From Paramoeba atlantica (lineage: Eukaryota > Protista > Discosea): DNA of 64,000 bases. The DNA is taken from assembly GCA_977017575.1 (NCBI GenBank), contig CDRNVI010000018.1:248001-312000 (forward strand). The letters run 5' to 3'. Numbering within the stretch: the first letter of the stretch is position 1; the number at the start of each line of letters is the position of its first letter. The position numbers were made by a program, and so were the translations under genes. The notes beneath the pieces are model-generated. The model searched no databases. It was given only the letters and a program-made list of their open reading frames with translations, and had not been told where the DNA came from. Of this stretch, positions 1 through 64,000 are shown piece after piece.

Positions 1-293
1 AATCTTTCGAGCAGCACATACACGAGGTCCTGCAGAAATGGTGTGGCGCCGATGTCCAGGCACTCAAGCTTGCAGCGCTCCCGCAAAAACTAGGCGGATT
101 AGGCTTGATTTCTTGCACTCTGAAACAACAATATTACTTCGCAGCTGCCCGAGAATCTATTGAAGAGCAATTTGAACCCAATAACGCTCCGGTAGATTCA
201 GAGGGCAGCGGCAAGGTCAAAGCTAAAGCTCAGAGCCGCGCGGAAAAGGCCCGCAAATTTCTTAAAAAGAACCTGAGCCAAGCGCATGACAAG
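1..293 (+). mobile_element. CRE-clade LINE family A, internal fragment (5' half lies outside the window); interrupted at 293 by family B
   Basis: Matches 13040-13332 of the intact family A copy; resumes at 4152 after the TSD ATGACAAG (286-293 / 4152-4159). Confidence 0.9.
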
Positions 294-308
294 TTCTGTA
301 CCTTGTTG
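294..308 (+). other. Spliced-leader relic (SL nt 25-39)
   Basis: Exact match to the 3' 15 nt of the repeated 39-mer, immediately inside the TSD. Confidence 0.8.
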
Positions 309-335
309 ATTTTAATTTTCTATTTTTCTACGCTT

Positions 336-3300
336 ATGACACGCCTCTCTCGTACGTCTTCTCGTTTAGATTCCGAAAACACGCGGAAAAAGGGCAGCAG
401 AACAACAGTGAACAACGGGAAGTCTCACGGGAGAGTTGAAAAACAACGTACTCAACGAGATCAAAGCAAGACGAACGGAATAAAGGTAGCAGAAGAATCA
501 GGATCGCACACGGAGACACCAGTGAAGGTGAAGAAGACTCCAAAGATCAAGATAATAGGTTCCAAAACACTAGCCCCGAATTGGGCGGACCATGAGCCTC
601 CGTGTGAAATCACATCGCGGAATCTAATCAAAATCAAAGCCAAGAACTTCCGCATCGGATCTACGAGTCAATCACACGAGAACATAGCCCATGACGAAAA
701 CCATATCCAAGAGGACCCAGCCAAAGAAATGTCCGCAACAGAAAGCGAGACCAGTGATACAATGTGTCTGGACGACGATGGATCGACGCAAGATCGAGTA
801 CAGGAGCTAATGACACAGGCCGGCAACAAATCGCCCGACCAAGTGTACAACATCGTTTCCAAGTGGGGCAAGGGTACAGAATGTGTGATCGAATGGGGCT
901 TCCGACAGAACACTACAAACTACAAGTCAAACGGCATCGTTGTAGGCAGGACCGTGCGAAAATCAACCGTGAAAGTCAAGATTTCATACGAGCCGGCTCT
1001 AGGTCACGATGGTCCATGCGGTTTTCTTTATCTTCCACCGTCCAATAAAATCAGAATCTGTAACCTCCAAGCCACTAAGTTATTCAAAATCGAGATGCCG
1101 ACACAAAATTTGGAGGAACAAGCGGAGCACATCTCATGCGAAGACGGTCAGAGTGACCTTGATCCGCTCCCGCCTATGGCTCAAATAGACCCATCTTTCG
1201 CGGTTCATGTTGTGGCGATTTTCCGTGCGATAATTCGGGGATATGCAGCGGCGGAGCTTGACTCAGAAAAAGAGGCGATATGGCACAAATTTTTGAATGC
1301 GCCTCGCGATTCACTTGCGACAGTACGTCAAGCAATTCGACGAAACCAAAAAGTAGCTCATGTTCGCAACGACCGAGAAAACTTGGAAGCTAGCAACTTG
1401 AGTGCGGAACAACGGGCGGAGTTAGAAATTGACAGGCGTTCGATCAGGCACGCCCTACAGACGGCGCGGGCAGGAAACCTTGGCAAAGCAACTCGGATCC
1501 TGGACAATGTCTACAAGGAATCAGCCCTCACTCCTGAAGAAAAAGTGCGAAAGCTTCAACAACTTCATCCTGAAGGCGACGCCATACGAATCCCGGAAGC
1601 AGACTTCCCACGGACTGGCGTTGTTGAGAAATCAGAGGTTCGCCTAGCGACCGAAAAATTATCCAGAGGCGCTTCACCAGGACCAACCGGCCTGAGTGAA
1701 AGCATGATGCGACTGCTCGTAGACGACGAAGAGTCATGTCTTTCACTTTGCCACATGCTTCGGGATGTCATCAACGGCGAAGTTCCTCTGAATGTGCGAA
1801 AACGTCTAACCCGATGCAGAATCATCGCGCTAGCGAAACCTCAAAATGGAATTCGACCTATTGCGATGGGGGATACCATTCTGAAGATTTGCGGCTCCAT
1901 CCTTCTACAACGACATGAAAACGCTCTGCAAAATTTTTTCTCCCCAATTCAACGAGGCATTTTGCAAAAAAACGCATGTGAGTCCATCGTTCACGAACTT
2001 TTAAATGAATACGAAGAAGGACATGCTCTCCTCACCGTCGATTTTAGCAACGCGTATAATACACCACAACGCAACGCCATTGCTGAGGCACTCCTTGGTA
2101 ATCCCATTTTCAAGCCTTTCATGCGCCTATTCTACCTAGAATATGGGATTCCCTCTGAGCTGCTATTTTTTGCGCACAATGCTCTGTTTGCTACCATCGA
2201 AAGCTCTTCAGGAATTCGCCAAGGATCGGCACTTTCATCAATGTACTTCTGCGCACTTTTGCAAGGCCCGCTACGAGAACTCATGCACCTCTATCCTGAC
2301 GTGAAGATCCGAGCATACCAAGACGATGTGACTTTGAGCTCCAAAAACGTGCAAGCATTGGAGGCAGCTTTCTTTTACCTGCGTGAGATCGCCGCAGAGA
2401 TGAACCTCCGAATTAATTTCCAGAAATGCGATTGGTTTCAGAAGAACATTCCCAACATAGCTCAGCCTCCTCCGTTGGAAAAACTTGGAGTAAACTTTTG
2501 CAGTGATGCGATAAAAGTCTTAGGCGCATACGTAGGTACAGACCAAGTCGTGGAAAATCTGCTGATCAAGAAAATGGAGAAACACAAGTGCCTATTCCGC
2601 AGGTTGTTGCTTATGGGTCCCAGTAATTTGTCTCTTGCCATTCTCCGCCGTTGTACGATTCCACGGCACGATTACCATCTACGAGTACATCGGCCAGGCG
2701 CTACTTTCCAACTAGCACAATCCTTCGAGAACCAAGTAAACAAAGTTCTAGAAAAGTGGAGTGGAGCAGACGCAAACGCCCTGAAACTCGCCGCTCTACC
2801 ACAGAAACTCGGTGGCCTAGGCTTAATTTCCTCGACTCTGAAGCAAAAACATTTCTTCGAAACTGCCAGCAAATCTATTGATGAGCACCTTAAACCCAAT
2901 AACGCTCCGGTAGATCAGAAAGGCAGCGAAAAAGCTGTGAAACAACCGCAAAGTCGAGGAGAGGCAGCGCGCAAGCTATTGAAAAAGAAGCTAAGTGCAG
3001 AACACGATAAACAGATAACTGAGCTGCAGAAGGATTCTCACATGGGACTTTTATTGAAGCGTACAAAGGAATCAAACATGCATTTAGAAAGCACCAGCAA
3101 TTATGTAAACCCGTACCTCTTCCGATACACTTTGATGATGCGTTTGGGCATCGGATTACATAACGCACCGGCCGATGTTATATGCCCTGGATGCTGTGGC
3201 CATGAATCTCCTACCAGCATTATACCACACGTCGCAGGATGCTCCCGGTGCTCGGGCATGAATTGCACCAGAAAGCACTCACACATAGTGAGGTACCTCG

Positions 3301-3824
3301 CAGATTTGTGCTCCAAAGCTGGTCTCCCTTGTATTATCGAACCGCGCATCCATTCTTCGTTTTTCTGTACTAAGTGCAAGTGTTCCATCTCAGCGGAAGT
3401 AGCTGAACATCATCCTTGCAAAGCCCGCAGAATCCGATCCGGTCCTGATCTTGCTATTATGTGGCCCCACATGGGGGAGGTCCTGTATGATTTTACCGTT
3501 GTTCACACTTGTTGCAGCAGCTATGCCAAACAAACAAGTACAGCGCTGATGCAGCACGTGCTCGACAAGAAATTCAAGAAGTACGTTACGGAGAAAGGCG
3601 TAGAAAGCGACTCTTTTCGTTGCCTGGCCGCCTCTGACTGCGGTCTTCTGCACAACGACACCAAAACCCTCCTCAAGGCATTATCCCAACGAGCCAAACA
3701 AAAGTACGAAGACGTACGTGAGGCCTTCCAACTCGAGATAGAAAAGCTAGCAGCGTATACTATTGTATCGCAGCTCCGCGAGTATATTCCAGAAGCACAT
3801 TGGATTGGTGGACTGCGTCAGTGA
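336..3824 (+). CDS. RT + CCHC knuckle + RLE endonuclease polyprotein (family B)
   Basis: True ATG at 336 (MTRLSR, homologous to MTRLAH of family A). RT motifs IRPIAMG, VDFSNAYN, GIRQGS, YQDD; CPGC..HVAGC; RSGPDL..YDFTV..KFKKY. Confidence 0.9.
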   Translation: MTRLSRTSSRLDSENTRKKGSRTTVNNGKSHGRVEKQRTQRDQSKTNGIKVAEESGSHTETPVKVKKTPKIKIIGSKTLAPNWADHEPPCEITSRNLIKIKAKNFRIGSTSQSHENIAHDENHIQEDPAKEMSATESETSDTMCLDDDGSTQDRVQELMTQAGNKSPDQVYNIVSKWGKGTECVIEWGFRQNTTNYKSNGIVVGRTVRKSTVKVKISYEPALGHDGPCGFLYLPPSNKIRICNLQATKLFKIEMPTQNLEEQAEHISCEDGQSDLDPLPPMAQIDPSFAVHVVAIFRAIIRGYAAAELDSEKEAIWHKFLNAPRDSLATVRQAIRRNQKVAHVRNDRENLEASNLSAEQRAELEIDRRSIRHALQTARAGNLGKATRILDNVYKESALTPEEKVRKLQQLHPEGDAIRIPEADFPRTGVVEKSEVRLATEKLSRGASPGPTGLSESMMRLLVDDEESCLSLCHMLRDVINGEVPLNVRKRLTRCRIIALAKPQNGIRPIAMGDTILKICGSILLQRHENALQNFFSPIQRGILQKNACESIVHELLNEYEEGHALLTVDFSNAYNTPQRNAIAEALLGNPIFKPFMRLFYLEYGIPSELLFFAHNALFATIESSSGIRQGSALSSMYFCALLQGPLRELMHLYPDVKIRAYQDDVTLSSKNVQALEAAFFYLREIAAEMNLRINFQKCDWFQKNIPNIAQPPPLEKLGVNFCSDAIKVLGAYVGTDQVVENLLIKKMEKHKCLFRRLLLMGPSNLSLAILRRCTIPRHDYHLRVHRPGATFQLAQSFENQVNKVLEKWSGADANALKLAALPQKLGGLGLISSTLKQKHFFETASKSIDEHLKPNNAPVDQKGSEKAVKQPQSRGEAARKLLKKKLSAEHDKQITELQKDSHMGLLLKRTKESNMHLESTSNYVNPYLFRYTLMMRLGIGLHNAPADVICPGCCGHESPTSIIPHVAGCSRCSGMNCTRKHSHIVRYLADLCSKAGLPCIIEPRIHSSFFCTKCKCSISAEVAEHHPCKARRIRSGPDLAIMWPHMGEVLYDFTVVHTCCSSYAKQTSTALMQHVLDKKFKKYVTEKGVESDSFRCLAASDCGLLHNDTKTLLKALSQRAKQKYEDVREAFQLEIEKLAAYTIVSQLREYIPEAHWIGGLRQ

Positions 3825-4151
3825 GTCGACCAACAAGTTCGCACATTAGAAAAGCTCTTAAAAGTTCTTATTATTATTCACAACGATTATCCGTGTTTAG
3901 AATGCCTGCGAGATTTAGGATAATACGAACGATCTTTGGGAGAAGGCTCAGAAAAAAAAAAAAAAATTTAGGATGATTGATATAATGGCCCTTGGGGGCA
4001 CATAATATTTATATTATGAGATATGATTTGTTTGTTTTGTTTAAAAGTTGAAGGCATTTTTGGCGTCAATGGAAAGAATGACGTGTCCAGACTTAAAAAA
4101 GATCATGTATTACGAACTCTCGTGATAAGCCAAAAAAAAAAAAAAAAAAAA

Positions 4152-5097
4152 ATGACAAGCAATTAATTGAAGTGCAAAAAGACTCAACCTTAACAAATAT
4201 CTTGAAGCGCACCAAGGAAGCTAATTTTCACCTCGAACATACAAGTAACTACGTTAACCCGTATCTTTTCAGATACACGCTCATGATGCGCTTGGGAATC
4301 GGCGTGCCAAAAGCACCGACCAAAATGATTTGCCCTGGATGTTCGAATCAAGAATCTCCTTCAACCATCCTTCCCCACGTTGCTGGATGTTCCCGTTGCT
4401 CCGGCATGAACTCTACCCGCAAGCATTCACACATAGTCCGTTATCTCGCAGAGTTATGCTCAAAAGCAGGCCTTCCTAGTGTTATCGAACCGCGCATTTA
4501 CTCTTCGTACCACTGCACAAAATGTAAGTGCACGATTTCCGCAGAAGTCGCCGAGCAACATCCTTGCAAAGCCCGCCGCATTCGTTCCGGCCCAGATCTT
4601 GCCATCATGTGGCCTCACATCGGTGAGGTGCTCTATGATTTTACAGTGGTTCACACGTGCTGTACTAGCTATGCCAAACAAACCAGCTCTGCCCTCATGC
4701 AACAGGTCGCCGACAGAAAGTACAAGAAATATGTGGTTGAGAAAGGCGTCGACAGCGATTCATTCAAATGTCTGGCCGCAACAGATTGCGGCCTGCTACA
4801 TGTTGATACAAAGGCCCTATTAAAGGCTCTCTCACAAAGAGCGAAGCTGAACTATGATAACGTGCGCAACGCGTTCCAACTCGAGATTGAGAAGATGTCC
4901 GCTTACACGATAGTATCTCAACTCAGAGACTACATCCCGGCAGAGAAATGGATGGGAGGACTTCGGTTGTAAGAAGTCAGCGGACACGTCTATCTGGAAT
5001 ATTTATATTTATTTATTTATTTATTTATTTATGAGAAGCGAACTCATGTCACAAGCGAAAAGCATTTCTAGAATGCTTAAATCATAATTCGATGCTA
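4152..5097 (+). mobile_element. CRE family A, 3' half (RLE domain + 3' UTR with (ATTT)n)
   Basis: Near-identical to 13325-14268; ORF 4172..4972 encodes the CCHC and RLE domains. Confidence 0.9.
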
Positions 5098-5306
5098 CTT
5101 CTAATTGGTTTCATTTTATTTATTCTTGTTCATTATGTATTTGATTGCTTTTTTTATAAGACAACTCACCGTCGAAATCACGTCTGTGTCACGTTTACTT
5201 TCTTATTGTATGAAGGACGTGGTTCCAGCTCTTTCCTAATATCAAACACGCTGCCTTCTTTGTCTGCGACGCTGCCCTCACTGTCAAGTGACGAGTATTC
5301 AAAAAA

Positions 5307-5339
5307 TTAAGACCACTTTTTGTATTAAGACCACTTTTT
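5307..5339 (+). repeat. Two-unit 18-bp repeat TTAAGACCACTTTTTGTA
   Basis: Direct reading; related to the larger AAGACCATC-Tn-GT arrays. Confidence 0.7.
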
Positions 5340-5449
5340 CTTTTAGAAGGTGTTTCGTGTCGTTGTGTAACACACCGCAGTCTGTCACGGCAATGCAACG
5401 AAAGGAGTCACTGTCCACGCCTTTCTCTGCCAAGTATGTGTAAAAAAAG

Positions 5450-5485
5450 CTTTAACGATAAAGATACAGTTTCTGTACCTTGTTG
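5450..5485 (+). other. Spliced-leader relic (SL nt 4-39), preceded by A7G
   Basis: CTTTAACGATAAAGATACAGTTTCTGTACCTTGTTG, 33 nt upstream of the ORF1 ATG. Confidence 0.85.
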
Positions 5486-5518
5486 GTTTACTGTTCTCGA
5501 CAAAAGTTTCTCGACAAA

Positions 5519-6424
5519 ATGACCGTAATCGACATTCCTTTGACAGCCCGACGGTCATCACGCAGTGCTTCTCCGGCCTCTGAGCCGCTCGTGCCTACCG
5601 AGCCGCTTAGTCAGCAGGAGTTAAGTTTGGTTTGTACAGTGGCAAGGGAGAAATTGTTGTTCAAAAAATCGGTACAAGTGCGTGCGATCTTTCGACGGAA
5701 AGATGATTTAAATGGTGGTCGACAGACTGTGATGGGAAAGTTGCGAAAGGATGGCCTGGATTTATGGGCGGTGTGGGAGGACAAACCGTCCAAGGAGTTT
5801 TTTTTTTTCCAAGGAGTACCAGTTTCCTCATCCGGATTTGGATTATTATGAGCTCAACATTATCGAAGATCGAGAACTACCACCCGCTCTTATTGAGAAC
5901 TCTTCCCAATTACTCACCGATGAAACGCATCAGCTGGGCTCACGTAATGAGGCTGCCGGCATGCAAGAGGTAATTGGGGGGAGAACTGGTGCCGCACCAA
6001 TTTCAGAGGCTTTACGGGAAGGCAGATTACTCGACCCGAATGCTTTGAACGCCTACGAACCTTTGACTTACGAGCCTTGGATTAATGCGGCGGATGAAGA
6101 TGGTTTTCGCACTAGGGACCTGATTCGCGAGCTTCGGGATGCGCCTGAGTTTGGTTTACGCGTTAATCAGTTTTATTATGATCGCACGTTTATTAAGCAG
6201 CAAGAGCGTTTGTTTAATTCTGTATTTTGCAAGTGGATTATTTTTGCGCGTTTGATACCCAACTGGAATGAAGGTGTGTACCTCGAAATGGGACGTGGGA
6301 TTGTGCAGACACTTCGTGACGCGTACTGGCGAGCACGCCGCGTAGATGTGGACTTGGTCCATCAAAAAATGGAGAAGGATATCCGTCCGGACGACAAGTT
6401 TTATTATTCAACATGGGCACAAAT

Positions 6425-6461
<37 letters not shown>

Positions 6462-6470
6462 CTGATATAA
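5519..6470 (+). pseudogene. VIPER-like ORF1 (gag-like), frameshifted by a poly(T) micro-insertion
   Basis: ORFs 5480..5851 and 5751..6470 join when 5799-5817 is removed. DLIRELRDAPEFG..LRDAYW aligns with ELVRELREYPQFG..LRNAYW of 62484..63998. Confidence 0.75.
6424..6462 (+). repeat. (AAC)n microsatellite terminating ORF1
   Basis: Direct reading, about 13 units. Confidence 0.85.
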
Positions 6471-6519
6471 TCAGTTAAGGGGTTAATATTTTCCCTTAAA
6501 CATTTTTTCTTTTTTTATA

Positions 6520-6947
6520 GAAATCCACGCCGAGGGGCTCCATGAAAACATATACGTAAACAAACAAATATAAGTAAACAAATATGACTAATATAATCAC
6601 ACATCCAAATCGTCCCGAAATCCAAGAACGTATAGTAGATAGAATTCACACGCTTATACCTCGTTCAAAAGAAAGCCTGCATAAAACCAAAAATCATATG
6701 TCACGTTGTTAACGGGGTTCCCCCCCACCGGAACCCTCGGCCAAATGGCTGGGGGCTTGGTGGGTGGGCACAAAAACTTAAACGTAGTACGACTAACAAC
6801 CTAACAAGGATATATAAGAAATAGTAGAATATCCAATCCATGTAATTATAGAACACAAATCATAATTTGAAGAAATTATGTGCCCCGAAGGGCCAGCAGG
6901 CAAATACATAACAGCCCCTCGGCTAAATTTCAAAACGTGGACTATTA
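6520..6947. mobile_element. 428-bp non-autonomous repeat (GAAAT...CTATTA), copy 1
   Basis: Conserved ends and internal blocks shared with 17210-17629 (opposite strand), 57332-57793, 57794-58023 and 45176-45252. Confidence 0.75.
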
Positions 6948-7044
6948 CGATCTATAACTTTTCTCTCTCCGTATCCCCCTAACGGGGATTCTGACTTTCT
7001 TCACTCACTTTTCAAATCGCGAGGAATTGGGTGGCCCGAATGTC

Positions 7045-7640
7045 GCTGCTGGTTGTCATCCGTTGAAGTCGTGGCGCAGAAAACCTCACGAGCGAATTCA
7101 CAAATGGTCCGAGCAGAAAGAAATTTTAGAGGCTCAAGAACTCTCTGCAAATCCACTGCCGAGAGATGCGGTCCGGTACATCGAGAATACACCGATTTTC
7201 GTTTCCTGAGCAGAAAAGGATTTTTGGCGCTCGAAAGAAACGCAAACATGATGTTAACCCAACGTCCAATACGCAAACTCTGCGCAGCAGCTTTACGAAT
7301 TGTACCTGTCGTCACGCACGTCGACTTGTCCCTCGGCACTTCGACATCCGTTGAAATCATAGCGCAAAGAACCCCGCAAAGAATGATTTGGCACATGGTC
7401 CGAGCAGAAAGAGATTTTAAAGGCTCAAGAACTATTTGCGACACATCCGTTGCCGAGATATGCGAACCTGCCCACCGAGAATACACCAACGCATTCTGTT
7501 TCCTGAGCAGAAAAGGACTTTTGGCGCTCGAAAGAAACATAAACTTGATGTCATTCCAATGACCGATCCACACAAATTGTGCAACAACTCCATGGATTTC
7601 GTCGAACAATTCCCACGTTGACGTGTCCGAAGGCACTCTA
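7045..7640. repeat. Degenerate duplication of about 290 bp with internal GAGCAGAAA sub-repeats
   Basis: 7050-7340 and 7345-7640 are similar (ATGGTCCGAGCAGAAAGA; TTTCCTGAGCAGAAAAGGA). Confidence 0.7.
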
Positions 7641-7788
7641 CTTCCTCGAAATCCTCCACGTACTCCGATCGTCGCTTGCGGCGCCCCAGCGCCCAGGTAC
7701 ATAAAAGTGAAGGTTGTCAGAATAAGAAAAAGAAAAACATCAACAAACAGTTTTAATAATAAAATAACTAAAACAGTTTTATCATCAC

Positions 7789-8037
7789 GTGAATGATCAA
7801 TTGGTTGAGCGACAGAAGCAATATGCACGTGTTCAGTCTTTCTCTGCTCCACCATCTATGCAAGTTTCGCGTCCCAATCAGTTCCCACCGCGACATAATG
7901 CATATCCTCCACGACGAAATTTATTATGCTTTGGATGTCGGTCGCCTGATCACATTTGGCGCAACTGCCCGAAGCGATTCCAGCAGGATTTTCGAGGACG
8001 GGTGGCTGGCCCTGCCCACAGCAGCAAGAGTTTCTGA
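7789..8037 (+). CDS. Gag-type CCHC zinc-knuckle fragment of the VIPER-like element
   Basis: CFGCRSPDHIWRNC = C-x2-C-x4-H-x4-C. Confidence 0.7.
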   Translation: MNDQLVERQKQYARVQSFSAPPSMQVSRPNQFPPRHNAYPPRRNLLCFGCRSPDHIWRNCPKRFQQDFRGRVAGPAHSSKSF

Positions 8038-8342
8038 CAAAACCACACCCTAACGGCCAGTTCTATAGTAACATTCAAACGAAACAGAACGACACTTTTA
8101 ATGCAAGTTCCCAAAAGGAGAAGAGTGGAAGAGAACATTGTACCAGTGGATGTTCGCAATGTGCAGAATTTATCAGGGAGATACGTGAGATGCGAGATTT
8201 TTAGATGTTTAGATGCGAGAATTTTAGATGTGAGATGCGATTTTTCTTTTTTTTTTTTTTTTTGAGATGCGAGAATTTTTACGGCGGAACTTTGAGTTTG
8301 CAAGTAGCGGATACGGCGCGCGGAAATCTAGTGAAATTACTA

Positions 8343-9207
8343 ATGGGGGTCACAGCAATGACCCCGGAAATCAGGCAGGCATTGGATGCGATGGGAAATA
8401 TGTGGAGCGCATCGACTTGGCAGGCGAGGGCAAGGTTGTGGGAAAGGTTGACGGCCTTTTGTCATTGGAAACAAATCGAAATCACCCCAATTCATGCAGT
8501 AACTTTCATCGCAAGTTTACCAATCAAAATCCAAGGAAAGTTGTCATACGCCCGAAGTTTGGCGTCCCTACTCAACTTAGCCGGCAAGGGAACGAACCCG
8601 CTACGTTTTTACATCAAGTCACTCATGGCGGAGGGTGCGACGGAGCCGTCAAATGGCGCCACTAACGCCGGAGTTACTGAAACAATTGTGGAACCACCTT
8701 CCTCACAGCGAAAGACATACGTTGCTGCTTTGTTGTTGGAAGGCGGCAAGCCGGTGGTCCGAGACAGCGATGCTCACACGCGACAGATTCCACGAAGTGT
8801 CTTCGACAAGAATCGTGATATGGTGGGGCAGACAGACCAAAGCATCGCGGTACAACCCGTATCGAGCGTCAATGTATACGGTTGTGGAAGGGCCGGGCAC
8901 GGATCGTCTAGCGGATTACATAACAAAGCTGGGGCAGTTGCAGCCGATGTCAAGAACATCGGTATCCGAAGTGGATGCGAAGATACGCCGAATTCTGGGG
9001 ACAGGTTTCGGCTCACACTCAGCGAAACGAGGAGCTATAACACAGCTGTTTGCGGAAGTAGTGAAGAGCAATACGCGCCTCGAGGAAGTACAACGATTAG
9101 CAAAGCATCAGTCCCTCGATTCGCTTCTTCGATACAACGCCGACCCGGTTACCACCGCGTTGGTGTTGGGCACGCAGAAAGCAACCAGCAAGTTACGGAT
9201 CATGTAG
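8343..9207 (+). pseudogene. Tyrosine recombinase of VIPER-like copy 1, one frameshift near 8650
   Basis: Catalytic set AASRW (R), HSAKRG (H..R), KH..LLRY (H, Y). The N-terminal MWSASTW block is in another frame, but is contiguous in copy 2. Confidence 0.85.
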
Positions 9208-10451
9208 AGGCAAGTAAAATTTTTCGTAAGTTCTTGGATGACATACCACAGGAAAAGGTGCGTCACACTATTACCAGAACGCGAAGGACGTCAAAGGTCG
9301 CGTTACCGAAGGATTATTCTATTCCATTGCATATCAAGCAGGGTATTCCCCGGATGTCGGTTAAGAAGTTGAGAGAAATGATGAATGAGGCGACTGGTGA
9401 TCGATTCGATGAGACATTGGAGACTTTATTACGTTTACCGGAACAGGCATCCACCATTCCGCTATATAAGTCGTTTTTGCCGCACAATGACATAAAGGAA
9501 TTAGCAGCGGCGGGTTTCATTTCCAGAGTATCAGACGAAGAAGCTAAGGTGCGGCCGTCTTTGGATTGGGTGATACCTTTCACAGTGGTGGAACCTGGTG
9601 AACATGAACATTCCGAACGTCGTCGTTTTATAGCGTGGACGCAGGCAGATAATGATCGCATTAAGGAAATATATGAACCGTATGTCCCCGTTAGACATGC
9701 AGCGTATTATCTGCACCGCGCCAAAGAAGAAAGTGCCGTCAAACGGGATTTGGCGTGTGGGTTTTGGCAGGTCGCAATACCAGAGGAAAGTCGTCAAAAG
9801 TTTCGCTTTAAAGACGCAAAAGGGGATCTATACGAATTGACTGTAATGCCCATGGGGCATCGTTGCGCTCCCGAGTTAATGCACACCTTGACAGCAACTC
9901 TAGCAGGTGACAGAAATTACTGTACCGAAAAGCACGCGTTCTTTTATTCCGGACTGGACGTTTATATTGATGGTATCCGTTTTGCCGCGCGGGATGAGAT
10001 AGCAAATAAGTACGCTCGTTTTGTGGATGATAGAGCAGACAGATTAAATGCCTTGTTTAAAGATCGTGGAGAGCCGCCCGCACAGATTTACACATTCAAT
10101 GGAATCAAGTATTTTCATAGACAAGGGAAAGTGGCTTTAGGAGACAAAATTTCGCGGCGATTGCGACAGGATGACTTTGCTGCAGCCACTTATGCATCTT
10201 TGGAATCGGGGGTAGGCCGCCTTATTTTCGCCTCCGCTGTAATGGGTGTTCACCTTCCTCACTATCACTTGGAAATGAAAATTGTTCGTCGTCGGATTAA
10301 TAATCTAAATCGCGACCCTACTTTGCTGGATAAGCCCGTTTCCTTACCGACACCGGTGCGAATCGCACTTTCGGAGTGGCGAGATAAGCTGTTGTATAAA
10401 ACTCCCGTCGATCCACCTCCACACCCAGACACGGTGCCGCATAACTATAAA
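9208..10451 (+). CDS. Reverse transcriptase of VIPER-like copy 1 (C-terminal part of ORF 8205..10481), interrupted by family A
   Basis: RRRFIAW, KRDLACGFWQV, MPMGHRCAP, YIDG; homologous to 60174..61205. Confidence 0.85.
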
Positions 10452-10467
10452 TTTCTGTACCTTGTTG
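10452..10467 (+). other. Spliced-leader relic (SL nt 24-39)
   Basis: TTTCTGTACCTTGTTG just inside the left TSD. Confidence 0.8.
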
Positions 10468-10491
10468 GCTTTTTTTTTTGATTTAATCGCT

Positions 10492-13400
10492 ATGACACGC
10501 CTTGCCCACGCACGCCTTGCTCGCGCAGACTCTCAGACATCGAAAGGCTTGGGCCTGAAAACAGGTAGACTAAAAGTGAAATCACGAATGCAAGACAAGA
10601 GGGGCCAAGAGAACAGTGAGAAAAAGTGCATAGTCAATGACGTTTCGGGTGACACTTTTGATGAGACTATTCCCCCCACCACGACAAAGACGCGCATACC
10701 ACGAATAAAAGTCATTGGAGCATCTACCCCCCCACCGACCAAACCGAAGAAAACGCCACGCATCAGAATCGTCGGAGGAGAACCTCTTCTTTCAAAGATT
10801 TGGGCAGACCACGGGACTGACCAGGCCAATTACCTCCAGGGAAACCAGAACTCCGAAGAAGGATCTGTAGCTCTGCCAAAAGATTGGGCTGGCCATGGCG
10901 AACAACACGGCGAGCATTCCGACAATACCATTAAAATCAAGCCTAAAACTTTTCGATTCACGCCTTCAAACGCCCAATCAGCCAGCGACCCACAACAAGC
11001 AAAAACGTCGGATATCGAAACGACTCAAGACTCAAGACTGATCCAGCGCGATATCGAAAATGATGAGCAACTCTCTGAAGATGAAAGTGACGAGATGTCC
11101 CTTGACAGCGATTGTGGGGTCATCGAAGAGCTTGCAAATCGGGGCGCCGTTTCCAAAGCACCGGATCATGTGCACAATGTCGTAGCAAAGTGGGGTAAAG
11201 GCACAGCTTGCATAATCGAATGGGGATTCCGTCAGGAAACGACAAACTACGTATCGAAGGGAGTCGTCGTAGGCAGAACATCTCGCAAAGGACTAATAAA
11301 AATCAAGATTTCATATGCACCAGCCCAAGGCAGCGAAGGTCCAAGTGGATTCCTTTACCTTCCGCAGACAAGCAAAATCAGAATCTGTTCCATACGAGCC
11401 ACGAAGCTGATTAAAATCGAAGCCATCGCGCGGAACTTAGAAGAACAAGCTGAGAACGTATCGAATGAAGATGGTCAAGGAGATCTCGAGCCACTGCCCC
11501 CGATGACGCCCATTGATTCATCATTTTCAGTCCATGTAGTCGCAATCTTTCGTGCAATACTTCGTGGGTATCCAACTGTAGAACTTGATTCCGAGAAAAC
11601 TGCAGTTTGGCACAAATTCCTGAACGCCCCAAGGGACTCGCTCGCAACCATTCGCCAACTCTCACGGCAAAATCAACGCGTAGGACATATAATCAAGCAT
11701 ACGGACCAATCAGAGGGCGAAAATCTGAGCGCCCAACAGAGAGAGGAACTAGGAATCGACCGTCGCTCGATTAGAAATGCTTTAGTGACCGCCCGCGCCG
11801 GAAACGTAGGGAAAGCTACTCGAATTCTGGACAACGTCTACAAGGAGTCCGCTCTCACAGCAGATGAAAAGGTACAAAAACTTCGCACATTGCATCCGGA
11901 AGGACCTAACATACAAATCCCGGAAGCCGACTTTCCACGAATCGGCATTGTAGAGAAATCGGAAGTCCGTCTTGCGGTCGAAAAACTTGCGCGAGGGGCC
12001 TCTCCAGGACCAAGCGGACTCAGCGAAAGTATGATGCGTTTGCTAGTTGACGATGAAGAAACGTGCCTGTCATTGTGTCACATGGTCCGAGATGTTATCA
12101 ATGGTGAAATACCGTCAAGCGTGCGGAAGCGTCTTACTCGATGCCGAATTATTGCTCTTCCGAAGCCACAAAATGGTATACGCCCGGTTGCCATGGGGGA
12201 CACGATCCTCAAAATCTGCGGGTCCATTTTACTTCAGCGACATGAAGCCGCACTACGAAAGTACTTTGCGCCCATCCAACGAGGTGTACTCCACAAGAAC
12301 GCGTGTGAATCAATAGTGCACGAACTACTAAGTGAATACGAGAATGGACACGCATTGATTACGGTTGACTTCAGCAATGCGTATAACACTCCACGTCGTG
12401 ACGCTATAACCCAGGCACTACTAGATAATCCCGTGTTTAAACCTTTCATGCGCATGTTTTATCTGGAATACGGCCTGCCATCTGAACTATTGTTTTTCGC
12501 CCACAATGCCCTTTTTGCAACCATAGAAAGCTCTTCAGGAATTCGCCAGGGATCATCCCTATCCTCCATGTACTTCTGTGCACTCTTACAAGGTCCTCTT
12601 CGAGAAGTCCTAAGCCTATACCCTGACGTCAAAATAAGAGCCTACCAAGACGACGTGACTCTCAGTTCCACCAACGTGCGATCACTCGAAGCGGCGTTCC
12701 TGCACTTACGCGAAACCACAGCCGAGCTCAATCTATGCGTTAACTTTCAAAAATGTGAATTCTTTCAGAAATGTGCGTCATGCGAACCCTTTTCATTAGA
12801 AAACTTAGGCGTTAATCTTTGCACCGAGTCGATAAAGATCCTAGGAGCCTATATCGGCAAAGACAATGTGGTAGAAGATCTTCTCCTGCGCAAATTGAAC
12901 AAGCACAAATGCCTATTTCGTCGCCTTCTTCTCATGGGCCCGAGTAACCTCTCTCTGGCGATTTTGCGCCGCTGTACAATTCCACGCCAAGACTACCATT
13001 TAAGAGTTCACCGCCCGGAGGCTACTCTTTACCTAGCCCAATCTTTCGAGCAGCACATACACGAGGTCCTGCAGAAATGGTGTGGCGCCGATGTCCAGGC
13101 ACTCAAGCTTGCAGCGCTCCCGCAAAAACTAGGCGGATTAGGCTTGATTTCTTGCACTCTGAAACAACAATATTACTTCGCAGCTGCCCGAGAATCTATT
13201 GAAGAGCAATTTGAACCCAATAACGCTCCGGTAGATTCAGAGGGCAGCGGCAAGGTCAAAGCTAAAGCTCAGAGCCGCGCGGAAAAGGCCCGCAAATTTC
13301 TTAAAAAGAACCTGAGCCAAGCGCATGACAAGCAATTAATTGAAGTGCAAAAAGACTCAACCTTAACAAATATCTTGAAGCGCACCAAGGAAGCTAATTT

Positions 13401-14145
13401 TCACCTCGAACATACAAGTAACTACGTTAACCCGTATCTTTTCAGATACACGCTCATGATGCGCTTGGGAATCGGCGTGCCAAAAGCACCGGCCAAAATG
13501 ATTTGCCCTGGATGTTCGAATCAAGAATCTCCTTCAACCATCCTTCCCCACGTTGCTGGATGTTCCCGTTGCTCCGGCATGAACTCTACCCGCAAGCATT
13601 CACACATAGTCCGTTATCTCGCAGAGTTATGCTCAAAAGCAGGCCTTCCTAGTGTCATCGAACCGCGCATTTACTCTTCGTACCACTGCACAAAATGTAA
13701 GTGCACGATTTCCGCAGAAGTCGCCGAGCAACATCCTTGCAAAGCCCGCCGCATTCGTTCCGGCCCAGATCTTGCCATCATGTGGCCTCACATCGGTGAG
13801 GTGCTCTATGATTTTACAGTGGTTCACACGTGCTGTACTAGCTATGCGAAACAAACCAGCTCTGCCCTCATGCAACAGGTCGCCGACAGAAAGTACAAGA
13901 AATATGTGGTTGAGAAAGGCGTCGACAGCGATTCATTCAAATGTCTGGCCGCAACAGATTGCGGCCTGCTACATGTTGATACAAAGGCCCTATTAAAGGC
14001 TCTCTCACAAAGAGCGAAGCTGAACTATGATAACGTGCGCAACGCGTTCCAACTCGAGATTGAGAAGATGTCCGCTTACACGATAGTATCTCAACTCAGA
14101 GACTACATCCCGGCAGAGAAATGGATGGGAGGACTTCGGTTGTAA
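10492..14145 (+). CDS. RT + CCHC + RLE polyprotein (family A), intact
   Basis: IRPVAMG, VDFSNAYN, GIRQGS, YQDD, CPGC..HVAGC, RSGPDL..YDFTV..KYKKY. Confidence 0.9.
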   Translation: MTRLAHARLARADSQTSKGLGLKTGRLKVKSRMQDKRGQENSEKKCIVNDVSGDTFDETIPPTTTKTRIPRIKVIGASTPPPTKPKKTPRIRIVGGEPLLSKIWADHGTDQANYLQGNQNSEEGSVALPKDWAGHGEQHGEHSDNTIKIKPKTFRFTPSNAQSASDPQQAKTSDIETTQDSRLIQRDIENDEQLSEDESDEMSLDSDCGVIEELANRGAVSKAPDHVHNVVAKWGKGTACIIEWGFRQETTNYVSKGVVVGRTSRKGLIKIKISYAPAQGSEGPSGFLYLPQTSKIRICSIRATKLIKIEAIARNLEEQAENVSNEDGQGDLEPLPPMTPIDSSFSVHVVAIFRAILRGYPTVELDSEKTAVWHKFLNAPRDSLATIRQLSRQNQRVGHIIKHTDQSEGENLSAQQREELGIDRRSIRNALVTARAGNVGKATRILDNVYKESALTADEKVQKLRTLHPEGPNIQIPEADFPRIGIVEKSEVRLAVEKLARGASPGPSGLSESMMRLLVDDEETCLSLCHMVRDVINGEIPSSVRKRLTRCRIIALPKPQNGIRPVAMGDTILKICGSILLQRHEAALRKYFAPIQRGVLHKNACESIVHELLSEYENGHALITVDFSNAYNTPRRDAITQALLDNPVFKPFMRMFYLEYGLPSELLFFAHNALFATIESSSGIRQGSSLSSMYFCALLQGPLREVLSLYPDVKIRAYQDDVTLSSTNVRSLEAAFLHLRETTAELNLCVNFQKCEFFQKCASCEPFSLENLGVNLCTESIKILGAYIGKDNVVEDLLLRKLNKHKCLFRRLLLMGPSNLSLAILRRCTIPRQDYHLRVHRPEATLYLAQSFEQHIHEVLQKWCGADVQALKLAALPQKLGGLGLISCTLKQQYYFAAARESIEEQFEPNNAPVDSEGSGKVKAKAQSRAEKARKFLKKNLSQAHDKQLIEVQKDSTLTNILKRTKEANFHLEHTSNYVNPYLFRYTLMMRLGIGVPKAPAKMICPGCSNQESPSTILPHVAGCSRCSGMNSTRKHSHIVRYLAELCSKAGLPSVIEPRIYSSYHCTKCKCTISAEVAEQHPCKARRIRSGPDLAIMWPHIGEVLYDFTVVHTCCTSYAKQTSSALMQQVADRKYKKYVVEKGVDSDSFKCLAATDCGLLHVDTKALLKALSQRAKLNYDNVRNAFQLEIEKMSAYTIVSQLRDYIPAEKWMGGLRL

Positions 14146-14398
14146 GAAGTCAGCGGACACGTCTATCTGGAATATTTATTTATTCATTTATTTATTTATT
14201 TATGAGAAGCGAACCCGTGACACAAGCGAAAAGCATTTCTAGAATGCTTAAATCATAATTCGATGCTCCTTCTTTCCTATCCCCTCCTTTGACACCCTAT
14301 ATTCCCCCTCTTCCTCATTCATTGAATTCATTCCGTTGGTCGCTCGCTTTTCCTATACAGTCGTGACCACATTAAGCCAAAAGCACACAAGATAACAC

Positions 14399-14515
14399 AA
14401 GACCATCGTTTTTTGTAAGACCATCGTTTTTTGTAAGACCATCGTTTTTTGTAAGACCATCGTTTTTTGTAAGACCATCGTTTTTTGTAAGACCATCGTT
14501 TTTTGTAAGACCATC
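14399..14515 (+). repeat. Tandem array of the 18-mer AAGACCATCGTTTTTTGT, 6.5 units
   Basis: Direct reading; same unit as 42021-42360 (opposite strand). Confidence 0.95.
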
Positions 14516-14891
14516 GCATAACCATATTTTGTGTACAGACGCATCCTCTACGGGATGGGGTGCGGTCCTGTATTTGGATTACGGGCAAGTCGTTTGTGCT
14601 GGGTCGCGGTGGCCACCTGATTTTGAGTATGAAGTCAATCGCGCAGAGGCACGCGCCGTTCGCCTCGCCTTTGAAAAATTTGGCCATCACTTTGGTAGGG
14701 ATACGTGTGTAGATGTCTTCGTTGATAACACTTCCTGCGTCGCGGCATTAAATCGTAAGATGTCTAATTCGGATGGTATTACGTCGGAGCTTCGCCGTTT
14801 GTTGGATTATTTAAAGCGCAAAGGGTTGGTAGTTAAAGCCCAGTATATTTGCTCGAAGGAAAATCCTGCCGATCCGTACAGCCGCATGTAG
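14516..14891 (+). CDS. RNase H of VIPER-like copy 1
   Basis: CTDASSTGWG, VNRAEARA, FVDNTS, ENPADPYSR (DIRS-type RNase H D-E-D-D). Confidence 0.9.
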
Positions 14892-15009
14892 TCAAAATGA
14901 ATTGAAAGTTCATCTAATTCAAAATATAGGTAGTTCCAAAAATATAGTATAACTTATTTATAACATATTTATAACTTATTTGGTATGTAGAATCATCAAA
15001 AAAAAAAAG

Positions 15010-18000
15010 AAAAAGAGTGGCAATGTTGAAAGAGCGGCAATCAGGGCAGAAATACTGTCACGTCAAGGGGAATACTCTAGGGGAATAGCCGCTCTAACCG
15101 CAGCACCCATGGCGCCGGACAACGAGGAGACCCTTGCGAAGCTTCTAGAAAAGCACCCAAATCCTCACGAAAACCCACTTGAGAACGATCTTCCACCGAT
15201 TGAGGGTAATCTCCTGCGTCTGGAGGAAGTGGAAGTCAGGAAAGCGGTCGAAAGTTTTCGCAGAGGGTCTTCTGCCGGAACAATGGGTCTACGTCCAGAA
15301 CACATCCAGGCCGCCATTTTGGAACACGCCGACAAGAAGGTGGGTCCTCTTTCGTCCCTCACTCGCCTCGTGAACCACATGCTCCAAGGAAAGGCACCGC
15401 CAGAGGTACAACTGTTCTACGCTGGAGCCCGTCTCTGCGCTCTGGAGAAAGGTGAAGAAGATGTCCGACCCATAGCAGCAGGCGAAACCCTCAGACGTCT
15501 AGTAAGCAAAGCGGCATGCGTCGCCGTAAAGGAGAAGGCTGAAACTTTATTCCGGGGAAGACAGTATGGTGTGGCTGCATCCGCGGGGGCCGAACGAGTA
15601 ATTCATCTGTGCCGGAAAACAATGCTAAACAACATGGGGAGCGACAGTCTTGTTCTCTGTAAGGTAGACCTCAGAAATGCGTTCAACAACGTCAGCAGGC
15701 CTGTCTTCACTTTGCTCACACGTCACAATTTTCCAGAACTTTCGCCCTGGGTGGAATGGTGCTACACAAACCCGAGTTGTCTTACCTACGGGAATCACTT
15801 CCTATCCTCAGCCGAAGGCGTCCAGCAAGGTGACCCATTGGGTCCGCTTCTCTTCTCTCTAGCCCTTTCTGGGGTAACCGAGGAAATATCATCCCGATCA
15901 AACCTAGATTCGCAACTATGGTATTTGGACGACGGAGTTCTCATGGGGGAGGCGGCGGAGGTTCGAAAGGCGCTTGATGTTTTTTCCGAGGTTGGTTCAC
16001 AATGCGGGCTATTTCTGAATCCGAACAAGTGTGAAATAATAACGCCACCTGCCTCAGCCCATCACACGACTTTATTTCCGGAAATACCTACCTCCAAAAT
16101 TCGTGTTGACGGGAATTTCGATATTCTCGGATCCCCGATTGGGTCTGCGGAGCACTGCGCGGAGTTCCTAATGTCTCACGCCATCGAACCCGCACGCGAG
16201 ACTCTCGCAGCAATAGGGCTAATAGGCGATCCACAAGTTGCCATCGCCCTCATCCGCCAGTGCACTGGCTTCTGCCAAATGGTGTACGCTCTCCGCACCA
16301 CACCCCCCCAGGCTCTTTTTCAACTTTGTAGCCTACTAGACGAAACCGTTCTTAAAGCTGTCGAGTGGGCACTTTTCCCCCTGGAACCCCACGCACGTGA
16401 CCAAATCCAACGAAGGAAACGCCACGGAGGTTTCGGCCTTAGGTCTACAACACTCCACGCGACAGCCGCTTACGTTTCTTCCGTCGCGCACGCCGCCGAC
16501 ATAGACGACTGGGATCCTACAGAGGCTGATGGATTCGCCATTTCGGTACAAGACGTAAACCGTAAAGCAGGAGTAGCGCTAGTGGATCCCAACACGGGGC
16601 GCACACCCAAGCAGGACAAGCCACTCCCATACTCAGGCCACCATCACAACTTCCTCCCGAAAAGGAAACGCCCACGGAGCACTCAAAACAAAATGGAAGC
16701 GGACAGGGCAACCGCGCCGGAGATGGTCATCCCTCGACAGCAGCAACTCAGCCAGGCTATCTCACAGCAGGAATTCACCACAGCATACGAGCAGGCTGAC
16801 CCTCGCACTCGCGCACGGTGGGTTTCAGAGTCGGGTAAGGGAGCAGGTAGCTGGGCTTTCGTGAAGCCCTCTAGGAGCAAAGGATACGCCTTCACACCAA
16901 CAGAGTTCCGCACGCTGTCCCAACAACAACAACAACAACAACAACAACACGCTGTCCCGCTGGTGGCTGGGATCCGACATCTATCAAGAAGATCGCCCTT
17001 GCCCAGCGAAGGGATGCACATTACCTCTGCAGAAAAATGGGGAACATGCATTGTTATGTAAGAACGGACATGGCCTCATCACCCGTCACAACGCGGTCTG
17101 TGAGCAATTCACAGCATTCTGCAGAAAAGCCGACATAGCTCCGCAAAGGGAGAAAAGCCTGGGAAATCGTGGTCCAAGAGGGGGTCTCACCAGACCTGCT
17201 GACGTGTTTTAATAGTTCACGTTTTGAAATTTAGCCGAGGGGCGGCTATATATTTGCCTGCTGGCCCTTCGGGGCACATAATTTTCTCAAATTATGATGT
17301 AGTATTCTCTAATTGCATGGAGGGGGGTGTTTACTCGTTTGTTATATTCTTGTTAGGTTGTTATTTTGTTACGTTTAAAGTTTTGTGCCCACCCACCGAG
17401 CCCCCAGCCATTTGGCCGAGGGTTCCGGTGGGGGGGGAACCCCGTTAACAGAGTGACATTGATTGTGTTGTTTTATGCAGGCTTGTTTCTTTTCCATCTT
17501 TGTGCGTGTGAAATGAATGAATGATATGTTGTGTCATTTTGAATTACGATTGAGCTATTCATAGTTGTTCATTTATTCATATATGTTATCAGTGTATATG
17601 TTTCCAGGGAGCCCCTCGGCGTGGATTTCCTCCCGAATTACACCCTGGGAAGTGGTATGGTGTTTGACTTCGCAGTCACCCACGCACAGCAACTAAAGTA
17701 TTTGGACTCTGTCCGGAATGCTAGCTGGGTGGCTGCGGGATCTTTCGCTGAACACTACTCAGCAACGAAGGATAAACAACGCCAGGAAGCGGAGGAAGCA
17801 AAATTACTTTTTACGGCCATGGTAGTTGAATCCTTTGGCTCTTGGAGTAAAAGCGCGATGGCTGTTTTGTGGAAGGTGGGGGCGTTACGCGCAAACGCGT
17901 CAAACGGTCTACTCACAGACACTCAAGCCCGAAATGACCTCAAAGAGCTGAACGTGGCTCTCATGCGCTCCCAGGCCCGGATGATGGTCTCTAGGATAGT

Positions 18001-18037
18001 CGTCAGTGACCCTGACGCTCCCCTGGAAGGGGCCTAA
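15010..18037 (+). pseudogene. Family D RT-RLE polyprotein disrupted at 16922 and 17210
   Basis: ORFs 14980..17061 and 17621..18037 are colinear with the family D copy 2 protein. Confidence 0.85.
17210..17629. mobile_element. 420-bp non-autonomous repeat, copy 2, inserted without TSD
   Basis: Removal gives GACGTGTTT|CTCCCG = DVFLP, as in family D copy 2. Confidence 0.75.
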
Positions 18038-18079
18038 GGGATCTCGGGAATACCCACTGGGACATAAACCGCTGGTCCG

Positions 18080-18340
18080 GATGCTGGTCGGTGCCGACAG
18101 GGTCTATGCTCACGCCTAGTCCGTCAGGGCTAGGTACCCCAAGTGAGGTAGGACAAGGGTAGGGAACTTTGTTCCTCCCCGTCGGCCAGCATCATGCTCC
18201 GCGACCGTGCCGCTGTCGGCACAGGCCCATTGCTTGCACCCTCTCGTACAACAAGAGAAGGGTTAACAAGGCAAGCTGGGAGTGGTCGAAAGACCCGGTT
18301 CGGAACATGCATGAGGAAGATGGGAGCGCGAATGGATTGG
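18080..18340 (+). ncRNA. Candidate structured 3'-UTR RNA (pseudoknot), family D copy 1
   Basis: Compensatory changes relative to 27318-27554 in several helices (manual). Confidence 0.6.
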
Positions 18341-18596
18341 AGAAGACCTCGCCTCCCCCCTTCTTTATCATCAAAAACCTTCTTGTGGCGTAGGTGCGAG
18401 GCGAGGCAGAGGAAGACCTTACCCTCCCTGGAAAGGTGGAAGTTCGGTAAGGGGAAGTGGGAAAGTTGGGAAGTGGGAAGGTTGGGAAGTGGGAAAGTTG
18501 GTTTGCTAAAAAAAAAAAACACCAAAAAAGTTTTGGGCTACAACATGTGAAATTGCTAATTTGATTGCTTGTTAAAAAAAAAAAAAAAAAAACTTA

Positions 18597-18635
18597 AATC
18601 TTTAACGATAAAGATACAGTTTCTGTACCTTGTTG
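18597..18635 (+). other. Complete 39-nt spliced-leader-like sequence
   Basis: AATCTTTAACGATAAAGATACAGTTTCTGTACCTTGTTG. ACAGTTTCTGTAC at nt 20-32 and terminal TTG match the trypanosome mini-exon. Confidence 0.85.
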
Positions 18636-19378
18636 AATTATTTTCCTTTTCTTTATATCTTTCGCGCGCTATGGTTGTTTCAACTCGATCTAACACAAAA
18701 CGGGACTCGAGCTTTGTCTATGTCTGCGAGCCGGGATCCCATGCGAGCGTGAACCGCGACAATTCACATCATACCGATGCCTTAAATGTACCGAAGCGGT
18801 GAGCGAACAGCGAAAACAGGAGCATCAGAAAACATGTGGAACCACATCCTTCCATCGAAGCGGCCCGGACCTCGTGATCTTTTGGGTGTCGGGTGAAATA
18901 TTTTATGATTTCACGGTAACAAATGAACTATCGAAATCAAACATCCACAAACGGGGAGCCCAACTGATGCAGGAAGCAGAAAAAAGGAAGCTGGACACTT
19001 ATGTAAACTCCGATCTAATTCCTCGGGAAAAATTTGTATGCCCTTATCAGTGCTTGCCGGAGGAGCCATGAACAAAAGCAGTGTCGCCCTTCTGAAGGCA
19101 TTAGCTGATGCAAACGGACGTGATCGTGAAACCGTAGTGCGAGATTTTGGAATGCATCTACAAGAATTAAACGGTGTCATTCTGAACGCTCAAATGGGCA
19201 AAGCGTTGTCGCAAGTTTAAAATTTAATATTTAGTTATTCAATAGCCAGCTTACAAAGACGCGTAAGCTTAGTTAGTTACTATCCCCCTGACAAGGGGGG
19301 TAGCGCCAATACGAAACGGAAGAAAACAGAATATGATGAGCATGAGTGTGAAGTCTGGTCGTGTAAAAAAAAAAAAAA
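18597..19378 (+). mobile_element. Internally deleted CRE derivative (RLE domain only, frameshifted), SL to poly(A)
   Basis: ATG 18671 (MVVSTRS) joins HRSGPDLVIFW..FYDFTV..LQELNG; no RT motifs; A14 at 19365-19378. Confidence 0.75.
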
Positions 19379-19414
19379 CTTTAACGATAAAGATACAGTT
19401 TCTGTACCTTGTTG
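19379..19414 (+). other. Spliced-leader relic (SL nt 4-39) directly after poly(A)
   Basis: Direct match. Confidence 0.85.
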
Positions 19415-19975
19415 AATTATTTCCCTTTTCTTCCATACACCATCTCCTCTACAATGGGAGGGCACCCCCCTCAATCACACTCTCTCTTGTCCGCACCCCC
19501 CCTCCGTCTCTCGTCCCATCACCCCCCTGCATCCAAAAAAAAAAATCCAAATCACTCCGGATTGCTCCGGATGGTCACTGGCAAGCCAGACCCTTCACAG
19601 ACAGATTTGGAGGTTCCGAGGCCGACGTCCTCTACCAGTTTCCGCTTGTCCAAGGCGGCACGAACGTGCTGTTGCCAACACGCTGCGTCGACGAACTGTA
19701 CGTCAACACGGCTTACCCATCAGAGGTGTAAGCCGGGTGAGGGAGCTGGTTCCCTGAGGGGAGGGTTCGGGACGGTCCTCCGAGTACTGGGCCTAGTCGG
19801 TTCTCAGCCCAGCCTCTTAGAGTGAGGCCGCCAGGAATATTGCGATGAGCGGGTTTGAACTCGCCATCTGAGCACCATGTGCTTCAAACTTTGAATTCTT
19901 GCCACTCCGCCACCTCCGCCTAACCCCTGCATCCGTATTCCCCCACTTCGTCCTTCCCTCTCAGCGACGAATGTC

Positions 19976-22900
19976 ATGTCCGAAGCCATATTCAATTCTG
20001 AAAAAGCATCGGAACACCATGACATTGCACCGACCCCCCTAGCGCTCGATACGCCATCTGATTCCTCGACTTCCGAGAGTTCAACAAACGGCAGCACGGA
20101 AATTGCGAATGGAAAGGATGATAGCAATGATACGGGGCAGACGGAAAGCCCAGGGCGTGAAAGAGGGGAGGTGTCTTTCTTTGAGTGCGAGGATACGGCC
20201 GGGAACATGAGCGAGGATATGACAGAGAACATGGGCGGAGACGCACAAAACGCTCATCGTATTGCGGAACGCAGCGCCGTTCTGTTCGTAGGCAGCGGCG
20301 TCGAACAAGCACGGGACAGAGCTCTAAATCTCATGCAAAACACGAAGCTCATATCCCAGTTCCCTTTGCCCCCTGAAGAGATATGGCTAAAGTCGAACAT
20401 GGTGAAAAAGGGAACTGCATGTACGGTAGCGTGGACTTGGGACCGACAAGTAACGCTCAACGTGTCTCTTGGGAAGGTAACTAAAACTTATAAGCGCGGA
20501 GGGAAAGGGAAGCTGAACATAACCTACAATGGCTTACACGGACACAAAACAGGAGAGGAGTTCAGCGGATCCCTGCCACCGCAAGAAAACGTTCGCGTGT
20601 ACCAAGTTTTGTGGCATTGCGCACCACCTCCTATCGACTATGCTTCACCAGAAAATGCAACTCAAGAGTGTATTTCAATGGGAGAAGCCACACGTGCACC
20701 GGAAGAGGACGTCGATCACCTACCGATACCAACCGCCCGAAACTTCTCACCAGACTTCATTCCATGCGTGCTCGCCACCTATCGTGACATAATTAGTACA
20801 TATGGGAAAAGCGATTATCCTGTGAGGAACAAGATTTGGAATCAAATGATGTCTGCGATGAAATTGTCCCTTGCAACTGTAAGACTTGCGAATGGGAGAC
20901 GACGAAGGAGAACGCCCATAAATTCACAAAAAGCCGAAGGAGAGGACAGAACGGATGCAGACCTTGATAGCTCGATGGGCGACAGACGAGCGATCAAAAA
21001 GGCGATACGGCTAGTCCTGGAAGGGTGTACTTCCAAAGCGACTAAGGTGCTTGATCAACCCTTTCGACGACTAGAGCTTTCTGACGAACAAGTGTTGGAA
21101 AAGTTGCAGGCACTGCACCCGAAAAACGAATATAAAATTCATCTTCCGGAAGCAGCCCCAATAATCGCTGGTATCTCGGTGGAGGAGCTGAGGGCAGCTG
21201 GGCGACGGCTCAGCAAAGGCGTGAGCCCAGGTCCCACGAGAACGACGGATAGCGTTCTTCGACTTCTTCTCGACGATGAAGTGTGTTGCTTGAACCTTTG
21301 CCACATGATCGCCGACTTAATAAACGGTTTTGTATCTCGTGAAGTACTACAACGCCTAAACAGGGCCCGACTAATTGCCATACCAAAAGCGGACGGGGGA
21401 GTTCGTCCAGTTGCGATGGGCGAAGTGTTTGGAAAGCTAGCCGGCATAGTCTTGTTCCAAAGGTACGAAAACGCGCTTGAGCCGCTATTCGCCCCTATGC
21501 AACAAGGTATTATGGCAAAGGCAGGTTGCGAAAAAATTGTCCACACGCTGCATGAACGATACTGCGAAGGTCAGTCGATCCTCTCGGTTGATCTAAAAAA
21601 TGCTTTCAACTCACCGTCACGGGCCGACATCGCGAAACATGTATTTGGACTCTCAACTCTTCAGCCCTTTCAACGTTTCTTCCTAGCCGAATATGCTGAA
21701 GCCTCTGAATTGCTGTTTTATGGAAGTGAGGGCACGCTCGCAGGAAAAGTTCTTAGCGAAGCCGGAGTACGACAAGGTTCGCCACTTTCGACGCTGTATT
21801 TTTGTGCATATCTCCAACCGATCCTCGAAACCCTGGCAGCTGAACATCCAGAGATCGAAATCCATGCATACATAGACGACATCAATCTCACGTCACATAC
21901 GCCTTCCGAGATAGCAAAAGCGTTTGAACGCCTGAAAGCATTACTGGCAGAGAGCAGCATTGAGCTCTCCGCTCAGAAATGTGTATGGTTCGGCGGACTG
22001 CAAGGTACAGAGATGCCAACGAGCTTGAAGGAAGTCGGGGTCCGGAATGAAGAAGATGCTACCAAAATTCTTGGAGCGTTTATAGGGAAGGAGGAAACGA
22101 TAAGTGAGAAGTTACTACAGCGAGTCGACAAACACAAGGACATATTCAGACGACTGAAATCGATGGGCATGAGCAACGCATCGCTTATAATCCTGTCGAA
22201 GTGTGTCAATGTACGACAGCAATTTCACATGAGAGTGCACAGCCCAGCGGCCACCGAAAAATGCGCACAGCTCTTCGACAATCAAGTGGAAGAAGTCCTA
22301 GAAACCTGGTTGGGTAAATTGCAAAAACAACAGATGGACATCGCACGTCTACCAATTAAGAAGGGAGGGTTGGATCTCACGTCATGCTACCACACGCGAG
22401 AAGCAGCATACAATGCGTCCAGACACGCGGCTCTGAAGCAAAGAAAATCCTTTTCAGCTCGAGCCACGTCAACGGAAGCCAGGTGCACCGACAGCGTAAA
22501 TTCAGTTCAGAAAAATACGTCACCCCCCCCTACAGACGAACTCGCCACAGCTGCGAAACTCCACGAACATGCCTGGAACAAACTCTTTAACGATCCAGAA
22601 ATAGCACCAATCCTGAGGGCCACTACCACCAAAGGGAGTTACGACTGGCTTATGTCACATACGAGATATATTCCACCCCACGTTTTTGAATTAGCCATAA
22701 TGCCGAGATTGGGGATAGAACATCCGCGCCTGCCGAAAAGCTTGCTATGCCCAGGATGCCGTTCCATACTCGACAACAGATCAGCTCTCACTCACATCAG
22801 TGGATGTGCGCAATGCTCTGGTATCAATGCCTCCGTGAAGCACAACATGCTGGTGAAATTCTTGCACGACCTTTGCATGCGCGCAGGGATACCATGTGAG

Positions 22901-23371
22901 AGTGAACCTCGAGCATTCAGTAACTGGACGTGCACTACGTGTAGAAATGTGGTAAGCCGAGAAAGCCAACCTACGCACAGCAAAATATGTACAGGACGGC
23001 ACCTTCATCGATCTGGGCCAGACCTTGTGATATACTGGGACACAGGAGCTATATTTTATGATCTTACCGTCGTGCACGAGATGACACCTTCCCACATAAA
23101 TAAGAAAAGCTCTCAATTGATCCGTGACGTCATTCATCGCAAAATGGAAACTTACGTCGCAACGGGAATGATCGCCCAAGAATCGTTCCAATGCATTCCG
23201 ATTCTGTCCTCCGGATCACTACACGCGAACACACGCAATCTGATCAGAGCCTTGGCAGACGCTTGTCTTCTGAACGCCCGCGAGACGGAACTCTCGTTCA
23301 AGCTACTGTTGCAAAACTTCAACGGCCTCGTGGTATACTCCCAACTTCGGGAGCACCTCGAAGACAAGTAA
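19976..23371 (+). CDS. RT + CCHC + RLE polyprotein (family C)
   Basis: VRPVAMGE, VDLKNAFN, GVRQGSP, YIDD, CPGC..HISGC, RSGPDL..YDLTV. Carries GPT(R) and GGL(D)L substitutions at otherwise conserved Gly. Confidence 0.85.
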   Translation: MSEAIFNSEKASEHHDIAPTPLALDTPSDSSTSESSTNGSTEIANGKDDSNDTGQTESPGRERGEVSFFECEDTAGNMSEDMTENMGGDAQNAHRIAERSAVLFVGSGVEQARDRALNLMQNTKLISQFPLPPEEIWLKSNMVKKGTACTVAWTWDRQVTLNVSLGKVTKTYKRGGKGKLNITYNGLHGHKTGEEFSGSLPPQENVRVYQVLWHCAPPPIDYASPENATQECISMGEATRAPEEDVDHLPIPTARNFSPDFIPCVLATYRDIISTYGKSDYPVRNKIWNQMMSAMKLSLATVRLANGRRRRRTPINSQKAEGEDRTDADLDSSMGDRRAIKKAIRLVLEGCTSKATKVLDQPFRRLELSDEQVLEKLQALHPKNEYKIHLPEAAPIIAGISVEELRAAGRRLSKGVSPGPTRTTDSVLRLLLDDEVCCLNLCHMIADLINGFVSREVLQRLNRARLIAIPKADGGVRPVAMGEVFGKLAGIVLFQRYENALEPLFAPMQQGIMAKAGCEKIVHTLHERYCEGQSILSVDLKNAFNSPSRADIAKHVFGLSTLQPFQRFFLAEYAEASELLFYGSEGTLAGKVLSEAGVRQGSPLSTLYFCAYLQPILETLAAEHPEIEIHAYIDDINLTSHTPSEIAKAFERLKALLAESSIELSAQKCVWFGGLQGTEMPTSLKEVGVRNEEDATKILGAFIGKEETISEKLLQRVDKHKDIFRRLKSMGMSNASLIILSKCVNVRQQFHMRVHSPAATEKCAQLFDNQVEEVLETWLGKLQKQQMDIARLPIKKGGLDLTSCYHTREAAYNASRHAALKQRKSFSARATSTEARCTDSVNSVQKNTSPPPTDELATAAKLHEHAWNKLFNDPEIAPILRATTTKGSYDWLMSHTRYIPPHVFELAIMPRLGIEHPRLPKSLLCPGCRSILDNRSALTHISGCAQCSGINASVKHNMLVKFLHDLCMRAGIPCESEPRAFSNWTCTTCRNVVSRESQPTHSKICTGRHLHRSGPDLVIYWDTGAIFYDLTVVHEMTPSHINKKSSQLIRDVIHRKMETYVATGMIAQESFQCIPILSSGSLHANTRNLIRALADACLLNARETELSFKLLLQNFNGLVVYSQLREHLEDK

Positions 23372-23590
23372 TAGATTTTAGAAATATTCTATAATGGTGA
23401 AATAGCTGAGAGATAATATCCGTTGACATCTAAATATTATATATTTTCTATTTTATACGGAGATAGTTTCTCTTCGAAAATTGAGAGAAGGGGGGAAGGA
23501 GCACATTTCTCATTTTCCTACGTGGCTTCCTGCTGTAGGGAGCTTATAGGATTTCACAGGAGGCTCTTATGGATGCTCTCAAAAAAAAAA

Positions 23591-23622
23591 AAACGATAAA
23601 GATACAGTTTCTGTACCTTGTT
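23591..23622 (+). other. Spliced-leader relic (SL nt 8-39), merged with upstream poly(A)
   Basis: Direct match. Confidence 0.85.
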
Positions 23623-23669
23623 GAATTATTTTCCTTATTTCACTTTTCTCCAGGTACGCGGTTCCTTCT

Positions 23670-26600
23670 ATGACCAGCCAGAAAAACCTGGGTCTCGCGT
23701 TGTCACACGACGAACGTTTCGATGAAGAAGCGCTACCCATGGAAGATGACTCCTTTGCCCAGGAAGAGAAATCTCATAACGCTGGAGACTGGGACCAATT
23801 CGCGGGGAACGCGCACTTGATTTCTGGCAGAAGCACGTATAATGAACTCCTTTACACCACCCCTATTCCCGTGAATGTGCCCGAATACTGGACAAGACGA
23901 GCTATCATGATAGACGGAGAGAAACCCACGCCAGACACGGGGAAGGAAACAGACAATGAGGAGACAAATCACTCCCTCGTCATACGAACAAACATGACAC
24001 AGCCTCAAGCGAATCCTGACACCAACGCTTCACCTGCAACCAAGACTCCGAAACGCAAAACACCGAATTCCACTCCACAATACACCATACAACGTGAATG
24101 CCCAGCGGCAGGTTGCACCTGGAAGACTCCCCCACACGGAGGGCAATGGCAAGCGTTCTACAATCATGTAGCTCACCGACATGGTAAAAACATTTCGACT
24201 GATTGGTGGGAAAAGGAAGGTAGATTCCTTTGCAAGGATTGCATCCGACATTACGACAAAAGCAAACAGATCTCTCACCTTAAGCACTGTAAAGGACGAA
24301 ACCAACCCGTTCGATCACTAACGCCGCCCATACTGACGTCTTTTTCGGAGAAAATAAATGAAGAGCATCCAGCTGATCCACTTCCACTTCTTAGCTCAGT
24401 TTGTTCACTTCTTTAAGCACCTGTAAGGACGTCCCCCATTGCTGCAGATTCTTGTGGGCCAGAATTTTGAGTGAAGCATTAACATCCGCTGTCAAAGAAA
24501 ACACAGTGCAGGCCTGGACCCTCCTCGCGATGCTTCCGAAGTGCGTTCTCCCGGCCCCTTACCGTGGCGGTCGTAAAGGGCACACATCGTACTCCACATA
24601 CGTGGAAAAACGCATGGAGCTCTGGCTCGGTGGAGACTACCTTCTCCTCTGGGACCAAGCCCTGAAGGATGGCGAGAGAAAACGCTCGAAGTCCAGGAAC
24701 CCAGAAAGTGACGAAGATAGAGCGGCAATAAGAGCAGAGCTCTTGGTGCGCCAGGGGGAATTCTCTAGAGGAATGGCCGCCCTATCTGCAGCTCCCATGG
24801 CCCCGGACAACGAGGAGACCCTTGCCAAGCTGTTGGAAAAACACCCAGAGCCCCACGAAAATCCCCTCGAGGAAGATCTACCGCCGATTAAGGGTGCCCC
24901 TCTACAGTTGCAAGAAGCAGAGGTCAGGAATGCGGTTCAAAGCTTTCACAGGGGGTCTTCCGCCGGTACAATGGGCCTCCGTCCTGAGCATCTCCAGTCG
25001 GCTATTTTGGAACACGAGGACAAAAACGTAAGTCCTCTCTCAGCTCTCACACGCCTCGTGAACCACTTACTCGAGGGAAAGGCGCCGCCTGAAGTTCAGC
25101 AGTCCTATGCAGGAGCTAGACTTTGCGCTCTGGAGAAAGGCGAAGACGACGTACGGCCCATTGCGGCGGGCGAAACCCTAAGGCGCCTAGTAAGCAAGGC
25201 AGCATGCCTCGCCGTAAAGGAGAAGGCGGGAACGTTATTCCGTGGACGCCAATACGGTGTTGCCGCATCTGCGGGGTCCGAACGAGTGATTCATCTCTGT
25301 CGGAAAACTATGCTCAACAACATGGGGAGCGACAAGCTGGTTTTCTGCAAGGTTGATCTGCGAAACGCTTTTAACAACGTCAGCAGACCCGTCTTCGCTC
25401 TTCTCACGCGCCTACATTTTCCGGAACTTTCGCCCTGGGTAGAATGGTGCTACTCAAGTCCGAGTTGCCTCACGTATGGAAACAATTTCATCCCTTCAGC
25501 CGAAGGCGTGCAACAAGGTGATCCTTTAGGCCCACTTTTATTCTCTCTAGTGCTTTCTGAGGTGACGGAAGAGATAGCATCCCGATCAAACCTTGACTCG
25601 CAACTGTGGTACCTCGACGATGGGGTTCTTATGGGAGAGGCTGTGGAGGTCAGAAAGGCGGTGGACGTTTTTTCGGAAGTTGGCCCCCGGTGCGGACTTT
25701 TCTTGAATCCTGCGAAAAGTGAAATCATAACGCCACCTGCCTCGGCTCATCTCACAACGCTTTTTCCCGAGATCCCAAAGGCGAAAATCCGGCACGACGG
25801 GAACTTCGATATCCTTGGGAGCCCGATCGGGTCGGACGAGCACTGCGCGGAGTTCCTGATGCAGCACGCCATCGACCCAGCACGTGAGACCCTAGCCGCC
25901 ATAGGTTTAATAGGAGACCCCCAAGTGGCCAGTGCTCTAATCCGTCAATGCACGGGGTTCTGTCAGATGGTATACGCCCTCCGAACTACACCCCCACAGG
26001 CCCTTACCCATCTTTGCTTTTTACTAGACGACTCTGTCATGACGGCTGTAGAGTGGGCACTTTTTCCCCTGGACCCCCCCGCACGTGATCAAATACTGCG
26101 CAGGAAGCGCCACGGAGGCTTCGGTCTCAGATCGTCGACACTGCACGCAACGGCGGCATACGTTTCATCTGTCGCTCATGCCGCCGACATGGACGACTGG
26201 GACCCCTTGGAAGCTCAAGGATTTACTACCTCCGTGCAAGACGTAAACGATAAAGCAGGCGCAGCGCTTGTGGACCCATGCACAGGACGCACTCCCAAAC
26301 AAAACAATCCTCGCACAGATTCTGATCTGCGTCATAGCTTGTCCTCGCAAACAAAACGCCCTCGGCGGACGCAGAATAAAAAGGGATCAGAGAAGACGGC
26401 CGAACCGGAGATGATTATCCCTAGACAGCAACAGCTCAGCCAAGTCATTTCCCAGCAAGAATTTAACACTGCATACGAGAAGGCTGACCCCCGCACACGT
26501 GCAAGATGGATATCAGAGTCCGGAAAAGGTGCCGGGAGCTGGGCTTTCGTGACTCCGTCGCGGACCAAGGGATACGCTTTCACTCCCACAGAGTTCCGTA

Positions 26601-27271
26601 CCTTATCCCGCTGGTGGTTGGGCATGGATGTCTATCCAGAGGATCGACCTTGTCCAGCAAAAGGATGTGACTTACCACTCCTAAAAAATGGGGAACACGC
26701 TCTGATGTGTAAGAACGGGCACGGCCTCATCACCCGCCACAATGCGGTCTGCCAACAGTTCACCTCCTTCTGCAGCAAGGCCAATATGGCTCCGCAAAGG
26801 GAAAAAAGTCTCGGAAATCGGGGACCTGGAGGAGGTCTCACCAGACCAGGCGATGTTTTTCTTCCCAACTATGAACTGGGAAGTGGCATGGTTCTAGACT
26901 TCGCAGTCACCCACGCACAGCAATTGAAGTATTTGGACTCAGTCCGTAATGCTAGCTGGGTGGCTGCGGGGTCTTTTGCTGAACACTTCTCTGAAACGAA
27001 AGGGAAGCAGCGCCAGGAAGCGGAAGCAGCTCAGTTACTGTTCACAGCGATGATTGTTGAGTCCTTCGGCTCATGGAGCAGAAGTGCCTTGACGGTCCTG
27101 TGGAAGGTGGGAGCGTTACGTGCCAACGCGTCGAACGGTCTTTTAACAGACACTCAGGCACGAAACATCCTTTTGAAAGAGCTTAATGTCACGTTGATGC
27201 GTTCCCAGGCTCGGATGATGGTCTCCAGGATAGTTGTCAGTGACCCTAACGCCCCCCTTGAAGGCGCTTAG
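23670..27271 (+). pseudogene. Zinc-finger + RT + RLE polyprotein with one frameshift near 24410
   Basis: CPAAGC..HVAHRH and CKDC..H..HC fingers; GVQQGDPLGP, YLDD; RHNAV..RPGDV..LDFAVTH. The same region is continuous in 43926..45131. Confidence 0.85.
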
Positions 27272-27317
27272 GGGCATGGCGAAGACGCCATGCGCAGGGC
27301 CACATACCTCTGGCCCG

Positions 27318-27554
27318 GATGCTGGTCGAGTCGACAGAGTCTATGCTCACGCCTAGTCCGTCAGGGCTAGGTACCCCAAGTGAGGTAGTACACGGGTAGT
27401 GAATCTCCTCCCCGTCGGCCAGCATCCTGTTTCGCGACCGTGTCGCTGTCGACACAGGCCCGCGCCTGCGCCCTCCCGTATAACAAGGGAAGGGTCCACA
27501 AGTCAGGCCGTGGAGAGGTCGAAAGACCCGGTCCGGAACGCGCGAATGGATTGG
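27318..27554 (+). ncRNA. Candidate structured 3'-UTR RNA, family D copy 2
   Basis: Covaries with 18080-18340. Confidence 0.6.
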
Positions 27555-29449
27555 GCATGGATTGCTTGTTTTAATTTTTACTGTTTCTTGTTTGTAGTAT
27601 ATACTTAGGGGAGATTGAATTGCTAGTTTTGGGCTGAGAAAAAAGAAAAAGAAAATATACTTCTGTGGAAATAAAAAGAATTGCTAATTTGATTGCTTGT
27701 TTTAAATTCATATACCCCCCTAATGGACCTACTATGTACTTGGTTCGTCTACTGGGTCAAAATATAGAGGCAATGCCGCGATTCATACTTCTCCCCCCCT
27801 TATTAATTGCAAAAAAAAAAAAATTATATGCAAAAAAAAATAAAAAAAAAAAGCTTTGAACGTGAGGCAAATGAACACAAACTCGGGTCATGGGCCTTGT
27901 TGTTTTTGTAAAAAAATGTTGTTTTATTTTACTACTTTCTACACTTGATGGGCGTGTTTACGCGCGCCAAGGCGAAAGAAGCAGGTGTAGCACCTGTGAT
28001 TTTGCCTCTGCCGGAGACAAAGCGCAAGAAAAAACATCCTCTGCCGCTGCCCGCGACGCCATCTCCTGCGGCTGCGCCCCCAGCCGCGCCGCATTCTCCG
28101 CCCGCCGCGTCTCCCCCTCCCGCCGCGCTTCCGTCTCCTCCCCCCGTCACGCTGCCTTCGCCTCCCGCCGCGCTGCCTTTTCATCCCACCGAGCCGCCTT
28201 CTCCTAAGTCCTTTGATCGTTCTCTGCGCTCTCCTCCCACCGTGGAGCCGCCATTTCCTCACGATGGGTCACCTTCCCCTCCCCCCGCGGCACATCACGT
28301 TGTGCGATCGATCGGCACACCCTCGTCAGAAGAACCCTCGATCCGGACCCGAGATGCCCCATCCGGACCCCAGGTGCCCCCTCCGTCGCCGTTAGCACAG
28401 CTACCAACGCCCCTTCATCCGCCACAGAACCCAAAGAAGAAAGTTTTCATCTTCCCGTAATACAGCCCACCCTCGTCACCGCATCCTCCAGCGCCGCAGT
28501 CAATGCCAGTATCACCGAGTAAATCTCGCACGCGACGAGTCAAGATCATTGGACCCTCATGTGACATTTCAGCGACGGACTTCCACCGAATGCGCAAAGT
28601 GCAAGACGATCGTAGCAAACAAAGATCACCCCCCAAAGCACCAGTACTAAAACAGCATCTGCCGATTCCGAACAGTAAGACACGCAAGGATATAAATGAG
28701 CCAGAAGCGTGGAGCAGTAGATTAAGGAAAACGTGTGTCACGGCGGCGAATGCCATCTCAACAGCGACGAATGTCATGTCCGAAGCCATATTCAATTCTG
28801 AAAAAGCATCGGAACACCATGACATTGCACCGACCCCCCTAGCGTTCGATACGCCATCTGATTCCTCGACTTCCGAGAGTTCAACAAACGGCAGCACGGA
28901 AATTGCGAATGGAAAGGATGGCTCCACGGGCACTTCCGTGAGTTTTTGAGACACTTCGATGATTTCTCACCGAAGTGCCTACGTGTCACAGGGTGACTCA
29001 TCGAAACGTCAATCTTCTCATCGGAGGTGATTTTAATTGCTTTGGAAAGAAAAAAATCGAGAACATGAAAATAAGAAAGCGGCGACACTGAGAATCTGTG
29101 TCTGCCACTTCCGCAGGTTTGTGTATTTGTTTTCCTATACTACGACACCTAGTTTACGTGTCTGGAGGCAAGGCCCAACTTTGAGAGAAGCCCACTTCTG
29201 GAGGCAAAAGCCCCCGTTTGCGAGCAAGGCCCAACTGTGAGCGTAGCCCTGGGACAGAATTATATTTTTTGGCGACCCGCGCGCTCCATGCGGAGGTGGT
29301 GGATATTAGCACGGCGGGCGGATGAGTTGGCATCACGGCCTTCTTTTTCCATCGGGCACGAGGGAGCGGCAAAATCTCAGGAGCTACTCCTGATTCTTTT
29401 GCTTTGGAGCGTGTGAACACTCCCATGAAAGGTAAAAAAAGTAAATAAT

Positions 29450-29488
29450 CAACAAGGTACAGAAACTGTATCTTTATCGTTAAAGATT
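29450..29488 (-). other. Complete 39-nt spliced-leader-like sequence heading a CRE 5' fragment
   Basis: Exact reverse complement; followed by ATG at 29426 (MGVFTRSKAKESGVAPEILPLP). Confidence 0.85.
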
Positions 29489-29511
29489 ATTGTACGTGTG
29501 CTTCTCTCTAG

Positions 29512-29623
29512 ATTCGTGGGAAGCAATTTGCGAAGCCCAACTACCTTGATAACAAATTTTAGTACCCATTCGTGGGAAGCAATTTGCGAAGCCCAACTAC
29601 CTTGATAACAAATTTTAGTACCC
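29512..29623. repeat. Two tandem 56-bp repeats (third partial copy near 29741)
   Basis: ATTCGTGGGAAGCAATTTGCGAAGCCC...GTACCC twice. Confidence 0.85.
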
Positions 29624-30046
29624 ATTTTGGCCGCGCGGGGGCCCCCGCGTGAGCGGGGGTGCGCGCGGCCGCGAAACGGCGAGGGCCCGCGTGAGCGGGC
29701 CTGAGCCGTACCCCGCGTAGGATTCCCCTGTGCGTCGTTAGTGGGAAGCAATTTGCGAAGCTCACTGAATTTCGTAGTTTTCGCTACGCAGGCGTTGTCA
29801 ACGTATATAGTGAAGTGTAGGATACTGAACGCACGGAAAATGAAAATCGCGCTGGCGCGCGGGTCGCGCACTGAGAACCATATGTCTGCCACTTCCGCAG
29901 GATTGTGTATTTGTTTTTTAGTCGAAAATGCAGCTACCACCTCAAAAGTAATTAAAATCACCTTCGATGAGTTTCTTTCGTTTCGATGATTTTCGTTTTG
30001 ACACGTGGGCGTTTCGATGAGTACTCACGGAAGTGTCCTCGTACCC

Positions 30047-33000
30047 GAAAGGATGATAGCAATGATACGGGGCAGACGGAAAGCCCAGGGCGTGAAAGAG
30101 GGGAGGTGTCTTTCTTTGAGTGCGAGGATACGGCCGGGAACATGAGCGAGGATATGACAGAGAACATGGGCGGAGACGCACAAAACGCTCATCGTATTGC
30201 GGAACGCAGCGCCGTTCTGTTCGTAGGCAGCGGCGTCGAACAAGCACGGGACAGAGCTCTAAATCTCATGCAAAACACGAAGCTCATATCCCAGTTCCCT
30301 TTGCCCCCTGAAGAGATATGGCTAAAGTCGAACATGGTGAAAAAGGGAACTGCATGTACGGTAGCGTGGACTTGGGACCGACAAGTAACGCTCAACGTGT
30401 CTCTTGGGAAGGTAACTAAAACTTATAAGCGCGGAGGGAAAGGGAAGCTGAACATAACCTACAATGGCTTACACGGACACAAAACAGGAGAGGAGTTCAG
30501 CGGATCCCTGCCACCGCAAGAAAACGTTCGCGTGTACCAAGTTTTGTGGCATTGCGCACCACCTCCTATCGACTATGCTTCACCAGAAAATGCAACTCAA
30601 GAGTGTATTTCAATGGGAGAAGCCACACGTGCACCGGAAGAGGACGTCGATCACCTACCGATACCAACCGCCCGAAACTTCTCACCAGACTTCATTCCAT
30701 GCGTGCTCGCCACCTATCGTGACATAATTAGTACATATGGGAAAAGCGATTATCCTGTGAGGAACAAGATTTGGAATCAAATGATGTCTGCGATGAAATT
30801 GTCCTTTGCAACTGTAAGACTTGCGAATGGGAGACGACGAAGGAGAACGCCCATAAATTCACAAAAAGCCGAAGGAGAGGACAGAACGGATGCAGACCTT
30901 GATAGCTCGACGGGCGACAGACGAGCGATCAAAAAGGCGATACGGCTAGTCCTGGAAGGGTGTACTTCCAAAGCGACTAAGGTGCTTGATCAACCCTTTC
31001 GACGACTAGAGCTTTCTGACGAACAAGTGTTGGAAAAGTTGCAGGCACTGCACCCGAAAAACGAATATAAAATTCATCTTCCGGAAGCAGCCCCAATAAT
31101 CGCTGGTATCTCGGTGGAGGAGCTGAGGGCAGCTGGGCGACGGCTCAGCAAAGGCGTGAGCCCAGGTCCCACGGGAACGACGGATAGCGTTCTTCGACTT
31201 CTTCTCGACGATGAAGTGTGTTGCTTGAACCTTTTCCACATGATCGCCGACTTAATAAACGGTTTTGTATCTCGTGAAGTACTACAACGCCTAAACAGGG
31301 CCCGGCTAATTGCCATACCAAAAGCGGACGGGGGAGTTCGTCCAGTTGCGATGGGCGAAGTGTTTGGAAAGCTAGCCGGCATAGTCTTGTTCCAAAGGTA
31401 CGAAAACGCGCTTGAGCCGCTATTCGCCCCTATGCAACAAGGTATTATGGCAAAGGCAGGTTGCGAAAAAATTGTCCACACGCTGCATGAACGATACTGC
31501 GAAGGTCAGTCGATCCTCTCGGTTGATCTAAAAAATGCTTTCAACTCACCGTCACGGGCCGACATCGCGAAACATGTATTTGGACTCTCAACTCTTCAGC
31601 CCTTTCAACGTTTCTTCCTAGCCGAGTATGCTGAAGCCTCTGAATTGCTGTTTTATGGAAGTGAGGGCACGCTCGCAGGAAAAGTTCTTAGCGAAGCCGG
31701 AGTACGACAAGGTTCGCCACTTTCGACGCTGTATTTTTGTGCATATCTCCAACCGATCCTCGAAACCCTGGCAGCTGAACATCCAGAGATCGAAATCCAT
31801 GCATACATAGACGACATCAATCTCACGTCACATACGCCTTCCGAGATAGCAAAAGCGTTTGAACGCCTGAAAGCATTACTGGCAGAGAGCAGCATTGAGC
31901 TCTCCGCTCAGAAATGTGTATGGTTCGGCGGACTGCAAGGTACAGAGATGCCAACGAGCTTGAAGGAAGTGGGGGTCCGGAATGAAGAAGATGCGACCAA
32001 AATTCTTGGAGCGTTTATAGGGAAGGAGGAAACGATAAGTGAGAAGTTACTACAGCGAGTCGACAAACACAAGGACATATTCAGACGACTGAAATCGATG
32101 GGCATGAGCAACGCATCGCTTATAATCCTGTCGAAGTGTGTCAATGTACGACAGCAATTTCACATGAGAGTGCACAGCCCAGCGGCCACCGAAAAATGCG
32201 CACAGCTCTTCGACAATCAAGTGGAAGAAGTCCTAGAAACCTGGTTGGGTAAATTGCAAAAACAACAGATGGACATCGCACGTCTACCAATTAAGAAGGG
32301 AGGGTTGGGTCTCACGTCATGCTACCACACGCGAGAAGCAGCATACAATGCGTCCAGACACGCGGCTCTGAAGCAAAGAAAATCCTTTTCAGCTCGAGCC
32401 ACGTCAACGGAAGCCAGGTGCACCGACAGCGTAAATTCAGTTCAGAAAAATACGTCACCCCCCCCTACAGACGAACTCGCCACAGCTGCGAAACTCCACG
32501 AACATGCCTGGAACAAACTCTTTAACGATCCAGAAATAGCACCAATCCTGAGGGCCACTACCACCAAAGGGAGTTACGACTGGCTTATGTCACATACGAG
32601 ATATATTCCACCCCACGTTTTTGAATTAGCCATAATGCCGAGATTGGGGATAGAACATCCGCGCCTGCCGAAAAGCTTGCTATGCCCAGGATGCCGTTCC
32701 ATACTCGACAACAGATCAGCTCTCACTCACATCAGTGGATGTGCGCAATGCTCTGGTATCAATGCCTCCGTGAAGCACAACATGCTGGTGAAATTCTTGC
32801 ACGACCTTTGCATGCGCGCAGGGATACCATGTGAGAGTGAACCTCGAGCATTCAGTAACTGGACGTGCACTACGTGTAGAAATGTGGTAAGCCGAGAAAG
32901 CCAACCTACGCACAGCAAAATATGTACAGGACGGCACCTTCATCGATCTGGGCCAGACCTTGTGATATACTGGGACACAGGAGCTATATTTTATGATCTT

Positions 33001-33306
33001 ACCGTCGTGCACGAGATGACACCTTCCCACATAAATAAGAAAAGCTCTCAATTGATCCGTGACGTCATTCATCGCAAAATGGAAACTTACGTCGCAACGG
33101 GAATGATCGCCCAAGAATCGTTCCAATGCATTCCGATTCTGTCCTCCGGATCACTACACGCGAACACACGCAATCTGATCAGAGCCTTGGCAGACGCTTG
33201 TCTTCTGAACGCCCGCGAGACGGAACTCTCGTTCAAGCTACTGTTGCAAAACTTCAACGGCCTCGTGGTATACTCCCAACTTCGGGAGCACCTCGAAGAC
33301 AAGTAA
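30047..33306 (+). CDS. Family C polyprotein body (RT, CCHC, RLE)
   Basis: ORF 29986..33306 is nearly identical to 19976..23371; its first 20 aa come from the TIR. Confidence 0.85.
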
Positions 33307-33645
33307 TAGATTTTAGAAATATTCTATAATGGTGAAATAGCTGAGAGATAATATCCGTTGACATCTAAATATTATACATTTTCTATTTTATACGGAGATA
33401 GTTTCTCTTCGAAAATTGAGAGAAGGGGGGAAGGAGCACATTTCTCATTTTCCTACGTGGCTTCCTGCTGTAGGGAGCTTATAGGATTTCAAAAAAAAAA
33501 AAGGTTATCAGTCAAAGCACAGGAAAAGACTATTGATAATGACTATTGATATAAGAGTTGAAGTTTAGACGACTGAAAGTCTATGAAAAGAAACTGAGAT
33601 GAATGTTCACAGACAGTGACACTAAACAAAATTTTATAATTTTTT

Positions 33646-34522
33646 TTTTTGTTAAGACCATCTTTTTGTTAAGACCATCTTCTTGTTAAGACCATCTTTT
33701 TGTTAAGACCATCTTTTTCTTAAGACCATCTTTTTGTTAAGACCATCTTTTTGTTAAGACCATCTTTTTGTTAAGACCATCTTTTTGTTAAGACCATCTT
33801 TTTGTTAAGACCATCTTTTTGTTAAGACCATCTTTTTGTTAAGACCATCTTTTTGTTAAGACCATCTTTTTGTTAAGACCATCTTTTTGTTAAGACCATC
33901 TTTTTGTTAAGACCATCTTTTTGTTAAGACCATCTTTTTGTTAAGACCATCTTTTTGTTAAGACCATCTTTTTGTTAAGACCATCTTTTTGTTAAGACCA
34001 TCTTTTTGTTAAGACCATCTTTTTGTTAAGACCATCTTTTTGTTAAGACCATCTTCTTGTTAAGACCATCTTTTTGTTAAGACCATCTTTTTGTTAAGAC
34101 CATCTTTTTGTTAAGACCATCTTTTTGTTAAGACCATCTTTTTGTTAAGACCATCTTTTTGTTAAGACCATCTTTTTGTTAAGACCATCTTTTTGTTAAG
34201 ACCATCTTTTTGTTAAGACCATCTTTTTGTTAAGACCATCTTTTTGTTAAGACCATCTTTTTGTTAAGACCATCTTTTTGTTAAGACTATCTTTTTGTTA
34301 AGACCATCTTTTTGTTAAGACCATCTTTTTGTTAAGACCATCTTTTTGTTAAGACCATCTTTTTGTTAAGACCATCTTTTTGTTAAGACCATCTTTTTGT
34401 TAAGACCATCTTTTTGTTAAGACCATCTTTTTGTTAAGACCATCTTTTTGTTTAAACCATCTTTTTGTTAAGACCATCTTTTTGTTAAGACCATCTTTTT
34501 GTTAAGACCACCTTTTTGTTAA
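33646..34522 (+). repeat. Tandem array of the 17-mer GTTAAGACCATCTTTTT, about 51 units
   Basis: Direct reading; few variant units. Confidence 0.95.
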
Positions 34523-37411
34523 TAAAATACATCTGTTAATATTAATACATCTTGTTGATTTTTAACTCTAAATCCTACTTTCCCATGGGAGTGGTGACCC
34601 GCTCTAAGGCGAAGGAATCGGGAGTAGCTCCCGAAATATTGCCTCTCCCCTCCACCCGGCGAAAGAAGAAAGCAACCGAGGTGCGACCTCCGCCGCCTCC
34701 GCCGCCAACATCAGACAAATCACCGCAACCTGAACCATCCTCCTCTGCACTACGCTCGCAACCATCGTCCTGCCTGCGGCCTTCATCGCCTACACTGCAT
34801 TGCGCATCCACACCTTATCGGTCGCACGCGCAATCAGCAGTACCGCCATCGCTATCGTCCCCTCCGGCGACGAAGTCCCCTCCAGCAGATTCCTCGTTGG
34901 CCGAAAACCCAATAGAGCTTAGGCTCCCCAGTCTACTCCCGCCGCCGACCGGAAATGATGATACAGAAAGAAATTTTCGCATGTCATTCAGTGAGTTGAA
35001 AAAGCAATTGGACGCACGCGCAGAGGAAGAAAAGAAAACAAAAGAGAAAGCAGCTGAAACGTCACGTAGGCAGTGCGAAGACTCAGTGACCACGGCAATC
35101 CCCTCACGCAAACCTCGCATAAAAGTGATCATTGGAAAACAGCAACAAGAAAATCACACAACGATAAGCTCAAGTAATGAAATTCCCCACTCTGAACCAT
35201 CTTCGCGTCTTCAAACACTCGGTAAGGTTGCTGGAGTGGTCGGAAAGACTGTGTGGAATGGGCTGCTGACACTGCACGGTGTTCCTACACCCGAGGAGCG
35301 TGAGACAAGGGAACGCCAAATTGCAGAAACCGCTCGAGGAAAAGAAAGAAGAACGATATCAAAGTTAGATTGCCTCGCCATCACTACGATAAATACAGAA
35401 TCTTCAGCAGAACAAACGTTAGGGATGCAGGACGTCAATACCGAGTCTCAGGCAAGCGTCGTTTGGCCAGTCACTACGACGACTAAGTCGATCACTGCGA
35501 CGAATGATGAAACTTCAGCCGAACAGCCGACGCAGGACGCAGATGTCGAATGTCAGACATACGCCGACTGTTTAACTCCTGAGGACACCCTATTGAGCAC
35601 GGGAAGGGTTGACGGGTCTACGACACTGCACGAGGTAGTTGACGAAAACAATATCACGATGCCGAACTTTGAACTTCCTGCTGAAACAGAGTCTGTCATA
35701 GAAGTTGCCAAGGAGGCCGAGATGATAGAGAAGTTGAATAAGTCGATAAACCCAACGGAGCAGTTTCCACTGGCACCGGATACCATCTGGGATTCATCAA
35801 AAACGGCGAAACAAGGGGACTCGTGCTTGATGGCATGGTGCTTCAGCGATTCCTCGCAGCTGAATATATCGAAAGGGGTGGTTAAGTCGGTTAAGAAGCG
35901 TGCCGGAATCGGACGGATGTCTCTCCAGTATGAAGGTATAGAAGGGTACAAATGCGGCGAGCAATTTCGTGGGTTCATTCCTCCCAATTCTAATGTGAGA
36001 GTTTATTCAATACAATGGCTACATCGAAAGGATTCAAAAAGCAGAATTGATGTGGACGCTAAAGGAATTCCCAGTAATCAAGGATTTTCTCATACGGAAG
36101 CAGACTTGGATTTCGATCCAATGCCAACCATGCGGACTGTCAGTGCAGAGTTTGTGCCCTGTGTTGTCTCTATCTATCGTGACATAATGCGGGATTACGC
36201 AGATTCTTCTTACGACCAACGAAATCAAATCTGGCACAGAACCATGTCGGCAATGAAACATTCGTTAGCTACAGTGCGCCATCTCATTGGAAAAAAGCGT
36301 CGTCGCCGCCCAATTCAAACTCAGGAGACGAACGCAGGAAACAGTGAAGTGGAGCAAAAGGCTAAAGATCTGAGAGCAGTCAAAAAAGCGACACGACTGG
36401 TTTTGGAAGGAACGATTAAGAAAGCGACGCGCGTGTTAGATCAAGACATCACCGAAACATCATTAGGGGACGAAGAAAAATTGTCTCAATTACAAAAACT
36501 ACACCCATCTTTACCGATTTCTTTTGAGCTTCCCACCGACGCCCCGAAGGTAGCATGTATCCCGCCCCATGAACTCCGAGAAGCAGGAAAGAGACTCGCA
36601 AAAGGCGCCGCCCCAGGTCCATCCGGTACCACAGAGGCCATCATTCGTCTGCGCTTGGACGATGAGATCTGTTGCACGAGTCTAAGCCACATGATGTGCG
36701 ATTTAATTAACGGAATGCTCTCCAAGGATGTAATGCGCAGACTGCGGAGAGCACGCTTAGTTGCACTCCCTAAAACAGCTCAAGCCGTTCGACCGGTGGC
36801 AATGGGAGAAATTTTTCTCAAGTTGGCTGGACTAATCCTTCTTCTGCGTAACGAACATAAATTTGAAAAGCTTTTCCTGCCGATGCAGCATGGGGTGATG
36901 AGTCGCGCTGGCTGCGAGACTGTTGTTCACGAACTCAATCGACGATATATGGAAGGGTGTGCTATCCTCTCGTTGGATATGAAGAACGCTTTTAATAGCC
37001 CTTCACGCGACGAGATTGCAAAAGCAATTTTTGCTTTTAGCGCCCTTCGGCCTTTTCAGCGACTATTTGTTGCCGAATATGGGGCAGCGTCTGAACTCCT
37101 CTTTTACGGAAAGAACGGGGAACTGTTTTCAACAGTTGAAAGTTCGGCTGGAGTTCGCCAAGGGTCGCCGTTGTCGACACTATACTTCTGCTCCTTTCTT
37201 CAGCCAATACTGGAGACAATTGCACAAGAATTTCCCATGCTACATATATACGCTTATGTTGATGATATCAATATTGCGTCAACTGAGGAAGATCTTGTTG
37301 CAGCTGCCTATGTTCGCCTCAAAGAACTTCTTCTAAGCAAAGAAATTGCCTTGCCCCTCAAAAGTGTGTATGGTTTATCCTATCCTATCCTATAAGACCG
37401 ATTTGCATCGG

Positions 37412-39067
37412 TTAAGAACACATCCGTTTTTGTCGTCGCTTCGACGTCTTTCTCTCAGGTGAATTCGCCCTTTCATGCTCCTTGTCCGCTGAACCGGGCG
37501 TGGTACGTCTTTCATGCAACTTTGTATTTTTGGCATCACATTCCTCAGGCAAACACTCTTTCTTTTCAGGAGAATCCACTCCAGTCTCTACAGGTGGCGA
37601 GGTACCCTTTTTGGATAGAGGATCACCTTCTGCAATCTTGAAGTAATCCCGTCTTTTCCCTAATGGCTTAGGTATTTGGCCACAGTGTTTCCGAGGACGA
37701 TTCATGGTTTGGACGGTTTCTGAGCTAACCCTTTGAGCTTCTAAGGCACTTGTCGCAGTCTTTCTCTTCTTTATTTCTGAGGCTGGGACTATTTTTCTCG
37801 ACCCTGCAAGCGCCAAGGTGTCTGCCTTCTCATTGTAAATGTTCCCGTTGTGGGATTTCACTTTGCACACGTAACACCTTTTATCCATCGATTGGAGCGT
37901 TCGAATTTCCCGATCCAATTTCTCAAGGATACCCCCATTCGGTAGATTGTTATACCCAATGATTCGCCGTCGTAGACGAGTATGATGGAAGAAATTCCAT
38001 ACATAGAACGAATCGGTGTGTATAACAACTGTTTGAGCCTCATTAGGTATCCTTTCCAGCGCTTCCCTCAGCGATTCAACCTCAGCTCTCTCAGCTGAGC
38101 CAGCATCCAATGCTATGGAATAGTATTTGTCTTCTGTTCCACTCATTCTCAGAACTATTCCCGCACCGGATCTTTGTTCCTTGGACCCCCTCAACTGCCG
38201 AACAGAGCCATCAATATACATATGAACCTCACCCTCACTCATGGGGAACGGATCCGAGCCTTCCTCCACAAATTGTAGCTCATAAGAGCTTTTGCTTTTG
38301 ACCGCTTGAGTGTGTTTAGTTTTCCACCTTGGAGACCTTAATACCTCATACATCGGAAGTGGTTCAAGTTTCTGCCTGAGCTCATCGCATAGCTTTTGCC
38401 AGTGTAGCCGATCCTGCGAGTAAACAAGCGCCTGCTCCAGAGTAATCCCTAGATCATTAAAACTTGCTTCGCTAGGAGAAATATTTCTTGTTTTTTCCGT
38501 GCTATTCCATTGAACGAGCTCGCGAAACGTAGAGGAGTGCCTGAGCATGTGGCCAACGATTTTCGCACGGGCAACACGATGCACGGTCGAAAATCGAGGC
38601 GTACCACAATACAAGGACTCTAATGGGTAGCAGTGTCCGAAATCGTCAAGCTTTGCTGAGTTACAAGCGAATCTCCTCATCATATTTACCTCAACCTCCG
38701 TTTTTCGAAGCATTTTGTTAGAAAGAGAAAGACAGGCTGCACCAAACGTTAAAATAGGGTAGACCAAGCAGTCAAACAGGCGTATTTTCGTGGCAGCACT
38801 CAGAAGAGAAGCCCAAATGCCACTGAGTTTACGAAATGCTGCCCATGTGAGCCTTAGCCTGTCCTTGATGGGGGATGATGCTGTAGCATCTTGAAGATGA
38901 CCAAGATGCCGGTAGGAATCCACAAGAGGAATCTTGCCAAGCGATCCTGCTCGAAGTTCTCGCGTCCCCCCCGGAACTTTCCCAAAGGCCATCCACGCAG
39001 TCTTGGTTTTCCCCACGGCAATCCTCAGATTAGCTGGTTTTGCCTCATTTGCCGTAGCTTCGATCAT
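37412..39067 (-). CDS. RT C-terminus + RNase H (frameshifted continuation)
   Basis: GKTK, YRHLG; YIDGS..GAG..RAE..HTDS..KVKSH..NEKADTLA. Confidence 0.85.
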   Translation of the reverse strand: MIEATANEAKPANLRIAVGKTKTAWMAFGKVPGGTRELRAGSLGKIPLVDSYRHLGHLQDATASSPIKDRLRLTWAAFRKLSGIWASLLSAATKIRLFDCLVYPILTFGAACLSLSNKMLRKTEVEVNMMRRFACNSAKLDDFGHCYPLESLYCGTPRFSTVHRVARAKIVGHMLRHSSTFRELVQWNSTEKTRNISPSEASFNDLGITLEQALVYSQDRLHWQKLCDELRQKLEPLPMYEVLRSPRWKTKHTQAVKSKSSYELQFVEEGSDPFPMSEGEVHMYIDGSVRQLRGSKEQRSGAGIVLRMSGTEDKYYSIALDAGSAERAEVESLREALERIPNEAQTVVIHTDSFYVWNFFHHTRLRRRIIGYNNLPNGGILEKLDREIRTLQSMDKRCYVCKVKSHNGNIYNEKADTLALAGSRKIVPASEIKKRKTATSALEAQRVSSETVQTMNRPRKHCGQIPKPLGKRRDYFKIAEGDPLSKKGTSPPVETGVDSPEKKECLPEECDAKNTKLHERRTTPGSADKEHERANSPERKTSKRRQKRMCS

Positions 39068-39077
39068 TTGCGATATT

Positions 39078-42005
39078 TCATGTTTCGTGGAAGCATAAAA
39101 GTGCTATGTCGTCTGCGTAGTCGATGTCCTTTAGTCTAAATTCTTGAATTCCCCTGCTTTTCGTCCCGCTGCTCCTTAGAAGAATCCCGAGCGGCTTGTT
39201 ATCGAGTGCTTTGTTGAGAATCCTATCGATTACAAGCACAAAGAGATAAGGAGCAAGCACGTCCCCTTGAAGAATTCCTGTTTCAATGGGAAAAGAATCC
39301 GTATTTCCGTATGGTGTGCGGACTATTCCTTTTAAATTCGAGTACAAGGACATTACCATCCTAGTAAGCGCGGGTCCGACATGAAAGGCATTCAATGCAG
39401 CACGGATGGCATGAAACGATACCGAGGGAAATGCTTTTGCGAAGTCCATGAATGCCACTGCAATGCCTTTCTTGCCCCTGGTCGCACGAACTCTTGCATC
39501 ATTCAAAATGATTTGCGCCCCTGCCGTGGACCTTTCTGGCCGAAAACCAAATTGACTGTCGCGAAGGAGCGGCTCGATGGATGGTCTGATTCTTTTCAGG
39601 ATCATTGCATTCATCAATTTAACCGCACTGTTCACGAGACAGATTGGCCGCCAATTCGCTATTTGTGTCAGGTCACCTTTTTTTGGAATAGGCACCTGAA
39701 GGACAATTTTCCAGGACGCAGGCGAAACCCCTGTCCGATGAACCTCGTTTATAATATGTAATAAGGATTTTCTCAGTTCAGCATGTTCTGTGATCATTCT
39801 GAGTGCCTCCGCCGGAATTTGGTCTATTCCAGGTGCCTTGTTGCGCGCTAGTCTACTGATGCCGTCCTCGAGCTCTTCTGCAGTGAAACTTTCATCGTTG
39901 ATTGGTACTTTCGGGTTGACTACATTGTCAAATTTTATATCTTTATCTCCGCGATCATCGGACCCCATACGAGCAAAGAAATCTTTAACAATGTTAAGAG
40001 TTTCCCTTGTCGACGAGGTCTCGATGCAAAGAGTCTCCCTGTACAAACCGCAAATTCTACGTAGCGTACGCCACGGATTAGAACGGTTTCGCCGCAGACC
40101 TGCTTCAATTTCGGCGCATTCCTGCCCAATCTGCGCCTCAATTTCTTCTCCGTGCTCTTTTAGCACTTCCTTGAAGTGGTCCGGTTTTCGACTCTGAAGA
40201 AATAAGTCGCGAAACCCTGAGATGCGCGGTGTTTCTGTACCCGGTGGTGTGTTTTCTGTCCCTGTAGGCGCGTTGGTCGTTTTTGGGGTTCGGTCCTTTT
40301 TTGAGAGTCTTTTCGCTGTGTGTACCATATTTTCCGATAAGTGTTCCCATGTGATCTCTTCCTCTTTCTTCGCCATTTCCCAAACTGCTTGCTGGAAGGA
40401 TGCCTTCTTCTCTTCATCTCCAAGTCTTGGCCAGGGTACCTTGCTTTGCCCCCCTGTACCTTTAGAACGCCACTTGATTTTCATATCCGCCATAACGACG
40501 CAGTGTACTGTAGGCACTGGCGCCTTGAGTACTTTGTGCCTCCTAATGCTGGAGGCAAAGCGCTCACTGACCATGATGTGGTCAAGCTGTCTCCGCACCT
40601 TGTTGTCCCCACGCCTTTTGCTACCTCCCTTGTTGCCGACCTCCCCTTTTACGTGCATGTACTCGCAGGCCTTGTCCCCATTTTCCTCTCCTTCCCTTCC
40701 CCTCTTCACCATACCGTTGTTATCCGTCCCCTCTGGCTCTGATCCTTTCCTTCCCATTTCCACCTTTCCTTCTTCCCCCTTCTGCCCCACCTTCTCTGTT
40801 CCTACGTTGCGACGGTCCTTTGTCTCCGCCCTCCTGCCCGGCAGCTCACATGTCCATTTCCTCTTGCTCGGGCAGAGGGTGTGTGCTGACTTACAGCCAA
40901 TGGAGCACAAGAGGCCTTTCAGCTGAGAGACCGCTGGGGGATCCATGCTCGGATTCGTCACGAGCGTTATCGGTGCATTGAAATCCCCCATGACCAATAA
41001 AGGTCTTCGTTTCCGTTCAGCCTTGACCTCACGACACGCCTTGTCCAAGTCACCCAGAAATGCCGCATGAACGGCTTCTGAGGAGTCCCGTATTGGGGCA
41101 TAGACATTGAACAAAGTGCCGGTCCCCTCCTCCAGGGGATACTCAGCTCCCATCACCCTGTTGCTCACCATCCAAACCTTCCGAAACGCATGCCGGCTCA
41201 CTATGGCCATGCCATTATATGAATCGCGTGCGGCGGCCGACTGCAAATACAGGTGAAACCTCTCCCCTAGGTTTTCAACCTGCCTGTAGAGGATTCCATC
41301 CTCATGTCCTTCCTTCGAGAAATTGTATCTGGTCTCCTGAAGGCACATGACACCAACCCCCCTTACCTGCATGAAAGCAAGCACCTCGTTCAAACGGGTG
41401 CATCTTCGAAGAGAGAATTCATCTTCCCCCTCGAGTTTTAACGTCGTAACGTTAAGCGTTGCAACGGTGGTGTTCTCCTTCACAGCGGAACCTTTGAGGT
41501 TCTCCGAATCTCGTTGGGCGTGTGTGCCACGCGACGCCCAGTGTGACCGAGGGCCGTGACGGGAGCTCCTTCGTTTCGCCTTTGCCGGGTTACTCACCTG
41601 CACCGCGCAGAGCACGACACCTGTATTCGGTAAGGGGGGAAAGGGGAGAGTCGTGTGCGGCCTCGCCACGTACCGAACACGAAATGTACCGGCCAAAGGT
41701 TCACCTCGAGTTACCGAGGATCCCCCCTGAGTATGCCAGCCTACGCTTTTCAGATAAGCCGGCCCCTCACACACGACCTCGCCCTCCCAAACAAACAAAG
41801 TGTCGCAACAGTTGTCGTGTCTCCACGCGACGCGAAGATGAGCCCCAACGCGGACAAGCTTACAGAGCGCCCGCACCGCCCTCTGGCGGAGTTTAGCAGG
41901 CCCCTCTCGCTCGGGTGAACGAAAGATGACCCCCCGACCACGCTTGGTCCGTGTAAGGGTTTCAAAAACCTCTGTCCCCTTACACGTGCCGGAAGCATCC
42001 GCCAT
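39078..42005 (-). CDS. Apurinic-like endonuclease + RT (N-terminal part)
   Basis: TLNVTTL, CLQET, NVYAP, GDFNA, LDHIM (APE); NWRPICL, QFGFRP, DFAKAFPS, GILQGDVLAP, YADD (RT). Confidence 0.9.
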   Translation of the reverse strand: MADASGTCKGTEVFETLTRTKRGRGVIFRSPEREGPAKLRQRAVRALCKLVRVGAHLRVAWRHDNCCDTLFVWEGEVVCEGPAYLKSVGWHTQGGSSVTRGEPLAGTFRVRYVARPHTTLPFPPLPNTGVVLCAVQVSNPAKAKRRSSRHGPRSHWASRGTHAQRDSENLKGSAVKENTTVATLNVTTLKLEGEDEFSLRRCTRLNEVLAFMQVRGVGVMCLQETRYNFSKEGHEDGILYRQVENLGERFHLYLQSAAARDSYNGMAIVSRHAFRKVWMVSNRVMGAEYPLEEGTGTLFNVYAPIRDSSEAVHAAFLGDLDKACREVKAERKRRPLLVMGDFNAPITLVTNPSMDPPAVSQLKGLLCSIGCKSAHTLCPSKRKWTCELPGRRAETKDRRNVGTEKVGQKGEEGKVEMGRKGSEPEGTDNNGMVKRGREGEENGDKACEYMHVKGEVGNKGGSKRRGDNKVRRQLDHIMVSERFASSIRRHKVLKAPVPTVHCVVMADMKIKWRSKGTGGQSKVPWPRLGDEEKKASFQQAVWEMAKKEEEITWEHLSENMVHTAKRLSKKDRTPKTTNAPTGTENTPPGTETPRISGFRDLFLQSRKPDHFKEVLKEHGEEIEAQIGQECAEIEAGLRRNRSNPWRTLRRICGLYRETLCIETSSTRETLNIVKDFFARMGSDDRGDKDIKFDNVVNPKVPINDESFTAEELEDGISRLARNKAPGIDQIPAEALRMITEHAELRKSLLHIINEVHRTGVSPASWKIVLQVPIPKKGDLTQIANWRPICLVNSAVKLMNAMILKRIRPSIEPLLRDSQFGFRPERSTAGAQIILNDARVRATRGKKGIAVAFMDFAKAFPSVSFHAIRAALNAFHVGPALTRMVMSLYSNLKGIVRTPYGNTDSFPIETGILQGDVLAPYLFVLVIDRILNKALDNKPLGILLRSSGTKSRGIQEFRLKDIDYADDIALLCFHET

Positions 42006-42020
42006 GTTTTTATAATTAGA

Positions 42021-42360
42021 TTACAAAAAACGATGGTCATTACAAAAAACGATGGTCTTACAAAAAACGATGGTCTTACAAAAAACGATGGTCTTACAAA
42101 AAACGATGGTCTTACAAAAAACGATGGTCTTACAAAAAACGATGGTCTTACAAAAAACGATGGTCTTACAAAAAACGATGGTCTTACAAAAAACGATGGT
42201 CTTACAAAAAACGATGGTCTTACAAAAAACGATGGTCTTACAAAAAACGATGGTCTTACAAAAAACGATGGTCTTACAAAAAACGATGGTCTTACAAAAA
42301 ACGATGGTCTTACAAAAAACGATGGTCTTACAAAAAACGATGGTCTTACAAAAAACGATG
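42021..42360 (-). repeat. Tandem array of the 18-mer AAGACCATCGTTTTTTGT, about 19 units
   Basis: Lies inside the TSD, 15 nt upstream of the LINE ATG at 42005. Confidence 0.95.
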
Positions 42361-43848
42361 GTGTATGGTTTAGCGGTCTGAACAATATTCGCCTACCCGA
42401 AAGTCTAGCGAATGAAGGCGTTCAGATAGCGGAAAAGGCAGTCAAAACATTAGGAGCCTACGTAGGGGAAGCAGACAGAGTCAGTGAGCTGCTTCTTGCC
42501 AAGCTTGAAAAGCATCTAACTATTTTTCGGCGGCTTTGTGACATGGGAGCAAACAACGTTTCGCTTCTCCTCCTGTCGCGATGTGTTAATGTACGACATC
42601 GATACCATATAAGGGTCCATCGACCAGAAGAAACTTTTGAAATGGCAAAATCTTTTGACAAGCAAGTGCAAGAAGTTCTTACTGCATGGTTTGGATCGAT
42701 GACACCAAAGCAAATTGCTTGGGCGCGTCTACCTGTGAAGAGCGGAGGATTGGGGTTAACGCCCACTGATCTCTTGCGAAAATCGGCGTATGAAGCATCA
42801 AGGCACAGTGCTCTTGAACGACTTAATTCCTATTCAGTTCGAGCACCCAGTCTCACGTCTCCATCGCCGGTGGGAAATGAAGATCAGATAACCCCTCCCC
42901 ACGATGAATTTGTAACTGAAGCAAAGCTTAACAGAGTCATTAAAGAATCGTTGAGTAAGGACACGAAAATTGCACCAGTGCTGAGAGCAGCAAGTGAAAA
43001 AGGGAACTCCGCGTGGCTTCATTCGACGGCAAAGTTAGTGCCTTCCAAATTCTTCACATTAGCTTTGATGCCACGTCTTGGTCTAAGCCACCCTCGTATT
43101 CCCGAAAGTCTGCAATGCCCAGGATGTCGCACCCTTCTGGATTCTTCATCAGCCTTTTCGCACATAGCTGGATGCGTCCAGTGTTCCGGAAATAATACAA
43201 CAATGAAACATAATAATCTGGTGCGTATTATCTATGAACTGTGCATGAAGGCGGGTGTGCCATGCGAAAGGGAACCTCGACAGTTTACTTCTTTTAAATG
43301 CTCTACATGCGGGGAATCGTTCCCACAATGGCGAAAAACTGATCATCAAAAAGTTTGTAGAAATGCGAGCCTCCATCGGTCAGGACCTGACATTGTAATA
43401 CATTGGGCAACTGGGGAAATCTTTTATGACCTAACAATAATTCACGAGCTGGCGCCCACTAATGCACGGAAACGTAGCGGTACCCTGATGAGAGAGGCCA
43501 TTACGCGCAAGCACAGCGCATACGTGGCTTCCGGGATGATACCTCAAGAGCGTTTCGTATGCCTCCCAGTCCTCTCCGGTGGTGCTATGCATCACGGGCT
43601 CCGGCACTTGTTGCATACGTTGGCGGACTGCAGCGGACTTGATAGGGTCCGAACACTGAACGAATTTTCTCTGTGCCTGCAGGAGTTAAATGGGTCGATT
43701 ATATTCTCTCAGCTGAGAAATTATTTATCTAATGACGATTCACAAAACATGGGCCTCTAGAATTTGACATTAAAAACAAAAACATTGGAAACTTGAAGAA
43801 AAAAAAAAGTATAATTAATATAGCTATTATAAAAAAAAAAAAAAAAAA

Positions 43849-43887
43849 AATCTTTAACGATAAAGATACAGTTTCTGTACCTTGTTG
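43849..43887 (+). other. Complete spliced-leader-like sequence merged with upstream A20
   Basis: Direct match. Confidence 0.85.
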
Positions 43888-45092
43888 AATTTTTCTTTCT
43901 CTTTATTGCTTACTAGGGTCGCACCATGCCGCCCGATGATTCCTTTGATGCCAACGCGTTACCAATGGATGATGACTCTTTTTGCCAGGAACAAAAGTCA
44001 CACAAACCCGGAGATTGGGACCAATTCGCAGGAAACGCTCACCTGATTTCCGGCCAAAGCACCTACAATGAACTTTTGTATACGACACCTATCCCCGAAA
44101 ACGTACCTAAACACTGGACCGAAAGAGCCTACAAGATCGAGGCAGAGGAACCTACACCGGACACAGGCAGAATGACCGCGGACGAAGAGACAAATCACTC
44201 CCTTGTCGTGGCAAACAACGTGGGAATTACTTCGGAGGCCTCATCCGCCCACATTTTCTCTCCAACTAAGGCTACAAAGCGCAAGAATACTGATTCTGCC
44301 CCTACCACATACCACAACGCCAATACGCAGCAGAAGGATGTAGAACGTCAATGCCCAGCAGAAGGATGTACGTGGAAAACCCCACCACATAGCGGAAAAT
44401 GGCAGGCATTTTATCACCATGTAGCTCATCGACACGGCAAAAACATTCCAAACGAGTGGTGGGAGGGAGAGGGAAGATTCCTCTGCAGAGATTGTGGCAG
44501 ACACTACGCCAAGAACAAGCTCAAGTCTCACCCCAAAAACTGCAGGGGCCGCAACAATTCCGGACGGTCATTAGCCCCACCTCTTCCAACGGCACGTCCC
44601 CAAAACGCAGAAGAAAATCCAACAGACAATTTGCCATCACTCGGCTCCATCTGCGCACTTCCCATGAGCACCTGCAAAGACGTTCCACACTGTTGCAGAT
44701 TCCTCTGGGCGAGCATCCTCACGCAATCCTTGACATCCGCAGTGAAGGAAAACACGGTAGAGGCATGGACACTTCTCGCAATGCTCCCTAAGTGTGTCCT
44801 ACCAGCACCTTTCCGAGGCGGTCGCAAAGGCCACACATCATACTCTACGTACGTCGAAAACCGCATGAAACTGTGGCTAGCGGGGGAGTACCTCTTGCTA
44901 TGGGAAGATGCCCAGAGGGATCATTATAAAAAGCGCTCCAGATCACACGACTCCGAAATCGATGCAGACAGAGCGGCAATTCGAGCCGAACTCTTGGCCC
45001 GCCAGGGGGAATTTTCCAGGGGAATGGCAGCCCTAACCGCAGCCCCCATGGCGCCAGACAATGCAGATACCCTCGAAAAGCTCTTGGAGAAG
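43849..45092 (+). mobile_element. CRE family D-like copy 3, 5' part (ORF from 43926), truncated
   Basis: Zinc fingers CPAEGC..HVAHRH and CRDC..H..C; colinear with 23670-24845. Confidence 0.8.
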
Positions 45093-45175
45093 TTTTTTTT
45101 TTTTTTTTTTGAATGCGATGAAAATATTTGAATGAAAGTGTGTGTTAGAATTTTTTTTCTTTTTTTTTTTTTTTT

Positions 45176-45252
45176 GAAAATTATAACCCCCTTCCGGGGC
45201 ATTTGACCCGATATTAGCCCCTCGGTTAAATTTCCATGCGTAGACTTCTATT
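45176..45252. mobile_element. End fragment of the 420-460 bp repeat
   Basis: CCCCTCGGTTAAATTTC and the ACCCC-CTTCC-GGGG hairpin are equivalent to 6880-6947. Confidence 0.55.
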
Positions 45253-45369
45253 GTATTACCTAAAGGTCTTAATAAAGGTGAAGGTCTTAATAAAGGACAT
45301 TAATAGATTATGATTATCACACTAAACACTTAATTCGTCCGTAATTACTTAACTTAATTCGTCCGTTAA

Positions 45370-46738
45370 TTACGGACTGAGTCCAAATACTTTAATTGCT
45401 GGGCGTGGGTGACCGCAAAGTCCAATACCATGCCTTGCGCCAGAGTCCCTTTTGCCAAGGATGCAGTGGGCAGGAAGACATCCGCAGGCCTCGTGAGAGC
45501 TCCTCCGGGGCCTCGGTTTCCGAGACTCATCTCGCGCCGTGGTCCCAATTGGGCCTTGGAACAGAAAGATGAGAATTGTTGTGCCAGGGCGTTGTGGCGG
45601 GCGATGATGCCATGCCCATTTTTACAGAGCAAGGCGTGTTCACCGTTCTTGAGGAGAGGGAGGGTACAGCCTTCGGCCGGACAAGGCCTATCCTCTGGGA
45701 AAACATCCACCCCCAGCCACCAACGTGATAGCGTCCGGAACTCCGTGGGGGTGAAAGCCAACCCTCTTTGCTTTGAGGGTGTCACAAAAGCCCAGTTTCC
45801 GGCCCCTTTACCTGACTGAGAAACCCAGCGTGCCCTCGTTCGGGCGTCTGCCCTTGCGTAAGCAGCATAGAACTCCTGTTCAGCGATTGCGTGGCTCAGG
45901 TGTTTTTGTCGTGGTACGATGGTTTCTGGTTCTGTGATGTCGGGTAAAAGGGGGTGGCGGAGGGAATGGGAAAGTTTTCTTTTCGCCGGGTGTGACTGGG
46001 CGTCCCGTGCCTCGTTGGGGTAGTCTGGTGAGCTTGGCTTGAGGATACGTCCAGTATACAGATCGATCAGGACAGTCCCAACTTTTTGATTTATTTCGCG
46101 TGCCGAATCAAGAAACCCCTCAGCTTCGGCTGAATCCCACTTATCCTTGTCGGCGGCAAAAGCCACAGAAGAAACGTATGCGGCCGAGTGGTAAAGCGAC
46201 GATGAGCGAAGGCCGAATCCCCCGTAACGTTTGGGCCGTTGTAGTTGGTCAAGGGCGGGAAGATCAAGAGGAAAAAGTGCGTGTTCCACAGCGCGCATGA
46301 GGTGAAAATCCAGCTGACGACAGAGTTCTCCGAGGCCTTGGGGAGGGGTGGTACGCAGTGCGTATACCATTTGGCAGAATCCGGCGCACTGCCTTATAAG
46401 GGCGAGGGCCACTTGCGGGTCTTCTATCAAGGAGATGGCTTCCAACGTGTCGCGGGCTGGCTCGATCGCGTGTGTCCTTAGGAAAGTCGCACAGTGTTCT
46501 GGAGAGCCCACCGGACTCCCAAGGATATCAAAGTTTCCGTCATACCTTATTTTGTCGCTAGGAATGTCGGGGAAAAAGGAAGAGGTGTGGGCAGACGCAG
46601 GCGGGGTGATGATTTCACATTTTGAGAGGTTCAGAAAGAGTCCCCACGGAGTTCCCACTTCCGCGAGAACGTCTAGTGCCTTCCGGACTTCCTGTGGTTC
46701 GCCAATGATCACACCATCATCGAGATACCATAACTGTG
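45370..46738 (-). pseudogene. Inverted family D-like RT C-terminus / RLE fragment
   Basis: QLWYLDDG..RHNALA..RPADV..LDFAVTHAQQLKYLDSVRN. Confidence 0.85.
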
Positions 46739-47413
46739 TTTTTTTTTTGCAAATAATTGGGGGGAATAGTATTGAGTCTAACTTTTTATGTATGGAGTCC
46801 AACTTTTCCACAATTTCCACACTTACGGCCCTTCACTTTCCCTTACTCCCCATACTTTCCACACCTACTCCTCTTAGCCCTCTCGTACTTCCCTTCCCCC
46901 ACTCCCTACCCCACTCACCGATCCGCATGCACCCAGGCCCGTATGGTCCTGCACCTCCGCTCCCACCCCGTTAGCAGTAATAAATACTTTTGTTTGCCGT
47001 ACGAGGGTGGGAGACGTGGAGGCCACGAAACACAAAGACGTCGTCACGCCGAGGGAGAAGAGCGCGGAGAGAGACACGGGGGGACTGACGCAGGGGCGAG
47101 AGGAGGCGAAGCACGGGCCCATCTGCCAGGAAACTCTGCCCCCACCCCGTGAGCGAGTATTGTATACTTTTGGCTGCTGACACGGGGGTGGGGGAAGCGA
47201 GAGAGAGAAACACAACAGGGGGGCAAGCGCACTGCGGAGGGAGGGTGAGGTGGGGGGATGCGGCGCAGGGGGGTGATGGGACGAGACGGGGAAGGGGGAT
47301 GCCGACAAAAAGGAGTGTATTTGAGGGGGGTGCCCTCCCATGGTCTGGAAGATGGTGTATGGAAGAAAAGGGGAAATAATTCAACAAGGTACAGAAACTG
47401 TATCTTTATCGTT
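46739..47413 (-). mobile_element. Short SL-to-poly(A) retroposed unit of unknown origin
   Basis: SL nt 8-39 at 47382-47413, about 630 nt body, A10; first 110 nt similar to 19415-19525. Confidence 0.6.
47382..47413 (-). other. Spliced-leader relic (SL nt 8-39) after poly(A)
   Basis: Direct match. Confidence 0.85.
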
Positions 47414-47710
47414 TTTTTTTTCGTACATGGAGAAAATCTTTGCCACAACCGCCTCGACCGCCACCCGGTGTCCAAGTGTGCACCACTGTCACATCATAGA
47501 GTATCTCCCCAACATTTGGCCACATTATGGCCAGATCAGGGCCTGAACGAATTCTCCGAGCACGACAAGGGTGATGTTCTGCGGCTTCAGGTGAAATGAA
47601 ACATTTGCACTTCGTGCAGAAGAAGGAAGAATGAAGGCGTGGTTCTTTTTTTTTTTTTTTTTTCGTACATGGAGAAAATCTTTGCCACAACCGCCTCGAC
47701 CGCCACCCGG
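47414..47710 (-). repeat. Duplicated 47-nt 3' end + poly(A) flanking a CRE A/B RLE fragment
   Basis: 47422-47468 = 47664-47710; the interval encodes HSSFFCTKCKC..RSGPDL..YDVTVVHT. Confidence 0.75.
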
Positions 47711-48553
47711 CGTCCAACCGGCAGGCTTTTCTTGGTCGAGTGAGCTGGCCACCTTCCAGTGGCAAGATGAATGGGTGTTTCCACCCACGCACCTCAGGGG
47801 AGACACCCCATTACAGGGTAGTGCGAGACTTGCTTACCAGAGTTTTGTTGAATCTCGGATTGCGTCAGAGACTCTGGTAGCTCACTCGCTAAAAACTCCA
47901 CTGCTCCGGATTGTTAGTCCAGGAGCGCTCCTAGCGTGGAGAAACGAAGGGTCTAGCCTAGAAAAAAGGATCTAGTCCCTTCGCTTCTCCGGGAGATGGG
48001 GAGGGATAAAACCTCAGCTAGCACCAATGCCGTTCCACCTCCACCGAGAGGGTAGGGTTAGCGCGCTCGCTAACAACACACATGCCTTGGCGACGGGATG
48101 CTACCCCGTCTATGCCCCGGAACGCGGTTAACGACGCCGCGAACAAGGGTTGAACAGGAATAGGAACGGACACATTCCCTCCTGCCAGCTCGGAAACCCT
48201 TACGTCGGAAGGCTGGGGTCGCCACGCCCCATCACCGGCAACGGTCCAATGCCGGGCTCCTGACCTCGTCTTCCCCTTCTGACGCACCCAAAAGGATATG
48301 CCGTGGCAATGGCGATCCAGTTAGGATAAACAAAAAGGGGGTAGAGCCCTGCCTAAGCCCCGTCGAACTTGGGACAATTCCGACGAGTTTACTTTCCGAG
48401 CCATGGTACAATAATTCGGATGCTCCAGCATACTCAACTTCGAAATACCTTTGAAATGGGCGCAGTGCGCTAAACGCGAATACATGCTTTGCGATTAGAT
48501 TCCTGCATGGTGAGTTGAACGCGTTTTTGGAATCAACCGATAGTATGGAGTAT
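47711..48553 (+). mobile_element. Probable 3' end of an unidentified element (ORF tail to 47975 + structured UTR)
   Basis: UTR shares motifs and helix topology with the family D 3' RNA; the ORF tail was not recognised. Confidence 0.4.
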
Positions 48554-48583
48554 CGATAAAGATACAGTTTCTGTACCTTGTTG
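48554..48583 (+). other. Spliced-leader relic (SL nt 10-39)
   Basis: Direct match. Confidence 0.85.
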
Positions 48584-49147
48584 AATTATTTTCAATTTCG
48601 TACTAACTGTTACTTCCCCCATTGGGGCATGACACTTCACCCTCCTACCCCGCCCCCCCTAGCGCCAGGCGACCTCCCTCGAGGATCTGCCAGCGCGCCC
48701 CCACCTCGAGAGAAAAGCTTCCGCCTCACCCAGAATCGGGCAGTATCCCTACGTCTCAGAAACTCGGAGTCTCCACACTGGCTTTACTTCCCCGACACGC
48801 ACGCGGCAGCCTTATTCCTAACTGAGAAGGACCATTTCTAAGCGGAAATCACAGCGGAGCTTTCCCTCGCACGAACTCTCTCATCAGGAGCGAAGCGCTC
48901 CGACGGAATCGTGGTCCAAAGATGCACTTTGAACGACGTTATGGACCACAAAGCATGCGATTACTTCTCTTCCGCGAAACTTCGGCGCCATATTCGATCT
49001 ACCGACACACAAGCTGGGCCTCAGCGTATAATGACAAAGACATGAATCTCGACCAGGATTATTCCTCAGCGGGATCCCTAGGACGGGCCATACAAAAACG
49101 ACTCAACGGACGTGTAACACCCTCACTGGCCCGCTTCGCAATATCAC

Positions 49148-52100
49148 ATGTCTCCCCCTGAGCCGCAACAAGACGCAGATATCGGGTGGACCAAGCCGAA
49201 AATCCAATTTGACGAACCCTACCGAATCCTCCCCACACGGAACACCCCCGCAGAACCGGCCCCTACATCAGCACGCACCGAACCTTGCGCACACCGTTGC
49301 TTCAATAAAATGAGATGCAAACATCCCTGCTGCAAAATCACCGACCCGGAAAGCGGAAATCCTCATTTACCTGAACCCGTAAGCGCAGCTACGCAGGTAC
49401 CAACCACAACTGACTCCCCTAGCGAGCCACATGCAGAAAATCTCACTCCAGCACCACTTCCCTCCACGCCAAGCAGCCCTCCCACCTCGGTGACGCATCG
49501 GCCCTGCAAGCACATATGCCGAGATAAAGCGAATTGCAAACATCGATGCTGCAAGGTGGGAGTCCCCATCTCCCCTCGTCCTCACCCAGAACGGGCAACG
49601 GCAACTCCTCTCACACCCTCCCTTGACGAGCGGAGCACCCGAACCGTCCAATCAGCACTACATGAACCCCGTGCGTACCAGAGCCGTGAAACCAGGCGGG
49701 CGCACGACTACGACAGCGATAGAGCCTCGGAAACGCGCCCCTCTGCAGCCCGTTGGTCCCTGAGGAGTCTCATACCGTGGACCTCACAAAATGAGCGAGC
49801 GCAGCTCTCTGACAACGTGACAACCGAGGCCCATGCAGCAAATGCCCCACTAGAAGACACTAACCCTCATGTCACAGCACTTCCCGATCCACTGCCGATT
49901 CCCAACAACTCCACACCTGCCCTTAGCAATGAGGTACAAGTCAATAGACGACCGTGTCTGCATAAATGCCAGGACAAAGCCCGATGCCTACACAAGTGCT
50001 GCAAAGAAGGAGTACTAGTTTCCGCGCGGCCCTCATCCGCTGAATCGTCATGCTGGAGTCTTCGAAGTCTATTCCTAGGGTCACGACCCCCAGCAGAGAG
50101 ACAGATCAACCCCGACGGATCCGTGCAAAACATCAGTATTTCCAGAAGTCAAAACTCTCGCCTCAACCAATCCACGGAAGAGACACCAACCACCACGCCG
50201 ACAACCACATCGACGACCTCAAGCAGCCAGACGCGATCCACCGGTCAGAGAAACTCGATCTCGTCGGGGGATGAGAACGATCAACCAACTCCCAACTCAC
50301 CCCAATTGATAAGGAACCCTGAGAACCAGCCTGAACCGCCACTGCTTCGATCTTCCCGCTCTCTGATGGCTAATGCGAACCGATCGAGGGCCGCAACGTC
50401 CCGATTGGAGAACGTGCAGGATACACCCGGAACTCTTCTATCGACACTACGCACCATAGAAGGAGGCCGCATCATGATACATCTTTCCTCTGCTCAGTGG
50501 CAGCGCACGGAGGAAAAGGCACTGGAAAGATGTACCAAATTTCTGAGTCCCGCAGAGAGTGCCGACGAGGCTACCGCACAAGCAGAACTACTCACGGCAT
50601 GTCTCGCGGTGTCGGCATACGAGGTGGCCAGCGAGGCAGACCCAACCGGGGGATTCCGTATTAGAACAAACGCGCGTCACAACCGTCGCAGAACACGCCC
50701 CCTGGCAGCGGAGCGCTCGGCCAAGCAGCTTGAAACTCACGTTCGACAACTGAAAGCAACACTGCGATATACCCACGGACGGGCCGAGCGGAACCACGTC
50801 AAGGGTCAACTGAAAGAGGCTGTAAAACTTCAGAAGGTCTACATGGCAGAAGGAGAAGCGCAGCGACTGGAGATGGCTCAGCGCTGGGCCCACACAAGAT
50901 TTCAAAGGAATCCCTGGACGGCAGGTAGTGAATGTATTGATAACCACGAAAAAGAAGCACAGCAACGTAATGGGAAGCATCCAGACATCGCCCCCGCCGA
51001 AGTAGAGTCCTATTTCAGGGGCTCTATGGAAACAACTCAAGAATGTGGACTTCCTCCAACAGAGCTTCTGGGCCCCCAGGCGGATAGAGACATGACATGG
51101 GAAGCAATAGATAGCGCCACGATCGCAGCCGCTGTATCATCGAAGCGCCATACAGCGGCACCAGGCTCTGACACCGTTAGCAATGCGCTGCTAAAGCGCT
51201 GCCCCGCGCTACACCCTTTCTTAGCCCAATCGTTTAACGACCTCTTCAAATTTGGGGTCTGTCCCGACAACTGGAAGAAAGCGGTTACCCTTCTTGTGCA
51301 TAAAAGTGGCCCTACGCAGAACGTTTCCAACTGGCGGCCCATAAGCCTTACGAGCTGTCTCGGGAAACTCTTCCACAGCATTGTCAGCCACCGGATTCAG
51401 GAACATGTCATAGGATCGGGAGTAATAGATACTACAATCCAGAAGGGATTCCTGCCTGGTGTGAATGGCTGTATCGAACATACCCAAGCGCTTTGTGAAC
51501 TTCTTGACCAGCAACGGCAACACAAACGCCAATACTGCCTTGGACAGTACGACCTCAAAAATGCCTTTGGTTCACTCCCACACTGTGTGCTCTTCTCTGC
51601 CCTGGAATGGGCTCGCCTTCCCACCAACGTTATCACGTACATTCGAGCCCTGTACACGGGAGCTTCCATGCAAGTGAAGTGTGCAGAGGGATTGACCGGA
51701 GATATCTCTATAACACGTGGCGTCCTCCAAGGCGATACCTTATCTCCTGTTCTCTTTCTCATCGCAATGGAAGTGGTCCTTCGGTACCTCCGATCTAGCC
51801 TGCCAAAATATGGTATTGTATGGGACACGCGAGAAACCTTCATAAAAGCGTTTGCTGATGACCTAACCCTTGTCACGAGCACCCCTGACGAATTACAGCG
51901 GGCGACCAACGTTCTGCACCGGGTTCTCACCACTATGGGGCTCCGGCTGAACGTCGGGAAGTGCCGAGTGCAACACATGGCAGTCCTCAACGGAGGTTAC
52001 AAGACACATCGCCCTCGCATAGTCGCGGATGGGCAGGTAATTCCACATATCTGTGACAAGGGAAGTCTCTTTCTCGGAATGACGCTAGCTCCTGGGGCAC

Positions 52101-53365
52101 AACAAGGAAAAGTTCTATTCAAAACCCTGCAATGTAAGTTGCGGAAGTGGCTCGGAAACATTACGGAAAGCGCATTTGATCAAGCAGCGAAAATGTGGAT
52201 TTACAATAACGCAATAATTTCCCGTCTCCGGTACGTCCTGACTGTGAACACAGGGATCACTTTCAACTATATCCTACGTCTCCAAAAGCTGGCCACAAAC
52301 CAAATCAGGAAATGGCTTAACGTTGCGAAAACGGCCACAAGTGAACTCTTCTACTCTGAGCGCGGCTGGCGGATGATGAGCATCTCTAAGCTTTGGCTGC
52401 AGTGTACGGCCACAGCCATCTCGCAAATGTCCAAATCTCGTGACCCAGCGGTACAGTACGCATTACGACACAGGATAGCCAACGAGCAACGTAGACGCTC
52501 ATCAGGACATGTGAGGCCCGCAGCGAGGTTCTATGATGTGCGGGATGACCCCGATAACCTCCGAAGAACAATTAACGATGAGTATGAAAGGCACTTGATC
52601 GAGTCAGTACAACGCCGCACCACCATAGCCTGCGAATGGTTTCAAATGGCTACAGAAAGCGACCTAGCGAAAGACTTCGCTTCTGCCCTATGTAATATCA
52701 AAAGCTCCTCCCTCTCTCGCTTCGCGGCATCCGTGCTCACTCAAACTCCACTTCCTACGCGTTCCTCTCTCCGCCGGTGGGGCATATCGTCACACACGAA
52801 CGTCACATGTCCAATTTGTGGCGAAGCGACCCAGACCCCGCGCCACATCTTAACAGGCTGCAAAGTGTCCCTTGAGCAAGGACGGTATACATACCGCCAT
52901 GATCTTATACTACTTGCCCTTGCAGACGCTGTTGCCAACTCTCCCACCACATCCTCGTACCACTTTGACGTGGACCTGTACCGCAACTCTCCTCCCTGGC
53001 TCTCGCACGGAACTGAACTGAGACCAGATGGATGGGTGCGGCTGCACAACGGGTCCGAGTACATAATTGAACTTACATCCCCATGGGAAGAGAACTTGGA
53101 ATACGCCCACGAACGGAAGGTTCGTAAGTACACACATCTTTACACGCAGCGCAGGCTAGCGAATCCGTCGACCTTTCTCCTGGTTTTTGAAGTTGGTGCG
53201 AGAGGAAAGCTGAACTCCTCCGCACGTGCGGTAAACTCCCTCTTTGGAACTAAGGCTGAAGCCTCCAAGTGTAGGGAAAAACTAGTGCAGCGAGCACTAC
53301 TAGGAAGTTTCCACATATACCAACAACGGGAGAACCCCAACTGGTATATGCCAAGCTTCCAATGA
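49148..53365 (+). CDS. 3x Cys/His finger + RT + CCHC + RLE polyprotein, intact
   Basis: NWRPISL, QKGF, DLKNAFGS, GVLQGDTLSP, FADD; CPICG..HILTGC; GRYTYRHD; RPD..IELTSPWE..KVRKY. Confidence 0.9.
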   Translation: MSPPEPQQDADIGWTKPKIQFDEPYRILPTRNTPAEPAPTSARTEPCAHRCFNKMRCKHPCCKITDPESGNPHLPEPVSAATQVPTTTDSPSEPHAENLTPAPLPSTPSSPPTSVTHRPCKHICRDKANCKHRCCKVGVPISPRPHPERATATPLTPSLDERSTRTVQSALHEPRAYQSRETRRAHDYDSDRASETRPSAARWSLRSLIPWTSQNERAQLSDNVTTEAHAANAPLEDTNPHVTALPDPLPIPNNSTPALSNEVQVNRRPCLHKCQDKARCLHKCCKEGVLVSARPSSAESSCWSLRSLFLGSRPPAERQINPDGSVQNISISRSQNSRLNQSTEETPTTTPTTTSTTSSSQTRSTGQRNSISSGDENDQPTPNSPQLIRNPENQPEPPLLRSSRSLMANANRSRAATSRLENVQDTPGTLLSTLRTIEGGRIMIHLSSAQWQRTEEKALERCTKFLSPAESADEATAQAELLTACLAVSAYEVASEADPTGGFRIRTNARHNRRRTRPLAAERSAKQLETHVRQLKATLRYTHGRAERNHVKGQLKEAVKLQKVYMAEGEAQRLEMAQRWAHTRFQRNPWTAGSECIDNHEKEAQQRNGKHPDIAPAEVESYFRGSMETTQECGLPPTELLGPQADRDMTWEAIDSATIAAAVSSKRHTAAPGSDTVSNALLKRCPALHPFLAQSFNDLFKFGVCPDNWKKAVTLLVHKSGPTQNVSNWRPISLTSCLGKLFHSIVSHRIQEHVIGSGVIDTTIQKGFLPGVNGCIEHTQALCELLDQQRQHKRQYCLGQYDLKNAFGSLPHCVLFSALEWARLPTNVITYIRALYTGASMQVKCAEGLTGDISITRGVLQGDTLSPVLFLIAMEVVLRYLRSSLPKYGIVWDTRETFIKAFADDLTLVTSTPDELQRATNVLHRVLTTMGLRLNVGKCRVQHMAVLNGGYKTHRPRIVADGQVIPHICDKGSLFLGMTLAPGAQQGKVLFKTLQCKLRKWLGNITESAFDQAAKMWIYNNAIISRLRYVLTVNTGITFNYILRLQKLATNQIRKWLNVAKTATSELFYSERGWRMMSISKLWLQCTATAISQMSKSRDPAVQYALRHRIANEQRRRSSGHVRPAARFYDVRDDPDNLRRTINDEYERHLIESVQRRTTIACEWFQMATESDLAKDFASALCNIKSSSLSRFAASVLTQTPLPTRSSLRRWGISSHTNVTCPICGEATQTPRHILTGCKVSLEQGRYTYRHDLILLALADAVANSPTTSSYHFDVDLYRNSPPWLSHGTELRPDGWVRLHNGSEYIIELTSPWEENLEYAHERKVRKYTHLYTQRRLANPSTFLLVFEVGARGKLNSSARAVNSLFGTKAEASKCREKLVQRALLGSFHIYQQRENPNWYMPSFQ

Positions 53366-53465
53366 GGTGGGCATGTCAGAAGAAGAAGTGCGTTTTGGGC
53401 GCACTAAAGGGATACACCCGATCTTCTTCTGTTTTAATCTCTGCAGTTTACTGCATGATAATCAC

Positions 53466-56250
53466 AAAAAATACCGCTCGCGAAGTTTGTGAACGATCCG
53501 TTCACATCCCGCTCTTGAAAACACTCCCTGCTGCATCGGTGCAAACATGGGCGCCAAGGTATCTTCGTAGCGTTGCATCAGGACAATCCCAGCTAGTTTA
53601 GACAGGACCTCTCCCATTGCGACTGGGCGCACTCCACCATTCTCTATCGGGATCGCCACCAACCGTGAACGGTTCAGCCTATTAGTTACGTCTTTCACAA
53701 GGAAACCGTTTATGAGGTCGCAAAGCATATGGCACAGATTCAAACATGATACTTCATCATCGATCATTAACCGCACGATTATATCCGTCCTACCTGTCGG
53801 ACCTGGGCTAACGCCCTTTGCGAGTCGTTTGCCCGCACTGCGTAATTCTTCTTGTGATATGCTGGACATGATCGGAGCCTCCTCCGGGGCTCTAAAATCA
53901 CATGGTTTCTGCGGGTGCAATTCGGCAAGCTTGTCCAAAGTCTCCTCATCGGACAGTCCGCTGGGTTTGAAATCCTGGTCCATTGTTTTTGCTGCTTTTG
54001 TTGTACACCCTTCCAGAGCCAGACGCATCGCTTTCTTAATCGCCCGGGTGTCTTGAGCTTGCTCGTTGCCCTGCGTGGCAGACGTTCTTTCTTCTAGGGG
54101 TCGTCGCCTTCTCCCCTTTGATTCGGCGCGCCGGATCGTTGCCAGGGATAATTTCATAGCCGACAGCAGGCGGTGCCAGATCTGGTTTCGTAGTGGGTAA
54201 TCTGCTGTTGAGTAATTCTGCACGATGTTGCGAAGCAATGAAATTACACATGGCGCGAATTCGGGTCCGATGGCTCGCATGGTAGGTATAGGGAGACGGT
54301 CGATACCTTCAGAGTCTGGAGGGGTAGACAATGGTATTTCTTGATTCTCCAGAAAGGAGTCCCGAAGCACGATGTCATCGATTGCTGGCGGCGCCTGGTG
54401 CCACCAAATACGATAGACTCGGACACAGTCCTGTGGCGGAAGAAAACCTTTGAACTCCTCTCCTCTTCTGTATCCCCGATACCCCGTGTAGGCTATGGTG
54501 AGCTTCCCCAGGCCCCCGCGTTTGCTGTAAGTCCTTATTACCTTCCCATTGGATATGTTCAGTTCCTTCTGACGGACAAATGTCCAGACTACTGTGCACT
54601 GGGCTCCTGTCTTGATCTGCTTTGATTGGCGCCAAATTTCATCAGCCGGAATGGGAAATTGAGCGGCAGGGTTAATCGAGTCAGCAATTGTCACCGCATA
54701 ATCCTCCGTCATTAGATTCTCTCCAACATATGTGTATCTAATCGCGTCGACTCGCCTGTCCGCCAGTTGCAGCAACCTTTCCCCACTTGCATTTTCTTGA
54801 TTTACTGGTTCTCCTAGAAGTCCTGCGCTGGTTTCCTGTTCCTCCATTTTCCCTGGCTCTTGCATATCAATATCGTTAAAATTTTCGCTGTGAGGTGACG
54901 TGCAGTCGTGAAACTCATACACGAGTTGATCGTCCAATTCAATAGGCGATTGCGATGATTTGCCAGAGACAACGGGTGGATCATCTTCCTCTCTTGAAGA
55001 ATCGGACGATGTGTCGATTGCTTGGTGAGCTTCAACACAACATTGCGCTGCGCTTTCGGAATTGAATATGGCATTTGTCGTTGTTGTAATGGCAGCCGCC
55101 GCCGTGGAACACGTTTTCCTGATTCTGCTGCTCCATGTTCCGGGTTCATTTGTATCTTTCTGTGGAATTTTGCTGCTTGAGATTGGAAGGTGTTGCTCTA
55201 GTGTAGCTGCTTTGGGCGGCAAATTTTGTTTGCCGATCTCTTCCTGCACCTTCCGCAGTCGGTGAAAGTCTTTCGCCGAAAAATCGCCCGACGAACCAAT
55301 GATCCTGACTCGGAGCGTGCGAGCTGTGTTCGGCGACGATGTCACAGGCTGTGGCGATGAAGGCTTTGGCGTGAATGCTGGTGGCGTTGGCGGCGAAGAT
55401 ACTCTCTGCGGCGGGAAAACGAACGCCTTCTTCTTTGATTTCTGTGGCGGGGGAAGGGGCGCTGGCAACTGCGACAAAGATGGCACTGGAGACGCTTGAG
55501 GTATAGAAGGTTGTTTGTTTTTCCGATTATCCGCCTCGTTCGATTGCAATATCTTTATGGACGGCGCGGGGGCTTGCGATGCTTCTATCGGCACAGGGGC
55601 TACTATGATAGGCGTCGTCTCCGTATCTTCCTGTTGCGATGTCGGAGGCAGATCCTCACGTTCTGGATCCACCTCACTTCGCGGCGAAGGGATTTCAAGT
55701 CGGCGACGTGTGTTAAACCTGGTCGGAAACTTTGACGGAAAGTTCGCTGCCAGAGTGTCGTAACAAGAAGGCTTCTTTGACGCCGTTTCGCTTATTTCAG
55801 TTGCCCGTTTTGGGGTTGCCATTTGCGGTGTTACCCGTGGTGTTGGCAGTGTTAGTGTCAGTGACAATGGCGGTCTCGTCGGCGATGGCGGCGGTGGCGG
55901 CGGCGGTGGCGGCGACGATGGCGCCGGCGGCATCAGTGGCGTCGGAGATGGTGTCGGCGCCGGCGTCATCAGTGGCGTCGGCGATGGTGTCGGCGATGGC
56001 TGCGGGGCCGGCGGAAGAGACGGAGGAGTCGAAGGTGACGTCGATTGGAGAGGCGACTGAAGAGGCCGCGGAGGAGGAGGTGGGGGAGATGTCGGTGAAG
56101 CGGACGAGGGCGGCGACTGCGCGAGCGGCGGCGGTGTTGGGGGTGTTGGTGGTGTGGATGGCGGCGGCGGTGGTGGCGGCAGAGGTCGCTCCTCGGGTGC
56201 TTTCTTCTTTCGGCGTGAAGGTGGCAGCGGTAGGACCTTTGGAGCTACTC
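53466..56250 (-). mobile_element. CRE family F (C-like), 5' part; first about 12 codons missing, truncated within RT
   Basis: VAPKVLPLP.. Pro-rich N-terminus; GVSPGPTG, VRPVAMGE; ends at ERY. Confidence 0.8.
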
Positions 56251-56896
56251 GAGTTTTTTGTAAGATCGAGTTTTTTGTAAGATCGAGTTTTTTGTAAAGA
56301 TCGAGTTTTTTGTAAGATCGAGTTTTTTGTAAGATCGAGTTTTTTGTAAGATCGAGTTTTTTGTAAGATCGAGTTTTTTGTAAGATCGAGTTTTTTGTAA
56401 GATCGAGTTTTTTGTAAAGATCGAGTTTTTTGTAAGATCGAGTTTTTTGTAAGATCGAGTTTTTTGTAAGATCGAGTTTTTTGTAAGATCGAGTTTTTTG
56501 TAAGATCGAGTTTTTTGTAAGATCGAGTTTTTTGTAAGATCGAGTTTTTTGTAAGATCGAGTTTTTTGTAAGATCGAGTTTTTTGTAAGATCGAGTTTTT
56601 TGTAAGATCGAGTTTTTTCTAAAGATCGAGTTTTTTGTAAGATCGAGTTTTTTGTAAAATCGAGTTTTTTGTAAGATCGAGTTTTTTGTAAGATCGAGTT
56701 TTTTGTAAGATCGAATTTTTTGTAAGATCGAATTTTTTGTAAGATCGAGTTTTTTGTAAGATCGAGTTTTTTGTAAGATCGAGTTTTTTGTAAGATCGAG
56801 TTTTTTGTAAGATCGAGTTTTTTGTAAGATCGAGTTTTTTGTAAGATCGAGTTTTCTGTAAGATCGAGTTTTTTGTAAAGATCGAGTTTTTTGTAA
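56249..56896 (+). repeat. Tandem array of the 17-mer AAGATCGAGTTTTTTGT, about 38 units
   Basis: Direct reading. Confidence 0.95.
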
Positions 56897-56951
56897 TAAT
56901 TCTGTATTGTTAGATAACGTTCCTAGATTCTAATATTCATTTATATACATA

Positions 56952-57218
56952 TTATACCCTATCATTTCGGCTCCAAGGATCGGCCATGTTGTCCTCCGAA
57001 CGGACGTAAGTGGGTTTCAGCTGCAGTTTGTATTTTTTGGCGAAATCGAGGATGCGTACGAGTGCTACGGATATTCCGTCTGAGTCCGACCATTTACGTC
57101 GTATCGCCGAAGCGGCGCTTATATTATCAATACGTAGATCAATATTTGATATTGTTGACCAGTGGTCTGAAAATGAGCTAAGGGCTTGTTCTACTGCTCT
57201 CGTTTCCGCTTCATTGAT
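56952..57218 (-). pseudogene. RNase H fragment of a third VIPER-like family (not in the ORF track)
   Basis: Manual translation INEAETRAV..LRIDNISAASAIRRKWSDSDGI..YVRSEDNMADPWSR aligns with 14529..14891. Confidence 0.75.
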
Positions 57219-57250
57219 TTATAAGGGTTTATGGAGATCCAGAACTTCTC

Positions 57251-57331
57251 GTTGTGGAGGAGTCCGCAGTCTGACGCTGCTAGACAGCGGAAAGAGTCAC
57301 TTTCCACGCCTTTTTCGGTAACATACTTCTT
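57251..57331 (-). pseudogene. CRE family B-like RLE fragment
   Basis: KKYVTEKGVESDSFRCLAASDCGLLHN is identical to the family B protein. Confidence 0.8.
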
Positions 57332-58023
57332 GAAATTCACGCCTCGTTCATTGATAAATATAACCGAAGTAACAAACGAAATCAAAGAATATTGTTGAAA
57401 TATAACCTGAGCTAATTATCAGATCAAAACGTACTTTTATGATATATAGTATATAGCACTCCTTGTAGATATTTCAAAGGCCTTATTATAGAAACGAAAC
57501 TAATTAACATCTACAATATACTTTGTGATCGGGGAACCCATCCCCGACCCGCGGCCAAATGGCTGGGGGTCGGTGGGTGGGCAAAGACTTGTACGTATCG
57601 TGTATTGAAGGTGAATGTATTCTACAAATATATTAATCAATGAATAAAGTTCTAATACAGAATTTAGTACACGTGCGTTACATAATAAATTATTGTATTC
57701 AAATATTTTTGGTGAATTTTCACACGCCCCCTTCTCGGGGGGCCAGCACAAATGCACTTATTACTCGTCTAAATTTCATCACGTAAACTAATAGAAATTC
57801 ACGCCTCGTTCATTGATAAATATAACCGAAGTAACAAACGAAATCAAAGAATATTGTTGAAATATAACCTGAGCTAATTATCAGATCAAAACGTACCTTT
57901 ATGATATATAGTATATAGCACTCCTTGTAGATATTTCAAAGGCCTTATTATAGAAACGAAACTAATCAACATCTCCTACAATATACTTTGTGATCGGGGA
58001 ACCCATCCCCGACCCGCGGCCAA
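57332..58023. mobile_element. Head-to-tail tandem of the 420-460 bp repeat (divergent subfamily)
   Basis: 57332-57793 complete, 57794-58023 truncated second unit; junction ACTAATA|GAAATTCACG. Confidence 0.75.
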
Positions 58024-58290
58024 CCACCCGCTCACTCGTCACACATCACCCGTACACCAGTCACCTAATCCGTCGCTCACCACAGAAAACCTCCTTTTGA
58101 ACCAAATCGGTCCCACATCCTGAGGGAGCCGGCCTCAGTATGCGAAACCTATTCACTTCAAACATATTCGCGTCTTCCTTTCCTATGCTCTGCTTCTTCT
58201 TTAGTTTTTTTTTTTGGTTTCTAAATATAACACACAAGACGTAATGACTCGTTTTTGTACTCCAAGCACACAAATCAATCTTCCCTATTA

Positions 58291-58780
58291 TCAGAACTCT
58301 CTGCTGATCGGATCTGCCGGATTTTCTTGACTCTTAACATATGTCGCCTGTAGGCGAATACCCTTGCGCTTAGAATGATCCAAAACCTGCACAAGTTCTC
58401 CTGCGATCCCGTCGGACTTCGCGATCTTCCTATTAATAGCGGCTTGACAACTCGTGTTGTCAATAAATAGATCGAGACACGTTCCCTTAACCAGGTGAGC
58501 GTCAAATTTCTCCAGCGCGAGTCGTACCGCCGCCGCCTCTGCCTTGTTAACCTCATACGTGGCGTTGGGCTTCCACTTACTCCCTGCGACGAGCATGTCG
58601 CCATAATCACAATACATAATGGCCCCCCAACCTTTTCGCGAGGCGTCTGTGTACAGCCTATGACGGTGCTGTACACAATCTGGGTGTGGCGGTGGTATGA
58701 TTGGCTTGTTTTCAATGATTTCGTTACGCCATTCCGCGAGCATGGCCCGAGTTCGAATAGGAAGGTCGACCAGACGTGTT
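58291..58780 (-). CDS. RT tail + RNase H of VIPER-like copy 2
   Basis: YTDASRKGWG, VNKAEAAA, FIDNTS, ENPADPISR. Confidence 0.9.
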
Positions 58781-60190
58781 GTATTGTATTGTATTGTATT
58801 CAGGTAAAAACCCCGTAGACGGGGTGTTGCCTCCTCGGAGAGAGCCGAAGGTAGCTCCGACCCGCACGACCCGTGCGCAGACCTAAAAGGATTGCAGCAC
58901 AGAGCCGATGCAAGCCGATCCAGCTAACGCGCAGACTGAAAGTCCGCTGCGGGAAGCTGGATTAGCTAGGAGGGTGGGGTTCGCCACACCCCGACACTGC
59001 CAAAAGCAGTGCTCCTTGACCCCTTGCCTTCTTGCTGGCATAGTTTGGGAGTGTCGACTCTCAGCTTCAACGGTTTTAGCACCTCAGCTTCAACGGACCA
59101 AGTCTTCTAGGGTGTTGTCCCCTCGAGCGGACTTGGCTCCTCAGCTTCAACAGGCCAAACCTCAGCTTTAACGAACTCGTATCTCTCCAAATTGTTACCC
59201 TAGCCCCGTTATCATGGGCTAGTTGCAAGCCGCAGAAAAAAAGAAAAAAGTACGTTCAAAAAAGCGTGAATGACGCCTACCCTAGTTTTTTAGTACCTTG
59301 TTATGTTCGGTATCGGGGTCGCCATTCTCGGGCGGCAGCACAAGGGGCGGCGCAAGGGGTGGCACAGGAAGCTGGAGAGAGGGCGGCACAAGGGGTGGCA
59401 CAGGGAGTGGCACAGGGGGCGGCACAGGACATATATTAGGACATATTCCTCTTGTGTAACCCCTGCTATTGGTGGTGAGTTGCTTGGAAGTTGAAATGTT
59501 GTCGGCAGCTCCGGGTGAAGATCTTGTAATTTCTTGAAGGTTTCCTCGTCTGTAAGCGTGCGGGTTCTTATTTTCTGATCAAGTTCTTCGATCCTATTTT
59601 TCCAAATAATTTTGTAAATCTTGACATCAACATGTGGTGGTAGAGTTCCTCCGAAATTTTTCGCCGCTTTGTGTCCTATCATTCCTTCGTATTTGACTGA
59701 TACTTTCCCAAGACTTTCCCGTCGACTTACTTTCGTGACCACGCCCTTTGGTACGCTTAGATTGGGTTGACCATCGAACACCCACACAACTATGCATTCG
59801 GCGCCTGCTTTTATGTTGCACAAGCTACTCCAAAGGGCATCTGGAGCTATTGGAAAATGAATTAGTGGGTTGATCGTGCGCAAGAGGCTTTTGGCAAAAA
59901 CAGTACTGAAAACGGCTTCACTAGACTCATGTTGGATGCGATCTGTGTTATCTGTAAATGGTATGATCGGCGTGGGAATAAATTCTGTAGAACTCTCGGT
60001 GCGTGCTTCAAACGGATGGGGTGGAGGGATTGTATTTACCGAAATTGTTGACCCGACATTCTCAATTTGCGGTGGCGACTCACAGTCTTGGAAAATATGG
60101 TCTGTATTGTAAGTCACGACCGGAGACTTTTCGGCATCAGAACAAAAAGGGGTGGTTAAACAAAAAGGGGTGGTTACAACAAGGTACAGG
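58781..60190 (-). mobile_element. Composite insertion: SL relic + 2x 18-mer + CRE N-terminal fragment + GC-rich 3' end + (AATAC)4
   Basis: 14-bp TSD CGACCAG(A/G)CGTGTT at 58767-58780 / 60191-60204. Confidence 0.7.
60177..60189 (-). other. Spliced-leader relic (SL nt 27-39)
   Basis: CTGTACCTTGTTG at the 5' edge of the insertion, 1 nt inside the TSD. Confidence 0.7.
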
Positions 60191-61205
60191 CGACCAGGCG
60201 TGTTACCATCCAGGGGCAACGATTCATTAGATTAATCGGTCGTTGGACCAATGTCAAGACAGAATGATATTGAGGGATAACAATCCCAAGTACAGCCGAG
60301 CAATATACGAGACGCCCCACCGCCGCCTCAAGCTCTGCAAAAGTCACCGAGTAAAATTTGTCCATGCTCAATTTGTGGACGACCTTAGGTCCGAGCGACA
60401 CCTTATGACCAGCATGGTCATAGCGTACACCATTAAATATGTAGTCTTCCGACGGTGCGCTCCCAGCGTCCTTAAACAGCGCCCCCGCTTCCGTACATTT
60501 GCGATCAATAAATGTTGCGTATTCGGCAGCCTCACGACGGGTTCCAGCAAATCTCACCCCGTCGATATATACGTCAATTCCAAAGCACACAGGCTTATAG
60601 CTATCACGAGCATTGCAAAATTCCATATGGCCGGCTATAGTAGCCGTAATAGTGTGCATAATCTCGGGGGCACAGCGGTGTCCCATCGGCAGTACTGCCA
60701 TCTCGTAGACTTCACCATCTTCTCCTACGAAACGAAATTTCCGGCGCGCCTTCGGGGGAATAGGAACTTGGTAGAAACCACATGACAGATCTCTTTTTAC
60801 CCCAATTTCATTTTCAACTCTGTGAAGGTATTTCGATGGATGCATTAGAGGAACGTGGGGTTCGTATGATCTCAACCGGTTATTGTCCGTCTGCGTCCAC
60901 GAAATAAACCGACGGCGCTTTTTTCCTGTGTCGTCAATCTCCACAACCGTAAACGGAACCATGTACTGTAACGTAGGCCGACGTTGAATCTCTTCTGATG
61001 ATACGTGTTTTAACACACCGAAGGAAATCAATTTGCTAATATCACTTAGGGGTAGTGAGCCCCTTTTCTTTGGTTCGGGATCCGGCTTCGCGGGCAGCCA
61101 TAACAAATGGGTTAAAACTTCCTTAAATCTCTTCTGCTGCGCCGGCATCATCCAAGACTGTATTTTCTCAATATCGAGGAGTGGGGTTCCCGTCTTTACA
61201 TGCAA
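60191..61205 (-). CDS. Reverse transcriptase of VIPER-like copy 2
   Basis: RRRFISW, KRDLSCGFYQV, LPMGHRCAP, YIDG. Confidence 0.85.
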
Positions 61206-61318
61206 TGGAATGCTAAACTCGTCCGGACCTGCAAGTTTAGAACTGCGTCGCGGTGATACGATTGAATGCTTCTTTAAGTAAGGAACTTGCTCAAAACTTT
61301 CGCGAACATCTGTGGCGG

Positions 61319-61541
61319 TTACAAATGGACGTCCATCACTGGAAGCTTTTCGGTTACTCGTTGCGTCCCAAGCGCCTTCGCGGTTGTCTGCGGGCGTGCA
61401 TTGTAACGGAGTAGAGACTCGAGGTTGAGATGCTTCGCTAGGTTTTGCAGGTCGTTTATGCTTAACTTGCCTTTTTCCACTTCCCCTAAACAGGTACGTA
61501 ATCGCGCCGCGCTTTATAGAGTGGGTCCCGTAGCCCGGCCC
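61319..61541 (-). pseudogene. YR C-terminal catalytic part, copy 2 (frameshifted; not in the ORF track)
   Basis: Manual translation GYGTHSIKRGAITYLF../..LAKHLNLESLLRYNA. Confidence 0.8.
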
Positions 61542-62522
61542 GGATGTTCAACTCCAGTGCACCACCCCATTGTCAACTCCAGCGCACCACTTTTTTCACC
61601 ATAGTCGATGGTCGTTCCCGTTTTCTGCGCCTCACCATAGTCGAACATCGTTCCTTTTTCCTTTCACCATAAAAATTTACCCAGAGTATTTAAATAAAGC
61701 GTAGTACACGTGTAAGATTTGAGTAAGAAACTTTATTAGACAAGAATTTATTCACCTTTACAAAATGCGCAGCATGGCGCCAAAAACGCATGAAAGCTTC
61801 CACTTCCCTCGAAGCAAGCGCTGAAAGCAACCAAGTGGAAAGTGACCAAGTGGAATGCCCTGCAAAGGGCCTATCGGGCAGTGTCATTCGATTTCCCGAG
61901 CTCGAGTAAAACGCTATCGGGCGAAAAAAAGAAGACAAAGTGCGAAAGTGTAAAGTGGAGAAGATCAGCACCAAGTACAGTACTGTAACCCCCCTTTAAT
62001 ATACCCCCCCCAAACCCCCCTATCATAGAGACAAAACGCATTATTCTACGTTAAAGGGGGTTACAGTATTTGAAATGTGTTCAACTTTTTTATTATTTGC
62101 GAATGAGTGTGAAGCTCAGTTTTGAAATGTATAGTACATTAATATTTTAATCTTTTTTACGCATGGAGATCACCGCGGCATACTCCCGAATTTTGCCCCC
62201 CTCGAGTGCCTACTCTGCTTTCATTCATTGGTTATTTCAAATAAAAAATAGCTACTTTTATAAGTAACTTATTTCCTTTTTGACTTACCTAGTGTTGAAA
62301 CACCGCGAAACAGCGCGAAACACCGCGAAACAACGCTTTACGTCATTCGCAGCCCCTCAGGTGTCCCTAGGTATAATAACCCGGACGGTGGTTTAGTACT
62401 TCTCTGAATATTTGATGGTGCATTGGAAATGATAATATAGTTTTTAGGAAAACGTGGTGTACTGGAAATGACAAAAAAAATTCTCATTTGAAAAAAAAGT
62501 GGTGCGTTGGTGTTGACAATCC
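61542..62522. mobile_element. Non-autonomous TIR element, 981 bp (Mutator-like)
   Basis: About 25-bp imperfect TIRs GGATGTTCAACTCCAGTGCACCAC / GGATTGTCAACACCAACGCACCAC; 9-bp TSD GCCCGG(C/T)CC at 61533-61541 / 62523-62531. Confidence 0.75.
61981..62068. mobile_element. Candidate MITE with TA flanks
   Basis: TA-CTGTAACCCCCCTTTAA ... TTAAAGGGGGTTACAG-TA. Confidence 0.5.
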
Positions 62523-63998
62523 GCCCGGTCCTAGAATCCGACGGATTGTGTGGTCCATTTGCCTCACTTCGGTGAAGCACATTTGCTGTTGTGTGGTTAG
62601 ATTGCTTATATAATTTTCCAGCATTCTCGTTCCTTCTCCTCGTATTACAGCGTACATGTACGGCCGATACGGATTCATTCGCGTGGCCTTGGTTCGTCGT
62701 CCCCAATAAATGATTATTTCCTCTTGGCTTACCTCCACAAAGTGCTGCCGCATAAGTTGTGCGGTTTCCGTCCACGGAGCTGCCGCCTTCCAACACAGAA
62801 TAGCGGCCATCGCTTCCGCTCGCGATACTTGCGTACAGAGGCGGTGTAGCAGGCGTGGCGTGAGCGGCTCCATTTGCCGAACCGGTTCGCCCGCTTTCGC
62901 GAAGAGCTTCAGAGGAGTCGCGTTCATGTCCTGCATTGCTAGGAGGGCCTGAAGGCTTCGGCCGTATCCTAGCTTTGTCGAGGGTGCTAACGGGAGCGAA
63001 TCGACGAAGGCTACGGCACTCAAAGCGGGTACCGTGAACCGATTGCGTAAACAGTAATCCTGCGCCCGAATCCAGAGTCTTTCCTTCGCGGCCCACGTCG
63101 ACGTCGCCCACATGGGTTCTATGGCCTCGTGGACCATGTGGGCTAAAGGGTCGGATTCGTTGACTTGTAATATGGCGCATGTCAGGGCCTTCCTGGTTGT
63201 TAGGGGCCGCCTGATCAGAGGAGACTGATGCGCCCCTGGCGAGGGCGAGGAGAGCCCGACCACAGCACGCGTGGAAGTCACGTAGTGCTTCATCCGTTTC
63301 CTCTTTATCGGGTTTCGTCGCAAAATATCTAGAGGCCGCGTGTTCAATTTTGTCGTAATATTCACCCGCCGCCTTTTCAGCGGTTGTTGAACGCGCTCCA
63401 CGGGAGCCCAGTAAGCGTTGCGCAGCTCCTCAATCAACATTTCAGCGACCTTTACGAAATGACCGTCGTCCCACGTCTCAAGCTCACGGGCTGCATAAAT
63501 CCACTCCGTCAGAATTTTGAAAATACGTTCGCGATGAGGGGGTGGATTGAACCGGACACCGAACTGGGGGTATTCACGTAGCTCGCGAACTAACTCCCGA
63601 GGTTTGAACTCATCTTGCGAATTAATCCACGGACCCCATGTACGGGGCCGGACAGCTGAGAACTCGCGGGGACCAGAGATTTGCAACGACCCTATTTCCT
63701 CTTCCCCCGGCTCGAGAACTTCGCCGTCTGGCATTTTAGCTTCCACTTTAACGATATCCAAATCGTAGTACAGGATACGAGAGTGAGGAAACGGATAACC
63801 AGTCCCCGGAAAATCGTCCCACTCGGCCCGCAACTCCTGTCTTGACTTATCCCGATACCGAAACTTCACTGTTCCCGTCACTGTAGTGGTAAAGTCATCC
63901 CCTTGCTCTGACCACTCAGCTTGAACCTTAACTTTGTGCCCTTTGCGCAAGAAAACACGTACACGCTCACAGAATTCTTCCAACCGTGATCCTGGCAT
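62523..63998 (-). pseudogene. VIPER-like ORF1 fused in frame to YR N-terminal part (probably via an internal deletion)
   Basis: ORF 62484..63998; MWATSTW..ILCWKAAAPW (catalytic R replaced by P)..YWGRRTKA..RRILGPG. Confidence 0.75.
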
Positions 63999-64000
63999 TA

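What the first reader, a model, noticed from the sequence alone, without database searches (positions are those of the whole stretch)
5442..48583. Elements insert at the leader carried by other elements, giving a self-propagating multi-family array
Seen in sequence: poly(A) runs, mostly tails of upstream elements, abut the leader at A7G|nt4 (5442), A19-CTTA|nt1 (18574), A14|nt4 (19365), A12|nt8-10 (23581), A20|nt1-3 (43831) and A11|nt8-10 (47421, minus strand). A tail-less junction occurs at nt10 (48554). Established knowledge: in target-primed reverse transcription the tail joins the downstream target, and CRE/SLACS/CZAR cut near nt 11-12 of the mini-exon. Inference: SL-specific RLE endonucleases use the leader relics of resident elements as surrogate targets. 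Each new copy brings a new target, so arrays can grow away from SL genes, loosely like HeT-A/TART head-to-tail growth. This would explain the 14-kb sense-strand chain 15010-29000.
Basis: partly seen in the sequence, partly recalled or inferred. Interest (0 to 1): 0.82.

Follow-up and report, generated by a model that had tools for sequence, protein, structure and literature searches.

The report
LINE copies stacked on poly(A) tails
Retrotransposons in this spliced-leader-using protist pile up head-to-tail, most likely because new copies join the poly(A) tails of older copies, while the spliced leader at each junction is a tag carried in on the RNA and not the landing site.

Summary
A poly(A) run just upstream of a leader copy is far more frequent than chance (background 0.45% of positions; 13 of 20 near-complete leaders after hand correction).

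The interpretation, that the leader DNA is the endonuclease target, is not what the data favour. I surveyed 267 kb: the window plus ten loci of the same species.
- Leader copies start at nt 4 equally often with a tail upstream (7 of 13) and without one (3 of 7).
- Junction positions scatter: before nt 1, nt 1-3, nt 4, nt 8-10.
- Only about 13 of 82 element tails abut a leader. Another 12 abut 5'-truncated element bodies with no leader.
- One locus holds at least six stacked tail junctions (three on ORF-bearing bodies, the rest on short 3' fragments) and no leader at all.
- A relative of family D inserted twice at sites that are neither leader nor tail, with 8-9 bp target duplications.
- The leader is almost invariant (1 mismatch in 820 nt) while the adjacent 5'UTRs diverge. 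This points to resupply by trans-splicing.

Best reading: trans-spliced, polyadenylated RNAs of R2-like LINEs integrate at resident poly(A) tails. Each copy brings a new tail, so arrays do seed themselves.

The parts
294..4152 (+). Element A' (RLE LINE). It starts with leader nt 25-39 (294-308) and ends in A21 (4132-4152). It is nested inside another copy of family A (1-293 plus 4153-5102), with the target duplication ATGACAAG at 286-293 and 4152-4159.
   Evidence: the flanks are 99-100% identical to 13040-13332 and 13325-14273. This is an insertion at a site that is neither leader nor tail.
3922..3966 (+). A 30-nt, 5'-truncated micro-copy of an A'-like 3' end plus A15, flanked by the target duplication (A)TTTAGGAT.
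   Evidence: the same 3' end plus poly(A) occurs at L007 2132.
5442..5485 (+). Junction: A7, G, then leader nt 4-39, which heads element F1.
5450..15008 (+). F1: leader, ORF1, RT, RT_RNaseH-type RNase H and an A11 tail (14998-15008). Element A is nested at 10452-14273. F1 looks like an mRNA retrocopy of a non-LINE retroelement.
15009..18592 (+). Element C (CE family), 5'-truncated with no leader. It directly abuts the F1 tail and ends in A19.
   Evidence: the ORF2 homology begins 14-20 nt after the tail, at about residue 100.
18593..19378 (+). Filler CTTA, then mini-D: complete leader (18597-18635), 5'UTR, a D-like C-terminal fragment and an A14 tail.
19379..23593 (+). D1: leader nt 4-39, a 1131-aa ORF (RT plus CCHC plus RLE) and an A13 tail.
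23594..27852 (+). E: leader nt 10-39, ORF1, ORF2 (RT plus an RLE motif) and an A13 tail (27811-27823). An 8-nt micro-copy follows with its own A runs (27824-27852).
27853..33502 (+). D2 (99.7% identical to D1 from 28762 on). It has a degenerate leader at 27853-27904, a different 5' module, a 1.1-kb foreign insert at 28921-30046 and an A12 tail that is followed by non-leader sequence.
29450..29488 (-). A complete leader with no tail upstream, inside the 1.1-kb insert that has inverted termini.
43831..45092 (+). The A20 tail of a D-like element (ORF 42033-43760) running into a complete leader (43849-43887), which heads a CE-family 5' part.
45093..48553 (-). A minus-strand stack of five units: (1) a 5'-truncated D/A-like piece with an A18 tail (47663-47646); (2) a 224-nt A-like fragment with an A10 tail (47421-47412); (3) a mini-element with leader nt 10-39 (47411-47382) and an A10 tail (46748-46739); (4) a CE body truncated at the YLDD motif of the RT, with an A16 tail; (5) a 49-nt piece with an A18 tail. 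The stack ends in the antisense of another element, not in a leader.
48554..53365 (+). G: leader nt 10-39 with no tail upstream, then a 1405-aa ORF with RT, zf-RVT and an RLE motif.

Best explanation
The leader is a passenger. RNAs of at least three RLE-type LINE superfamilies (AD, CE, G), their deletion derivatives, and at least one non-LINE retroelement (F) are trans-spliced and polyadenylated like any mRNA of this organism. [quoted passage not shown]

A full-length cDNA therefore ends in the leader. It usually stops at C4. I infer that this reflects a block at hypermodified cap-proximal nucleotides, as with trypanosome cap4.

Integration happens preferentially at the poly(A):poly(T) tracts of resident copies. 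I infer that the T run of the nicked bottom strand pairs with the RNA's poly(A) tail and primes well. This preserves orientation and places the incoming 5' end, whether a leader or a truncated body, directly against a resident tail. Each insertion adds a new tail, so arrays seed themselves through tails and not through leaders.

Shown: the anatomy, the counts, the RLE fold, the insertions with target duplications outside tails and leaders, and the invariance of the leader. Inferred: priming on the T run, the cap-related stop, and the order of arrival of the elements.
For: 1. Tails versus leaders. Of 82 A>=10 runs that follow a same-strand element ORF, the script called 10 as abutting a leader; hand-reading of filler-containing and short-tail junctions gives 13 tail-leader junctions in the whole dataset. 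14 runs (12 independent junctions) abut a 5'-truncated body within 40 nt. 46 are followed by same-strand element sequence further on, and 7 by opposite-strand sequence. Same versus opposite is 70:7, p=3.5e-14, though the runs are not independent.
2. L010 12836-15894 stacks at least six tail junctions (three on ORF-bearing bodies, the rest on short 3' fragments), and that locus has no leader anywhere.
3. The leader start does not depend on context. Nt 4 is the start in 7 of 13 tail-associated leaders and 3 of 7 others. Nt 10 occurs with a tail (23594, 47411) and without one (48554).
4. Fillers of 1-4 nt (G, G, CTTA, GCAG, TAG) lie between tail and leader, as expected at a 5' junction.
5. A'-type elements also insert at sites that are neither tail nor leader, with 8-9 bp target duplications. 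The same family also stacks on tails (L007 1769 and 1902).
6. The leader has 1 mismatch in 820 nt, while same-family 5'UTRs differ by 18-38% over the first 40 nt. D1 and D2 use poly(A) sites 24 nt apart. Both fit mature mRNA templates.
7. The junctions involve every family, including non-autonomous minis and the RNase H-bearing F. This needs only a shared RNA feature (the tail), not a shared DNA specificity.
8. Cap4 methylation status is routinely read out by primer extension in trypanosomes (PMC4783070).
Against: - No empty-site allele was available, so the order of arrival at any junction is inferred, not seen.
- Repeated insertion at one resident leader, with the newest copy nearest to it, can mimic several tail-to-truncated-body junctions in chains that end in a leader. 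This applies to 15008 in the window and 4597 in L002.
- RLE LINEs are usually site-specific, and their trypanosomatid relatives target leader genes.
- Tail-directed insertion leaves no visible target duplication, so it cannot be proven from sequence alone.
- The loci were fetched through RT proteins, so they are biased towards repeat-rich regions, and many junctions lie in the same chains.
- The cap explanation for the nt-4 start rests on analogy. The cap chemistry of this organism is unknown.
Confidence: 0.55

Rival explanations
1. Concatemer cDNA made by template jumping. During one integration the R2-like RT reaches the 5' (leader) end of one RNA and jumps onto the poly(A) 3' end of another. 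Several leader-to-tail units of unrelated families are then laid down at once.
For: - The RTs are closest to R2. End-to-end template jumping with a few untemplated nucleotides is a known R2 RT property (my own knowledge).
- Fillers G, CTTA, GCAG and TAG lie at the junctions.
- Three leaders show an aborted leader fragment, a short filler and then a second leader: L001 9847, L005 9470 and L009 8369.
- 99%-identical E copies carry swapped 3' modules, and D1 and D2 carry swapped 5' modules.
Against: - About half of the internal junctions are at 5'-truncated bodies, which would need jumps from internal positions or from broken RNA.
- Chain members differ in integrity. F1 carries nested insertions and C is frameshifted, while D1 and E are intact. 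This suggests different ages.
- The sequence cannot separate this model from tail-targeted insertion.
Confidence: 0.2
2. Leader-specific RLE endonucleases of the upstream element nick the leader relic of a resident element, so the tail is joined to the remaining part of the leader.
For: - The elements have R2-like RLE domains.
- CRE/SLACS/CZAR and NeSL set a precedent for targeting leader genes (established knowledge).
- Tail-leader contacts are strongly enriched.
- Starts at nt 4 and nt 8-10 recur.
- Several chains end in a leader, so repeated use of one site could explain them.
Against: - Only about 13 of 82 tails abut a leader.
- The nt-4 and nt-10 starts also occur with no tail upstream.
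- Positions range from 4 nt before nt 1 to nt 10.
- The window's minus-strand stack (48553-45093) and the L010 stack do not end in a leader.
- In the three cases with a leader 5' fragment upstream of a leader-headed element, the matching 3' remainder is not found after that element's tail.
- All three divergent superfamilies, and elements mobilised in trans, would each need the same DNA specificity.
Confidence: 0.1
3. Assembly artefact or recombination. A runs were joined wrongly by the assembler, or the arrays were built by unequal crossing-over.
For: Homopolymer runs are error-prone in long reads, and the region is highly repetitive.
Against: - The same junction classes occur with different partners at many loci of a separately assembled dataset.
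- The junctions are precise to the nucleotide at leader nt 4 or nt 10.
- Mixed-family order is not what unequal exchange produces.
Confidence: 0.03

Closest known systems
CRE1/CRE2, SLACS, CZAR (trypanosomatid leader-gene LINEs) and NeSL-1
   Same: - An RT followed by a CCHC motif and a restriction-like endonuclease.
- A poly(A) tail.
- Physical association with the spliced leader, in an organism that uses a 39-nt kinetoplastid-type leader.
   Different: - Those elements sit inside leader RNA genes at one fixed position (nt 11/12), with leader nt 1-11 on their 5' side and the intron downstream.
- Here the whole leader is fused exactly at nt 39 to each element's own 5'UTR.
- The junctions vary in position, and most copies are not next to a leader.
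Leader-tagged retrocopies of dinoflagellates (relict DinoSL retrogenes)
   Same: A DNA-encoded leader at the 5' end and a poly(A) at the 3' end mark retroposed, trans-spliced mRNA (PMC6050394 and PMC12014239, listed). Short stacked leader relics are also seen here.
   Different: Here the tagged RNAs are the retrotransposons themselves, from several families, and they stack on one another's tails.
Giardia GilM/GilT and Drosophila HeT-A/TART/TAHRE head-to-tail arrays; Chlorella Zepp
   Same: Arrays of non-LTR elements on one strand, tail against head, with 5' truncations. GilM/GilT are head-to-tail (PMC5537684) and are placed in the CRE clade (PMC10088271).
   Different: - Those arrays are telomeric. 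No telomere repeats occur in the 267 kb examined.
- The arrays here mix at least three superfamilies and include leader-capped full-length copies.
L1 and Alu insertion into A-rich sites and the A tails of older elements
   Same: Preference for A:T tracts, orientation preserved, 5' truncation, and trans-mobilisation of other polyadenylated RNAs.
   Different: L1 uses an APE-type endonuclease with TTTT/A specificity. The families here carry an R2-like RLE.

Membership tests
RLE-bearing (R2-like, early-branching) non-LTR retrotransposons | RT domain most similar to R2-type RTs | tested here: met
   RVT_1 is found in all large ORFs. The best solved-structure matches are R2 proteins for D1 (E=1e-7) and for E ORF2 (E=7e-8).
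RLE-bearing (R2-like, early-branching) non-LTR retrotransposons | C-terminal CCHC motif plus a PD-(D/E)xK restriction-like endonuclease | tested here: met
   For AD, the CCHC residues, PD137, D150 and K177 are invariant in 15 sequences. The model has pLDDT 86, and its top fold matches are R2 proteins at TM 0.5-0.6 and E=1e-5, followed by PA-N endonucleases. For CE and G the evidence is motif-level only.
CRE/SLACS/CZAR-type leader-gene-specific elements | Insertion at one fixed position of the leader exon (nt 11/12) within leader RNA genes | tested here: not met
   Junctions lie 4 nt before nt 1, at nt 1-3, nt 4 and nt 8-10. After nt 39 comes an element 5'UTR, not a GT intron.
CRE/SLACS/CZAR-type leader-gene-specific elements | Nearly all copies have their 3' end against leader sequence, with the leader's 5' part on their 5' side | tested here: not met
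   About 13 of 82 tails abut a leader. No orphan leader 5' fragments lie at element 5' boundaries, and the three tandem relics lack the matching 3' remainder.
CRE/SLACS/CZAR-type leader-gene-specific elements | Phylogenetic placement of the RT in the CRE clade | not testable with these tools
   No named CRE, SLACS or CZAR sequence was retrievable. Relatives of AD come only from one unnamed ENA sample. CE has 30-34% relatives in sponge and Symbiodinium records.
Retrocopies of trans-spliced mRNA (leader-tagged retroposition) | Complete leader fused exactly at its 3' end to the transcript's 5'UTR, with poly(A) at the 3' end | tested here: met
   28 relics all end at nt 39 and are followed by family-specific UTRs. 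The leader has 1 mismatch in 820 nt while the UTRs diverge. The poly(A) sites vary.
Retrocopies of trans-spliced mRNA (leader-tagged retroposition) | Target-site duplications flanking the leader-to-tail unit | tested here: inconclusive
   Clear for A' (8 bp) and for one micro-copy (8-9 bp). None was found for the other units, which is expected if the targets are A tracts.
Telomeric head-to-tail LINE arrays (GilM/GilT, HeT-A/TART) | Arrays at chromosome ends, adjoining telomere repeats | tested here: not met
   No TTAGGG-type runs occur in the window or the ten loci. Other telomere repeat types were not searched.
L1-type A-tract insertion | APE-type endonuclease | tested here: not met
   Exo_endo_phos is found only in the unrelated minus-strand LINE at 39078-42005. 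The stacked families carry RLE.

The most novel reading that the evidence does not exclude
At least one RLE family may recognise leader DNA and reuse leader relics carried by resident elements as landing pads. This would explain the recurrent nt 8-10 junctions. In that case both ends of a copy, tail and leader, would seed further insertions.
Probability: 0.1. Interest if true: 0.8.

Novelty: new variant of a known kind. Interest (0 to 1): 0.5.

Why it matters
- It shows that R2/CRE-like LINEs in a leader-using protist travel as ordinary trans-spliced, polyadenylated mRNAs, and that they mobilise other such RNAs.
- It identifies poly(A) tails, not leader genes, as the feature shared by their pile-ups. 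This is a simple route to large co-oriented repeat blocks between gene clusters.
- The leader start positions frozen in DNA, peaking at nt 4, may be a genomic record of where reverse transcriptase stalls on the modified cap. That could be checked against the cap chemistry.
- It is a caution that a leader next to a LINE tail does not by itself show leader targeting.

Tried and rejected
- **Target duplications.** I searched for them around leader-headed units and after every tail. Only the A' insertion and one micro-copy gave clear ones.
- **Orphan leader 5' fragments.** A 10-mer scan found mostly 10-11-mers. Those checked (W 63746, W 54880 minus) lie inside continuous ORFs and look like chance matches.
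- **True leader RNA gene at 5486.** The GT after the leader there is followed within 33 nt by the start of an ORF, and the motif is absent elsewhere.
- **Master copies without a leader.** I looked for copies with a native splice acceptor in front of the shared 5'UTR start. Every true 5' end with that start carries a leader.
- **RNA families.** Rfam found nothing at the gathering threshold in the window. A relaxed scan of 47600-48400 gave only a chance miRNA hit.
- **Source organism.** An exact look-up of the D1 protein found nothing. Text searches for the leader sequence found no relevant paper.
- **Primary papers.** Arkhipova and Morrison 2001 and Higashiyama 1997 are not held. I used secondary sources instead.

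Full report
**What is in the window**

The window is almost wall-to-wall retroelements. A 39-nt leader of the kinetoplastid/diplonemid type occurs 8 times with its last 23 nt exact, and 3 more times as shorter relics. In every case it ends at nt 39 and is followed by an element's own pyrimidine-rich 5'UTR and first ORF, not by a GT intron.

**Element families**

An all-against-all comparison gives these groups:
- **AD superfamily:** A, A', D1, D2 and several D-like copies.
- **CE superfamily:** C, E and others.
- **G:** the element at 48554-53365.
- **F:** an element with an RT and an LTR/DIRS-type RNase H.
- **An unrelated APE-type LINE** on the minus strand.

AD, CE and G all have a CCHC motif followed by a PD...D/E motif after the RT. 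For AD, these residues are invariant in 15 sequences. A confident model of the domain (pLDDT 86) matches R2 proteins best (TM 0.5-0.6), then PD-(D/E)xK nucleases. The RTs of D1 and E also match R2 best among solved structures.

**More data from the same species**

Relatives of D1 and E in the protein collection all come from one ENA sample, ERZ24900291. I fetched ten loci from it. They carry the same leader and 99%-identical copies of the window's elements at other positions. The combined dataset is 267,196 bp.

**Is the association real?**

Yes. The dataset holds 28 leader relics, and 20 of them start at or before nt 12. The script found 9 of these directly after an A run (p about 1e-16, against a background of 0.0045). 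It missed tails separated from the leader by a filler containing A: CTTA at 18593, GCAG at L007 2218, TAG at L008 6165, and the partial relic at L009 8369. Reading these by eye gives 13 of 20.

**Which partner is the target?**

Five results point to the tail and not the leader.

1. *The leader start is a property of the incoming copy.*
   - Nt 4 is the commonest start with a tail upstream (7 of 13) and without one (3 of 7: L003 2015 minus, L004 21369, L005 9490).
   - Nt 10 occurs after tails (23594, 47411) and at 48554, where the flank is the antisense of another element's RT.
   - Overall the positions range from 4 nt before nt 1 to nt 10. That is not the behaviour of a site-specific nick.
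2. *Tails mostly do not touch leaders*. I took the 82 A>=10 runs that follow a same-strand element ORF. The script called 10 as abutting a leader; adding filler-containing and short-tail junctions read by eye gives 13 tail-leader junctions in the whole dataset.
   - 12 independent junctions abut a 5'-truncated body, with ORF homology beginning within 40 nt. Examples are 15008 and 46739 (minus) in the window, and L002 4597, L007 14037 and L010 15894.
   - Most of the remaining runs are followed by further same-strand fragments. Same versus opposite strand is 70:7, though these are not independent events.
   - L010 stacks at least six tail junctions (three on ORF-bearing bodies, the rest on short 3' fragments) between 12836 and 15894, and that locus has no leader anywhere.
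   - The window's minus-strand stack (48553 down to 45093) ends in the antisense of another element, not in a leader.
No such orphan fragments lie at element boundaries. Three tandem relics exist (L001 9847, L005 9470, L009 8369). For none of them is the matching 3' remainder found after the tail of the downstream element.
4. *These elements are not strictly site-specific.*
   - A' (294-4152) sits inside another A copy with an 8-bp target duplication.
   - A 30-nt A'-like micro-copy at 3922-3966 has an 8-9 bp duplication.
   - The same family also stacks on tails at L007 1769 and 1902.
5. *Every family takes part on both sides of the junctions.* This includes non-autonomous mini-elements and F, which is not a LINE. 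A shared RNA feature explains that more simply than a shared DNA specificity spread across three divergent endonuclease lineages.

**Where the leader comes from**

The relics carry 1 mismatch in 820 nt. There are none in the 438 nt of near-complete leaders that my detection criterion did not constrain. Meanwhile the first 40 nt of same-family 5'UTRs differ by 18-38%. D1 and D2 are 99.7% identical but use poly(A) sites 24 nt apart. Both observations fit mature trans-spliced, polyadenylated RNA as the template.

I attribute the nt-4 peak to reverse transcriptase stalling at modified cap-proximal nucleotides. Trypanosome cap4 comprises four methylated nucleotides, and its methylation state is read by primer extension (PMC4783070). 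This is an inference by analogy, because the cap of this organism is unknown.

**Mechanism and its rivals**

- *Favoured (0.55):* target-primed reverse transcription primed on the T run of resident tails.
- *Template jumping (0.2):* an R2-like RT jumping from a leader end to another RNA's poly(A) end would give the same junctions. The fillers, the tandem relics and the swapped 5' and 3' modules support it. It fits the many truncated-body junctions, and the unequal integrity of chain members, less well.
- *Assembly artefact (0.03):* unlikely, since the junction classes recur with different partners at many independent loci.

**Limits**

- No empty-site alleles were available.
- No leader RNA genes are in the sample.
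- The loci were chosen through RT proteins.
- Junctions within one chain are not independent.

**Comparison with what is known**

- The enzymes are R2-like.
- The leader tag parallels the relict-leader retrogenes of dinoflagellates (papers listed).
- The arrays resemble Giardia GilM/GilT and Drosophila telomeric arrays, but no TTAGGG-type telomere repeats are present here.
- The tail preference resembles L1 and Alu behaviour, but with a different endonuclease.
- I found no paper describing leader-capped LINE stacks in Euglenozoa. That is an absence in the searched library only.

Noticed in passing
window 5450-15008 and 58294-63998 (minus): Family F has an RT plus an LTR/DIRS-type RNase H, yet it carries a leader at its 5' end and an A11 tail, like an mRNA retrocopy made in trans. 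Both F copies hold a leader-relic-led A/D-like insertion in the RT-RNase H linker, about 110 nt apart in equivalent coordinates.
   Followed up: partly
window 28921-30046: A 1.1-kb insert in D2 has inverted termini (CACTTCCGTGAG), internal direct repeats and two 56-bp tandem units. It contains a complete minus-strand leader with no tail upstream. Its nature is unknown; it could be a DNA transposon or a promoter-bearing unit.
   Followed up: no
window 294, 10452, 60189 (minus); L001 13438; L004 2648, 15991 (minus), 22720; L009 3338 (minus): All eight relics that start after nt 12 begin at nt 20-27, mostly nt 24-27, just after the AG at nt 22-23. None follows a tail. In the A-like family the relic looks like an inherited part of the 5'UTR. 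How that RNA 5' end forms is unexplained.
   Followed up: partly
L001 9847-9920; L005 9470-9525; L009 8369-8420; L002 7519; L004 2664: Tandem partial leaders occur: a leader fragment, 4-9 nt of filler, then a second leader. Short duplications of the last 7-10 leader nt also occur right after a full leader. These suggest template switching or repeated rounds of retroposition.
   Followed up: partly
window 33646-34522, 14399-14516, 42021-42362, 56249-56896: Large 17-18-nt satellites, with up to 51 copies, have units that resemble the 'ttaagac' 3'UTR ends of D-like elements. They may be expanded 3'UTR motifs.
   Followed up: no
window 23624-23655, 48584-48620; L002 21649 (minus); L004 21405: Right after the leader, E-type 5'UTRs consist of a pyrimidine tract ending in CAG, followed by GTACGCGG. 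G-type UTRs contain TACTAAC. These look like splice-acceptor and branch-point signals retained inside the retrocopy.
   Followed up: no
window 27553-27823 versus L007 13815-14037; window 19379-19961 versus 27853-28761: Near-identical copies carry different 3' modules (E copies, 99.4% identical) or different 5' modules (D1 and D2, 99.7% identical). The elements are mosaics, consistent with tail insertions that later become heritable or with RT template switching.
   Followed up: partly
window 47664-48330 (minus): About 650 nt of GC-rich sequence that matched none of the element ORFs lies between a truncated RT fragment and a 50-nt 3' module that a neighbouring unit also carries before its tail. 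No Rfam family matches it.
   Followed up: partly
window 37412-42005 (minus): An unrelated LINE with an APE endonuclease, an RT and a separate RNase H ORF interrupts the plus-strand array. The same 18-mer satellite as in F1 lies just upstream of it.
   Followed up: no
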